64,000 bases of DNA, taken from assembly GCA_964304625.1 (NCBI GenBank), contig OZ199839.1:3195223-3259222 (forward strand), in the 5' to 3' direction. The stretch comes from Kudoa neothunni (taxonomy: Eukaryota; Animalia; Cnidaria). The position numbers and the translations under genes were made by a program. This document shows positions 1 through 64,000 of the stretch, piece by piece (position 1 is the first letter of the stretch; the number at the start of each line of letters is the position of its first letter). The notes beneath the pieces were generated by a model. It was not told where the DNA came from and ran no database searches. It saw only the letters and a list, made by a program, of their open reading frames with translations.

Positions 1-542
1 AAGTTGAACTTTCAGTGATTAAATTCAATGCAGATAGTCGTATTTTTACTTCATCCGATTATTCAAATTATTTTTCTTGATACTAACGCGATTTGTATGT
101 GTTCTTGAGAAAGAGCGCACTAAACTAAAATCTATGCTATGTCGGGCCAAGAGATATTAATTTTAGTAATAAAAATCAATTATCGAATATTTTCTTCTAT
201 CTCTTTATATTTTTTAACCACTCCCAACAAACATGGAGACAACATTCTGATCTGGGCCAAAAATAACGTTTTAGATAACATTTCAGGGGAATTTACATAC
301 TTCTGGAATATGAAACAATATGGCACTGAACATAAATTATTTAGCGTTGGTGTTGGGCCAGGAAATTTTTAAATGAACGCCGGAATTGGTACACTTTTTC
401 ACAGAAATTATCACAATTTAAATTTCATCTTCATTTCGTTAAAATATATTTAAAAATTTTTTTAATTTGACTGCATCTACAGTTTAATTTGAAATATTAA
501 AATCTTTGTTGAGTGTTAATAAGAAATTTTTCAGTGCTAAAT

Positions 543-660
543 ACCCTCAAGCAACGCTGGGCAGTTCCTGCTAGTCTTCTATTATATAAAGCAAACCGGT
601 AATCCGTGTGTGTACGCATTTTTCATTCTTTATAGATAAATATATCGCTCCATTTGAGCG
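543..660 (+). mobile_element. Helitron 3' end (hairpin + CTAG at 571-574) abutting the 5' end of a second Helitron (TC at 575)
   Basis: ccctcaagcaacgctgggcagttcctgCTAG|TCttctattatataaagc...gtacgcat...tatagataaatat, similar to the termini at 23765/24759. Confidence 0.6.
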
Positions 661-1225
661 CACGTATGGAATGATAAAATTTTATTTTAACACAGAAAAA
701 TACGTAAAAAATTATAAAAGGTTTGCATTCTGCAATATGACAAAAAATATTATCACGTGATATGATTGATATGATTAGAGGATTAACGCAATCATATAGA
801 TCATTTCGTTAAAGTTTTAAAAAGTTAATTTTGAACGTACCATAGTGTTAATTTTACCTTAAAATTATTGAAAAGTAATTTGGTAATTGAATTAGTTCAA
901 ATAAGGAAGGCGATATTAGGTTATGTAGCCAAGCAAAATATGAAATTCATATGTTGATGTTTAACAAGATTAGTCATATTTTTTATGGTATGATTTAGAG
1001 ATTATTGTAAACAACAAGGGGAAAATCAATATTTTAGGAGTTCTAAATTGGAAATTTTAAATTCTCAGTAGTGTTTGTTAGTTTTTAACAATATTAAACA
1101 AGGTTCAAACGCCCAATTAGTTAAATAAATCATCCGTTAAGGGGGTAATCTTTGAACTTCAAATGACCTTGGCCAGGCAAGGAAGCAAAATCAAAAGTAA
1201 AGCGAGGATTTTGCGCTAATGTAGA

Positions 1226-4200
1226 ATATACATATGGAGGATTAGCAGACGCATGAATTATACTTGTTGCATTTATAATGGGAACAATTACCATCAATAA
1301 TCGTTTGGGAAGGAAATACACCTCATTTTACTTGGAGGCTAATGGATGAGGATTTTTCGAATGCCGAGGATTCCTTACTATTGGAAAAAACATTTAAATG
1401 TTAGGATTTTAGTTATTTGTTTTTCTGTTAGAACATTTTATTTTAATGAATTTAATAAATTAAGGTACTCACTATATAATAAATCCTATTTTTCATTAAA
1501 TATTGCCACGTTTGATAGGAAATAATTCTTTTAATTTTTTATTAATCAAAGTATAAAATTAGCAATAAATTATTTATATATTTGATGCTATTTTTAAAAA
1601 GAATAAATTGGATTATTATACCATAATTTTTATGAATTTTGGGATTGATCTTATGGTTTTCATTTAGTTAAAGAGGATCCAGTAATCCTGTTTGAGGAGA
1701 GAGATATACATAAGCAAGGTCAATACACGGTTGTGTTAAAAATGCAAGCTGATGAAACTAACAAAGAATTCCTCAAATCAAAGATTCTAATAGGGGGACA
1801 GAATATTGTTGACGACTGTTATATTATAGACAATCCTATATACAATGACCTTTTACGTTTTTGGATAAAATCCGATTGTTTGGTCGAAGAAACTTCAATA
1901 ATAAAATATTCAATCGGAAAAGAAATTTCTTCAAGAATAAAAAAAGCACGTATAGACTTTTATAATATATTTAAACTACTTATTAAATTCTATATAGGGA
2001 TCTATAACGCTTACGGGCGGGTAAAAATTGCTCACGACCATATTATATTATATATCATACTCTCCCACTCACTTAATACTATCCACTTAATAAATATTAG
2101 AGCGAATAGTTTGTTCTCAAAGAGCGTGATATTCGAAAAAAATGTTGACAATGTTATCACATGTACTAATTATGTGTGTAAGTATAAATGTGAGGTAACC
2201 GACTCAGGAATATCATTTGACAATACTTTAATAAGAGTATCATCAGAAAAACTAAACGATATAGAAATATATCACCGAACAAGTAAATGAATTATTATAA
2301 TTTAAATTTTACCATTTATTTAGATTTTAACGAGGTATTTTATTACCAAAATGCTAAATTTATGGATGATCATGGTATAAAACTGTATTTGGATGGCTAC
2401 ACGGTTCTACCAGATTCGCATATAATCTTAAACAATGATTCCAGGATAATTGTTCCTTACCAGATTCCTGTCGAATTTATTGATCAAAAGTTTCAATGTT
2501 TGATTTCAGAGAGCAAGATTGTGAATGGAAAAAACTATTTATTTCCAGAATCTACTGTAATCATACCTCTAGGAATGAGTGGAAGTATTTTTATATAATA
2601 ATACAATATTATATGCGACTTAAAAATGTTAGTCACAAAAAAATATATCAAATTTTTCTACTTTCATTGATTTTTAATTATAACTATGAATTTTTTTATT
2701 ATTTATAGAGAGATATAGCTATGAATTGGAATATCTATGGCTCGACCAAAAACTATGTATTCTGCTGAAAATATCTTCCAAAAGAGAAATACCCACGTTA
2801 GATATCAAATATTCAATTCATGCGAATAATGAAATTCTAACTGAACCATATGTCAATCAAATCACTGTTACGCCTGAAGATAGTGAATGCTCCTTTGAGA
2901 TTGAAGGACTCGATACTGGGGTTAATTACTCGATAGAGTTATCCTCTCCCCAGCTTGAAGATTATGATCCATATATTATAAAAAATGGTACCAAAAATAC
3001 TTCCTGCTATAAAAACCAATTTAAGAATCTTCATTATAATTAATATATATTTTAGAAGCGTGTGACTTTGAAGTTACAACGCAACGTGAATCAAATGATG
3101 AAATTTTAATAGCAATAAGGAAAAAATCAAATTCTGGAACTTTAGAAATTTCCTATAGACTTTTTGAATCAGACTCTGATAATAAAGAAGCTCTTAATGA
3201 ACAAAATAAGCAGATAACCTGCACTGAACACATATGCAGTTTCAAAACACGTCCTATAACTCCCGCCAAAAATCACAATATCGTTCTAAAAATTCCGCCA
3301 TGCAATGATGATTTTAATTTAGTCATTCAAAAAGGTATTATAGAATGTTTTTTTCCGACAAACTATTTAACCTATTATTAGTCAAAAGTGATTATGGTTT
3401 CTATTACAGTTATAGAAAAGATGACGATTTAAGGGTCACAATTGTTATAGAATTAAGACTAAACCTGACATATGAAGTTATTATGGTTAACTGGAGTCTC
3501 AAGAAAAGTAAAGATTCATCAATAATTAAAAATTCAATAAAGACTTTACAAATATCGAAAGAACATGGGTGTTTTAAATTTGAAATACAAGGGGTAGAAC
3601 GTAATAACCCATATGATATCGATATTACGTCTGAAGATCTCGTGAAAAAAACCAACCAAGTATACATCCCAACATGTAAAATTTTTTAAAACTAAATGTT
3701 AATATTATTACCGACCACTTGAAATATTTAGTAAAAACCGATTATGAACAAAGAGTGGAATGGGTTAATACTCAAATATCAATTATTTTGAGTTTTGAGG
3801 AATCTGTTGGAGCTTGTAGCGCGGAAATTGAATGCATAACATTAGAAAAAATAGAAGAACAATTTATTGAAACAAATACTCAATTGTTTCACGTTGATTT
3901 CAACTGCGCTGAAAATGTTTGCGAAACTATGTTAAATGGAATAGACAGAAATTCTTATCATAGAATTAAAGTGGATTCTAATTTGATAAAAACTAAAGAA
4001 TCAGTTTTAATTGGCAAAGGTATTTACTCTAATTACATAAAAATTAAAATATATGCTATAGGTATAAGTATATTCCAAATCGAATATGAATACGATAAAG
4101 ATAATGCCATTATTATCAATTATACATTAGAAGAAGATTTTGATGAAATTTTGTTGAAATGGGATTTACATGATACTCAAGGCAACCAGGTGAAGAGTTC

Positions 4201-5158
4201 GAACGAAGCAATAGAACAGATATCGTGTAATGAGAAATTATGCCAAATGACAACGTTGGGACAACTGGATCACTCTAAAGCTTATCAATTTACGTTCGAG
4301 TCTGCTGAATTAAGTGGTACGAATGTGTTGAGAATAGAAAGTAATTACCTTATGTCATTTCAATAGATAAGTAAAAATAATTATGGTTTATTATTTTCAA
4401 TGAGTATACCCTCTGAAATTAATTTCATCCTTTCTAAAATCGGAAATTTTATGTTACTTTCCTGATAGATAAATATGTCTGGTTTAAAAATATTTATTAT
4501 TAAAAATTATAAACGACGTAAAAAATCTAATCCAACGAGAATTTTTATTATTCTGTCAATTATCTCCTTATTAATACATTGTTAATTTGTATAATTTTTC
4601 AAAACACTAAAAATTGATAAATATTTTTAAAACAAATTTTAACGATGATCCATTTTAGATATATTATGTAAATTCGTATTTTACTAATACAGTCGCTATA
4701 AGTACAGAAAATATTTTTATTATTTATATACCACAAAACAGGGGTGCACAAATTCCGGCCTCAATGAGGTTTTTAGTGGCCCGCGATCAACTCTAATTAA
4801 GTTCAAATTAATGGTATAGGTGGCCTGTTCAAAAATCATAGAGATTTTTTAAATATACAAAAAATATCCATAATCATAATCAACACACCTTTTCCAGCGA
4901 TTTTTCCAATTTTGGAAACATTAAGAAAAGTCTGTTTTATTTCAGTAATCGATGAAAATCTTCTCCCTTTTAAATGAAAATTTATCTTTGGGGACAAAAA
5001 AGTCACAAGGTGCCGAATCTGGAGAGTATGGTGGATTCTGGAGTTGATCAATATCAAAGTTAAATAAAAATCGTTGAATCTTAGTGGATGTATCAGCAGG
5101 CGTGTTATCGTAATGTAGAATCCAATTACCGTTGTTCCACATTTCAGGTCTCTTTCGG
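1226..5158 (+). repeat. Segmental duplication block 1, copy A (paralogue at 38253-42148)
   Basis: Collinear match at an offset of ~37.0 kb, from atatacatatggag to inside the mariner. Confidence 0.95.
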
Positions 5159-8100
5159 CGAATGGCGTATCTAAGGCGACGGAGAACATTTAGATAATAC
5201 TCACTGATTACTGTGCGGCTTTCAGGTGCATATTCATAATGTAGAATTCCCATAACGTCCAAAAATACGGTTAGTTAAACCTTAATTTTACTTTTAACTT
5301 GTCGCGTTTTTCTCGGTCGTGGGGATGATAGGGCCTTTCACTCGGATGATTGGATGATTGCAACTTGGTTTCTGGGCCATAGCCGTGCACCCACATCACA
5401 TCGCCGTTAATGATAGAAGACATTGATTTATCACATTCTGATACTCTTTGGAAGTGATTCCTTGAAATTTCATCACGCTTTTCTTGCTGTACTTTCGTAA
5501 GCAAACGCGGAACAAACTTGGCCGCAATTCTTCCCATTCCAGAATCATCCGTTAAAATTGCGTAATATGATCCAAATGAAATTCCCGTTTCATCGCTAAT
5601 TTCTCTTATGGTTAATCTTCTATCTGAATTAATTAAATTTTTTACAATTTTAATGAATTCAGTATTTTTGCTCGATAAGGGTTTACCATTGCGATCGTCA
5701 CTTTCAACAGATATTCTCCCCTGTTTAATTCGTCGATATCACTCATAAACTCTCGATCGACTTGTTTAAAAATGTCTCTTAAATCATATCATATGTTTCC
5801 ATACTAGTTTTTCCAAGTTTAACGCAAAACTTTATACATATCAGCTGTTCATGATTCTCAGACATTTGGTCGCGCGACATCGACTTGGATCATATCTTAC
5901 AAAATGTGTTAGAATTCTTTCAATTTTCTATCAATTTTTGTCTGATGCATAAATAATACTTATGAATATATTTTATATAGGTTTTTCTAATTTTAATATA
6001 GTTTAAACACATTTAATACATGATATTTTTTGAACAGACCACGTATTTCTAAATGAAATGAAAAAAGCATTCGATCATTTAATTTCAGTTGGTTTATGTA
6101 AATATTGAATATATCGATAACACCTAATAAAATTAATAAAAAATTTTATGTAAGATTTTGTTATGTGCGAAATATTAATAAAACTAACTCTATAGTTACA
6201 ATGATAATTTAAAAAATTGTTTTTAACCGTCGAAGGGCCGAGTGTCGAAAAATTCAGTACGTACCCATGGGGGTGGTTTTTGACCCCATCATTATTTTCT
6301 TATTTTATTTCGCAATTTACCCCAAAAGTTATTCTTGTAATTATTACTCATAACACAGCTATATTAACTACTTAGAGGTTTACTTTAGGTGGTATAAAGT
6401 TGAAAAAAATGTAACTAATTCTTCGATTAAATATTATAAACATCTGCATCAAAACGTTTGTTATTATACGGTTCAAGTATATGACTTATTGTATTTACAT
6501 TATTGAAAGTTTCTGGAAGTAAAATAACGGCGTTTAATCAAATATAGATAAGAAACGCACACAAGGGATCATACAAGATACCAGGCATGATTTCCGGGAA
6601 AAGTTGTTAATCACAAACCTGAATGCGGGGTTAAGTGTGGAACGTCGTTGTAAATATTCGGGTATGTTTATACCTTCAAAATAAACGAATCAAATATGAA
6701 AAATTCACAACAGACTTAATTAAATACAAATTACATTAATTCCGAGGTTTCCCAAAGAGAGAGTAATTTTTTCAGAGATAACATCAATCAGATTCTAAAC
6801 TACACGTCTGGCAATAAACAAAATCATTTTGAATTTGTGAAACGAACAAATAAGTTTCTTGTAGTTATAGAAACGTATATTAGTTTTTCAGTCAATATTT
6901 CGTAAACAAAACACACATCAGGATCATTCCCGTGGACCAGTTATTTCAGTGAATTAGGCTATTCACCAATATTAATACATTTATTAAATAGTTCTTAACT
7001 ATATTTTGAATGCGAATGATAATGAACCTTGAAAGTCTGGAGCAAATATTCACAGATAAGCTATGATGCCCCGCCCCTCCCCTCCCCTAAGTAGGCACAC
7101 GTACACTGACTGTAGTTTAGCCTCAAATTATTGTTGTCGTTATCAAAATGCATTTCCAAATATAAATTCCTTCTTAAATTAATCATCTAAAATTAAGCAG
7201 TATAATTCGTTTATTCCTAACGTTTAAAACACATGCAGCTGATAAATAATAATTTAATCCCATGGCGTCATCGTAATCCTTCGACAGGAAAAAGGAAAAC
7301 AACAAAATATTTACGTTAGAGAATATTCATGAGATTACAAACTTGGATTATGGTCATTTTCGCGATGACCTTGAATATACAATAAAACAATGCAAAATCT
7401 GTGTCTTATGAAGAGATATTCAAAATGTTTTTGTGGCGGTCAAATGTTTTTAGTTAAGAGAAAAGACGCTGATGATGGTTATCAATACAAATGTATTTCA
7501 TGCAACAAAAAAACGTCGATACGAAAAGGAACTATTTTCGAAATTTCTCGACTTCCTTTGTGGAAAATTTTTATTTTTATAGCAACGGTAATCCAACAAT
7601 GACGTACGATGATATTCGTAAACACACTAAAATTTCTTCAAACTCCACCATAAATAATTGGAAAAATGTCATTACGGATTTTATGGCATCTAAACTAGAT
7701 GAGGAATTTTCTAAAATAGGCGGAAAGGGTGTTGTAGTACAAATAGATAAGACCGCCATATCAAAAAGGAAGTCCAACGTTGGAAGAATTCTTCGGAATA
7801 GACGAAGACGGAAATTTCTTTTTGAAAATAACACAAAAAAGAAATAGGGATATTCTAGAAAGAATAATTGTTGAGAATGTAGAGGAAGAGTCAACTATTT
7901 GGACCGATGGTTGGAAAGGTTACAATAGTTTAAAGGATCTAGGTTTTGTTCACGGTACCGTGATCCATAAAAGAAGGTTTGTTTCCATTGGGGGGGGGGG
8001 GGGGGTCCACACTAACAAAATAGAAGCTACATGGGGGGCTTTTAAAAGAAAATATAGAAGCGCCACAAATAAAACCCCAGAAACACTTCCCAACTATGTT

Positions 8101-11100
8101 GTTGATTTCATGTTTCGAAGAAAATATAGTGGAAAAGAATTATCGACTTTATTTAAATATATAATGGTTTTAAGTAGTAAAAATTTATTTTTCCGACATT
8201 TTACGAGGTGTTTCATTTTTTTCCCCGTTTAGATGCACGGTCACTGTAATTTAGCCGGAAAACCTCCAATTAGAGCATTTCTCGAACGTTTAATATATAT
8301 TAATTGTAACAATTTTTCGTTGTTTATTTTTTGATAATTTTAATATGAAGTTGATACAAGAAGTATGGGGACGTATGGAGGACATACGTTCAAATTTACA
8401 ACCAATTTTTCTAGGATAAATCCTAATATGTTTACAAAATTCGAATTTATAAAATGTAGGAATATATTTCCTAAGATTAGGTGGATTTAATACGAAAATA
8501 TATGAGGTTGTCATTTTTAAAACAAGATTGACCGAAAATGGGATCACGAGAGACTCCGCTTGTTCCCGGGAGGATTAAAATAGACCAAGCATAGGACATT
8601 AATTTTTTATAATTAATAAATATCTTATGAAAATTAATGTCTAATAGTTTAAAATGCTTTTTGCAAAGTTTATATTTTAAACCTGAGTAATTTTTTTGAA
8701 ATTATGTTCTTAAAAATTAAATGTAAGAAGATATTTTACATAATGAAAAATAAAATTTAAGTATATTATGTATTTCTTCCGAGCATCAATGAAATATGCT
8801 GAAAAATCATCGCTGACCCATTTTCCTTCATCTATTTTTGTGTATAACAAAATACGACTACTCTTAACAAATTTAATTAGTAACATACATTCAATTGCTT
8901 TTACTAAAGTAATAGTTTATTATGTTTAAAATTATTTTTTATTTCATTATTTGTAGTTTTATTCAATGCAATATATTATTACATTTATTAATCAATCAAT
9001 CCCTCTTTCTAAGTTATATGTTCGAATTTGTATATATCTAACAATGTCATTTGGTTAAGCATAATCTGATACCACATTATTTTCATCTTCAGCATTTATC
9101 TAATTCGAAATTTCTCGTACATAAATATTGAATTAAGTTAATTAGAGTTATCTTATTATTTTTTAAATAATCATAATTTTTTTAGCTGCTCAAGTTTTCA
9201 TAGTAACGCCGTGTTGTAATGGAAATATTTTCACTTTATTTGAATTAGGGATTTTCCATACTTTTTTTTCGTCGACCCTCTGAGTAGGTAATTTACCTAG
9301 CCATCGATCCCCTCCAGAGATTTTATTAATAATATGTGCAATACATTTCATTAATATTCTATTTCCGATATATAATAAAGTGAAAAATTATACTAACCCC
9401 AAAAAACATTCATTAACGATGTTACATCAAAATATATCAGAAAAATTTTAGATATTTATAATCAAGTCATGGCAGAAAAACAATTATATTCGAAAATTTA
9501 CCATAATGAATTTGTTTTTCATCATAAATCATATTCAATTCACCTCCCAAGTTAAGCTTCCTGTATATGATTATACATATCTAATTTTGTACAAATATGA
9601 GATCAACGGAAGATTTTGAGGTTAAATTACATCATATATAGAGAAAATAATATTTATTCGTGGCTGCATTTAAAAGTTAATAATAATAATAATATCTTAA
9701 TCTTAACTTAACTTAACTTAACTTAAGATAGTGTTCTGTACCTTGAGGTGACTTGAAGAATTTTCAAAGTGCTAACAGGGGTTGAACAACAATTGGAGAT
9801 TGTTATAATTATTTTAGTAGTTTTTGTAATTTTTGTTCAAATCAATTTTGAAAATAAGATTTATCCATCCTAGTCAATTATAAACTTAATGTAAACCATC
9901 GTTATTGTTTTATATACTGTTGATATCAATCAATATTAATGATAATGTATTTGCTAGCATTTTATGAGCTGCAAAGTCTTTAATTAAATGAAAAATATTG
10001 AATTACATAATTAGGAAAGGTGGAGATTGATATTAACCCTCTAAAGGTTTTGGGGTATACTCTACCCCAAAACGATTTTTACATCGCAATATCTCATTGT
10101 TTTATGCATGAAACCTTTTTAAATTTTTAATATTCTTAAAAAAAATAATTTTAGTAAATTTTAAGTTAAAAATTTTTCAATTGATTAAATATTAAAGTTT
10201 CTACACAAAAATTATCTTCCAAAGTTTTGGGGGTAAAAAATACCCCAACCATTTTTTTGCTAAAATTGAGGGAAAATTGTGTATATATATAAATAATCAC
10301 ATTTAAGTGATATTGTATGAGTAGTTATGGAAATAATCCAAGTATATTGCGCGTTTATTCAAAAGGCACATGCTCAAACCTTCACAAGCACTGTCATGAG
10401 CGATGGCGTTGACTTTAGTGACGATATTTCTTCATCCGGAAGTAAATTTGAAGATTATGTTATGGATGGATATGAATTAACGGATGATGAGATTGAAGTT
10501 AACGATGTTCATCCTGATTCCTTGCGCAGAAAAAATGGTATTTCATGGAGCATTTCGAAGCCTACAATAACCAAAACATGTACGGAAAATATAATGGATT
10601 CTACTCCAGGATCTACTTGTTACACAACTCTAAAATTAAAAAATTTTTGGGACTGTTTTACAATTTTCTTTACCGCGGAAATTTGTAATAAAATTATACA
10701 CTTCACAAATATTTTTGGAAAACATAAATTCAAAGATGACTGGTGTGACGTAGATGATATCGAATTTCAGGGTTATTTAGGTCTTCTCATACTAATGGGA
10801 ACTCATAAAGATAGACAAGAACCCATATGCGAGCTTTTTAGTATTAAAGAAGGGAAAGAAATATACCGGCAGTTGTTTTCTCTTCGACGATTCAAGCAGA
10901 TTTCGCGTACCCTTCATTTTGATGACTTCAATATCAGAATGCAGCAAAGGGATGTCGATAAATTTTGTCCCATAATTGATTTATGGGATCATTGGGTTAA
11001 GATATTGTCTAAATGTTTCGCTCTACATCAAGATGTAACTGTCGATGAGCAACTTGTTTCATTTCGAGGTCGATGCCCATTTCGTCAATGTATGCCTATG

Positions 11101-14100
11101 AAGCAAGCAAAATACAGCATCAAATTATGTTCTCAACGTTTCCATATATCTTGGCAAAAGTAGTTTTGAAGCTCTGCGACAGTGTAACGTTGGAGAAAGT
11201 AGTGCTCTTTCATTGTCATCCCCATTGTTCTATTCCGGCAGAAATATCGTAGCTGATAATTTCTTTTCATCATATTGACCTTCTTGGGAACTCTACGAAA
11301 AAACAAAAAAGAAATTCCAAATTATCTGTGTCCCTCAAAAAAAGTGAAATTTATAGGAGCAAATTGGTGTTTAACGAAAAGTTCATGTTGGTATCATACG
11401 TATGTCAGAAAGCCAAATATGTTATCTTGTTGGCTATTGGTACATCGGACAATACTATTTCGAATGAGACATTAAAGTTCAAGCCTAAAATAATGCTGGA
11501 CTACAATAAATCTAAAGGTGGTGTGGACAATGTCGATAGGATGTTGGCTTCTGTTTCTGTTCGCTGATTCACAAGAAGAAGGCCTTTAGTAGTGTTCTTC
11601 AACATGATGGATTTATCTTTAGTCAACGCCTTTGCAATATATAAAGATGTATTTAACGATGCGAAGAAGACTAGAAGCTCTTTTTTTAAAGAAATTGCAG
11701 AGAAGCTTTATAGTCCATTGCTGATGCGAAATTCATCAGAAAAGATCATTAAGAGGAAATCACCAATTCTTCCATTGATTAACAAAGTTTCACCTATTGA
11801 TGTAAAGCTTTCAAGATGTGAATATTGTGAGCGAAACAAGGACAAGAAAACTACAAAATGGCGCAAAATTTGCTATAAATTTTATTGCCCTACGCATGCC
11901 TCAAATACTTGTTGGAAATGTTATGAATAAAAATATATTTTTAATTTATATTATTTTGTTTCATTATAAAGGGTGAAACTTTTTTAATCCTGACAATAAA
12001 ACACAAACTTATGTTAAAAAATACGATCGAATGTTTACGATGAGTGTCGTACAAGTACGATTTGAACTAGTTTGGGATTAAATTACAATATTAATGTTTA
12101 TTTTAAGTTAATAAATTAAATAAAATAACTGGGATATTTTTTACCCTAAAGACTTTACACGTACATTGTTTATTTGATCCTTAGAAGGTTAAAAATACTC
12201 AACTTTACTGGAGCAATATAACGAAATTATCTTCACTTAATTCTCGAATCTAGCTCTATATGACACATAAGATTAACTAACCTCAAATTTTTATTTATCT
12301 ACGTCTTATCATATATAGAAGTGGATATGGTAGTGTATATAGAGTGGTGCGGATTTCATTTTCTCGTCAAAAGGAGGAGCAAGTCCGATTTGAATTGGGA
12401 TGCGGTGTTCTATATGCTCCAATGTATAATTAAAATCATTTCTTTTTAATTTATCTCAAATTGATAAATAACTTTTTTTATTTCTATTATGAACCTGGAT
12501 TGTTAATTTTAAAATTATGAATTAAGTAAATAACGCGTTTTTAATGAAACATAAGGTCGCGGGATTAAGAATCATTAATTTTTTGGAAGCAAATTAAAAC
12601 AATAAAATTTACTATTCCCCAATTTTTTAAATAAAAATATTAATGCTTTTAAAATATTAATTTCATCTGAGTGAAGTGGATTTTTCATACATTGAAATTA
12701 AATTTTAACGCAACCCCTAGTTAACTGGGAGGCAATTTTAAAGGATTCGAAAGAATTGGATACCAAAATGGAATTACAAACTGATGAACCATTGGTATGA
12801 TTAACTGAAATTCTCAGGATTTGAATAATGGGGAAATTTAGAATACAGAGTTGTTTATAAAAGCTTGGGATGTGGTTGTGTATCAAAAAAATGAAACTAG
12901 TAATTATATCATAAATACATATTATTGCTTATTTAAAAATTAAGCGACGAAAGATATTCCCGAAACTCAACCTACCACAGAAGAAGATGACACGTAATTA
13001 ACTTTTCGGAATATATTTTTGAATGTTAACTTTGAAGGTTTTTAAAACAAATCAATCTACTCGATAAAAACATCATGAATGTTGGTGATAATCAAGATGT
13101 GCAAACAGTTAATATAAAAATGAAGACATTCACTTCGACCCAAGCATCGGAATCGTTATATTTTTCAAAACCGTTAGATGACAAGGATATAATGGATATT
13201 GTTGAAAATTCGGAAGAAATAGACAAACCCAAAGAGGCTCTGCAATCTACCTATGTGAGCCTAGACTTTTCTGCAACCGATTCCTCAACGGAAAAGGAAT
13301 CTGCAAGCAAAATTGTGCTAGCTGTGACTAAAAACAAACAAATAAGTACCCAAGTCGAAAAGTCAAATGTTATTGCGGGTGATGTGCTCGTGGTTAAAAT
13401 ATCAAACAGCTTAAGCAAAAAGTTAAATATAACATTCAGCCAAATTGTAAAAGTGGATCCTAACAGGAGGAATTTCAGATGTTGCACCTTACATAGTATA
13501 ATCAATAAATATTCATTAAATAAATAATTTATATTTATAGGTAAAAAACTCACTTGGGAGACAAGTTATTGCTCCATATTGAGAGAGGTTACCTTGTCGA
13601 AGACACTTACAAATTACACATGTACGTGCAACCACACAACGAGCTATGCAATTATTTTCGATGTTTTCGATCAGGATTCCTCTGAAAATAAATATTACCA
13701 ACACGAAATATCATTAATATTAACATTGATTTCCCTACTTTTCCTCGTCATTACAATAATTTGTATTTTGACGTCAAAGTAATTTGAAAAATATTCTTTA
13801 TATGGATCGATTTAAATATTTTGTTGACAGAAATATTTTCAAAATGAGATCATTGGCCCAATTGTGGATGTGTGTCTCTATCTTCATGTTTCATCTTTCA
13901 TTTATCTTTGGGAATATATTCAACAATGTTCAAAGTTCTTGTTTTAATGTTGCAGTTTTTCTACATTATGCCCTTATGAGTCAATACTTTTCTTTATTTT
14001 TAAATTCGTTCTTACTGTTTAAAAATCTTGTCCTCACGATGAAAAAAATAAGCTCAATAATTATGAATATAATTGCCTTTTTGATTATAGGTAAAAATTT

Positions 14101-14690
14101 ATATTTATGTAATTTTGTAATGTTGTTATAGGGATTCCTCTGGCCATCGTAATGCTCTGCTGGAAATTTTATCGCAAATTTTACGTAAAAGATAAACAGT
14201 ATTTTTTTTCGTGATAACTAAACAATTTTTATCTGAACTATATTATAGTTGTATACCGCATGGGCCCTTAAAACTGGCAACAATAACTATTCCTGGTGCG
14301 GCGATATTATTTTTCAATTTGATAGTATTTGCGCTCGTTTTGAAGACGATATTCAGATCCGAATGCACAAAAAAGAAGAAAACCTCTATAAAACAGCGTG
14401 CAAAACAATTAATGTTCTTGTTTACTTTGCTAGGCCTTCCAATGCTTCTTCAACTGTTGTCTTCGTTTATTAAGAGTGATTTAATTATATTGGTTTCCAA
14501 TATGATAAACACTTCGATTGGAATTATCTTATTTTTCATTCTTATCGTTGGCAACAAAAAGATGAGGAAGCATATCGCCTCATCTTTCAGATCACGAACC
14601 ACCACCAAAAGGCATCTAATATCGAGTAGTAGTCACAAATCTGGCACAAGAATGATGCCATTTTCAACAAAAAATATCAGAAGACAATAA
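1668..14690 (+). CDS. Adhesion GPCR copy A (5' exons lie upstream of the window): 8 visible extracellular modules, GAIN/GPS, 7TM
   Basis: Phase-1 exons at 1668-4341 are paralogous to 38695-41370. An ~8 kb TE-filled intron follows, then exons 12319-14690 paralogous to 45773-48139, with TAA at 14690. The first exon starts at a splice acceptor (catttag|TT), not a start codon. Confidence 0.7.
4817..6045 (-). mobile_element. Full-length but defective mariner (Tc1/mariner, D,D34D) transposon
   Basis: TIRs ta(g/c)gtgg(c/t)ctgttcaaaaa at both ends, ~1.23 kb. Frameshifted transposase motifs KFVPRLLT, INGDVMWVHGYGPETK, LHYDNTPA and PPYSPDSAPCDFF. Confidence 0.92.
6223..8578. mobile_element. Probable piggyBac-type non-autonomous element hosting the Merlin insertion
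   Basis: ttaaccgtc...ggggtggtttttgacccc at the left and ...ccggaggattaa at the right resemble the other TTAA-bounded ends in this window. Confidence 0.4.
7260..8256 (+). mobile_element. Defective Merlin / IS1595(ISXO2)-like transposase
   Basis: Zn-ribbon KCFCGG...CISCNKKTSIRKGTIFE, VVVQIDKT..KRKSNVGR, TIWTDGWKGY and HGTVIH...VHTNKIEATW, split by frameshifts. Termini not resolved. Confidence 0.88.
9696..9727. repeat. (AACTT)n microsatellite
   Basis: cttaatcttaacttaacttaacttaacttaag, preceded by (TAA)n. Confidence 0.8.
10037..12188 (+). mobile_element. Full-length defective piggyBac transposon
   Basis: TTAA on both sides (10033-36, 12189-92), TIRs ccctctaaagg / ccttagaagg and internal ggggta...tacccc repeats. 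Transposase motifs VTVDEQLVSFRGRCPF, ADNFF, YNKSKGGVDNVD and a C-terminal Cys-rich domain, interrupted by stops and frameshifts. Confidence 0.93.
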
Positions 14691-17323
14691 TTTGAATTTG
14701 AAATTAATTTAAGTAGTAGAATTAGTCGTTATTAATTATTATTATTGTTAGGATTTTTTCTCTTATATTAAATTTATATGCACTGAGAAAAACCTCCAAT
14801 TTAATTGTTCTCAACAATTATTACTAAATTCAACAACGGTCATTGCGCACTTTTTTGGGGATGGCAAAAAGGTACGCAATATCCATATAATTGCGCGCGC
14901 ATGAAATATATAAAACTCAATCCTTTTCTTTAAAACGAACTGATTAATAATAATAATATGACCATCTTTCTAGATTTATTCAAACTTTAAAAGTTGAGAA
15001 TTAAGGGCAAGCTTGATCGTCTCTGTGTATCTAGAAAGGTGTTCTTTCTGAATTAGTTTTCGATAAATTTTTCTTTTAAATCTAATTTTGGGAATTAAAT
15101 TATAAACAGATTTGGATTTACCAAGGTTTCATTGGGTAAAAAAAGCAAAAGATGTACGTAAGAACCATGGCATATAGGGGTGTGCGCGTGTTTGGATTAA
15201 AGTTGTTATTTTACGTTTAATTTGATTTTGAAATTTACGATTTAATCTTATAAAATCGGCTATATTTATATTCATTTAAAAATTTTTAACAATGACGCAA
15301 TTAGATATTATTACAGTTGAAAAACGTAATGAAATATTTTTATAAAAAACGGGCTTAAAAATGTTAATTTTTAATTGTGAAGCAAAAAACATGATAACTA
15401 AATCCAAAAAATGCAATTTGTTCCAACATATTCGATTTTTAATATTATCATTTATGATATGAGGCCTGTGTTCAGAATTCAAAAAATTTTTACAATTAAA
15501 CATAGTTGTCAGTAATCAATAATGATGTTTTAGTTTATAAATTTTTTTAGCGGTTTTCTATAGCTAAATTTAAAAGATATGTAATTAATATTTGAAGATA
15601 TATACCATCGGATTTTTTAAACAGTTGTTTCCCACATTATAGTGGTATTAATCTGTACGAAATTTATAATGAAAATTATAACACCTATAATAAATTTAAT
15701 CAAAAAGGGTTAAACAGACATATTTGATTTTTTTCTATTCTACTTATTTCATCATAATAATCCAAAAATAAGTGACAGCTAAATGTCTCATTGTAGTTTT
15801 TTTCTCAAATTGTTTACAGTTTAATTCATTGACGTGAGTCTTATTTTCCTAAAGAAATATTATACTAGGAGTTACATAAAAATAAAATATTATGGATTTC
15901 AGGAAATGAAAAATAAAAATTCTTCTCCATACAGCCGTTAGATTGCGCAGACATAAAAACAAAACTTAGTAATATTTCGAAATTAATATAAAATGATTAA
16001 TTTAAAAATAATGTTATACGCGAGAGTTATCTTTTTATTACATAATTTTAATATTTTATATAAGGTCTAACGAATTTGTTCATCCATTCGCACCTATATA
16101 CACGTATCTTGCAAATTTTAAAGAATAAACACTTTAGTTTATTATTTATCAATAAAAATTGATTTTAATAGATTCATTAAATCGAAAGGAAATAAAATTT
16201 AATTATATTATTTTTACTGATTGTTGTTGGTTAGATTCTTCCAAGATTTTATTGGATCACGTATCTTTTAATCATCAATTAGATCGTTCATATTAGTCTC
16301 TCAGAGATATATGCATCAAATAAATCAATTTGTATTTAATGATTTAGCTCACAATTTTCTATATAAAATATTTAAATCTCATCCACATTTTTAACATTAT
16401 CCATTTGTCGTGGTTACATCAATAACATTAAATATAATAAAACTATTTTTTAATTTAATCAGCAATTAAAATTCTGCTGTAATGAAGAAATTTACTCTTT
16501 ATTTTTATTATTATCTATTTTATGCAATAAAATAGAGTTAATTTAACCCTTAAACAATCTAATAGTAAAAGCATACATTCAGGTGTTATCATTATAGTTT
16601 TTAATCTACGTACAGTGACCAACAATTGTAGTTTAAAATCAATGAACCTACTCAGATTTAAATAACAACATGTAATCCTGTAAGGAAACCAAAGTACTAA
16701 TTAATTTGTACACGTGAATAAAATTTTCAATTATAAAAATATTTCTATTTTTCTGTATTGACTATTAGTTCAATTTTTGCTGTTTAATAAATTAATCCTG
16801 TATCATTTTTATTAATATAAAAATAGAAAAACGTGGTGTCAAAGTTTAATTTCGTTCAACTTCTTTAACATAAAAATCACCAAATAATGATACACTTTGA
16901 TTTTGAGATATTGTTAAATTTAATGGTTGCTAAAATTAGTGCTCAATATCCATTTTTTAGCATCTATAAAAAAGATTTTCAATAAATAACTCCAAATGTT
17001 TCTTTAATAGCATATAAGATTTATAAGCTAGAACTGCATTTTAGAAAACGCCAAAATAATGACACACAATGAAAAGTGGGAAATATCCACCTATGCAATA
17101 ACCGTTGTTGACTGTATAGTAGTTGTGTTTGCATCATTTTATGTTTTAGTAAATTATTTTTCATAATTTTTTCCTGAATCTTCGGTTAATATAAAAATTA
17201 CGCGTTATATCACATTTTAGAGTAAATAACTACCGAATGTACATGTATAACATAGTTAAACTAATATTCGCCCTTGGGGGAATCAGAGTGTTTATATATC
17301 CCACAAGTGTAATTAAAAGAAAT
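12189..17323 (+). repeat. Segmental duplication block 2, copy A (paralogue at 45727-50780)
   Basis: Near-identical match at an offset of ~33.45 kb, covering GAIN/7TM exons and ~2.6 kb of 3' flank. Confidence 0.95.
12319..14690 (+). CDS. GAIN/GPS plus 7TM exons of adhesion GPCR copy A
   Basis: GPS CTCNHTTSYAIIF at ~13621-13659, followed by the same seven helices as copy B. C-tail ends ...FSTKNIRRQ*. Confidence 0.9.
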
Positions 17324-17699
17324 ATTAAAATCTTGCTTATCTATATTAGTAGAATTTAAAATTATTAGAATTTTTTTATACGCTTAGTTTCCACAAAATA
17401 TATTCGATAGATATATTTTTTATTAATTTTCCTGGCACAATATTAATAAAAATGTGCATACGATAATATCAACTTTAAATTTTTAATAACTAAATCATAT
17501 AAAATAATTTTGAATTTATTTTTTTGAATTTTATTTTAAATTAACAATTTTGCTATAATTATGATGTTTATTTTATTTCAATATGCGCAAAAATTAATAT
17601 ACCGAAAAGCGCCGCTAACCATAAATTTTAATTATAAATTTTCTTTTATACAAATAATTCATCCAATGAAACCATTGAATAATTAGAACTGACGGGAAA

Positions 17700-18478
17700 T
17701 AATCATATGATATTCTCAATTAGCGACTTGACTATTACTATGGTTGATTTATATACGGTGAACGCTGGAATATCCGGAAAAAACTTAAAATTTTTTTAGA
17801 TTTTATCGTAACTAGATGTTGATAAATGCTCGATTAACTGCATTCTCGCTATCCGCCAAGAAAACCACTTGATTCATATCCTTTGGATGAACAAACCTTT
17901 ATTGTATAAGAGTTTTACTTAATCTCGCCATTTTTGCAATCACACTTGTCTGATTTGCAACGAGCCACGTTATGATTTTCGACTGGTGTACCCGCGCAAA
18001 AAGCCAAAAGAAACACCAACTGGATTGAAATAAGTACGAGAGAGACAATTAGTAAATATTAACAAATGTTTAAATAGGGTGAGAGGTTCTAGATTCCAAC
18101 GTTGTCCGGGTCTTTATTTTGACACTTTGCATCACCGCTTTTGATCTAAAGACGGTTTCTAATATTAACAATACTGAGAGGTATTGGCCCCAAGATTCTT
18201 CACCAAATCGTAGCTACAACGCTAGTGACGTAATCCATGGAGAAACGGGGACCAAATACTCTTTGAGTAAAGAAGGATATGGTTTCCAATTCTTACCTCA
18301 ATGGCTGCAACGGGGATTCCGTTTTGGCGCCAATTCATGGAAGGCTCGAGCTCCAACACTTTTATAAAGATAAGAGATTACGAAATCTGGAGAGGAGTTA
18401 TGTTCCATCAATAAGCTATAATATTGTTGGCAAAATTCATTTGGGGTAGAAATCTACTCCATTTTACTTAGAAGGTTA
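17700..18478 (-). mobile_element. Highly decayed piggyBac relic
   Basis: End ggggtagaaatctactcc...agaaggTTAA at 18478. Only weak transposase-like residues on the minus strand. Confidence 0.45.
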
Positions 18479-19071
18479 AAAAGGGTAGATCCTTGAGAAA
18501 TATTTTCGTAATTGCCGCGATAAATAAAAGTTGTAGTATCTACAATAAAATTCTTGTGAAAGCAGCCAACGAAGATAATTTCAAATTATCTCTTCGAGAA
18601 TTAAAGGAAACTTTCTTTTTATAATAAATCGTTCGTCCAATGTTTATAATGAACTACGTCAGTATTCGCCATTATAAAGGTCTTCAAGGTCTGATTGTTG
18701 AGGAAAATATACTGATAAAATATTTCCCGCTCAATAAATCTTTTCTTAAATATATTAAGAAAATTTATTTCCTGTGTGTGAAAAATTTAATTACGAGAAA
18801 AACCGTCAAAATGAAACTGACTTTCCACGGGAAATATCGGTGTTTTGATGAGATACCATCTTCACATTGTGATGGATTCTATAGAAAGATCCTATGATGC
18901 ATCACACGTTTTTCTCGATGTGAAGTTATTTTGGAATAAACATTAAATGTATATTAAATCTATTTTTATCATGATTTCTTTCTGCGCATATAAAATAATG
19001 ACTAGTTTGAGTGGAAAATTCTGTATAATAATTTTGCATTCAAGAGTGCTCAATTCCTATTTAAAATAGGT

Positions 19072-19194
19072 GGAGACTATTGACACCGTAAAATTTAATC
19101 CTAAACGACATGTACGCACGCTACATAATGATTTAATTTCTAAGAACCTGCTATATTTAATACCTGGACATTATTTACGGTGCCAATAGTCACT
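19072..19194. mobile_element. ~120-bp MITE upstream of the adhesion GPCR B start
   Basis: Inverted repeats gactattgacaccgtaaa / tttacggtgccaatagtc. The terminus resembles that of the MULE at 25413. Confidence 0.6.
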
Positions 19195-19733
19195 TGCTTT
19201 AGTTAGCTTTAGAGAGAACAAAGTTATTTTTATGAACTTTTTAGTATAAAGTTATAGTAAAAATTTTTATTTAGTGATCTACAGACTCGATCTAACTTGT
19301 TAGTGAGTTTTTCAATCATCCAGATTGACGTATCTTTTTTGATTCACACATTGTTAGGATTCCTCGTGATATTATGCTTTTTGCTTAACGTGTGACTTCA
19401 ATAGCAAAATAAAAATTTCCTTAATTTAACAGATATGGTTTAATTTTTAATATATAATATTTTCCTGTTGGTGTATTTAAGGGGAATGCATTGAGTTAAA
19501 TCTCAGATGGGTGTTTTCACCCGAGAATTGTAAGAGTGAATATCGACATGTATTATATGATCGTGAGGATTTAGTTTAATTTGTCAATTATATTGAAATT
19601 GGTATAATTAGAAATAATAATGAGGTATTATTGATTCACACATAAACATATTATTTAATTTTCTATTAGCACCACGACGTAAATCAATTCAGTGAGCAAC
19701 TTGATATATTGGATAATTATTATCGATAAGATA

Positions 19734-22700
19734 ATGTTACTTTTTTCGTTAGTAACTACACTAGTAATTTTTGTTCCTGGTAACGTTTCTATATTAATTA
19801 AAAATAGTTTTTTAATCTATCCCAACAAAATTTTTCAGATATTTATGCAAATATATCTGTAAGACGTTGCAATATTAATCACACGTATAAACCTAGCTTG
19901 AATGTATTGGATGTTTGGTTGGAGCTTACACAACCATTAAAATACGTTGAAATTGGTTGGAAGTTAGTTGACTCATTGGAAGGAACCACCGTTCGATTAT
20001 CTAGGAAAAGTCTGATAAAATGTGACACTGACAATATATGTGGCATGTCGATTTACGACGTGAACAGGCTGAGATCATATTTTTTGTTTGTTGATACAGA
20101 GGTTTGTGTATCATATGGAGCGTTGAAAATATATCGACGTGAGTTTAGTTTTGTAAATTGCGTCGAAATGAAAATTACAATATTTTAGAACCTGAAAATA
20201 ATGTTATCGATTATACAATTAACGGAGAATCGAGAATAATTTTCAAAAGTGATTTATTTAATCACAAAAAATATATTTGTCACATTTTAATCAAAAATAT
20301 TGTCTATCAATCTAATACTGAAACCAAATCTGAATCGATTTATGGTTATTGTGACGAACCATCATACCAAATTCCACCTAATGCCATTACAATTAATTTA
20401 TCAGTTCAAATGATGGATATGATTTATCCAACCGATTTAGTTATAAAAAGTGATACATAAACTCTTTTTAAGATTAATGATAATTTTTAGCCAATCATTT
20501 CAAGGAAAACTCACTTGTGTTTGATACAAAACCCACAGGAGAATTTCATATAATTTTGAATGGATTAGAAATTGAGCAAAATAACTTGTATATGATTGAA
20601 AATTACTTTACTGATCCAAAAGAACTTTATATGACTACAGAAGAAACTTTATGCTCTAAACAACCAGTTGAAGGTGATAAAATAAAGTTTACGTGCAGAT
20701 CACCTCATGGTGACTTTCTTAATTTCAAATTGGAGAACGAAAACAGCAAAACTAATTTAATGCGTTCTACAAAATTTAGTATAGAAGCTTTTTTGTTTTT
20801 GTGTATAATAATATATTTTATAGTCGATAAGAGTCAATTTTTTAATGTGATAGAAGAATTTCATCGCTTTAAAATTGTTGCCAATAGTGGCACGACCATG
20901 CAGCAAGTAGAATATGTGTTGGATGAGTTATCCGACAACAAATTGGTACGTAGATTCATTTGTAGAATAAAAAATAAAAGTGGATGTGTTGGATTGTTCA
21001 TCGACAATATGATCATTTTTGAAAAAGATTTCCTCAAGTCATATAAACTGCTCTTGTCGTATGGAAGCTCCCATTGGGAAGTAACTTCCGAATGGAACTC
21101 ATCACTGTTTAAGGTTCATTATGCTGTTGAAAAAAATAAAATGACTATTTGGTCAAATATACCTGAAGATTATCAAATCAGTTGTGTGTACACATTGGTG
21201 AGGGTTGACACTTTCTTGGATGGTTATAATAACGCTGGAACATACGACACGTACGGATCTTTATCGCATGATGGCTATAAATCGTGCAACAACTATACAA
21301 TCGATCTCTCCACGACTACGCCGAATTCGTTGCACATATATATCCCCCAAATGAATTATCTTTACACTATTAGAAATCTTTATGAAAAATTAAATTTTAA
21401 TGTGGTGAGAAGTCAAGAGGGTATAAAAATAAATACCAACTTCAACGATGAATATTGGTCTTACAAGTTTGTCAATAATGAGGAGATTCTAAATATGGAA
21501 TATATGAATCGGAATAAAATGGTAACGGCTGATACATACGTCAAATGTGATTCAAAAATTTCACTCCCTGAACCTGATATCGCCCCTACTGGACTATATC
21601 TTAAATTGGCGGTTCCTGGCAATATTTTCTATGTTGATTTATTCTACAGTATTTGATTTGGTTTTAGTGATCTGAATATTAAATTTCTTACTCATTATAA
21701 AATTAGACGATGAGAAACTAGATGCCAGTATTGATGATTCTACACCTAACATATTCAGTATCAATATCCAACTCCCTCTAGATAAAGATCTCATAAAGCA
21801 TATCGTAGTATATCAGATTGATGGAGATAGACAAAAATCGCCTTATATATGTTTCAGATGTGAAAATGATTGTTCGGACAACCTAAAGATAGAAAATAAT
21901 GTTGGCGTATTAAGCATAGGTTTGATATTTGCAAGAACTGTTTATCTAGAGATACTATTGAAGAATGATAGGACAATGAATAAAGTGCTCCACTTACGTA
22001 TGAGAATATAAGCGTTTATTATATTTGTATGGTTGGATAATTTAGCCGATATTCGTGTTAACTATGATCTCAGATGGTCTGATGATGCTTTTGATATATT
22101 GCCAATGAAAAACGTTAACCAGTATGAGTACTGCGATTTCATTATTAGCTCCAACGAGAAATCTAATAAAGATAGAAAAACTAAATTATTATATGTTGAT
22201 AAATGCAACAAAAAAGTTAGGACGCTTCGAGGACTGTATGATGAAAATCACATCTCAGTGTACAACAGAATGCGACTGCTTTTCAAAACTTCCTTCAACA
22301 TATGTATGCAATAATTATATTACTGCGATTAAACTAAGACTTAACTATTCGGGATTATTATTCTACTAATAAGTTTATATAACAGCATAACAAATGGATT
22401 CAATCCCCCCAAAATAAAGGTTTATCTATGATTCTTAGGTAAAAGCGTAAATCAATCTACAAATTTCAAAAATTTACATATATATCAATTTTAATAGAAA
22501 ATCGGTTGGGCATTGATTGCTAGGGGTTAAGACGGTTCGGTTTCGGTTCAACATTTCGGGTTTGTAATTAATTTTTCCAATTATCGATGTCAATTTTTTT
22601 TCATGAAAAAAATATGTAAAAATGTGATTGGTCGAAATTTTATTTTAATCGTTCTTTGTTTAAAAATACTCTTTAAATCCAAATTTTGAATTATTGTACA

Positions 22701-25700
22701 ATAGAATTAAATTATATATTAGTTTTTATTGTTTTAATTAATTTTATTATTTAATGTTGTTTGTTATTACCTCTAAAAACGATTATAAATATTTTAATAT
22801 TAAATTCTTTAAAACGCACTATGAAAAATTCTATAGTTCAAATTTCAATTTAGTTATTTCTATTTTCATAAATGAACACAATAGTTTCAAGTTTCGAGTG
22901 GCTCAATTTTGTTCTCAACGGGGAAATAGCACGGTTGCATAAGGTAAACATCTGTCTGCGTCAATGCTCGTAGGTCTAACGTTAGAAAGAGTTTTACAAA
23001 CCCTTTCTAAATGATCTGGCATCACACCGTGATTAATAAGATTGGTAATTTCGTTAAATGCTAACAATATTTTGTTTTGTTTGGTCTGGGAAGGTGATTT
23101 ATCAAATTGTCTAAATTTATCTCAGATTCGGAAGGTTTATAATTTTGGATTTGATCATTCAGTTCAATGAAATTAACTGCGTCTTCTAGCTCCAAATTTA
23201 TTATCTTTTGTAGAAAATATTCTTTATACAACTGTTTAAATCGATTCTTAAAAATATAAATATATCGGACCAAACGGTGCGTAGTTCAAAGAAGCATTTG
23301 ATAAATTTCATTTTTAAAATTTCTGAAATGGATCCATCAATATATGAGAAGTCCTCGATTGTATCAGTGAGTATGAGTCACATTCATTACATTTTGCTCT
23401 TTTATTAGAAAGACTAACAAAATAGCCCCAAATACCTGATACAATTCCTGTAATACTAAATACAAAATTTATTCCCTGTTAAAACACGTCATTCAAAAAT
23501 ATTTATTGCCCTTTTTCTATTTTAAAACCGCGTTTACTTATTTAAGACTGTAAGAATTAATAATAAAAGCTAATTTCTATTAATTAAAAAATAAATTTTC
23601 AAAACCGACTGTTAAACACCTAACCGATCTTAACCCCTATTGGTTACTTGATAACAAAATCGAAAAATCACGATATGTAGTTTTATGAAACAATTCTTAC
23701 ACTGTTTACACGTTTTCAAATAAAAAGCACATATTTGTAGAGATATACGAAGCATTATCCTTTATCCATTATATATATAAAACTGAGTTGTCCGCAGGGG
23801 TGTGATCCCTAAGTACGCATGAACGGAAAAAGTTTTTACATATAGATAAATATCTATGTAACTGTTAATAGTTTAAGGTAATTTAAAAATTATCTCAATT
23901 GTTATCACACTGACAAAAATTCAAAATTAATGTAGGAAATTGTGTTGTCCTCGACGCTAGGTTTCTTAAGCGGATTACGTAGTTTCAATAATAGGATTAT
24001 ATCTATCGATTCATGGCGACATTTGTCTATACTGCACTTCTGCGAGTTGTTTTGAACGTTCTTAATGGTTCACTCTTAAACTATATATCCACGAGTTCAT
24101 GATAAATTATATATCGTTTATCTATCTGTATATTTAAAGTAGATGTATCCACTTGGATGTGTGCTTAAATACATTCCGTATTTTTTGAGCTTTTAATATA
24201 TTTGGCTTTATTAGTACACTTTAAAAGTATTATAGGTGGCATTTAATATAGCAAAAATATGAAAATTTTCTAAATTAATGAAGAATTACAAACGTATGTT
24301 GTAATCGGATGGATTCAATCCTTACATATTGAAACTAGGTTCCCGAATTTCATTATAACGACTGTTAGACTTAATTTTGAACGATCCAATTTAATATATA
24401 GATTGAAATCTTACTTTATCCAGTTATTTAAATATTTTTGTTCAAATTAAGAGGCTATACAGCGGTTTTGAGGAAAGAGTGTATATAAATGTGTCGGATA
24501 GAGATATTAATTTGAGCAATATAAACTAATCATCGTAAGTTATTATCGAGTTATTCAGGTTTTTCCACTGAATAATCTCTTCAAAATGATCTCAGTTTTT
24601 TACTGTGCCCATCACAGTCGTTAAAAGTATGATATTTAAAAAAATGTACTCAATTTCTCCTATGAGCTAATCAAGAGTCTTAATTTCTTTATTTTTTGAC
24701 CGTAAATATCTATGATGAAATATTCCCAATCCCGTACGAAGCTGGGCTGTTCGCGCTAATATTTAATAAGCAATACAAATAAAATCCCTAAAATTATAAT
24801 TTTTATACGGTTATAAAAATATAAATAAATAGAAAAAAATATAACTGTTATACTATTAATTTAATAATTATTCAAATAAATAATACTTCTCGGATATTTA
24901 CATAGTCAAAAGTATACACTGGGTAATCGATGATATGCAATTTAATTAATAAAATATATTATAGTTTATACTAGCGCTAATTCTCAGCTTTGCCAGGCAC
25001 TATATGATGGAAAATTTTAACATTTAGTTTTATTTTTGAATGGAGAAATTCTACGTAATATTCAATTAAATTAGCGCGCTAAACCCTGTAAATTTTATTG
25101 TTCTATTTTAAGTGTTGTTTTTTATAGCTTGTCATTATTTTTGCAATGTGATGATTTTGGTAAATGAATTTATGCGCGCATTTTCCATTCAAATATAAAG
25201 AGGTATTGGGAGAAATTAATGAGTATTTTTAAGTTTATTTTACAAATTAGTGACAAAAAATATAATGGCCATAATTTAATGGGAAATGTAATTAACGATT
25301 ACAGTTTAGTTATTTATTAAAAAACGTCATTAAATAGCTTAAATAGTACATTCAGTTCTTTGCAAAATTTTGCGATAAAAATTAATCCTCTGATTACAAA
25401 ATTTATTATGATGGTGACTATTCGCATTCCCGCGCTGCATGCGCGGAGGATAAAAGCATTGCCTCTATTCGTGCTTTTTCTCTTGTATTAGTTGTTGCAG
25501 AAAAACGCTAATAGCCAAAAACGATAAATAATGTTTTTCGAACCATGAATATAATGATAAAAATATTTTTTTCTACCTTTTAATAATCAACGCAGTTTTT
25601 TAATTGTTTTAGTCCTCCTTTTACTTTAATGGAACGAAAATTGAAATTATATGAGCTAGAATTCTTTCCATTTGGTTGATTTATGGAAAATGTGGTTTTA

Positions 25701-28700
25701 GTCCCGTATTAATCTTTTAAATTTTGTAGGCTCTTGTATAATTCGTTGCATTGACTACCACCAAGTGTATTTAATTGATCCAATAATTCAGAACATAACT
25801 GTTTCTTGATTTTAAATGTATATTGGTCGGTAAAACATTCAAGGCAATATTTTGCGAATCAATATCGGGGGAGTTTATAGTTGTTGAAAAATTGTACAAT
25901 CACACTTGTATATATTATTTAGAAACGTAACCATTGCTGAATAAGATATAATGTGAACAAAGAACATGTTTTTTAAATTCCAAATTGACATTAATTTCAT
26001 ATTTTGAGTCTCTAATTTGATTTTATCAATAGTAAAACTGTCAAACTTTTATTATTACCTTAATATCATCAATTTTGTGCTTCATAAGAATCAGATCATT
26101 TTTTTAAAATCATCACCATGGATGGTCTCACAGTAATTGAGTGTTGAATTGACTTGGTGAATTGACGAAGATTTGGACATAAATTTTTTATCTTGTCATG
26201 CTCTTGTTCAGTCCTGTTATTGGTATTTGAACCAAATGTCAGAGCATCAAGAAGATGAAAATCAGCCCAAATATTTTTAAGATTAATCAAGTTTTTCCCC
26301 AAATATTTTGAAAATACATTGGATTGGTCGAATATATTTCATTCAAGTTGAAGTAAAATGAGTCAGCGCTTTCAGAATATATTAAATTTTTTATCAGATT
26401 TTTTTTAAATTATCAGTTGTCTTTTTTTGTTTACAAGGTAAAGCCCCTGGCGCAACTTATTAGGTTGTGGAATTCTGGTTGGTCAGACCTCTTCCATTAA
26501 CGCTTTAGGCACCGCAGGACGTAACATGAAACCCCGTCGCTTATTAAAATGCGGTAGTGTGAGACTTTAACCCGCTAAACATCCTCGTCTCAGGGCGACC
26601 ACCATCCCAAACCCTATCCCTTTAAGGACGTTGGCTCTGCGGGAACTGCAAATCACTTTGCCTTTCGATGGGTTCCGGAGATTCAAACGCCTATTCGCAT
26701 TCGCGCTCACCTCACTTTATGCAAATCTGGCTGTCAGTGCACCCCACTCCACAGCGAGCGTACACGTTAACCATAGCTCCCAAATATGGGATAGAGACTC
26801 GCCGACAAGGAAGCAGTAGTCTGACCATCGGCGGATTCGAACGCATTATCTCAAGGTTCTGAGTCCGAGAGTCACACCGATGTGCTATCTGTCCTCAGCT
26901 ACTTTTATATTATCAAATTAACAGAATCGTTTGTTGAATAAATCGTGGCCGTCTGAACTCATAACTCGCAAAACTAATATGCCGCATTAAAGATATATTC
27001 ACATAAACTTTTCATGTAATTATTATCTAACTATTTTTTATTTCTAATACGTAAAAGTTGGCATAAAATTGTTCTATGGATTAAATGACTGTAATTTTTA
27101 CGATAGATAATAATTGACGTATAGTTTCAAAAATCAACTAGAAAAATATTATTTGGCTTTGGGGCTAGTATTAATTGTTTTAAATAACTAATTTAAGAGT
27201 AAAAGCACATATAGAGGTAATGCTTTAATCCTCACTGCATACACCGAGGGAATGCAAATAGACATTATCATTTTATTAGCTGGTGTGGCAAGACCTATCC
27301 AACTATGTCATCTCGACCCTTGAATTTGTATTTTTAAATCAAGAAAATTCAAAATAAATTATTTTATAACATTGTTTTATACATGGTAAAATGCATGTTA
27401 ACAACGAATACTTTTCGACATTATTCTTTCTCGTAATCCGTTAACTTATTATATTTATATATTTCATTATTTTAATTTTTTTCTATATTTATACAAGTAG
27501 ATATCTAAATTAATAATTAACTTAGTGAAGGATGAAATAATTACTGGGATTCGCTATCATGATAATAAGATATACATACGTAACAAATACCAAGATAGAA
27601 AAAATGTCAGATGCAAAATTAACATTCAAACTACCCAGAAGATTGAGTAAACAATAATCAATCAATATTTTATGATTTATATTGATTTATTTAGGGACAA
27701 TCCGTCATGTGATAATGTAACGATTCCTATTGGTAATTACAAACTTTATACATTAGGAATATCAGCCAATGAAAATGAACAAACGTACCATATTGTTCCA
27801 TGTAGTTATATAGAATCATAGTCACAAATTTAATCTCATATAGTTCCGTTTCCTTTTATTTATGGTTACGAATTGGAAAATTCAAATTTAAAACGTTATC
27901 ATCAGAATTCCCCCATATATAGATTCGATTGTTATTCTATCAGAGGATATTATGAAAAAACGCAACTTGAACTAGTGCGAAAAACAACTAATATACCTTT
28001 GAATAATAAAAAAGATTGCGACCACATCAGCGACTATGTTAGTCTATCATTTGCAACACATGGCAAGGTGGATTGTATTCTTTTGAAATTAGAAAAAGAT
28101 CAGGAAAACACATTGGTTATTTTATGTATTTACTTAGGAATGTGTTGTAGTAATGCAGTTGTTGTTAGACCCAACGGAAAAAGATTTTATATTAAAATCT
28201 TTAGACGGTTATGTTTACTATGAGAATGTATACATTAAACGGAACACAAACTCTGTAACCCATAAATGGTACACCAAAAGAGAAGATGGTGTAATCACAG
28301 AGGTTGATCCATCGAAATTAAAGACAATCACCATGAGGAACGTGAATTATATCGCCCTTAAACCCGAACTGAATACCGATTATCAAGTGACCGTATCAAA
28401 CAATGGAATGGTTCAGTTTATACTCCACTTTTACCCCGAGAAAGAATTTGTAAGTTGTTAATACCTTTATGTGATGAATATTTTAGATTTTATCATTAAA
28501 AATTTTAGATTAAACTTAATTCTGATTAACAATACTGCTACGTATGTAATTAATAAATTTTGTCCTTCATGTAAAATTAATTGTAAGTAAATATCTAATA
28601 ATTTTATTATTAATTAAAAAATTTTAATTATTTTTTACACCCATATCAAAATCATAAACAATTACAACAATTAGGATGGCATTACGGTCACCACAATTGA

Positions 28701-31700
28701 ACAAGATAAGTTCACATCTCAAATCAATATCATCTGCAATAGCTCAAATCAGTGCTCGACCAAATATATTAAATACTTAAAGTTTAAAAATGGACGCTTT
28801 CAAGAAAATATTGAGCTAAACAAAAACTTTCATTGCAAAAACGGCGCTCATCTCACCATAACGAAAAACGTCTGTCCTATCACCTACTTCGTCCATCCAA
28901 ATGAGATAATACGACTTTGTTTGGTAGAGAATGAAGCGACAGTTTCGTGCCAAATATACAAATCTAGTAATTGCTATACTCAATTGTTTGATTTATGACT
29001 GACATTATTTATCGATTTTAAGAACATCAAATGAAATTCTTCCGATCGGTTTATTTTGGAAAAAATAAACGAGAATTTGAAATCACGTCAGACTCCGATG
29101 ATAAAACCACTTGCATCTGCACTGCTATTAATGGTCGTGAAAGAAGCCAATTATGGGATCCTTTCCAATGCAAACCGTTGCAAAAAGATTTCGATTTAGG
29201 CTGTGATGAAATAAAAACACACACCGAAATAAAAGATGGAGAGATGATTGTCAACATAGAAAACAAGGCTGAGTTTAATGGAAAGATACAACAGATCATG
29301 CCTTCAAGTTATCAAAGTAAATTCCTTTACATTTTCACTGGCATTACGCATTACAGTCGCACCAGTGTAAGGTGTGAGAGCAAGTACAGTAGGTAGCCAA
29401 TTTTTCTCAATTCTTTGAAAACAATACATACCTTCAAAATAATAAATGAGCTGTATTTTTGTTTTTATTTTAAAATAGTATCTTATTACTATAATGTCAT
29501 TGGAATTAAAATAAGGTTAAAAATAGCCAAAATCAAAATCACATGATTAACCAGTTTTTCGTAGTTTGTTTGGGCGGGTATTGTCTAACCTTTCGAGCAC
29601 CTCAAAATCGACTATACATTCGTTGTTTTTTCAATGTGTGACTAAATTTGGTCTAAAATTAGGGCATAATGATTAATACAACAAAATATCCGTCCTTTAT
29701 GAGGAGACGAAAATTAATTCTATACTGCAATTTAAAAGTCTATAAATTAACATACGCAATGCAATTTTAAAATACAATAATGAGTTATATTAGAACCTCC
29801 AATATACGTAGGTTAGAACTGTCAACAAATTCAATTATTAGACATCTGGTTTCTGGATCACCACATTAATGATAGGATTCGATTAAATGAAAGAGACCTA
29901 ACAAAACAAGGATTGCAAACATGTCTCTCGCAAGCCGCATGAGGTCCTTTAACCCTCCCGGGATGGCGCGCGAAAAAATCACATGCGTTCCGGTGTGGGA
30001 TGGGGTTCCGCGATACCTCATAAGTTCTCTATTATAATAAATTTATTGCGCAATGTAATGAAAATCACAACAAATAAAAGTTTGTGAATATCTTATTGAA
30101 TCACTTGAAATTTAATTAAACGTAAATTTTTCCGGAAAAATCTAAAAAATCCGTTAAACATTAAGATAGAAAATATGACGAAAAATTTTTTAAACTATTT
30201 ATAGATGAGTTTATACAAGCACCAGGCATTAGCCCTTCTGAGTCCACATGCCCCGAATGTTTCGGCAATCCCAAAAATGTATCAAACGTCTTTTGTGTAC
30301 TGTTGTCGTTCTCATTGTTTAAATCTGAATAATATATTTTCATTGATTTCTTCAATTAAGAAGAATCTACTAAAGGACCTGCCTTAGTAGTAACAAAATT
30401 GAATGGTTTAGTTCGGTCCCTGACTTTATCACAAAAATCTCACCTAAACCCAGATTTCAATGTTCATGCATCATTCGATTTAGACTTTTCACCGCAATCA
30501 TACTTAGATCCCGAATCACATAAAGATTCCAACGTATCATTTCACCATGACGCATCCTACACTGAGTCTTTAAACTCCATCTCACTACCCACCACTTCAC
30601 TCTCGTTAATATCAATCGTTAAGTTATCCGATTCATCCTTACGACGCATAACTCAATAAAATATTACTTAAATTATCGTAATATAAATTCTTCTTGTGTT
30701 ACTATTGAGTAAAACCATTTGATATTAACACTGATCCTCTTAAGTCTCATGATCACTCAGTGAAATTTAAAAACAACACAAAATTTGGAAATATATTACA
30801 TATGTAACATAATAATGTCATACTAAATATATTTACTCATGTTCACGAATATTCTTTACACCTTACTCAATTGGATGGATTCTAAACCATTTATATTGTG
30901 CATCCCACTAAAAAACGCATTTTCCAAAACATCCGTGTATTAAAAACTTTAACTAATACTATAAATCAATTATAAATCTCACACTTGAAGATTAGTTGAG
31001 CCCTTTAACGTGTCACATTGTCATTTATGGTGCAAAACTAAAAATAATCTGAAATGGGGTTCGGGAGGATTAATGTCAGAAGGACAGCTTTCCATCTTAT
31101 GTGTATAATATGAGGTACTATACCTAGGTTTGAAACGAGAGAAATTGTATAATTCCTAGTCGCTGAATTCATTTTCTTTTTTATTACTTTCAAGTTAAAT
31201 ACAGAAAGAAAAAGGTCAGCAAATGTAAGTAACGTATAAATATTACGAATTCCTCATAAAATAAAGTCCAACACACCCATGATAATTAACGAGACACAAT
31301 AACTCTAAATTTTCTCAGTTTTTTCTACGTTTTTAAATTATAAAATGTTTTTATCGCCATTCAAAATTTCTTTTTAATAAAAAAGTTATTATTCAACCGA
31401 AACGCCCTAAAAATAAACTTTTCGAGTTCTACACAAATACATCTAGTTTATATGCTCAACTTTTATAAACCTTTAAATTAGACCTATGGATGTGTTGATA
31501 GATTTTCTAGTTTAAAAATTTTTCTTAGTAAAATTTAAATTTTAAGTGCTTTATGTAATTACCGGAGAAGTTATTAAAAAAATGATAATAACCATATCAA
31601 ATATTCTTAATTTCAAACATTTATTACAATATTGAAACGTGATAAAAATATATTTGTTTTCTAAGATTTTTATTTTGAGTTATTGTTTGTTAATTAAAAT

Positions 31701-34700
31701 GCATCCAAAGGCGATATAAACAAATTCATATTATGCATGCATACGCCAAAATACGTGAGAGTGGTTAAATAATTAATTTCACGCATTTTCATCCCGGCCT
31801 TGAAGGAATTAATTAAAGAGGTTACCTATTGTATTCCAAAAATGATATTAATTTTACTTCCCCTGATCAAAATTATCAATAATACTCGTTTACAAAAATT
31901 CGAATTGTTTCCTTCTGAGTTAATTGACTATATATTTTTAATGGCTTGAAAGGAGGTTTTAATGTATAAGATTCTGAATTTTCGGCGAAGTTGCGCAATT
32001 CTTGCTAAATTTTAATATAATCATGTGAAATATTCTTTTTTAATATTGCAATTAATAAACGGAATATTAAAAATTTTCACCTTATTCAGGAAGAATTATC
32101 AGTTGTTTTAATATTATTTCATATATTGTTGATTTAGAAATTGCAAAAATAATATCTTCTTGTATTAAAATTTAAAACTCTATTATGAATTGTTTTTACG
32201 TATAAAACTTATTATTTTTATATTTAAAAACAAAATCTATTCCAACTTTTAAGTTATATTCAGGAAAATAATGTCGAACTAAAGTTAGCAGTATCTATAT
32301 GAAGAATTTTTACTATTCATTCTTACATCCATGAATTAATTTTGATTACAAAAATAAATTATTGGGATAATTATGACACAGATTCTAAATGTAAGAGTTT
32401 AATTTGAAAAATTAACACTAATTATGAGCGTGAATAAACAAAATTGATAGAAAAATTAATGAATATATATTTATAGGAATAATAAAAGAGTATAAAATTA
32501 TTTTGTCAATATCTTCTAATTATTCATTGGTGCGACTGACATATGTGGATTTGGAACTAATAAATTATGTTCATAGAAACGTTCTCAAAATTAAATAATC
32601 ATAAGTTGGCATACTTCTACAATCAAAATAGAATCATCATAAATTCAAACAAAGAGTGTATATACACCGTGCCAGACTCCAATATTCAATTGCCTGGGAC
32701 TTTGAAAAATACATTAGGCGTTAATACAATCAATCAGCCTTATGTATTAAATGAAGATGTAAACAAAGATTCTTGTCCCTCACCAGAAATAACTCATTTA
32801 CCTAATGCCGATATTACGATTTCTCTGGAGATTGGAAACAATAATTACAACTTTCAAATGAAAAGTATGATATATTTATATGCTTTTATTTTTTATTTTA
32901 TTATTTTAGCTCACAGAAATATTATTCTTGAATTTTTCAATGCAAACATTATAAAAGAGACAATATATTTTGATGGAGTTATAAACAAACAGATAAATTA
33001 TAAACAATGGTTTAGCTGTCCAGTGGATACTATTTATTATGAAAATGGCGACAAAAAAATAAAACATGCAGTTTTCAATCTTGAAATCACGTGTGAAAAT
33101 AATTCTTGTACCGCAATCCCCAAAAAAATTACCAAAACCAAAATACATGGATACCAATTTTCATTTGATTTTCTAAATCGCCATATAAAATTAAACAAGG
33201 GTAATTTTAATATATTAATAATAACATGTTTTAGCATTTTCACTATTTTAGTTCCAACGATAATTGACGTTGATATATTTCCCACAAAAATAATTAACCA
33301 TCGTCAAATTGTGTACAGTATCAGTCAGCCACATAAAATGATAATTTTAAATGAATTATTATACGATTACTCTCAAAAAGAATGTTACAAGAGCAAAAAT
33401 AAACACATCTTATGCAAAAACAAAAAATGCGTGGATACAATAATCTTCGAATCTGATTGTCAGCATCCAGCCATATTAGTAATACACTCAGAAAAAATGG
33501 CTTTGTTGAAAAAGGAATTAAAAAGTAAGAGTTTATTTTCGCGATAATCCAAATTAATTATATCATTTTGTATTTTTCATTGTTAATTATTACAAGAATA
33601 TTATTTATAAAAAAAAATATTACATACTTACTGAAAATTCATTCTCTAAGTTTGACTACTTAAAATACTGTAATATTATATAACTATTAAGGGAATTATT
33701 TAATTATATCATATAGATTAATGCCCCCGTATGAGGCCTGAAAGAATCAGCTCCAAATAAATATAAAAAAGTTCAAACTTGTTTTGATTTTTTTAAATAT
33801 TGACTCCCATTCAAATACTTACTTTTTTAGGTTGAAGTTTTAATTTTTGGATGCCCTTTTAACCATAATTGGCGATCGCAATAAATATATATGATTTCTG
33901 AAAATGATCGGGCGTTTCGTCAATCAACAAAATACTCTTTTTTGATATATTCACCAAAAATAATAATGAGCAGTAAATTTGTGGAATTTAATAACAAATT
34001 ATATAGTTATATTTTTTCAAAACTGAATATAGATTTTTATTTTTCTTAATATTTTTATTTTAACTTATTTTAATTATGTAATTGTTTGTTATATTATACA
34101 TTAAATGGAAAAATACTTTATTATTATATTAACAAAATAATAGAATTAATAAACAAGATTCCATTTAAAGGTTCTTTGTAATATGAGCCATTTAATTTTA
34201 TAATTATTTATTTTATTAAAATTTCAGGTGATAGAATTAATAAATCTATTTTACTTTACTCATTTTAACAAAATGAATAAATTTAAAATATATGCCGATT
34301 AAAAAAAATATTCCAAGTTTTCAGTAAATTTAATTATTATCGGGGTTTTATCCAATATCAACATTAGGCGTGATATTAATGTTGGTTATTGAATGAGGGT
34401 ACGGGAATAAATATTTAAAACAAGCGTAAGCACAGATCAAGGATAATAATTCAGACAAGCCAACAACATATTTTCTATTGATGAGATGAATTTCGAATTC
34501 TTCATTCGATAGTTAGAAAAGATGCATAATTTGAGGAGATGTTAAAAAAAGTAACGTTTTCGAAGATGTCAAGATTAAAAGTAGAGTATAAAATGTAGGG
34601 ATTCCTAATTGTTGATTTTATTAGCGAAGTTCTACGTTTATCTATTTGTTTATTTTGTTGGATTATATCGGAATAGGCCCATTAATAATCAATCGCAGAA

Positions 34701-37700
34701 AATGACTCGAATTTTAGGTTTGCATTGAAAAGTTGCTTGATTCGGAAATTATCCAAAAAGCATTTCTATTAGATGCTCCAAGTAAATTAAGTGATGCAAC
34801 TAAGTACAGGTGCGTTTCACCTCACCGAAAAATCTTCAAATCATGTCTTGTCCATTTCGTTGTTTAATCCTCTCGATCCCAATGTATACTTAAATATATA
34901 TGATTGAATTTTGAATCCCCAGGACGTTTTGCTTCTGGAATTCCAACTAAACTAGTTTTAAATATTTTAATTACTGTTATCTTTTTTTATTTTAATTTTA
35001 ATAATTTTGAATGAGTTAAATAGGAAAATATTAATCAAATGGTTCTAAATCGTGTCGGGTCTTAAGATAGGAGAATTAATCTTGCATTTGTGTAAAATTT
35101 TTCTAATGCACGCTCATGAAAAAAAAACTTTTTATAATACTATTTAATTAAAAATATGTATGTGATTAATTAAAACGAAATATCCATGCAAACTTGCTTA
35201 TATATTTAAATATATATTGGGGCCGAGTGTAATAGATTTGGTCACATCCTAAGGGATCACGACGTTCAACCTGAAAATCTAAATCAGGCTCTACATCATA
35301 AGAAGTCATTTATTTATCAGAGGTGAATATTTTTAATCATATCACAATCTCACAAGATGGTTATACCACAAAGTTAATTGACAACAACGACGATCCCAGA
35401 TAATAGGAATACATTTCTGATTATAAATAGTGCCCCTTTTTGAGATAAAGGTATCGAACTTACAACACTCTATTTCAAGAGATTTTTTAGCACTTCATTG
35501 CTTAATCTGATTCTCTGAAGGATTAATACTCACTCTGTTTTTTACATCGGGTATGAAGGAACCTATGTAATAGAGATAGAAAAATACATGGATATTGTTA
35601 AATTAACCCCCCAAGTCAGCCCTAGCCAACCAAAACTTCATTCGCACTCCCTTTTTAATGATAGAACGAAATCCACGCCCCCTCTGTAATCGATAAGGTG
35701 TATCTGGCTCAAAATTTCTCAAAAATTACTTTCTAATGTTGTCAAACCTCGTACCTGACAAACCCATAGTTCGTAATCCCTAGGGATGCAGGAACCACTG
35801 TTCTAAGTCACATGAAAATTTACAACTTCCAAGTAAAATTAAGGTGTAAATTCACCCAATTTTTTCAACCAAATTATTTGAAACTAATAGGTAACTATTT
35901 CAGTATAATGAAAAAATTTTGGTCGAGTAATTTTTGAGGAATTGACGAGAAAACATTGTTGAACATACATACACATGCGTGGGTTGCTTGGATATTCTGG
36001 CGGTCAGATAAATTTACGTGAATCAATTAATGTTCAAACTTATATGTATATGTGTACAAAAAATGGTTAATAATTTGGAAATTTAAATACTCACAAAAAT
36101 AAACCAAATAAACAGGCTAATATGCGTATTATTTATTACAACAGTTAAGACATAATTTCGATAATTTTTACGACCAAAATTAGCACAAATTCCACACTTT
36201 AAGGAAGTCTTCTTGTCATTTTTTTCTCACACAGTCGGAATCTACCTTGAACGTTCGTTTCCCGTTCTGCGATAGAACTAATATCTAATGTAGGATTGAA
36301 TAACTTGACTTTTTCTCAATTTTTTTTGTTTACAAGGTAAAACCCCCGGCCCAACTTATTAGGTTGTGGAATTCTGGTTGGCCAGACCTCTTCCATTAAC
36401 GCTTTAGGCACCGCAGGATATAATATGAAACCCCGTCGCTCATCTTTATGCGGTAGTGTGGGACTTTAACCCGCTAAACATCCTCGTCTCAGGGCGGCCA
36501 CCACCCCAAATCCTATCCCTTTAAAGAAGTTGGCTCTGTGAGGGCTGCAAATCACTTTGCCTTTCGATGGGTTCCGGAGATTCAAACTCCTATTCACGCT
36601 CACCCCATTCCACATCGAGCGTACACTTTAACCACAGCTCCCAAACATGGGATAGAGACCCACCGACCGACACGGAAGCATAATCTGATCAACGGCGGAT
36701 TTAAACCCATTATCTCAAGGTTTTGAGTCCGAATGTCACACCGATATGCTATGTGTCCTCGGCAATACTTTTTCCCAATGACAATGGACATGTCATTTGC
36801 TCAGCCGACGTTTTCGAGAAATCTCTCCATCTAAGATTTACACCGATAACCTTGCGTTGGTGTCAACTCCCCATTTTATCGTATTATACCGCAAGAAGAT
36901 GTTGGGTCGAAAAAACGCTTCAGCTGCAGTATGAGTGTTACTTGAAGATGAACAAGGCATATATACAGGTTTGTTCTTCCTCGGTAAACACCTTAAAATC
37001 ATCTTTTTGCTATTAAATACCAAAAGAGATGAATATAAGGTTCGTCTTCTTGAGGTCGTAGATAGAATGGAATATCACGTTTGTTTTCACGCATGGTTCC
37101 AATAATAATTGTAAGCTTTCTACTTAACGATTCATCAACTAACTCACTTGACGTAAAAAAATTGTAACAAAAAACGTTCCGCCCAGAGTTTATGAATGAT
37201 TCTGTAAACGGCAAAACAATGTTTTTCCCAACATTAACAGTTTTTGTGTCATTCTGAGACTGCTTATCCAAATAGATGGACAAATTGCAAACATATATTG
37301 GTCTAGGATCAACCAATAAAAACCATAATCCCATACTTGGTGGGCTTCATTGGCATGTACCGCTTGAATTCGCAACGATCTCTAAATGCAACAAATTGCT
37401 CATCTAAGCACAGATCTTAATATGGTTAAAATCTACGATTAAGTAAATCAACCCAAATGTTTCAAAGATCGCGGAAATAACAAAATTTGTCATTAACTTC
37501 TCTCAAATCCTTGGTTTCTGAGTTTTCAATGTGAAATGCCTGTATAATTTGTCGAAATTTTGTTAACGAAAAGATATCACGGTATATTTTTCGGTCTTCT
37601 TCAGATTTAAATAATTCTTTAACAGGTTCTTGATTGTTTCTATGTATGCTCATTAAAATTAAGCATCCGATTGGGTCATTAATTTTAGTTTCTTCTAATT

Positions 37701-40700
37701 TTGTCGAAGCATGACCAAAAAGTTTTTCTCCGTATTGATTTGTAAATTTGGAAATCAATTTGTGCATATCTTGATTATATAACACCTTGAAAATATCATC
37801 CGCTTCTATGCCATTTTGAGATATGTAAGGAGAAATTCCTCGGCGATTATTTATTATATTTTCAACTGCCCCCAGCACTCTATTTTTATCAATTAATGAG
37901 TCTAATGGCACATTAGTGGTATAATCTTCATTATTTGATGATGGTATATCATCAAATAAGAAATCATCAATAGAAGAATCAGTATCAGAACAACTACCTC
38001 AGCAGTCAGAAGAACTTATTACGTTTTGCGCGTGCGCGTTGAATTAATTGAATAAATTTTGTCAATATGAGGGTTATTTAACGATTAGAACTATCTAAAA
38101 AATTCCAGTTATGTTACTTACTTTATTAATAACAATTTTAGCAAATAAACCTTAGGGTGTATAATCACCCAAATTTTACTCGGAGGCTGTTTTAGCATTA
38201 TCTTAGGTCATAATAAAAAAAAATTTTATTTTATTTTCGCTTATTGTGTACTATATACATATGGAGAATTAGCAGACACATGAATTATATTTGTTGCATT
38301 TATAATGAGAACAATTACCATCAATAATCGTTCGGGAAGGAAATACACCCCATTTTACTTGGAGGCTAATGGATGAGGATTGTACGAATGCCGAGGGTTC
38401 CGTATTATTGGAAAAACCATTTAAATGTTAGAACTTTAGTTATTTGTTGTTCTGTTAGAACATTTTATTTTAATGAATCTAATAAACTAAGGTATTCACG
38501 ATATAATAAATCCTATTTTTCATTAAATGTTGCCACGTTTGATAGGAAATAATTCTTTTAATCTATTATCAATCAAAGTATAAAATTGGCGATAAATTGT
38601 TTGTATATTGGATGCTATTTTTAAAAAGAATAATTTAGAGGAATATTCCATAATTTTTATGAATTTTGGGATTGATCTTATGGTTTTCATTTAGTTAAAG
38701 AGGATCCAGTAATCCTGTTTGAGGAAAGAGATATACATAAGCAAGGTCAATACACGGTTGTGTTAAAAATGCAAGCTGATGAAACTAACAAAGAATTCCT
38801 CAAATCAAATATTCTAATACGGGGACAGAATATTGTTGACGACTGTTATATTATAGACAATCCTATATACAATGACTTTTTACGTTTTTGGATAAAATCC
38901 GATTGTTTGGTCGAAGAAACTTCAATAATAGAATATTCAATCGGAAATGGAATTTATTCGAAAATAAAAAAAAAACGTATATAATATTTATAATATATTT
39001 ACTATATTAATTAAATTTTATTTAGGATACCATAACGCTTACGGACGAGTAGAAGTTGATGGCAACAATATCAAATTCTATATCATACTCTCCAGTTATC
39101 TCGATTCTATCCGATTAAAAAATATTATAGCGTATAATTTATTTTTGAAGCAGACGATATTAAACATTAATGAAGGAGGTTTTATCATATGTAGAAGTTT
39201 AGTGTGTAAGTACAATTATCGAGCAACTGGCCTCGAAACATCACTTGAACATACTTTAATAAGAATATCTTCAGATGAACTAAAAGATATAGAAATATAT
39301 CACCGAACAAGTAAATGAGTTATTATAATTACAATTTTACCATTTATTTAGATTTTAACGAAGCATTTTATTACCAAAATGCTAAATTTATGGATGATCA
39401 TGGTATAAAACTGTATTTGGATGGCTACACGGTTCTACCAGATTCGCATATAATCTTAAACAATGATTCCAGTATAATTGTTCCTTACCAGATTCCTGTC
39501 AAATTTATTGATCAAAAGTTTTATTGTGTGGTTAATCATGATGCGACTGGAAGTGGAAAAAGCTTTACATTTCCAAAATCGACTATAACGAAACCTCTAA
39601 TAACGAATGAAAGTATTTTTATATTATAACACAATATTATACGCGATTTTAAAAATGTTACACAATTAAAAAAATATATCAATTTTTTCTACTTCATTGA
39701 TTTTTAACTATAACTACAAATTTTTTTATTATTTATAGAGAGGTATAGCTATGAATTGGAATATTTTTGGCTCAACCAAAAACTAAGTATTCTGTTGAAA
39801 ATAGCTTCCAAAAAAGAAATACCCACGTTAGATATCAAATATTCAATTTATGCGAATAATGAAATTCCAATTGAACCATATGTCAATCAAATCACTGTTA
39901 CGCCTGGAAATAGTGAATACACCTTTAAGATTGAAGGTCTCGATACTCGGGTTAATTACTTGATAGAGTTGTCCTCTCCCCAACTTGAAGATTCTGATCC
40001 ATACATTATAAAAAATGGTACAAAAAATACCTCCTGATATAAACACCAATTTGTAAATCTTCATTAAATTAATATATATTTTAGAAGCGTGTGACTTTGA
40101 AGTTACAACGCAACGTGAATCAAATGATGAAATTTTAATAGCAATAAGGAAAAAATCAAATTCTGGAAATTTAGAAATTTCCTATAGACTTTTTGAATCA
40201 GACTCTGATAATAAAGAAGCTCTTAATGAACAAAATAAGCAGATAACCTGCACTGAACACATATGCAGTTTCAAAACACGTCCTATAACTCCCGCCAAAA
40301 ATCACAATATCGTTCTAAAAATTCCGCCATGCAATGATGATTTTAATTTAGTCATTCAAAAAGGTATTATAGAATGTGTTTTCCAAAAAAAACATTTAAC
40401 CTATTATTAGTCAAAAGTGATTATGTTTTCTATTACAGTTATAGAAAAGATGGCGACTTAAGGGTCACACTTGTTATAGAATTAAGACTAAACCTGCCAT
40501 ATGAAATTATTATGGTTAACTGGAGTCTTAAGAAAAGTGAAGATTCACCAATAATAAAAAATTCAATAAAAGATCTACAAATATCGAAAGAATATGGGTA
40601 TTTTAAATTTGAAATACAAGGGGTAGAACGTAATAACCCATATTATATCGATATTACGTCTGAAGATCTCGTGGAAAAAACCAACCAAGTATACATCCCA

Positions 40701-43700
40701 ACATGTAAAATTTTTTAAAACTAAATGTTAATATTATAACCGACCACTTGAAATATTTAGTAAAAACCGATTATGAACAAAGAGTGGAATGGGTTAATAC
40801 TCAAATATCAATTATTTTGAGTTTTGAGGAATCTGTTGGAGCTTGTAGCGCGGAAGTTGAATGCATAACATTAGAAAAAATAGAAGAACAATTTATTGAA
40901 ACAAATACTCAATTGTTTCACGTTGATTTCAAGTGTGTTGAAACTGTTTGCAAAATTATGTTAGATGGAATAGACAGAAATGCTTATCACAGAATTAAAA
41001 TGGATTCTAATATATTAAAAGATAAAGGACCAGTTTTAATTGGCAAAGGTATTTACTCTAATTACATAAAAATTAAAATATATGCTATAGGTATAAGTAT
41101 ATTCCAAATCGAATATGAATACGATAAAGATAATGCCATTATTATCAATTATACATTAGAAGAAGATTTTGATGAAATTTTGTTGAAATGGGATTTACAT
41201 GATACTCAAGGCAACCAGGTGAAGAGTTCGAACGAAGCATTAGAACAGATATCGTGTAAAGAGAAATTATGCCAAATGACAACGTTGAGACAACTGGATC
41301 ACTCTAAAGCTTATCAATTTACGTTCGAGTCTGCTCAGTTAAGTGGTAAGAATGTGTTGACAATAGAAAGTAATTACCTTATGTCTATTCAATGAGTATA
41401 CCCTCTGAAATTAATTTCATCCTTTCTAAGATCGGAAATTTTATGTTACTTTCCTGATGGGTGAATATTTCTGGTTTAAATATATTTATTATTAAAAATT
41501 ATAAACGACGTAAAAAATTTAATCCAACGAGAATTTTTATTATTCTGTCAATTATATCCTTATTAATACCTTGTTAATTTGTATAATTTTTCAAAACATT
41601 AAAAATTGAGAAATATTTTTAAAACAAATTTTAACGATGATCCATTTTAGAATATTATGTAAATTCGTCTTTTACTAATACAGTCTCTCTACGTACAGCA
41701 AATATTTTTATTATTTATATACCACAAAACAGGGGCGCACAAATTCCGGCCTCAATGAGGTTTTTAGTGGTCCGCGATCAACTCTAATTAAGTTCAAATT
41801 AATGGTATACGTGTCCTGTTCAAAAAGTATCGAGATTTTTTAAATATACAAAAAATATCCATAATCATAATCAACACACCTTTTTGACGATTTTTCCAAT
41901 TTTGGAAACATTAAGAAAAGTCTGTTTTATTTCAGTAATCGATGAAAATCTTCTCCCTTTTAAATAAAAATTTATCTTTGGGGACAAATAAGTCACAGGG
42001 CGCCGAATCTGGAGAGTATGGTGGATTCTGGAGTTGATCAATATCAAAGTTAAATAAAAATCGTTGAATCTTAGTGGATGTATCAGCAGGCGTGTTATCG
42101 TAATGTAGAATCCAATTACCGTTGTTCCACATTTCAGGTCTCTATCGCCGTAATTTTTTTCACGTTTTAAAACATTTTTTCTCTTCAAATGATGAATTTA
42201 AATGATAAAACTAAACCGTAATCCTTTATCAATAATTCTACTAACAGAAAAATTACGAGGAACTGAAAATAATTTAATAACACCATTTTTCAGCTCTGGC
42301 TTATAAACTCAAACTAGATTGATAATATTCTTTAACTTTTCGTTTGATTTTAACTATTCTAGGTTTAATAAATTAATAAATTACGCGTTGACATATTAAT
42401 TTAGAAACGAAAAGTTTTTAAATTAAGTTATTTCAGAGAGTATGCTCAAAATATAATTTCATACGTTCTCTTAAATAATTCATTATAATCTATTATAATG
42501 TTCGAATATATTATCTCAAATTATTAATTCATTTTTCAATCATTTATAGAAAGACATAGCTATGCATTTAAATATTTTTGGAACAACAACATACTGAATG
42601 TTCGGGTGAAAGTATCTTCTGATGGAGAAATACACTCTTTAACCATCAAATACACAATTTATGGAAACAATCAAACTCCAAATGAGCTACAAAGCAGTAA
42701 CATCAATGTTGAATGTAAAAACAATGAATGCGCCTTCGAGGTGGAAAATCTGGACTTTGAGATAGATCACACGATAAAGTTGTTTTCTATGCGACTTGAA
42801 GATAACGTTCCACACAGTATAAAGAACGGTAATCAAATAATTTTAAAAAATAAAATCAATATTTGATAATGAAACTAATATATATTTAGCTTGTGAATCT
42901 AAGGTCACACAAACACGTGAATCCAATCATGATGTTACAATAAATATAAAGAAAGATCCAAATGTTGTAGATTTAAGAGCAAGCTATTCAGTTACGGAAG
43001 TAGGATCTGGGGATAAAGAAATTATCGCAGAACAAAATAAACAGATAATCTGCATTGAAAATGAATGTAATTTCAAAACACCCCCTATAACCCCTACCAA
43101 AAACTTTAATATTGTTCTAACATTACCGCCATGCAGTAGAAAGTTTAATTTGGTCGTTTCACAAGGTATTATCGAATTTTTCTTTCAACAAAGAATTTAA
43201 TATATTTTTAGTCAATAGTGAATATACTCTCACTTACGATTATATAAAAGAAACCGACTCAACAGTTAAAATTGTGGTAGAATTAAAACTAAACATACCA
43301 TATGAAATTATTAGGACCAATTGGAGTTTAAAAAGCAATGGAGGTTCGGAAACAATAAAGAATTTAGTAGAAACTCTAAAAATAATTAAAGAAAAGAAAC
43401 TGTTTATATTTGAAATACAAAATGTAAAGCGTAATAACCGTTATGATATCGAAATTAGGTCCAATGACCTAGTAGAAAAAACCAGCCAAATTGTCATCCC
43501 ACAGTGTAAACATTTTTTAACAAAATGTTAATGGTATTACTGATTATTTTATATATTTAGTAATAAGCAATTATCAAATATCCATGACATGGGTTAATGC
43601 TCAAGTTTCAATCACTTTAGTCTTTGAAGAAGCTGTGGAAAGGTGTAGAACAAAAATTGAGAGCAAAACAGTGGAAAAAACATCAAGAAAAGTTTCTGAT

Positions 43701-46700
43701 ACTAACGTAGAGTTGTTTGATGTTGAGTTTAATTGTGCCGACAAAGTTTGCAAAACTTCGTTAGAAGGGTTAGACAGATATGTTGATCACAGCATTAAAG
43801 TGGTGTCTGGTCTATTTAAAGATCCAGATCCAGTTCTCGTTGAAGGAGGTATTTATTCGACTGGTTTCAATAATAAAATGAACGTTTTAGACTCGTGCGC
43901 ATTCCAAATCGAATATAAACACAATGAAGATAAGATCACAAGGGTTATTTTTAAATTAGAAGAAGAATTTGATAAAATTTTGTTGAAATGGTATTTACTT
44001 GATACTCAAGACAAGCAGGTGAAGAGTTCGAACGACATATTTGAACAGATATCGTGTGATAATAAAGTATGCCAAATGGAGACCTTGGGAGAGCTGGACC
44101 AATTTAAAAATTATAAATTCATGTACGAATCTTTTCAACTAACTGGTGAGAGAATGTTGAAGATAGAAGGTAATAAACTTAAACCACTTCAATAGATGAG
44201 TTAAGAATAACTATTATTTATTATTATCGATTATGAATTCAATTAATAATTGATTTCATCCATCCTTATATCAAAAATATGAATACTCCTTGATTGATAC
44301 TTAATTATGGCTGTTATTATATGTATTACTAACTTCACTCACCAACTTGCATTTATATTGTTTTGTCTATTTGGTCTTCATTAATAAATTTTTAATTTTC
44401 ATTAATTTTCAATTCACATAAAACTGAGAAATATTTTAAATTAAATCCATATTCTATTACTAAAATATCTATGTGGACATTAAATATTTTTATTAAATAT
44501 GTTTTCTAAGTGGAATGACGATGATGTTTGTACGTAATTTTGTTGATGGTCCCAGGGGTTTACGTATTATCTATCGGTCACTTACTGTATTTTATCTTAT
44601 TTTCAATATATTAATTTAATCGTTCAAATCTATATAGTATATGAAGATTACAAACTTTTTAAAATGTAATCACGTTACTTAAAACTTTTAAAAATCGTCT
44701 TGGCGAATTACATTTAAATTATTGATTAATTAAATTTAATAGGTTTAAAAATTGAGTCCAATAACAGAGATTTAGGTAAAATATAATAATTCCGCATTCT
44801 ATCTCTAGGATTTGTCAAATCCGTCATTTTGAAGTTCTTTAAAATACTCCCAGCTGATACCATATCTAAAAATGGAACTAAACATGTTTAAATATTTAAA
44901 AAAATAGTGAATAAGGATCACTTACATCAAATTCGAATCTTTTAGCTGGTTTCGAGTTAATTTTCCCACGATTTTAAAGGTTAATTAATTTTCAAAATTT
45001 CATTTTATTGTCCTTTGTTCAAAAATATTTATATTACTTATTTCAATTCGGAAAAATTTTTCGTTCATTAAAAATGCAATGGTTCAGAAAGATAACCACG
45101 TCATGCTTTAAAAGCGTAAGTTGCTCTTAGTACAGTACCTCATCTTCGAAGTCATTGTTAGTTTAAACCTCATTTTATTTTTGAACGATTTGTTTAGTAA
45201 TTGTAAGATTTTTTGAATTTGTCGAAAGAAAGTGATTAATGTTTCTTTATTTTAAATTCTCTATAATTAAAAAATTCCAGTAATGTTTTAGGATCGTCAA
45301 TTATTTGTAATGATCTATTACTTTAATATCACCTAGGCCTATTTCTGTACTGGTTTCTGGTGTTGTGTCGAGTACCAAAAGTTAATTGAGCTCAACGATT
45401 GTACGGCAGCATTTTCCATCTGGGAGTGAAAATTAAGGATTTGGAGGGGATAGATTGGATCATGACTGGAAATAATTTTTGAGAAATTTTTATAAATTGT
45501 TGATTTTTCAATATGTAGATGAAAAAACCTTAATGTATACATCGTTTTTTTCTTAGTTGAATTAATGCTCATTTTTCCTTTTAATATGATGCAGGAATAT
45601 TTTACGATACGCGTTTAATTCAAAATATTGATGAATTAAATTTTTATTTGATTAACTTAGAAATGATCCTAATATTTAAACGTTAAAAAGTAAAAAATAA
45701 AAAGATAATTTATTTTGTAAACAAATTTAAAAATACTCAAATTTTTATTTATCTACGTCTTATCATATATAGAAGTGGATATGGTAGTGTATATAGAGGG
45801 GTGCGGATTTCATTTTCTCGTCAAAAGGAGGAGCAAGTCCGATTTGAATTGGGATGCGGTGTTCTATATGCTCCAATGTATAATTAAAATCATTTCTTTT
45901 TAATTTATCTCAAATTGATAAATAACTTTTTTTATTTCTATTATGAACCTGGATTGTTAATTTTAAAATTATGAATTAAGTAAATAACGCGTTTTTAATG
46001 AAACATAAGGTCGCGGGATTAAGAATCATTAATTTTTTGGAAGCAAATTAAAACAATAAAATTTACTATTCCCCAATTTTTTAAATAAAAATATTAATGC
46101 TTTTAAAATATTAATTTCATCTGAGTGAAGTGGATTTTTCATACATTGAAATTAAATTTTAACGCAACCCCTAGTTAACTGGGAGGCAATTTTAAAGGAT
46201 TCGAAAGAATTGGATACCAAAATGGAATTACAAACTGATGAACCATTGGTATGATTAACTGAAATTCTCAGGATTTGAATAATGGGGAAATTTAGAATAC
46301 AGAGTTGTTTATAAAAGCTTGGGATGTGGTTGTGTATCAAAAAAATGAAACTAGTAATTATATCATAAATACATATTATTGCTTATTTAAAAATTAAGCG
46401 ACGAAAGATATTCCCGAAACTCAACCTACCACAGAAGAAGATGACACGTAATTAACTTTTCGAAATATATTTTTGAATGTTAACTTTGAAGGTTTTTAAA
46501 ACAAATCAATCTACTCGATAAAAACATCATGAATGTTGGTGATAATCAAGATGTGCAAACAGTTAATATAAAAATGAAGACATTCACTTCGACCCAAGCA
46601 TCGGAATCGTTATATTTTTCAAAACCGTTAGATGACAAGGATATAATGGATATTGTTGAAAATTCGGAAGAAATAGACAAACCCAAAGAGACTCTGCAAT

Positions 46701-48139
46701 CTACCTATGTAAGCTTAGATTTTTCTGCAACCGATTCCTCAGCGGAAAAAGAATCTGCAAGCAAAATTGTGCTAGCTGTGACTAAAAACAAACAAATAAG
46801 TACCCAAGTCGAAAAGTCAAATGTTATTGCGGGTGATGTGCTCGTGGTTAAAATATCAAACAGCTTAAGCAAAAAGTTAAATATAACATTCAGCCAAATT
46901 GTAAAAGTGGATCCTAACAGGAGGAATTTCAGATGTTGCACCTTACATAGTATAATCAATAAATATTCATTAAATAAATAATTTATATTTATAGGTAAAA
47001 AGCTCACTTGGGAGACAAGTTATTGCTCCATATTGAGAGAGGTTACCTTGTCGAATACACTTACAAATTACACATGTACGTGTAACCACACAACGAGCTA
47101 TGCAATTATTTTCGATGTTTTCGATCAGGATTCCTCTGCAAATAAATATTATCAACACGAAGTATCGTTAATATTAACATTGATTTCCCTACTTTTCCTC
47201 GTCATTACAATAATTTGTATTTTGACGTCAAAGTAATTTGAAAAATATTCTTTATATGGATCGATTTAAATATTTTGTTGACAGAAATATTTTCAAAATG
47301 AGATCATTGGCCCAATTGTGGATGTGTGTCTCTATCTTCATGTTTCATCTTTCATTTATCTTTGGGAATATATTCAACAATGTTCAAAGTTCTTGTTTTA
47401 ATGTTGCAGTTTTTCTACATTATGCCCTTATGAGTCAATACTTTTCTTTATTTTTAAATTCGTTCTTACTGTTTAAAAATCTTGTCCTCACGATGAAAAA
47501 AATAAGCTCAATAATTATGAATATAATTGCCTTTTTGATTATAGGTAAAAATTTATATTTATGTAATTTTGTAATGTTGTTATAGGGATTCCTCTGGCCA
47601 TCGTAATGCTCTGCTGGAAATTTTATCGCAAATTTTACGTAAAAGATAAACAGTATTTTTTTTTCGTGATAACTAAACAATTTTTATCTGAACTATATTA
47701 TAGTTGTATACCGCATGGGCCCTTAAAACTGGCAACAATAACTATTCCTGGTGCGGCGATATTATTTTTCAATTTGATAGTATTTGCGCTCGTTTTGAAG
47801 ACGATATTCAGATCCGAATGCACAAAAAAGAAGAAAACCTCTATAAAACAGCGTGCAAAACAATTAATGTTCTTGTTTACTTTGCTAGGTCTTCCTATGC
47901 TTCTTCAATTGTTGTCTTCGTTTGTTAAGAGTGATTTTATTATATTGGTTTCCAATATGATAAACACTTCGATTGGAATTATCTTATTTTTCATTCTTAT
48001 CGTTGGCAACAATGAGATGAGAAAGCATATTGCCTCATCATTCAGATCACGAACCACCACCAAAAAGTATCTAATGTCAAGTAGCAACCAAAAATCCGGC
48101 ACAAGAATGATGTCATTTTCAACAAAAAATGTTTCATGA
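19734..48139 (+). CDS. Giant multi-exon adhesion GPCR, copy B: signal peptide, ~30 FN3/Ig-like ~95-aa modules, GAIN/GPS, 7TM
   Basis: ATG at 19734 gives signal peptide MLLFSLVTTLVIFVP|DIYA after splicing out 19780-19838. Exon clusters at ~19839-22303, 27526-29316, 32577-33524, 38695-41370, 42550-44169 and 45773-48139 join in frame through GT-AG introns, and every long intron between clusters is phase 1. The gene ends in a GPS motif (WETSYC...CTCNHTTSYAIIF) and seven hydrophobic helices, with TGA at 48139. Joining all clusters into one transcript is inferred from phase compatibility and a single signal peptide/single 7TM. Confidence 0.72.
22521..23639 (-). mobile_element. Internally deleted hAT transposon
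   Basis: TIRs taggggttaaga(t)cggtt, degenerate 8-bp TSD ttgattgc/ttggttac, and minus-strand NVRPTSIDADRC resembling the hAT dimerisation motif PxTSxxxERxFS. Confidence 0.75.
23765..24759 (+). mobile_element. Non-autonomous Helitron
   Basis: Starts a|TCcattatatatataaaac and ends with subterminal GC hairpin cccgtacgaagctggg plus CTAA|t. Confidence 0.65.
24971..25000 (-). mobile_element. Helitron 3' terminus on the minus strand
   Basis: Reverse complement reads cctggcaaagctgagaattagcgCTAG|t, the same terminal architecture as the other Helitron ends. Confidence 0.45.
25408..27271 (-). mobile_element. Decayed Mutator-like (MULE) element with nested SINE
   Basis: Imperfect ~70-80 bp TIRs (25408-25480 vs 27200-27271). 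Minus ORF 26096-26302 has W....FGSNTNNRTEQEHDKIK, matching the MULE TNNxxExxH catalytic-E region. Confidence 0.7.
26422..26894 (-). mobile_element. tRNA-derived SINE, copy 1
   Basis: Minus-strand head has a Pol III A box (TAGCACATCGG) and B box (GTTCGAATCC), with an A-rich tail. Homologous to 36321-36766 and 59469-59780. Confidence 0.85.
29953..31069 (-). mobile_element. piggyBac deletion derivative
   Basis: TTAA-ccctcccg ... cgggagga-TTAA ends, with a decayed acidic N-terminal transposase-like frame on the minus strand (~30160-30650). Confidence 0.7.
35830..38250 (-). mobile_element. Decayed piggyBac transposase relic
   Basis: Minus-strand fragments LDEQFVAFRDRCEFKRYMPMKPTKYG, GRNVFCYNFFTS, GTMRENKRDIP and YNTIKWGVDT. 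Ends not resolved. Confidence 0.85.
36321..36766 (-). mobile_element. tRNA-derived SINE, copy 2 (inserted in a piggyBac relic)
   Basis: Same family. 13-bp TSD actttttc(t/c)caat at 36308-36320 and 36767-36779. Confidence 0.88.
38253..42148 (+). repeat. Segmental duplication block 1, copy B
   Basis: Matches 1226-5158 and ends in a truncated mariner. Confidence 0.95.
41807..42148 (-). mobile_element. Truncated copy of the same mariner (3' end only)
   Basis: One TIR plus PPYSPDSAPCD. Same insertion site as 4817, so the insertion predates the duplication. Confidence 0.9.
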
Positions 48140-50780
48140 TAATTATTTGAATTTGAAATTAATTTAAGTAGTAGAATTAGTCGTTATTAATTATTATTAT
48201 TGTTAGGATTTTTTCTCTTATATTAAATTTATATGCACTGAGAAAAACCTCCAATTTAATTGTTCTCAACAATTATTACTAAATTCAACAACGGTCATTG
48301 CGCACTTTTTTGGGGATGGCAAAAAGGTACGCAATATCCATATAATTGCGCGCGCATGAAATATATAAAACTCAATCCTTTTCTTTAAAACGAACTGATT
48401 AATAATAATAATATGACCATCTTTCTAGATTTATTCAAACTTTAAAAGTTGAGAATTAAGGGCAAGCTTGATCGTCTCTGTGTATCTAGAAAGGTGTTCT
48501 TTCTGAATTAGTTTTCGATAAATTTTTCTTTTAAATCTAATTTTGGGAATTAAATTATAAACAGATTTGGATTTACCAAGGTTTCATTGGGTAAAAAAAG
48601 CAAAAGATGTACGTAAGAACCATGGCATATAGGGGTGTGCGCGTGTTTGGATTGAAGTTGTTATTTTACGTTTAATTTGATTTTGAAATTTACGATTTAA
48701 TCTTATAAAATCGGCTATATTTATATTCATTTAAAAATTTTTAACAATGACGCAATTAGATATTATTACAGTTGAAAAACGTAATGAAATATTTTTATAA
48801 AAAACGGGCTTAAAAATGTTAATTTTTAATTGTGAAGCAAAAAACATGATAACTAAATCCAAAAAATGCAATTTGTTCCAACATATTCGATTTTTAATAT
48901 TATCATTTATGATATGAGGCCTGTGTTCAGAATTCAAAAAATTTTTACAATTAAACATAGTTGTCAGTAATCAATAATGATGTTTTAGTTTATAAATTTT
49001 TTTAGCGGTTTTCTATAGCTAAATTTAAAAGATATGTAATTAATATTTGAAGATATATACCATCGGATTTTTTAAACAGTTGTTTCCCACATTATAGTGG
49101 TATTAATCTGTACGAAATTTATAATGAAAATTATAACACCTATAATAAATTTAATCAAAAAGGGTTAAACAGACATATTTGATTTTTTTCTATTCTACTT
49201 ATTTCATCATAATAATCCAAAAATAAGTGACAGCTAAATGTCTCATTGTAGTTTTTTTCTCAAATTGTTTACAGTTTAATTCATTGACGTGAGTCTTATT
49301 TTCCTAAAGAAATATTATACTAGGAGTTACATAAAAATAAAATATTATGGATTTCAGGAAATGAAAAATAAAAATTCTTCTCCATACAGCCGTTAGATTG
49401 CGCAGACATAAAAACAAAACTTAGTAATATTTCGAAATTAATATAAAATGATTAATTTAAAAATAATGTTATACGCGAGAGTTATCTTTTTATTACATAA
49501 TTTTAATATTTTATATAAGGTCTAACGAATTTGTTCATCCATTCGCACCTATATACACGTATCTTGCAAATTTTAAAGAATAAACACTTTAGTTTATTAT
49601 TTATCAATAAAAATTGATTTTAATAGATTCATTAAATCGAAAGGAAATAAAATTTAATTATATTATTTTTACTGATTGTTGTTGGTTAGATTCTTCCAAG
49701 ATTTTATTGGATCACGTATCTTTTAATCATCAATTAGATCGTTCATATTAGTCTCTCAGAGATATATGCATCAAATAAATCAATTTGTATTTAATGATTT
49801 AGCTCACAATTTTCTATATAAAATATTTAAATCTCATCCACATTTTTAACATTATCCATTTGTCGTGGTTACATCAATAACATTAAATATAATAAAACTA
49901 TTTTTTAATTTAATCAGCAATTAAAATTCTGCTGTAATGAAGAAATTTACTCTTTATTTTTATTATTATCTATTTTATGCAATAAAATAGAGTTAATTTA
50001 ACCCTTAAACAATCTAATAGTAAAAGCATACATTCAGGTGTTATCATTATAGTTTTTAATCTACGTACAGTGACCAACAATTGTAGTTTAAAATCAATGA
50101 ACCTACTCAGATTTAAATAACAACATGTAATCCTGTAAGGAAACCAAAGTACTAATTAATTTGTACACGTGAATAAAATTTTCAATTATAAAAATATTTC
50201 TATTTTTCTGTATTGACTATTAGTTCAATTTTTGCTGTTTAATAAATTAATCCTGTATCATTTTTATTAATATAAAAATAGAAAAACGTGGTGTCAAAGT
50301 TTAATTTCGTTCAACTTCTTTAACATAAAAATCACCAAATAATGATACACTTTGATTTTGAGATATTGTTAAATTTAATGGTTGCTAAAATTAGTGCTCA
50401 ATATCCATTTTTTAGCATCTATAAAAAAGATTTTCAATAAATAACTCCAAATGTTTCTTTAATAGCATATAAGATTTATAAGCTAGAACTGCATTTTAGA
50501 AAACGCCAAAATAATGACACACAATGAAAAGTGGGAAATATCCACCTATGCAATAACCGTTGTTGACTGTATAGTAGTTGTGTTTGCATCATTTTATGTT
50601 TTAGTAAATTATTTTTCATAATTTTTTCCTGAATCTTCGGTTAATATAAAAATTACGCGTTATATCACATTTTAGAGTAAATAACTACCGAATGTACATG
50701 TATAACATAGTTAAACTAATATTCGCCCTTGGGGGAATCAGAATGTTTATATATCCCACAAGTGTAATTAAAAAGAAAAT
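45727..50780 (+). repeat. Segmental duplication block 2, copy B
   Basis: Matches 12189-17323, with an ~85-nt deletion between ctcaa direct repeats near the left edge. Confidence 0.95.
45773..48139 (+). CDS. GAIN/GPS plus secretin-like 7TM exons of adhesion GPCR copy B
   Basis: Spliced translation: ...NFRCCTLHS/KKLTWETSYC...CTCNHTTSYAIIF, TM1 HEVSLILTLISLLFLVITIICIL, TM3 CFNVAVFLHYALMSQY, IIGIP (TM4), ECL2 Cys (CIPHGP), LFTLLGLP (TM6), INTSIGIILFFILIV (TM7). This is the standard adhesion/class B pattern. Confidence 0.9.
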
Positions 50781-51303
50781 ACTGAATGTAAGTGGCGATT
50801 GACATGGTAAATAATATTCAGATGACACTAGTTTTGACTATATTTAATAATTTCTCGCCCTATGAGCGAAGCGATGGATCAGAAATTATTAAATCTAGCA
50901 GATTCTAAAAAATTATATCTGTAAGCAGTTATTAAGTAATAGCTGCCAGGATTAAAAATGTCTAATGCACAAGCGTACATGTCATTTTGGGTTAAATTTT
51001 ACCGTACCAATAGCCTCTGGAAATCAATATTCAATTATTTTTAACAGTGAGTTAATATATTCCGGATTTATGCAAAACTTCAACTAATTTACGCCGAAGA
51101 GTCTGAAATCACCTACGGTATTCCCGATTGCCCTCTATATCTTAATTTTAATATATAAAACTACTGATAATTTCACGCGTTGAATACAATGGATAAATCA
51201 CTCAAATTTTGAATCATAACGTCTAATTAATTATATTTATTTAATATTCAAATAATATATAATCAAAATAGCCTCTAAGGTTTTGTGCTGCCCCCAATGA
51301 AAA

Positions 51304-64000: not shown

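What the first reader, a model, noticed from the sequence alone, without database searches (positions are those of the whole stretch)
1668..48139. Tandem array of variant receptors: near-constant signalling module, variable ectodomain
Two head-to-tail paralogues share an almost identical GAIN/7TM but differ in ectodomain module number and in specific modules. A conserved signalling end with a diversified recognition end resembles variable immune, allorecognition or antigenic-variation receptor families. If more copies flank the window, this would be a diversified adhesion-GPCR repertoire (inference).
Basis: partly seen in the sequence, partly recalled or inferred. Interest (0 to 1): 0.85.

Follow-up and report, generated by a model that had tools for sequence, protein, structure and literature searches.

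The report
Mosaic giant adhesion receptors in Kudoa
A tiny tuna-muscle parasite carries about 15 genes for giant cell-surface receptors; the two neighbouring copies here keep overwriting each other's DNA yet leave a few middle building blocks different, a previously undescribed way this parasite may vary what it shows to, or senses in, its host.

Summary
The genome matches the myxozoan fish parasite Kudoa neothunni. The window holds gene B whole (19734-48139; 35 exons, open 3,222-aa frame) and the 3' half of gene A, which starts 14.3 kb upstream. Both encode adhesion GPCRs: signal peptide, about 24-29 one-exon beta-sandwich (FN3/Ig-like) modules, GAIN/GPS and 7TM. The tandem is real: no gap, a unique spacer, and Illumina contigs cross both spacer ends. 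The distal 810 residues differ at one position, fewer than the 7TM. Variation sits in mid-ectodomain patches (one exon 72% identical) between identical tracts of up to 4.4 kb: patchy gene conversion. Omega is 1.34 in the ectodomain and 0.30 in GAIN/7TM; a second tandem pair shows no such contrast. The family has 15 loci; a five-exon cassette occurs in 1-3 copies, and one paralogue has ten tandem copies of one exon. A has a one-base frameshift in the assembly (error or pseudogene, untested). Expression and antigenic switching are untested. The scan noted this family before at another locus of this genome. New variant of a known kind.

The parts
1668..2584 (+). Gene A exons M17 (1668-1949), M18 (1998-2282, hypervariable) and M19 (2324-2584); its first 16 exons lie upstream of the window from G000:C2:3180917
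   Evidence: AG/GT ends, phase 1-1, open; 95.7%, 72.3% and 86-88% nt identity to B
2709..4340 (+). Gene A single five-exon cassette a-e (one ~93-aa beta-sandwich module per exon)
   Evidence: 92-99.6% nt identity to B cassette 1; 66-75% to B cassette 2
4839..5738 (-). Tc1/mariner transposase remnant in the long intron of A; its 3' end is also present, truncated, in B (41874-42150)
   Evidence: Pfam Transposase_1 E=2.6e-9
7375..8229 (+). Merlin/ISXO2-like transposase remnant in the intron of A
   Evidence: DDE_Tnp_IS1595 E=5e-15
10321..11927 (+). piggyBac-like transposase remnant in the intron of A
   Evidence: DDE_Tnp_1_7 E=3.9e-30
12945..14690 (+). Gene A linker, GAIN, GPS-TM1 and 7TM exons (6 exons), stop at 14688-14690
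   Evidence: 94-100% nt identity to B, splice sites intact
14691..17322 (.). 3' flank shared by A and B (B copy 48140-50778), includes a 2,088-bp substitution-free tract
17323..19261 (.). Unique 1.9-kb spacer between the two repeat units; no assembly gap
   Evidence: short-read contigs 17258-18075 and 18307-19304 cross its two ends with 0 differences
19734..22303 (+). Gene B signal-peptide exon (19734-19779) and distal modules M1-M8; 19881-22456 is identical to gene A
   Evidence: (one 2,576-bp contig, 19881-22456, 0 differences); same exons in chromosome-1 paralogues
27526..29316 (+). Gene B exons M9a-M13; M10 (27844-28125) is a variable module (87% nt, 25 of 93 aa differ from A); the A counterpart of M12 (28675-28966) has one extra base in an A run
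32577..33524 (+). Gene B exons M14-M16; end of the 4,358-bp substitution-free tract 28477-32834
37465..37998 (-). piggyBac-like remnant in a B intron interior that has no counterpart in A
   Evidence: DDE_Tnp_1_7 E=1.7e-11
38695..39612 (+). Gene B exons M17, M18 (39026-39310, hypervariable) and M19
39739..41369 (+). Gene B five-exon cassette 1 (a1-e1); exon e1 (41091-41369) folds as an Ig/FN3-like beta sandwich
   Evidence: pLDDT 90.5; Z 7-8 to FN3 and other Ig-like domains
42550..44169 (+). Gene B five-exon cassette 2 (a2-e2), absent from A, open and with intact splice sites
   Evidence: 67-75% nt identity to cassette 1
46399..46949 (+). Gene B linker exon and putative GAIN core exon (46492-46949)
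   Evidence: 55-70% aa identity in paralogues; 33% to a relative in another organism; fold not confirmed
46995..47232 (+). Gene B GPS motif (invariant C-x-C-N-H-T|T-S-Y-A-I) and TM1
   Evidence: Pfam GPS 25.8 bits, above the 22.5 cut-off
47285..48139 (+). Gene B TM2-TM7 and short cytoplasmic tail (3 exons), stop at 48137-48139
   Evidence: (7tm_2 in 8 of 8 paralogues, best E=0.0054; best PDB hits are adhesion GPCRs)

Best explanation
A and B are true tandem paralogues of a Kudoa-expanded family (15 loci) of giant adhesion GPCRs. Each has a signal peptide, a rod of about 24-29 beta-sandwich modules, most encoded by one phase-1 exon, a compact GAIN/GPS and a 7TM. The family diversifies in two ways. 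(1) Non-allelic gene conversion between neighbours overwrites kilobase tracts and leaves patches unconverted, so the genes are mosaics; the patches that stay different fall mainly on the same mid-ectodomain modules and change amino acids at the neutral rate or faster. (2) Duplication and loss of symmetric exons or of a five-exon cassette changes rod length without breaking the frame. Shown: gene structure, tandem arrangement, mosaic divergence, omega contrast in this pair, module-number variation, fold of one module type. Inferred from adhesion-GPCR biology: cleavage at the GPS, binding of host matrix or cell surfaces (or of other parasite cells) by the rod, and tethered-agonist signalling under pull. 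Inferred and weakest: host antibody or ligand pressure keeps the middle modules different.
For: Open 9,669-nt model with GT-AG introns and consistent phases; the same exon ends in two chromosome-1 paralogues and the same layout in another organism (L030). GPS above cut-off and invariant; 7TM hits to adhesion GPCRs. Module fold; weak mutual similarity of many modules. Substitution-free tracts of 4,358, 2,576 and 2,088 bp against a permutation maximum of 606, or 1,882 with the most divergent block left out; three long-intron interiors share no homology. The 2,576-bp tract is reproduced exactly, ends included, by short-read contigs. Neighbours are each other's closest relatives, 100/100 support. 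Omega 1.34 (0.95-1.89) vs 0.30 (0.16-0.56), p=1.3e-4. Exons variable within a pair also tend to be most diverged between clusters (Spearman 0.57, p=0.005). Cassette number 1, 2 or 3 per gene and ten e-type exons in one gene.
Against: No RNA evidence for splicing or expression (one search lists no RNA holder). Ectodomain omega is not significantly above 1, and the chromosome-1 pair shows no ectodomain/7TM contrast (0.67 vs 0.63). The exons that vary in A/B are not those that vary in the chromosome-1 pair (Spearman 0.17, p=0.44). The GAIN fold could not be modelled (pLDDT 30) and 7TM hits are weak. A carries a one-base frameshift in the assembly, and other copies show frameshifts. One assembly from one infected fish cannot separate conversion between paralogues from recombination among old alleles.
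Confidence: 0.65

Rival explanations
1. Two old, recombining alleles of one highly polymorphic locus were placed in tandem by a recent unequal crossover; the mosaic arose by allelic recombination under balancing selection, not by conversion between paralogues.
For: Long identical tracts next to deeply diverged patches are also the pattern of balanced alleles; the 3' flank and a 3.3-kb intron are nearly identical.
Against: Three intron interiors and both outer flanks are non-homologous, not insertion versus empty site. The same tract-and-patch pattern recurs in the independent chromosome-1 pair.
Confidence: 0.15
2. Neutral birth-and-death: conversion and exon duplication are by-products of a repeat-rich, fast-evolving genome; the middle modules are spacers under relaxed constraint and A may be a young pseudogene. 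There is no selected variant repertoire.
For: Ectodomain omega is compatible with 1; A has a frameshift in exon M12 and three transposon remnants in one intron; the copies at C2:6.08, 11.72 and 11.76 Mb look broken in the assembly.
Against: All ten e-type exons of C1b and both cassettes of B keep open frames, splice sites and invariant Cys/Trp at 40-60% identity; between-cluster omega is about 0.5 in the ectodomain; A has no stop codons despite 48 changes in one exon; the frameshift is a one-base change in a homopolymer inside an otherwise identical 4.4-kb tract, as expected of a low-coverage HiFi error.
Confidence: 0.17
3. Assembly artefact: A and B are two haplotypes of one gene mis-joined in tandem, or the identical tracts were homogenised by read correction.
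For: The assembly came from about 7x HiFi coverage with haplotypic duplication purged (PMC12239612); a probable false duplication (5.5 kb, 99.7%, across a 200-N gap) exists in the chromosome-1 cluster.
Against: No gap in the window. Short-read contigs from the same fish cross both ends of the unique spacer with 0 differences, reproduce the identical tract and branch at 22456; contigs on shared tracts are about twice as deep as those on the spacer, a weak sign. The flanks on both sides are unrelated.
Confidence: 0.03

Closest known systems
Adhesion GPCRs (class B2: ADGRL/latrophilins, ADGRG6, ADGRD1, ADGRF1, ADGRE, CELSR, ADGRV1)
   Same: Long modular ectodomain, GPS with H-x-T cleavage motif followed by a Stachel-like segment, secretin-type 7TM; best sequence hits are these receptors. 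Lineage-specific adhesion-GPCR sets are known in early-branching animals (PMC4302439).
   Different: The rod is made of about 24-29 modules with no Pfam or database sequence match; the region between rod and GPS is only about 170 aa, shorter than a full GAIN (own knowledge: about 300 aa); tandem copies exchange sequence and vary in module number. No paper found describes it in myxozoans.
Plasmodium falciparum DBLMSP/DBLMSP2 (PMC10919680)
   Same: Two paralogous surface-protein genes of a parasite with shared and private sequence produced by non-allelic gene conversion.
   Different: Unrelated proteins; there conversion is shown across thousands of isolates and confined to one domain, here it is inferred from one assembly and covers most of the gene, introns and flank included.
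Hydractinia Alr allorecognition family (PMC9546547)
   Same: Cnidarian clustered family of genes and pseudogenes, one Ig-like or FN3-like domain per exon, folds found only by structure prediction.
   Different: Alr proteins are single-pass with one to three Ig domains and ITAM/ITIM tails; these are 7TM receptors with more than 20 modules. No homology was tested or claimed.
Antigenic-variation families (trypanosome VSG, Plasmodium var/rifin, Giardia VSP)
   Same: Multicopy surface proteins of a parasite, mosaic formation by conversion, constant membrane-proximal part.
   Different: Only 15 loci, most not near chromosome ends; signalling receptors rather than coat proteins; no evidence of one-at-a-time expression or switching.

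Membership tests
Adhesion GPCR | GPS motif with conserved Cys pairs, Trp and H-x-T/S cleavage triad directly before TM1 | tested here: met
   Pfam GPS 25.8 bits (cut-off 22.5); invariant in 8 copies; aligns to ADGRD1 and ADGRL3
Adhesion GPCR | Seven-helix secretin/adhesion-type membrane domain | tested here: met
   7tm_2 in 8 of 8 members (best E=0.0054, below the curated cut-off, one exon only); best PDB hits ADGRE1 and ADGRF1 (E=0.028, 0.0098); six hydrophobic segments above threshold, TM3 placed by homology. Weak but consistent.
Adhesion GPCR | Complete GAIN fold (helical subdomain A plus beta-sandwich subdomain B) | tested here: inconclusive
   No Pfam GAIN hit, no PDB or atlas match; model of the single exon failed, pLDDT 30. 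The exon is conserved in all paralogues and sits where a GAIN is expected. The joined domain was not folded.
Adhesion GPCR | Long N-terminal ectodomain of adhesion-type modules behind a signal peptide | tested here: met
   hydrophobic 15-aa first exon in B, A, C1a, C1b (no signal-peptide predictor run); e-type module is an Ig/FN3-like sandwich; no clear membrane helix before the GPS
Adhesion GPCR | Autoproteolysis and G-protein coupling through a tethered agonist | not testable with these tools
   Motif present only
Fibronectin type III superfamily (modules) | Seven-stranded FN3 topology and FN3 sequence signature | tested here: inconclusive
   Model is a beta sandwich; many FN3 hits at Z 7-7.8, tied with other Ig-like folds (top Z 8.0); Foldseek E above 0.001; no Pfam fn3 hit. 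Works like FN3/Ig; membership not shown. Only the e type was folded.
Concertedly evolving tandem pair (non-allelic gene conversion) | Tracts of identity far longer than chance, bounded by old divergence, between physical neighbours | tested here: met
Concertedly evolving tandem pair (non-allelic gene conversion) | Tracts seen moving between copies across isolates | not testable with these tools
   One assembly and one sample only
Antigenic-variation system (VSG/var/VSP type) | Mutually exclusive expression with switching | not testable with these tools
   No RNA run holds the stretch
Antigenic-variation system (VSG/var/VSP type) | Large archive of dozens to thousands of variant genes | tested here: not met
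   15 GPS-TM1 loci found (a lower bound)
Antigenic-variation system (VSG/var/VSP type) | Diversifying selection on exposed domains | tested here: inconclusive
   Omega 1.34, interval 0.95-1.89; 0.67 in the second pair
Hydractinia Alr-type allorecognition proteins | Single-pass protein with 1-3 Ig domains and a signalling tail | tested here: not met
   7TM and more than 20 modules

The most novel reading that the evidence does not exclude
The family is a true variant-receptor system: copies are expressed one or a few at a time, or the ten tandem e-type exons of the chromosome-1 copy are spliced alternatively in Dscam fashion, while conversion reshuffles hypervariable modules under host immune pressure. 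It would be an antigenic-variation-like or self-recognition repertoire built on a GPCR, in an animal parasite.
Probability: 0.12. Interest if true: 0.9.

Novelty: new variant of a known kind. Interest (0 to 1): 0.6.

Why it matters
K. neothunni has only about 5,300 predicted genes (PMC12239612), yet devotes 15 loci of roughly 20-40 kb to giant adhesion GPCRs with unannotated ectodomains. How myxozoans attach to, sense and persist in fish tissue is largely unknown, and no paper found mentions this family. It gives named candidate surface receptors, specific variable modules (M10, M14, M18, M19) and a testable diversification mechanism. For adhesion-GPCR biology it adds a case where ectodomain length is varied by exon and cassette copy number among close paralogues.

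Tried and rejected
Sphaerospora molnari as source: rejected (40.17 Mb in 40 contigs); K. neothunni fits (40.2 Mb, N50 12.0 Mb, three chromosomes plus mitochondrion); no marker gene was checked. A hidden third close copy suggested by variant contigs in run X4: rejected, 20 of 20 variant letters are those of paralogue C1b and the assembly holds nothing between 79% and 100%. Import of the divergent patches from the chromosome-1 genes: not supported, A and B share sites with them about equally. Upstream exon blocks as separate secreted genes: disfavoured, no stop or second signal exon, and phases run through in four copies. Word-indexed homologue searches with the e-module alignment and with P0001 found nothing new; atlas searches were uninformative; the GAIN exon model failed. 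The omega fit did not converge and was replaced. The bacterial promoter scan is not applicable.
Full report
Source. The window is G000:C2:3195223-3259222 of a 40,260,978-bp assembly in 4 pieces, about 29% GC, with 40-60-nt introns. Chromosome 2 is 12,040,071 bp. This matches Kudoa neothunni, a myxozoan from yellowfin tuna: 40.2 Mb, N50 12.0 Mb, three chromosomes plus mitochondrion, built from about 7x HiFi reads and purged of haplotypic duplication (PMC12239612). The identification rests on these statistics.

Gene structure. Gene B runs from 19734 to 48139: 35 exons, all introns GT-AG, phases consistent, one open frame of 3,222 aa. It has a 15-aa hydrophobic first exon, 25 exons of 85-99 codons that are nearly all phase 1-1, one 274-codon exon (perhaps three modules, not tested), one module split in two exons, then a linker, a 152-aa conserved exon, GPS-TM1 and three more 7TM exons. 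The same exon ends occur in two paralogues on chromosome 1 at 54-86% identity, which supports the model; there is no RNA confirmation. Gene A has 30 exons and begins 14.3 kb before the window. It lacks the second five-exon cassette and would be about 2,750 aa. In the assembly it has one extra base in an A run in exon M12. That base lies in an otherwise identical 4.4-kb tract, and similar one-base differences occur between two overlapping copies of one stretch on chromosome 1, so a sequencing error is plausible; it was not tested.

Protein identity. The GPS passes the Pfam cut-off and is invariant in eight copies, with an H-T|T cleavage triad and a Stachel-like segment. 7TM exons hit adhesion GPCRs weakly but consistently, and the profile search of 1.8 billion proteins returned ADGRG-like proteins after one close relative. 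The e-type module folds confidently (pLDDT 90.5) as a beta sandwich with Z 7-8 to FN3 and other Ig-like domains; this is a common fold and does not prove FN3 membership. Several other modules resemble it weakly. The GAIN fold is unconfirmed. The joined protein was not searched or folded; all searches were exon by exon.

Is the tandem real? Yes. The window has no gap. The repeat units (about 34 kb) are separated by a unique 1.9-kb spacer, and their outer flanks are unrelated. Short-read contigs of the same fish cross both ends of the spacer without differences (17258-18075; 18307-19304), though none spans it whole, and A-type letters are present. Contigs on shared tracts are about twice as deep as on the spacer, which is only a weak sign. 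A probable false duplication in this assembly looks different: 5.5 kb, 99.7%, across an N gap.

Pattern of divergence. A and B are a mosaic. Substitution-free tracts of 4,358, 2,576 and 2,088 bp, covering exons, introns and flank, far exceed permutation maxima. The 2,576-bp tract is reproduced by one contig with the same ends. Between them lie patches: M10 87%, M18 72%, M19 86-88%, a1 92%, c1 and d1 94%, last 7TM exon 94%. Short introns in the main patch also diverge (80-93%), and three long introns have unrelated interiors. This fits an older duplication with repeated conversion. The distal 810 codons differ at one residue, GAIN+7TM at 17 of 496. So the outer end is not the variable end. Omega with exon-specific distances is 1.34 (0.95-1.89) for ectodomain exons and 0.30 (0.16-0.56) for GAIN/7TM, p=1.3e-4. 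The ectodomain value is not significantly above 1.

The family. Fifteen GPS-TM1 loci exist: this pair, a pair at C1:15.96-16.00 Mb, four at C2:11.69-11.83, four at C2:10.37-10.53, and singles at C2:6.08, C2:9.60 and C1:2.53. Neighbours group together in the tree of the nine closest. The chromosome-1 pair is also mosaic, but there the 7TM-region exons are more diverged (84-96%) than most ectodomain exons (96-100%), apart from M1, M2, M9 and M14, and omega does not differ between parts. A constant signalling end is therefore not a family rule. Exons variable within a pair tend to be those most diverged between clusters. Module number varies: d-e exon pairs number 1, 2 or 3 per gene, and one chromosome-1 copy has ten tandem e-type exons, all open, 279-282 nt, phase 1-1, 40-60% identical to e1. 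A 19.5%-GC contig from run SRR31175926 has the same modules, GAIN exon, GPS and 7TM at 33-44% identity, so the architecture is not confined to this assembly; its organism is unknown.

Mechanism. Most likely these are adhesion and force sensors: the rod binds host matrix, host cells or other parasite cells, and the cleaved GPS releases a tethered agonist (inferred from adhesion-GPCR biology). Symmetric exons let the rod grow or shrink in frame; conversion keeps neighbours alike while some middle modules stay different, through relaxed constraint or host pressure. The data do not separate these two.

Comparison and novelty. It is filed as an adhesion GPCR (GPS and 7TM met, GAIN fold inconclusive). 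It works like the DBLMSP/DBLMSP2 pair in its conversion pattern (PMC10919680) and recalls the Hydractinia Alr cluster (PMC9546547), but is a member of neither, and fails the large-archive test for antigenic-variation systems. Paper searches found no description in myxozoans. Other first-stage readers noted the same gene and the C2:10.4-10.5 Mb cluster; my model was built before I saw them. Verdict: real, new variant of a known kind, interest 0.6.

Noticed in passing
L010:9442 to L012:7411 (G000:C1:15959442-15977411, minus strand): Ten tandem copies of the e-type exon in one paralogue, all open with intact phase 1-1 splice sites, 40-60% identical to e1; either a longer rod or alternatively spliced exons.
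   Followed up: partly
L016-L017 (G000:C1 about 16016000-16027200): 5.5-kb 99.7% duplicate across a 200-N gap: probable false duplication; the two copies differ by a one-base indel in an exon.
   Followed up: partly
L019-L021 (G000:C2:6080233-6100800, minus strand): Paralogue with several frameshifts and stops in ectodomain, GAIN and 7TM exons: probable pseudogene or poor consensus.
   Followed up: partly
L006, L007, L009: One-base frameshifts in GPS/7TM or ectodomain exons of copies in the C2:11.69-11.83 Mb cluster; error or decay not resolved.
   Followed up: no
L030:1-3402: Same receptor architecture in a 19.5%-GC contig of run SRR31175926, organism unknown, probably another myxozoan.
   Followed up: partly
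window:4700-5160 and 41700-42150: The end of a mariner element is shared by A and B at the same intron position, and B breaks off there just before its second cassette; the element may mark the point where the cassette was lost or gained.
   Followed up: no
window:26417-26906, 36321-36772, 59462-59775: Three copies (82-93%) of a roughly 300-490-bp dispersed repeat, the third inverted; two lie in introns of gene B.
   Followed up: no
window:52042-52229 and 53331-53518: 188-bp inverted repeat pair (80%) of a family that recurs downstream of the window; probably a small non-autonomous transposon.
   Followed up: no
window:54725-57519: Several minus-strand exon-sized open frames without Pfam match; another reader noted an integrin alpha near 51304.
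   Followed up: no

What the first reader, a model, noticed from the sequence alone, without database searches (positions are those of the whole stretch)
1998..2282. One hypervariable exon: about half the residues differ between paralogues while neighbours are nearly identical
The 285-nt exon at 1998-2282 and its counterpart at 39026-39310 differ at about 48 of 95 residues by hand alignment, with no indels or stops and the C-x4-C hairpin retained (TCTNYVC vs ICRSLVC). The exon at 3056-3334 differs from its counterpart by about one residue, and the upstream intron looks more conserved than this exon. A coding exon more divergent than nearby non-coding DNA suggests diversifying selection on a ligand- or host-contact domain, or conversion from a third paralogue.
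Basis: partly seen in the sequence, partly recalled or inferred. Interest (0 to 1): 0.82.

Follow-up and report, generated by a model that had tools for sequence, protein, structure and literature searches.

The report
Old unconverted tract between tandem receptor paralogues
Two neighbouring copies of a giant adhesion-receptor-like gene in a fish-parasite genome are kept almost identical by copying DNA between them, and the "hypervariable exon" is a 350-base stretch that kept its old divergence, with silent sites and the adjoining intron changed as much as the protein, so it is not evidence of selection for variability.

Summary
Exon 1998-2282 and its counterpart 39026-39310 differ at 48 of 94 full codons, with no indels or stops and both cysteines kept. 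Exon 3056-3334 differs by one residue.

The selection reading does not hold.
- Synonymous divergence in the exon is as high as non-synonymous (dS 0.45, dN 0.42, ratio 0.93). dS is 0.05 in the rest of this 3.9-kb block.
- The divergent tract is not the exon. It runs about 1901-2255, covering the last 50 nt of the upstream exon (84% identity), the upstream intron (79%, against 90% in other introns) and most of the exon. It stops 27 nt before the exon's end.
- Against two further paralogues on another chromosome, this exon is no more divergent than its neighbours (about 72%). Those two paralogues are 99% identical to each other here.

The two genes are 34-37 kb tandem units. Their exon blocks are 99-99.75% identical. 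The spacers between blocks are non-homologous or only 63-79% alike.

Best reading: an old duplication homogenised by gene conversion, with a few sharply bounded patches left unconverted or imported from an unseen donor. The genes look like adhesion GPCRs (GPS motif plus 7TM) with orphan Ig-like domains, in what is almost certainly Kudoa neothunni. The mechanism is ordinary in an undescribed family.

The parts
1998..2282 (+). Focal exon ('exon B') of paralogue c2a. 285 nt, frame from 2000. Encodes one 7-strand Ig/FN3-like beta-sandwich domain with a C-x4-C hairpin.
   Evidence: Translation. AG/GT borders read. AlphaFold2 model with pLDDT 89.8 and 7 strands. Generic Ig-like fold matches.
39026..39310 (+). 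Counterpart exon B of paralogue c2b. 48 of 94 residues differ from c2a.
1901..2255 (+). Divergent tract P2 in c2a (c2b counterpart about 38928-39283). It covers the end of exon A, the intron 1951-1997 and most of exon B, at about 70-84% identity, flanked by 97-99% sequence.
   Evidence: Sliding identity. 20-nt difference counts. Per-segment counts.
2491..2610 (+). Second divergent tract P3: the 3' third of exon C plus the start of the next intron (c2b about 39519-39638). 64.9% identity in the coding part; dN 0.56, dS 0.26, ratio 2.2, not significant.
1220..5163 (+). The 'island' block of c2a, homologous to 38247-42154 in c2b. It is a fine mosaic of 98-100%, about 90% and 62-75% segments. Holds exons A-G, each an Ig-like module, and a shared mariner fragment.
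   Evidence: Self-BLAST. MAFFT profile. Exon translations.
38247..42154 (+). Island block of c2b.
3056..3334 (+). Exon E of c2a (c2b 40085-40363). One nucleotide and one residue differ. It lies in an identical run of 3026-3348 broken by a single mismatch.
12282..17322 (+). 3' block of c2a, 99.1% identical to 45736-50778. Holds the GPS-motif exon (13528-13779) and the 7TM exons (13772-14128, 14196-14687).
   Evidence: GPS PF01825 scores 26.1 bits against a cut-off of 22.5. 7tm_2 gives weak collinear hits. The best PDB sequence hits are all adhesion GPCRs, E 0.05-0.3.
45736..50778 (+). 3' block of c2b (GPS plus 7TM). Differences cluster in the cytoplasmic tail at 47936-48142.
19262..22456 (+). 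5' exon block 1 of c2b, 99.75% identical to c2a sequence 11.6-14.8 kb upstream of the window.
27270..33674 (+). 5' exon block 2 of c2b, 99.0% identical to c2a sequence 0.6-7 kb upstream of the window. 41 of its 62 differences lie in the two 200-nt bins 27870-28269.
27939..28075 (+). Sharply bounded divergent patch P1 inside an exon. About 28% divergence over 137 nt, with difference-free sequence for at least about 140 nt upstream and 150 nt downstream. dN 0.36, dS 0.19.
   Evidence: No third copy in the genome.
22456..27270 (+). Spacer S1 of c2b (a large intron). Only collinear remnants at 88%, 79%, 63% and 65% identity match the c2a spacer; the rest is non-homologous.
42528..44192 (+). Extra module in c2b: four exons that are a 73%-identical internal repeat of exons D-G. 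Absent from c2a, which has 7.1 kb of transposon-rich DNA instead.

Best explanation
The two exons belong to two old tandem paralogues (c2a, c2b; units of 34-37 kb) of a giant adhesion-GPCR-like gene. Its ectodomain is a string of exon-sized Ig/FN3-like modules.

Repeated gene conversion between the copies has homogenised the exon-bearing blocks to 99-100%, with some older conversions now at about 90%. A few short stretches were never overwritten and still carry the original divergence. That divergence is about as deep as the split from the chromosome-1 paralogues. The tract about 1901-2255, which includes most of exon 1998-2282, is the largest of these relics; 2491-2610 is another.

Within the relic, the protein has evolved as this ectodomain does everywhere. 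Hydrophobic core columns and the Cys pair are kept, and surface and loop positions change freely (ratio about 1).

Shown:
- the mosaic of identity levels;
- tract borders that ignore exon borders;
- dS equal to dN in the tract;
- uniform divergence against the chromosome-1 copies;
- diverged or non-homologous spacers;
- no donor in the assembly.

Inferred:
- gene conversion as the homogenising process;
- the tract is a relic rather than an import;
- whether selection helps to keep it unconverted.
For: 1. Identity along the block falls into three classes: 98-100%, about 90% and 62-75%. Segments are 100-400 nt long and the pattern is significantly non-random.
2. In exon B's 5' part, dS is 0.45 and dN 0.42. 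The other island exons give dS 0.053 and dN 0.040. In the 7TM exon the ratio is 0.32.
3. The tract includes the upstream intron (78.7%) and the last 50 nt of exon A (84%), and ends before the exon does.
4. In the tract, c2a/c2b identity (67.5% nt) equals c2/c1 identity (64-70%). Outside it, c2a/c2b is 92-98% while c2/c1 stays at 68-73%.
5. A 5-taxon ML tree of the exon is an unresolved trichotomy.
6. When the 48 differences are polarised with c1, 11 are c2a-derived, 16 are c2b-derived and 21 differ three ways.
7. Upstream exon blocks are 99.0-99.75% identical. The spacers between blocks have no homology, or collinear remnants decaying 88, 79, 63, 65% from a block edge. A recent 34-kb duplication would have left those spacers at 99%.
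8. Other sharp patches exist in the 99% blocks, at 27939-28075 and in the C-tail.
9. Differences avoid columns that are hydrophobic in all copies (10 of 37 against 38 of 57, p=3e-4) and favour loops (p=0.03). All four copies keep the frame open; an open 94-codon frame at this base composition has a chance of about 3e-4 (own calculation).
Against: - No conversion event is observed directly, and no population or sister-species data were available.
- The relic model needs every other exon block to have been converted, some over more than 3-6 kb, which is long for single conversion tracts. Unequal crossing-over or several events must be assumed.
- Patches of 137-350 nt are themselves the size of single conversion tracts, which fits an import from a diverged donor equally well locally.
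- The assembly comes from low-coverage reads recovered from host data (PMC12239612), so a donor could be missing.
- A ratio near 1, and 2.2 or 1.9 in two small patches (not significant), leaves room for some positive selection.
Confidence: 0.55

Rival explanations
1. Import. The two units are near-identical, and a short conversion tract copied a diverged exon-B region (and other patches) into one copy. The donor was a third paralogue that is lost or missing from the assembly.
For: - Patch sizes (137, about 350 and about 120 nt) match single conversion tracts and have sharp edges next to 97-100% sequence.
- By synonymous distance, the c2b branch in the tract is as long as the c1 branch (0.32 against 0.35), while c2a's is short (0.13). 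That is what is expected if c2b received foreign sequence.
- The family has at least 10 GPS-bearing loci in tandem arrays, and the assembly is from low coverage (PMC12239612).
Against: - No donor was found. The best non-self matches are 70-74% nt and 49-55% aa for exon B, and none at all for patch 27939-28075.
- Several donors of different divergence would be needed to explain the 90% and the 67% segments.
- It does not explain the diverged or non-homologous spacers.
Confidence: 0.2
2. Diversifying (positive) selection accelerated amino-acid change in this exon after a recent duplication, because the domain contacts a ligand or the host.
For: - Half the residues differ while the fold-defining residues are kept. 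Differences are enriched in loops and non-core columns.
- Point estimates of the ratio exceed 1 in two small patches: exon C 3' at 2.2 and patch 27936-28076 at 1.9.
- The gene is a surface receptor of a parasite.
Against: - The ratio is 0.93 with dS 0.45 in the exon.
- Intron and neighbouring-exon sequence are equally diverged.
- Exon B is not faster than other exons against the c1 copies.
- Acceleration after a recent split predicts c2-c1 distances well above the flanks, but c2a-c1 is 0.30 against 0.27-0.32 in the flanks.
- The c1a/c1b pair shows no variability here (98.9% identity, ratio 0.1).
- None of the ratios above 1 is significant.
Confidence: 0.1
3. Neutral decay. One copy is a pseudogene (c2a has 7 kb of transposons where c2b has four more exons), and the tract simply drifted.
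For: - The ratio is about 1 across the ectodomain (0.76-1.2).
- c2a lacks the 42528-44192 module and carries mariner, ISXO2-like and piggyBac insertions in 5163-12282.
Against: - All exons of both copies are open.
- Core columns and cysteines are conserved.
- Drift cannot produce a 350-nt patch at 30% divergence next to 98-100% sequence.
- The 7TM exon is under purifying selection (ratio 0.32, p=0.009).
Confidence: 0.05
4. Assembly artefact. The two 'paralogues' are two haplotypes of one locus placed in tandem, so the tract is allelic polymorphism.
For: The source paper reports residual haplotypic duplication and low coverage for this genome (PMC12239612).
Against: - There is no N anywhere in the 64-kb window or the 40 kb upstream, so both units lie in one contig.
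- Three multi-kb structural differences separate the units.
- The same tandem arrangement occurs for c1a/c1b and for a triple at C2:10.48-10.53 Mb.
Confidence: 0.04

Closest known systems
Concerted evolution of tandem duplicates with islands that escape gene conversion (own knowledge: human RHD/RHCE, red/green opsins, MHC and KIR genes; theory by Innan and Teshima)
   Same: Near-identical paralogues with sharply bounded segments of much older divergence. Tract borders are independent of exon borders. Synonymous and intron sites are diverged along with non-synonymous ones.
   Different: The gene family, the host lineage (a myxozoan parasite) and the scale differ: 34-kb units with non-homologous intron spacers. 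No evidence yet shows that selection maintains the island.
Adhesion GPCRs (class B2; e.g. ADGRL/latrophilin, ADGRG, ADGRF, ADGRE)
   Same: A GPS motif immediately before TM1 (Pfam GPS above its cut-off). Seven hydrophobic segments whose weak matches to 7tm_2 and to solved adhesion GPCRs are collinear. A very long modular ectodomain.
   Different: The ectodomain modules match no Pfam family. They have one weak relative among 1.84 billion proteins. The 7TM similarity is below curated thresholds. The GAIN domain was not detected by sequence.
Mosaic surface-protein families in this same genome noted by earlier agents of this scan (s1-687414, s1-682521, s1-687395)
   Same: Disulfide-stapled FN3/Ig-like modules, tandem paralogues and patchwork identity attributed to gene conversion.
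   Different: Those notes describe single-pass membrane proteins. Here the modules are fused to a GPS plus 7TM end. Here no donor for the divergent patch is identifiable, whereas they report identifiable donors.
Hypervariable recognition domains under diversifying selection (own knowledge: MHC peptide-binding region, Hydractinia Alr, Dictyostelium tgrB1/C1, Plasmodium var)
   Same: An extracellular Ig-like domain with about 50% residue differences between close relatives, and a conserved scaffold.
   Different: The defining signature is absent here: there is no dN greater than dS restricted to coding sites and recurring across family members.

Membership tests
Gene-conversion mosaic / concerted evolution between paralogues | Sharply bounded segments of contrasting identity, more clustered than chance | tested here: met
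   74 differences against a permutation maximum of 40 in 228 nt; identical runs of 208-209 nt against a maximum of 136.
Gene-conversion mosaic / concerted evolution between paralogues | Segment borders independent of exon borders; non-coding and synonymous sites share the segment's divergence | tested here: met
   intron 78.7%, end of exon A 84%, end of exon B 96%; dS 0.45 in the tract against 0.053 elsewhere.
Gene-conversion mosaic / concerted evolution between paralogues | Paralogues older than their high-identity blocks suggest (diverged flanks or spacers) | tested here: met
   spacers are non-homologous or 63-79% collinear; exon blocks are 99-99.75% identical.
Gene-conversion mosaic / concerted evolution between paralogues | Identified donor for an imported tract | tested here: not met
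   Searches found no closer copy in the assembly. This feature is needed only for the import variant.
Domain under diversifying selection | dN/dS significantly above 1 in the variable region | tested here: not met
   ratio 0.93 (p=0.86). Pooled tracts give 1.21 (p=0.49).
Domain under diversifying selection | Excess divergence confined to coding sequence and recurring in other family members | tested here: not met
   the intron is included in the tract; c1a/c1b are 98.9% identical here, and c2-c1 divergence is uniform across exons.
Domain under diversifying selection | Substitutions on the exposed surface | tested here: inconclusive
   differences avoid hydrophobic columns (p=3e-4) and favour loops (p=0.03). 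Neutral surface drift gives the same pattern.
Adhesion GPCR (class B2) | GPS motif directly upstream of TM1 | tested here: met
   PF01825 scores 26.1 bits against a cut-off of 22.5 on 13528-13779. The Cys-x-Cys-x-His-Thr-Thr motif is followed by a hydrophobic segment.
Adhesion GPCR (class B2) | Secretin-like 7TM domain (PF00002) | tested here: inconclusive
   two exons hit 7tm_2 at collinear profile positions 30-119 and 160-239, but with 12-13 bits against a cut-off of 20.6; the best PDB hits are adhesion GPCRs at E 0.05-0.3. The exons were searched apart and the joined protein was not built.
Adhesion GPCR (class B2) | GAIN domain and autoproteolysis | not tested
   Pfam gave nothing on 13036-13524. 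No fold was made of that exon. Cleavage needs an experiment.
Ig/FN3-like beta-sandwich module | Seven-strand two-sheet sandwich | tested here: met
   pLDDT 89.8, 7 strands; matches to Ig-like, FN3 and macroglobulin domains with TM 0.5-0.72; only one hit has E<0.001.
Ig/FN3-like beta-sandwich module | Sequence membership in a curated family (fn3, I-set, etc.) | tested here: not met
   no Pfam family near its cut-off.

The most novel reading that the evidence does not exclude
The unconverted patches are not accidents. These are the exon-B domain, the end of the exon-C domain, and an upstream domain at 27939-28075. Selection against homogenisation would keep these particular Ig-like modules different between neighbouring receptor copies. 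A myxozoan parasite would then hold a small set of adhesion-GPCR-like receptors with distinct binding specificities, while conversion keeps the rest of each gene identical. That would be a specificity-cassette arrangement in a lineage-specific receptor family.
Probability: 0.2. Interest if true: 0.6.

Novelty: new member of a known kind. Interest (0 to 1): 0.3.

Why it matters
For the scan, this is a caution. A coding exon far more divergent than its neighbours between paralogues looks like diversifying selection. Here it is what remains after gene conversion erased divergence everywhere else, and dS, intron identity and an outgroup paralogue settle it.

Biologically, it documents concerted evolution in tandem arrays of a giant adhesion-GPCR-like family with orphan Ig-like modules. 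The genome is a myxozoan (very likely Kudoa neothunni), and I found no description of such receptors for this group. If the unconverted modules turn out to be held apart by selection, they would mark the ligand- or host-contact parts of these receptors.

Tried and rejected
- Frame as given (1998 / 39026) is full of stops. The true frame starts at 2000 / 39028.
- The first four-way alignment used the chromosome-1 loci in the wrong orientation and was meaningless. It was redone with reverse complements.
- Pfam on all ectodomain exons gave nothing near the cut-offs.
- The profile search of 1.84 billion proteins gave one weak hit, P0001, a 136-aa-repeat protein from a JGI sample record (3300018854), E 9e-6.
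- The word-based protein search with c2b exon B gave nothing. It was not repeated for c2a.
- Donor searches by DNA and protein in the genome gave none closer than the chromosome-1 copies.
- Nematode and arthropod cuticle families were absent, but neither family rang in any of the 14 control genomes, so the blanks are uninformative and those guesses were simply dropped.
- Rfam and tRNA scans of the window found nothing relevant.
It was redone from references.
All searches, folds and dN/dS were done exon by exon.
- Solvent-exposure mapping on the model was not possible because coordinates are not exposed. Strand/loop and hydrophobic-column proxies were used instead.
- Biopython's YN00 failed on most segments. 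NG86 was re-implemented with counts and Fisher tests.
Full report
**What is at the coordinates**

The window has 29% G+C and no N. The stretch 1220-5163 is repeated at 38247-42154, and 12282-17322 is repeated at 45736-50778.

Shifted by two bases (2000-2281 and 39028-39309), both exons are open for 94 codons. The borders are AG|GG / AG|GA acceptors and A|GTAAAT donors. The exon is 285 nt, and phase-1 introns lie on both sides.

The two peptides differ at 48 of 94 positions. There are no gaps, and both cysteines of the C-x4-C motif are kept. The exon at 3056-3334 differs from its counterpart by a single non-synonymous base. So the core observation is correct.

**What the gene is**

Each unit ends in three exons.
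- The first carries a GPS motif: Pfam PF01825, 26.1 bits against a cut-off of 22.5. The sequence is Cys-x-Cys-x-His-Thr-Thr followed by the first hydrophobic segment.
- The other two carry six more hydrophobic segments. They hit Pfam 7tm_2 weakly but collinearly, at profile positions 30-119 and 160-239 with 12-13 bits, below the cut-off.
- Their best matches among solved structures are all adhesion GPCRs: ADGRE1, ADGRG2, ADGRF1 and ADGRL3, E 0.05-0.3.

Upstream lie at least 15 exons of about 90-100 codons, or multiples of that, and none matches a Pfam family.

The focal exon, folded with its four paralogues as the alignment, gives a confident seven-strand beta-sandwich (pLDDT 89.8). The two cysteines sit at the turn between strands 43-56 and 59-65. 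Foldseek returns only generic Ig-like, FN3 and macroglobulin-type domains.

A profile of the exon found one weak relative among 1.84 billion proteins. It is a 136-aa-repeat protein from a JGI sample record (3300018854).

The genome has at least 10 GPS-bearing loci, several of them in tandem arrays. I therefore read the genes as adhesion-GPCR-like receptors with a lineage-specific modular ectodomain. The 7TM membership is not proven by score.

**Which organism**

G000 has 40,260,978 bases in 4 contigs, and contig 2 is 12,040,071 bases. The Kudoa neothunni assembly recovered from yellowfin-tuna reads is described as follows (PMC12239612):
- 40.2 Mb;
- scaffold N50 12.0 Mb;
- three chromosome scaffolds plus a circular mitochondrial genome.

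Earlier agents of this scan reached the same identification. I take it as almost certain. Nematode and arthropod cuticle families were not found, but those searches rang in no control genome either, so they say nothing.

**Is the exon hypervariable?**

A global alignment of the two island blocks gives three identity classes in segments of 100-400 nt: 98-100%, about 90% and 62-75%.
- Identical runs of 208-209 nt exceed the permutation maximum of 136.
- The densest 228-nt window holds 74 differences against a permutation maximum of 40.

The divergent segment around the focal exon is not the exon.

| Segment | Identity |
|---|---|
| Exon A, 1664-1900 | 98.3% |
| Exon A, last 50 nt | 84% (p=1e-4 against the rest of exon A) |
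| Upstream intron, 1951-1997 | 78.7% |
| Exon B, 1998-2255 | 69.8% |
| Exon B, last 27 nt | 96% |
| Other four introns, pooled | 90.2% |

The upstream intron is not significantly different from the exon (p=0.48), and it is lower than the other introns pooled (p=0.04). A second tract, 2491-2610, behaves the same way (64.9% identity).

**dN and dS**

I used Nei-Gojobori counts.

| Region | Counts | dS | dN | Ratio | p |
|---|---|---|---|---|---|
| Exon B, codons 1-75 | Sd 15.8/46.7, Nd 57.2/178.3 | 0.45 | 0.42 | 0.93 | 0.86 |
| All island exons outside the tracts | | 0.053 | 0.040 | | |
| Pooled tracts | | 0.35 | 0.42 | 1.21 | 0.49 |
| Last 7TM exon | | | | 0.32 | 0.009 |

Synonymous divergence is thus raised eight-fold or more in the tract, just as non-synonymous divergence is. 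Point estimates above 1 occur in two small patches: exon C 3' at 2.2 and 27936-28076 at 1.9. Neither is significant.

**Outgroup paralogues**

Two more copies lie 27 kb apart on contig 1 (c1a, c1b). Against them every exon of c2a and c2b is 68-73% identical. Exon B is at 71.6% for c2a and 67.4% for c2b, so it is not a fast exon in the family.

In the tract, c2a/c2b identity (67.5%) equals c2/c1 identity (64-70%). A maximum-likelihood tree with a fifth, distant copy as root leaves c2a, c2b and c1 as a trichotomy. Of the 48 residue differences, 11 are c2a-derived, 16 are c2b-derived and 21 differ in all three lineages.

By synonymous distance, the c2b branch (0.32) is as long as the c1 branch (0.35). 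The c1a/c1b pair is 98.9% identical in this exon, with ratio 0.1.

No copy closer than these exists in the assembly, by DNA or protein.

**How old is the duplication?**

I fetched the 40 kb upstream of the window. The c2b 5' exon blocks 19262-22456 and 27270-33674 match c2a sequence there at 99.75% and 99.0%. The 3' blocks match at 99.1%. The units are 34-37 kb and adjacent.

The three spacers between the blocks are large introns with different transposons. They share nothing, except at one block edge. There, collinear remnants decay from 88% to 79%, 63% and 65%.

A recent 34-kb duplication would have left the ancestral intron sequence at 99%. It did not. The simplest history is an old tandem duplication whose exon-bearing blocks are repeatedly homogenised.

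The 99% blocks also contain sharp patches. One is a 137-nt patch at 27939-28075 with 28% divergence, between difference-free flanks that extend at least about 140 nt upstream and 150 nt downstream. The other is a cluster in the cytoplasmic tail at 47936-48142. The first has no third copy in the genome.

**Interpretation**

The focal exon is mostly a relic of the old divergence that conversion has not overwritten. Less likely, it is an import from a donor that is lost or missing from this low-coverage assembly.

Inside the tract, changes avoid columns that are hydrophobic in all copies (10 of 37 against 38 of 57, p=3e-4). They favour loops over strands (23 of 35 against 25 of 59, p=0.03). All copies keep the frame. 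So the domain is functional, and its surface is free to change, as in the rest of this ectodomain (ratio 0.6-1.2).

Nothing here shows positive selection. Selection against homogenisation of particular modules remains possible, and I give it about 0.2.

**Limits**

- No sister-species sequence was reachable.
- The number of sequences (four or five) is too small for site models.

**Verdict**

The selection reading is not supported. The mechanism is ordinary concerted evolution with an unconverted or imported tract, in an undescribed receptor family of a myxozoan parasite.

Noticed in passing
window 27939-28075 (c2a counterpart 6.2-6.3 kb upstream of the window, L012:3689-3825): A 137-nt patch with about 28% divergence sits inside a 6.4-kb block that is otherwise 99.7% identical. 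Its edges are razor-sharp and it lies inside an exon. The c2a version lacks the second cysteine. No third copy exists in the genome.
   Followed up: partly
window 14482-14690 and 47936-48142: Differences between the 99% 3' blocks cluster in the cytoplasmic tail after TM7. The two copies end differently, with the c2b stop two codons earlier.
   Followed up: partly
window 42528-44192: c2b carries a second set of four module exons, 73% identical to exons D-G (2690-4363 / 39714-41392). c2a has none; in its place are 7.1 kb (5163-12282) holding mariner, ISXO2-like (7390-8232) and piggyBac (10327-11930) transposase remnants and a tRNA-Ser(GGA)-like sequence at 9761-9855.
   Followed up: partly
window 4396-5163 and 41388-42154: A mariner-type transposase fragment on the minus strand is shared by both copies at 96% identity, just after exon G. 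So it predates the last homogenisation of this block.
   Followed up: no
window 26422-26696, 36321-36633, 59461-59770 (inverted): A relatively G+C-rich repeat of 275-310 nt is present three times at 91-93% identity. It is probably a short mobile element. There is no Rfam or tRNA match.
   Followed up: no
G000:C2:10479301-10533801; C1:15957706-16006508; C2:6081254-6086524 (L009): There are at least 10 loci with a GPS motif in the genome. They include a triple tandem array with 25-29 kb spacing and the chromosome-1 pair. The L009 copy has the same exon order (A, B, C-like exons) at about 35% residue identity.
   Followed up: partly
P0001 / L014 (JGI sample 3300018854): This is the only outside relative of the exon-B module. 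It is a 608-aa protein made of 136-aa repeats with a similar 'GRVK...YII' strand and a C-x4-C hairpin, E 9e-6. Its source organism is unknown.
   Followed up: partly
window 52042-52221 / 53339-53518: An inverted repeat of about 180 nt at 81-84% identity, 1.1 kb apart, lies downstream of c2b.
   Followed up: no

Follow-up and report, generated by a model that had tools for sequence, protein, structure and literature searches.

Giant ectodomains in which a chain of beta-sandwich domains stands before a GAIN-7TM unit are known from ADGRV1/VLGR1, where the modules are tandem Calx-beta domains, and from CELSR, where they are tandem cadherin domains, and such very long tandem-sandwich adhesion GPCRs connect structures of one cell or join it to its neighbours. 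Polycystin-1 and REJ have long arrays of Ig-like and FN3-like domains. It is noted that polycystin-1 and sea-urchin REJ have a GAIN domain (PMC13197933), and that fn3 domains are recorded in the adhesion GPCRs of sponge (PMC4302439) and of filastereans and other holozoans (PMC12716839). A sequence-only reading of the locus studied here had started from the premise that FN3 is not among the modules of adhesion GPCRs, which is wrong in view of these sponge and holozoan proteins.

The locus lies on contig OZ199839.1 of Kudoa neothunni, and all coordinates are positions on the + strand of the window, i.e., the whole 64,000-nt stretch of DNA that was analysed. An HSP70 search placed the genome among animals, with no close relative. 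With the adhesion GPCRs (nearest structures by sequence, ADGRL3 and ADGRF1) the predicted protein has in common a signal peptide, a long modular ectodomain, a GPS, a Stachel-like peptide and a secretin-type 7TM, but it carries no Pfam-recognisable ectodomain module and has His-Thr/Thr rather than His-Leu/Thr; the similarity is too weak (E 0.002) for placement in any vertebrate subfamily. It is like ADGRV1/VLGR1 and CELSR in having a giant ectodomain, here a predicted beta-sandwich chain, before a putative GAIN domain and a 7TM, whereas its modules are similar to FN3/Ig sandwiches and bear a C-x4/5-C hairpin, and it belongs to a multigene family rather than being a single conserved gene. FN3 as an ectodomain module is already reported for the sponge and holozoan proteins (PMC4302439, PMC12716839), which were identified by Pfam fn3, whereas the FN3-like Kudoa modules give no fn3 match; no other module type was detected across the 2,700 aa of the Kudoa ectodomain. 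No report of an adhesion GPCR with an FN3 array as long was encountered, a distinction from the sponge and holozoan proteins that is drawn from their descriptions alone. Polycystin-1 and REJ likewise have long Ig/FN3-like arrays ahead of a GAIN/GPS (the GAIN of the Kudoa protein being putative), but beyond the GPS they continue with an 11-TM channel and PLAT, whereas in the Kudoa gene only 300 aa remain, which form a secretin-type 7TM.

Predicted gene model

The predicted model has 37 exons at 19734-48139 and 3,266 aa, with GT-AG introns only, and its 9,801 coding bases form one stop-free frame without any break, bearing out the earlier claim of a single open frame from a signal peptide to a GPS and 7TM. 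The predicted order is a hydrophobic N-terminal peptide, 29 modules, the GAIN/GPS region and the 7TM. The features are as follows.

19734..19779, +: exon 1, with the start codon and a putative signal peptide (15 aa, hydrophobic); paralogues B1, B2 and C align with it at the start and at the donor
19839..22303, +: exons 2-7, modules 1-8; exon 2 (module 1) is a member of the CxxxxC repeat class
20824-21648, +: exon 5, three modules, tandem beta-sandwiches in the model; block present in all family members
22304..27525, +: intron of 5,222 nt, contains repeats; ~205 nt in paralogue C
27526..29316, +: exons 8-13, modules 9-13 (27526-27646 plus 27695-27801, 27844-28125, 28169-28449, 28675-28966, 29023-29316)
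29317..32576, +: intron of 3,260 nt; ~47 nt in paralogue C
32577..33524, +: exons 14-16, modules 14-16; exon 16 borderline for the repeat class
33525..38694, +: intron of 5,170 nt with a piggyBac-like remnant; ~64 nt in the L029 homologue, ~445 nt in paralogue C
38695..41369, +: exons 17-24, modules 17-24; a cassette of five modules has its first copy in exons 20-24
41091-41369, +: exon 24, Ig/FN3-like sandwich model, pLDDT 90.9
42550..44169, +: exons 25-29, second cassette copy, 70% DNA identity to exons 20-24; missing in upstream paralogue A0
46175..46949, +: exons 30-33, putative GAIN domain ahead of the GPS, ~213 aa (46175-46248, 46296-46353, 46399-46447, 46492-46949)
46995..47232, +: exon 34, GPS and TM1; predicted His-Thr/Thr cleavage after residue 2966, Stachel-like TSYAIIF
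47285..48139, +: exons 35-37, TM2-TM7 (secretin/adhesion type), then a short tail rich in Ser, Thr and Lys; stop 48137-48139
1667..14690, +: 3' half of paralogue A0, tandem upstream, 24 modules; A0 starts ~14.6 kb before the window

The 36 introns have a median length of 49.5 nt, with 31 of them at 41-225 nt and the other five at 1.2-5.2 kb; nearly all ectodomain exon junctions are in phase 1, and the modules, of ~93 aa, are almost all phase-1 exons. The final exon model was made manually and checked against the paralogues, the automated splice search having over-called exons within the long introns. Conservation in the paralogues spoke against a 22-25-nt intron near 28126 and against acceptors at 28487/28508, and these were dropped. 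The long junctions proposed earlier, 22303>27526, 29316>32577, 33524>38695 and 41369>42550 (previously placed at 41370), are retained, whereas 44169>45773 is replaced by a junction to 46175. This is because the segment of the candidate exon at 45773 is not conserved in B1, B2 or C, where conservation begins at exon 46175, and because at locus L028 the last module is joined to the equivalent of the 46175 exon via an intron of ~35 nt. Since the long introns shrink to ~47, 64, 205 and 35 nt in homologues, a single gene is read here. Relative to B1, B2 and C, dN is below dS both in the ectodomain (0.47, 0.47 and 0.26) and in the GPS-7TM exons (0.31, 0.32 and 0.10). Judged from the sequence, the gene is real, single and intact, with its splicing predicted. 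Three RNA runs gave 0 reads over 40400-46390, but their species label is probably that of the host, and the zero therefore does not count against the model.

Receptor region and ectodomain modules

The GPS, which sits directly before TM1, matches Pfam PF01825 at 25.8 bits (E 1.5e-5), above the cut-off of 22.5, and its W, four Cys and His are invariant among six aligned homologues. In the predicted cleavage triad P-2 is always His and P+1 always Thr, and P-1 is Thr in all six, where the usual residue is Leu/Ile (PMC13197933); many adhesion GPCRs are uncleaved (PMC13197933). The Stachel-like peptide TSYAIIF fits TxFxxLM loosely. A GPS-TM1 profile matches only adhesion GPCR structures, with ADGRL3 the best (E 0.002). 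For the 7TM, Pfam 7tm_2 gives weak matches on single exons (E 0.11 and 0.17), exon 37 scores 0.94 against the 7tm_2 clusters of the Atlas, sharing 191-196 features with them, and the hydropathy of the last 280 aa fits seven segments, with no further strong TM segment between the 15-aa hydrophobic exon 1 and the GPS. The putative GAIN region takes up ~250 aa at the expected place; the L028 homologue matches ADGRL3 over a long stretch, weakly (E 0.028), and the exon-33 profile alone gives no match to PDB sequences. The GPS, the GPS-TM1 profile and the 7tm_2-type exon 37 thus support the adhesion GPCR identity read from the sequence.

The ectodomain had been described as one divergent FN3-like repeat with a shared pattern, and this is only partly sustained. 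By sequence, 11 of the 29 modules form the repeat class, namely module 1 (exon 2) and exons 20-29, with exons 16 and 18 borderline. The scores of the remaining 16 are like those of the reversed-profile control, and one of these 16 has the shared motif, against 1.7 by chance. Fold class, as distinct from sequence, adds three modules, so that the description holds for 11-13 modules by sequence and three more by fold class and is overstated for the other 13 (exons 3, 4, 6-15, 17 and 19), which lie outside both groups. An L-x5-Y strand motif in 11 modules recalls the FN3 tyrosine corner; the beta-periodicity signal per module is weak.

The FN3/Ig-like character itself is supported by structure prediction, with AlphaFold and Foldseek applied to exons 24 and 5 (four modules). 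The exon-24 model is an Ig/FN3-like beta-sandwich with eight strand elements and Trp in the third strand, and its neighbours are Ig-like sandwiches, many of them FN3 entries, at Z 7-8.1, a common-fold level that leaves FN3 and other Ig-like folds unseparated; identity is ~10%, and FN3 scores are tied with bacterial Ig-like domains. The exon-5 model has three sandwiches, with Foldseek E of 1e-5 to 2e-4 to IFNAR1, Tie2 FN3 and fibronectin. The FN3 domains of cytokine receptors, Tie2, tenascin and fibronectin are among the best structural neighbours, but compared with FN3 proper (~10% identity, Z 7-8, Trp in the third strand) the likeness is at fold level. In these predicted models the four modules share a beta-sandwich fold. 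Pfam fn3 gave no match on ten modules at E up to 10, the module profile gave none below E 1 against PDB sequences, and the Atlas feature search with the modules gave no assignment (best 0.86, mannosidase Ig). Pfam found no recognisable ectodomain module on the scanned exons, with no Calx-beta, cadherin, EGF, LamG or EPTP, and no Calx-beta or cadherin domain is among the best 50 fold matches.

The gene family and competing readings

What is new here is the family: ~15 loci with variable proximal module number and no named homologue, in support of the lineage-restricted family suggested earlier. The loci, of 10-39 kb, have roughly 24-33 fibronectin-like domains each on an adhesion-GPCR base, and all 115 matches of the module profile in the genome lie upstream of 15 GPS loci on the same strand; ten paralogues are known from search tables alone. 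A genome-wide Pfam 7tm_2 scan gave no match anywhere, and adhesion GPCRs therefore cannot be counted by that route. Exon order is collinear in five copies. The exon 2 and exon 5 blocks are kept in every member and the proximal module number varies, with exon-24-type modules numbering one in A0, two in the studied gene and ten in B2. Among 1.84 billion protein representatives only six module-bearing fragments were found, none named; three other public assemblies carry fragments with the same architecture. Two bacterial profile matches (P0123, P0127) cover only 25-36 profile positions of repeats and were treated as chance. No description of this giant FN3-like adhesion GPCR family was found in the literature.

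The best explanation of the whole, with a probability of about 0.7, is an intact adhesion GPCR gene in a family of ~15 loci, encoding a surface rod that both adheres and reports contact or force. By contrast, the family could consist of variant surface antigens, with mosaic ectodomains serving mainly immune evasion and signalling secondary. This would suit the ~15 copies, the ectodomain evolving faster than the 7TM, and the divergent tracts (exon 10 and exons 17-24) between A0 and the studied gene, tandem copies otherwise 98-100% identical over most exons. However, in these tracts dN roughly equals dS, the counts being small (exon 18: 0.33 vs 0.36), and the search for a donor copy gave none, a pattern in line with incomplete gene conversion; moreover, dN/dS is below 1 against diverged paralogues and the GPS and Stachel-like residues are invariant, so we regard this reading as improbable. 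We give a similarly low chance to a non-cleaved receptor or structural tether, whose His-Thr/Thr would stay unprocessed and which, like ADGRV1 or CELSR, would act as a long linker, here between parasite cells and with little host contact, e.g., when spores or plasmodia are assembled. The P-1 residue indeed deviates from the Leu/Ile consensus in every homologue, and very long tandem-sandwich adhesion GPCRs serve as links, but the invariant His and Thr and the Stachel-like peptide loosely of the TxFxxLM form argue otherwise, and 15 diverging paralogues are unexplained by a pure tether.

Less probable still is that the studied copy arose from A0 by recent duplication and is unexpressed, or that it is a haplotype of A0 left uncollapsed. 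The two are 99% identical over 3.2, 6.4 and 5.0 kb, flanks included, the assembly is low-coverage with haplotypic duplication (PMC12239612), and there is a one-base frameshift in A0 exon 12 and several in paralogue C. Yet the assembly runs from one copy to the other without a gap, their introns differ in content and the five-exon cassette sets them apart, the studied copy's coding frame is unbroken, and a DNA-run contig, perhaps from the source sample itself, matches 42114-45765 with zero differences. What is concluded on the family is independent of this question. Finally, it is very improbable that the exon clusters are separate genes, i.e., genes for secreted module proteins followed by one for a shorter adhesion GPCR starting near 38695, as the 3-5 kb gaps with transposon remnants might suggest, because a start and signal peptide occur in cluster 1 only, every cluster ends in a phase-1 donor with a matching acceptor opening the next, the gaps correspond to introns of ~47-205 nt in paralogue C and to one of 64 nt at L029, and the order is collinear across five copies.

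Proposed function and significance

Based on the adhesion-and-sensing reading, the 29 Ig/FN3-like domains of the protein would form a rod that is exposed at the surface. With a length of ~3.5 nm per domain, the rod would measure ~100 nm if extended. The distal modules (the exon 2 and exon 5 blocks), kept family-wide, may bind a host or self ligand, and the proximal modules, varying in number by exon duplication, may set the reach. As in other adhesion GPCRs, binding or tension at the ectodomain would then be passed via the GAIN to the Stachel-like peptide and so to the 7TM, by which the cell would adhere and report contact or force. A long-reach adhesion or force sensor is the most likely role, with ligand binding and cleavage being predicted. 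A stronger proposal, that a single exon-encoded, FN3-derived module supplied myxozoans with the building block for a class of their own of giant adhesion GPCRs, which serve as the main host-recognition receptors, is tentative and rather unlikely; if true, the paralogues would reach different distances and bind different ligands on fish or annelid surfaces, with the signal controlling attachment or invasion.

Note also that a long gene with micro-introns and unassigned modules can go unnoticed, as the six unnamed fragments illustrate. K. neothunni has ~5,300 predicted proteins with a median of 348 aa (PMC12239612), and that a genome so reduced should have expanded a set of giant receptors suggests that they have a strongly selected function at the surface of the parasite. 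As no myxozoan adhesion GPCR was found in the literature, the family provides concrete candidates, at the level of sequence, for host sensing and attachment, by which the parasite may sense or grip its hosts.

One gene and its exons

A manual gene model in the window joins 37 exons, with every intron GT-AG, into 9,801 coding bases read in a single frame of 3,266 aa, with the sole stop at 48137-48139. The median intron length is 49.5 nt and the GC content about 29%, to be set beside the intron length of 49 and the 30.4% GC given for Kudoa neothunni from yellowfin tuna by Weber, Paulini and Blaxter (assembly of 40.2 Mb, N50 12.0 Mb, three chromosomes; PMC12239612). Public collections were queried exon by exon, with the joined protein being used only for the frame check and for comparison with fetched loci.

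Features of the giant adhesion GPCR gene (window 19734-48139, + strand)
Exon 1: 15-aa hydrophobic peptide
Exons 2-29: 29 modules of 76-100 aa each, nearly all in phase-1 exons of 258-300 nt
Exon 5: three modules in one exon
Module 9: divided over two exons
Exons 30-33: putative GAIN region
Exon 34: GPS (Pfam 25.8 bits, E 1.5e-5) and TM1
Exons 35-37: remainder of the secretin-type 7TM

It was proposed in the sequence-only reading that a single gene runs from the signal peptide to the 7TM, and the comparative evidence decides the question in its favour. Three RNA runs had 0 reads over window 40400-46390, which is neutral, their species label being probably that of the host. The exon order is repeated in the tandem upstream paralogue A0, in the paralogues B1 and B2 on contig C1, and in a further paralogue, C. 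Long introns are short in homologues, with GT and AG kept: those of 5,222 and 3,260 nt correspond to about 205 and about 47 nt in paralogue C, and that of 5,170 nt to about 64 nt in the homologue at locus L029. Against diverged paralogues, the pooled dN/dS is 0.26-0.48 for the ectodomain and 0.10-0.32 for the GPS-7TM exons, and exon by exon dN is smaller than dS, save that exons 14 and 23 have nearly the same value for both. One proposed junction, 44169>45773, has to be given up: in B1, B2 and C, conservation does not extend to the segment at 45773 but starts at 46175, and the 45773 exon was rejected. In the homologue at L028, the last module is joined to the equivalent of the 46175 exon across an intron of only about 35 nt.

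Introns of the two receptor genes in the window hold transposon remnants, by eye mariner/Tc1-like, Merlin/IS1595-like and piggyBac-like (window 4945-5738, - strand; 7375-8229, +; 10321-11927, +; 37002-37998, -). Copies of an interspersed repeat, about 480 nt long and 82-92% identical, lie at window 26422-26906, 36321-36772 and 59462-59775, and also in the other fetched loci.

Module folds and relatedness

The AlphaFold model of exon 24, based on an alignment of 38 rows of exon-2 and exon-20-to-29 type modules, has a pLDDT of 90.9 and eight strand elements. The structures nearest to it are Ig-like sandwiches with Z of 7-8.1, many of them FN3 (gp130, LIFR, tenascin, NCAM, fibronectin, CD45), with FN3 neighbours tied in Z with bacterial Ig-like domains. 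The exon 5 model (pLDDT 75) gives three sandwiches in tandem, with Foldseek matches to IFNAR1, Tie2 FN3 and fibronectin (E 1e-5 to 2e-4). Because of these two models, which bear out the proposed FN3/Ig-like character, the ectodomain is predicted to be chains of sandwiches at both ends.

The further proposal, that all modules are one divergent repeat, holds in part. Profile-profile comparison puts exons 20-29 in one linked group together with exon 2, with scores reaching 57 and probabilities reaching 97%, and has exons 16 and 18 as borderline (score 31 versus a reversed-profile maximum of 28.6), while the remaining modules score at background against the reversed-profile control. The motif L-x5-Y is present in 11 of 11 profile-linked modules, from which it was itself taken, and in 1 of 16 unlinked modules, where 1.7 are expected by chance; since the motif was derived from the linked modules, it is fairly tested by the negative result alone. 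At the sequence level, descent from a single repeat is shown for only part of the array, and 13 of the 29 modules have neither sequence nor fold assignment.

The family in this genome and elsewhere

Searching the 40.26-Mb assembly (4 contigs) with exon 34 gave 15 loci of 41-100% identity, and the Pfam GPS search gave the identical 15. The module profile has 115 matches in the genome and the exon-5 profile 23, and every one of them is upstream of these loci on the same strand. Length variation in the family is mostly membrane-proximal, with 24 modules in A0, 29 in the window gene, reached by a five-exon duplication, and about 33 in B2, which has ten exon-24-type modules with one assembly gap among them. 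A0 exon 12, paralogue C and the locus at C2:11.72 Mb are apparently broken copies, with low-coverage errors possible.

In A0 exon 12 (L003 about 4585, equivalent to window 28836), an extra A in a homopolymer shifts the frame, either as a true break or as a sequencing error. Paralogue B1 (L010:107-5552) carries two copies of exons 4-11 separated by a 200-N assembly gap, a duplication that may be an assembly artefact. The rhodopsin-family 7tm_1 profile has 18 matches at about 16 places in the whole genome, and the giant adhesion-receptor family is comparable in size to this detected rhodopsin-type repertoire. The single 18S rDNA match in the assembly (L021, G000:C2:5424779-5428248) ends at model position about 1158. 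The DNA that follows is AT-rich and has what looks like a C2H2 zinc-finger reading frame; an R2/R8-like element may have inserted into the 18S gene here.

A0 and the window gene are 98-100% identical outside divergent tracts (window 1997-2281 versus 39026-39310, and L003:3592-3873 versus window 27844-28125), which have 49% and 73% aa identity. Because dN is about equal to dS in the tracts and no donor copy was found in the assembly, they would agree with unconverted old divergence rather than antigenic variation.

Outside this genome, searching 1.84 billion proteins with a profile gave six unnamed fragments from three assemblies (ERZ28624939, ERZ4740346 and SRR31175926). At 17-28% GC, these retain the exon order and the short introns, and one spans modules to GAIN-GPS-7TM; their sources we infer to be other myxozoans. 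Loci L027 and L028 (SRR31175926) have 17-20% GC and the same receptor architecture, and the identity of their source would fix the range of the family.

Cleavage site, proposed working and novelty

The GPS reads His-Thr/Thr-Ser-Tyr-Ala in 6 of 6 aligned homologues. The cleavage consensus has Leu/Ile at P-1 and a Stachel of TxFxxLM (PMC13197933). Because the site agrees with the consensus in its His at P-2 and its Thr at P+1 but departs from it in its Thr at P-1, cleavage, which would yield fragments of 2,966 and 300 residues, may or may not occur. The receptor is most likely a long-reach adhesion or force sensor. The conserved distal modules, 53-55% identical to the ERZ28624939 homologue, would bind a ligand of host or parasite, the spacer of variable length would set the reach, and the GAIN-Stachel-7TM unit would signal.

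By its 7TM type, GPS and modular N-terminus the receptor is an adhesion GPCR, with GAIN fold and cleavage putative; an ADGRV1-, CELSR- or polycystin-like identity was rejected. The literature search found no paper on a myxozoan adhesion GPCR, and the main text of the Kudoa neothunni genome paper, which reports 5,316 proteins, is silent on GPCRs, receptors and adhesion (PMC12239612). The premise that adhesion GPCRs do not use FN3 is mistaken, since FN3 modules, to which those of the window gene are likened, are known in adhesion GPCRs of a sponge (PMC4302439) and of unicellular holozoans (PMC12716839), and thus this pairing of domains is of a known kind. The scale is new, as are the modules without assignment and the growth of such a family in a parasite with few genes.
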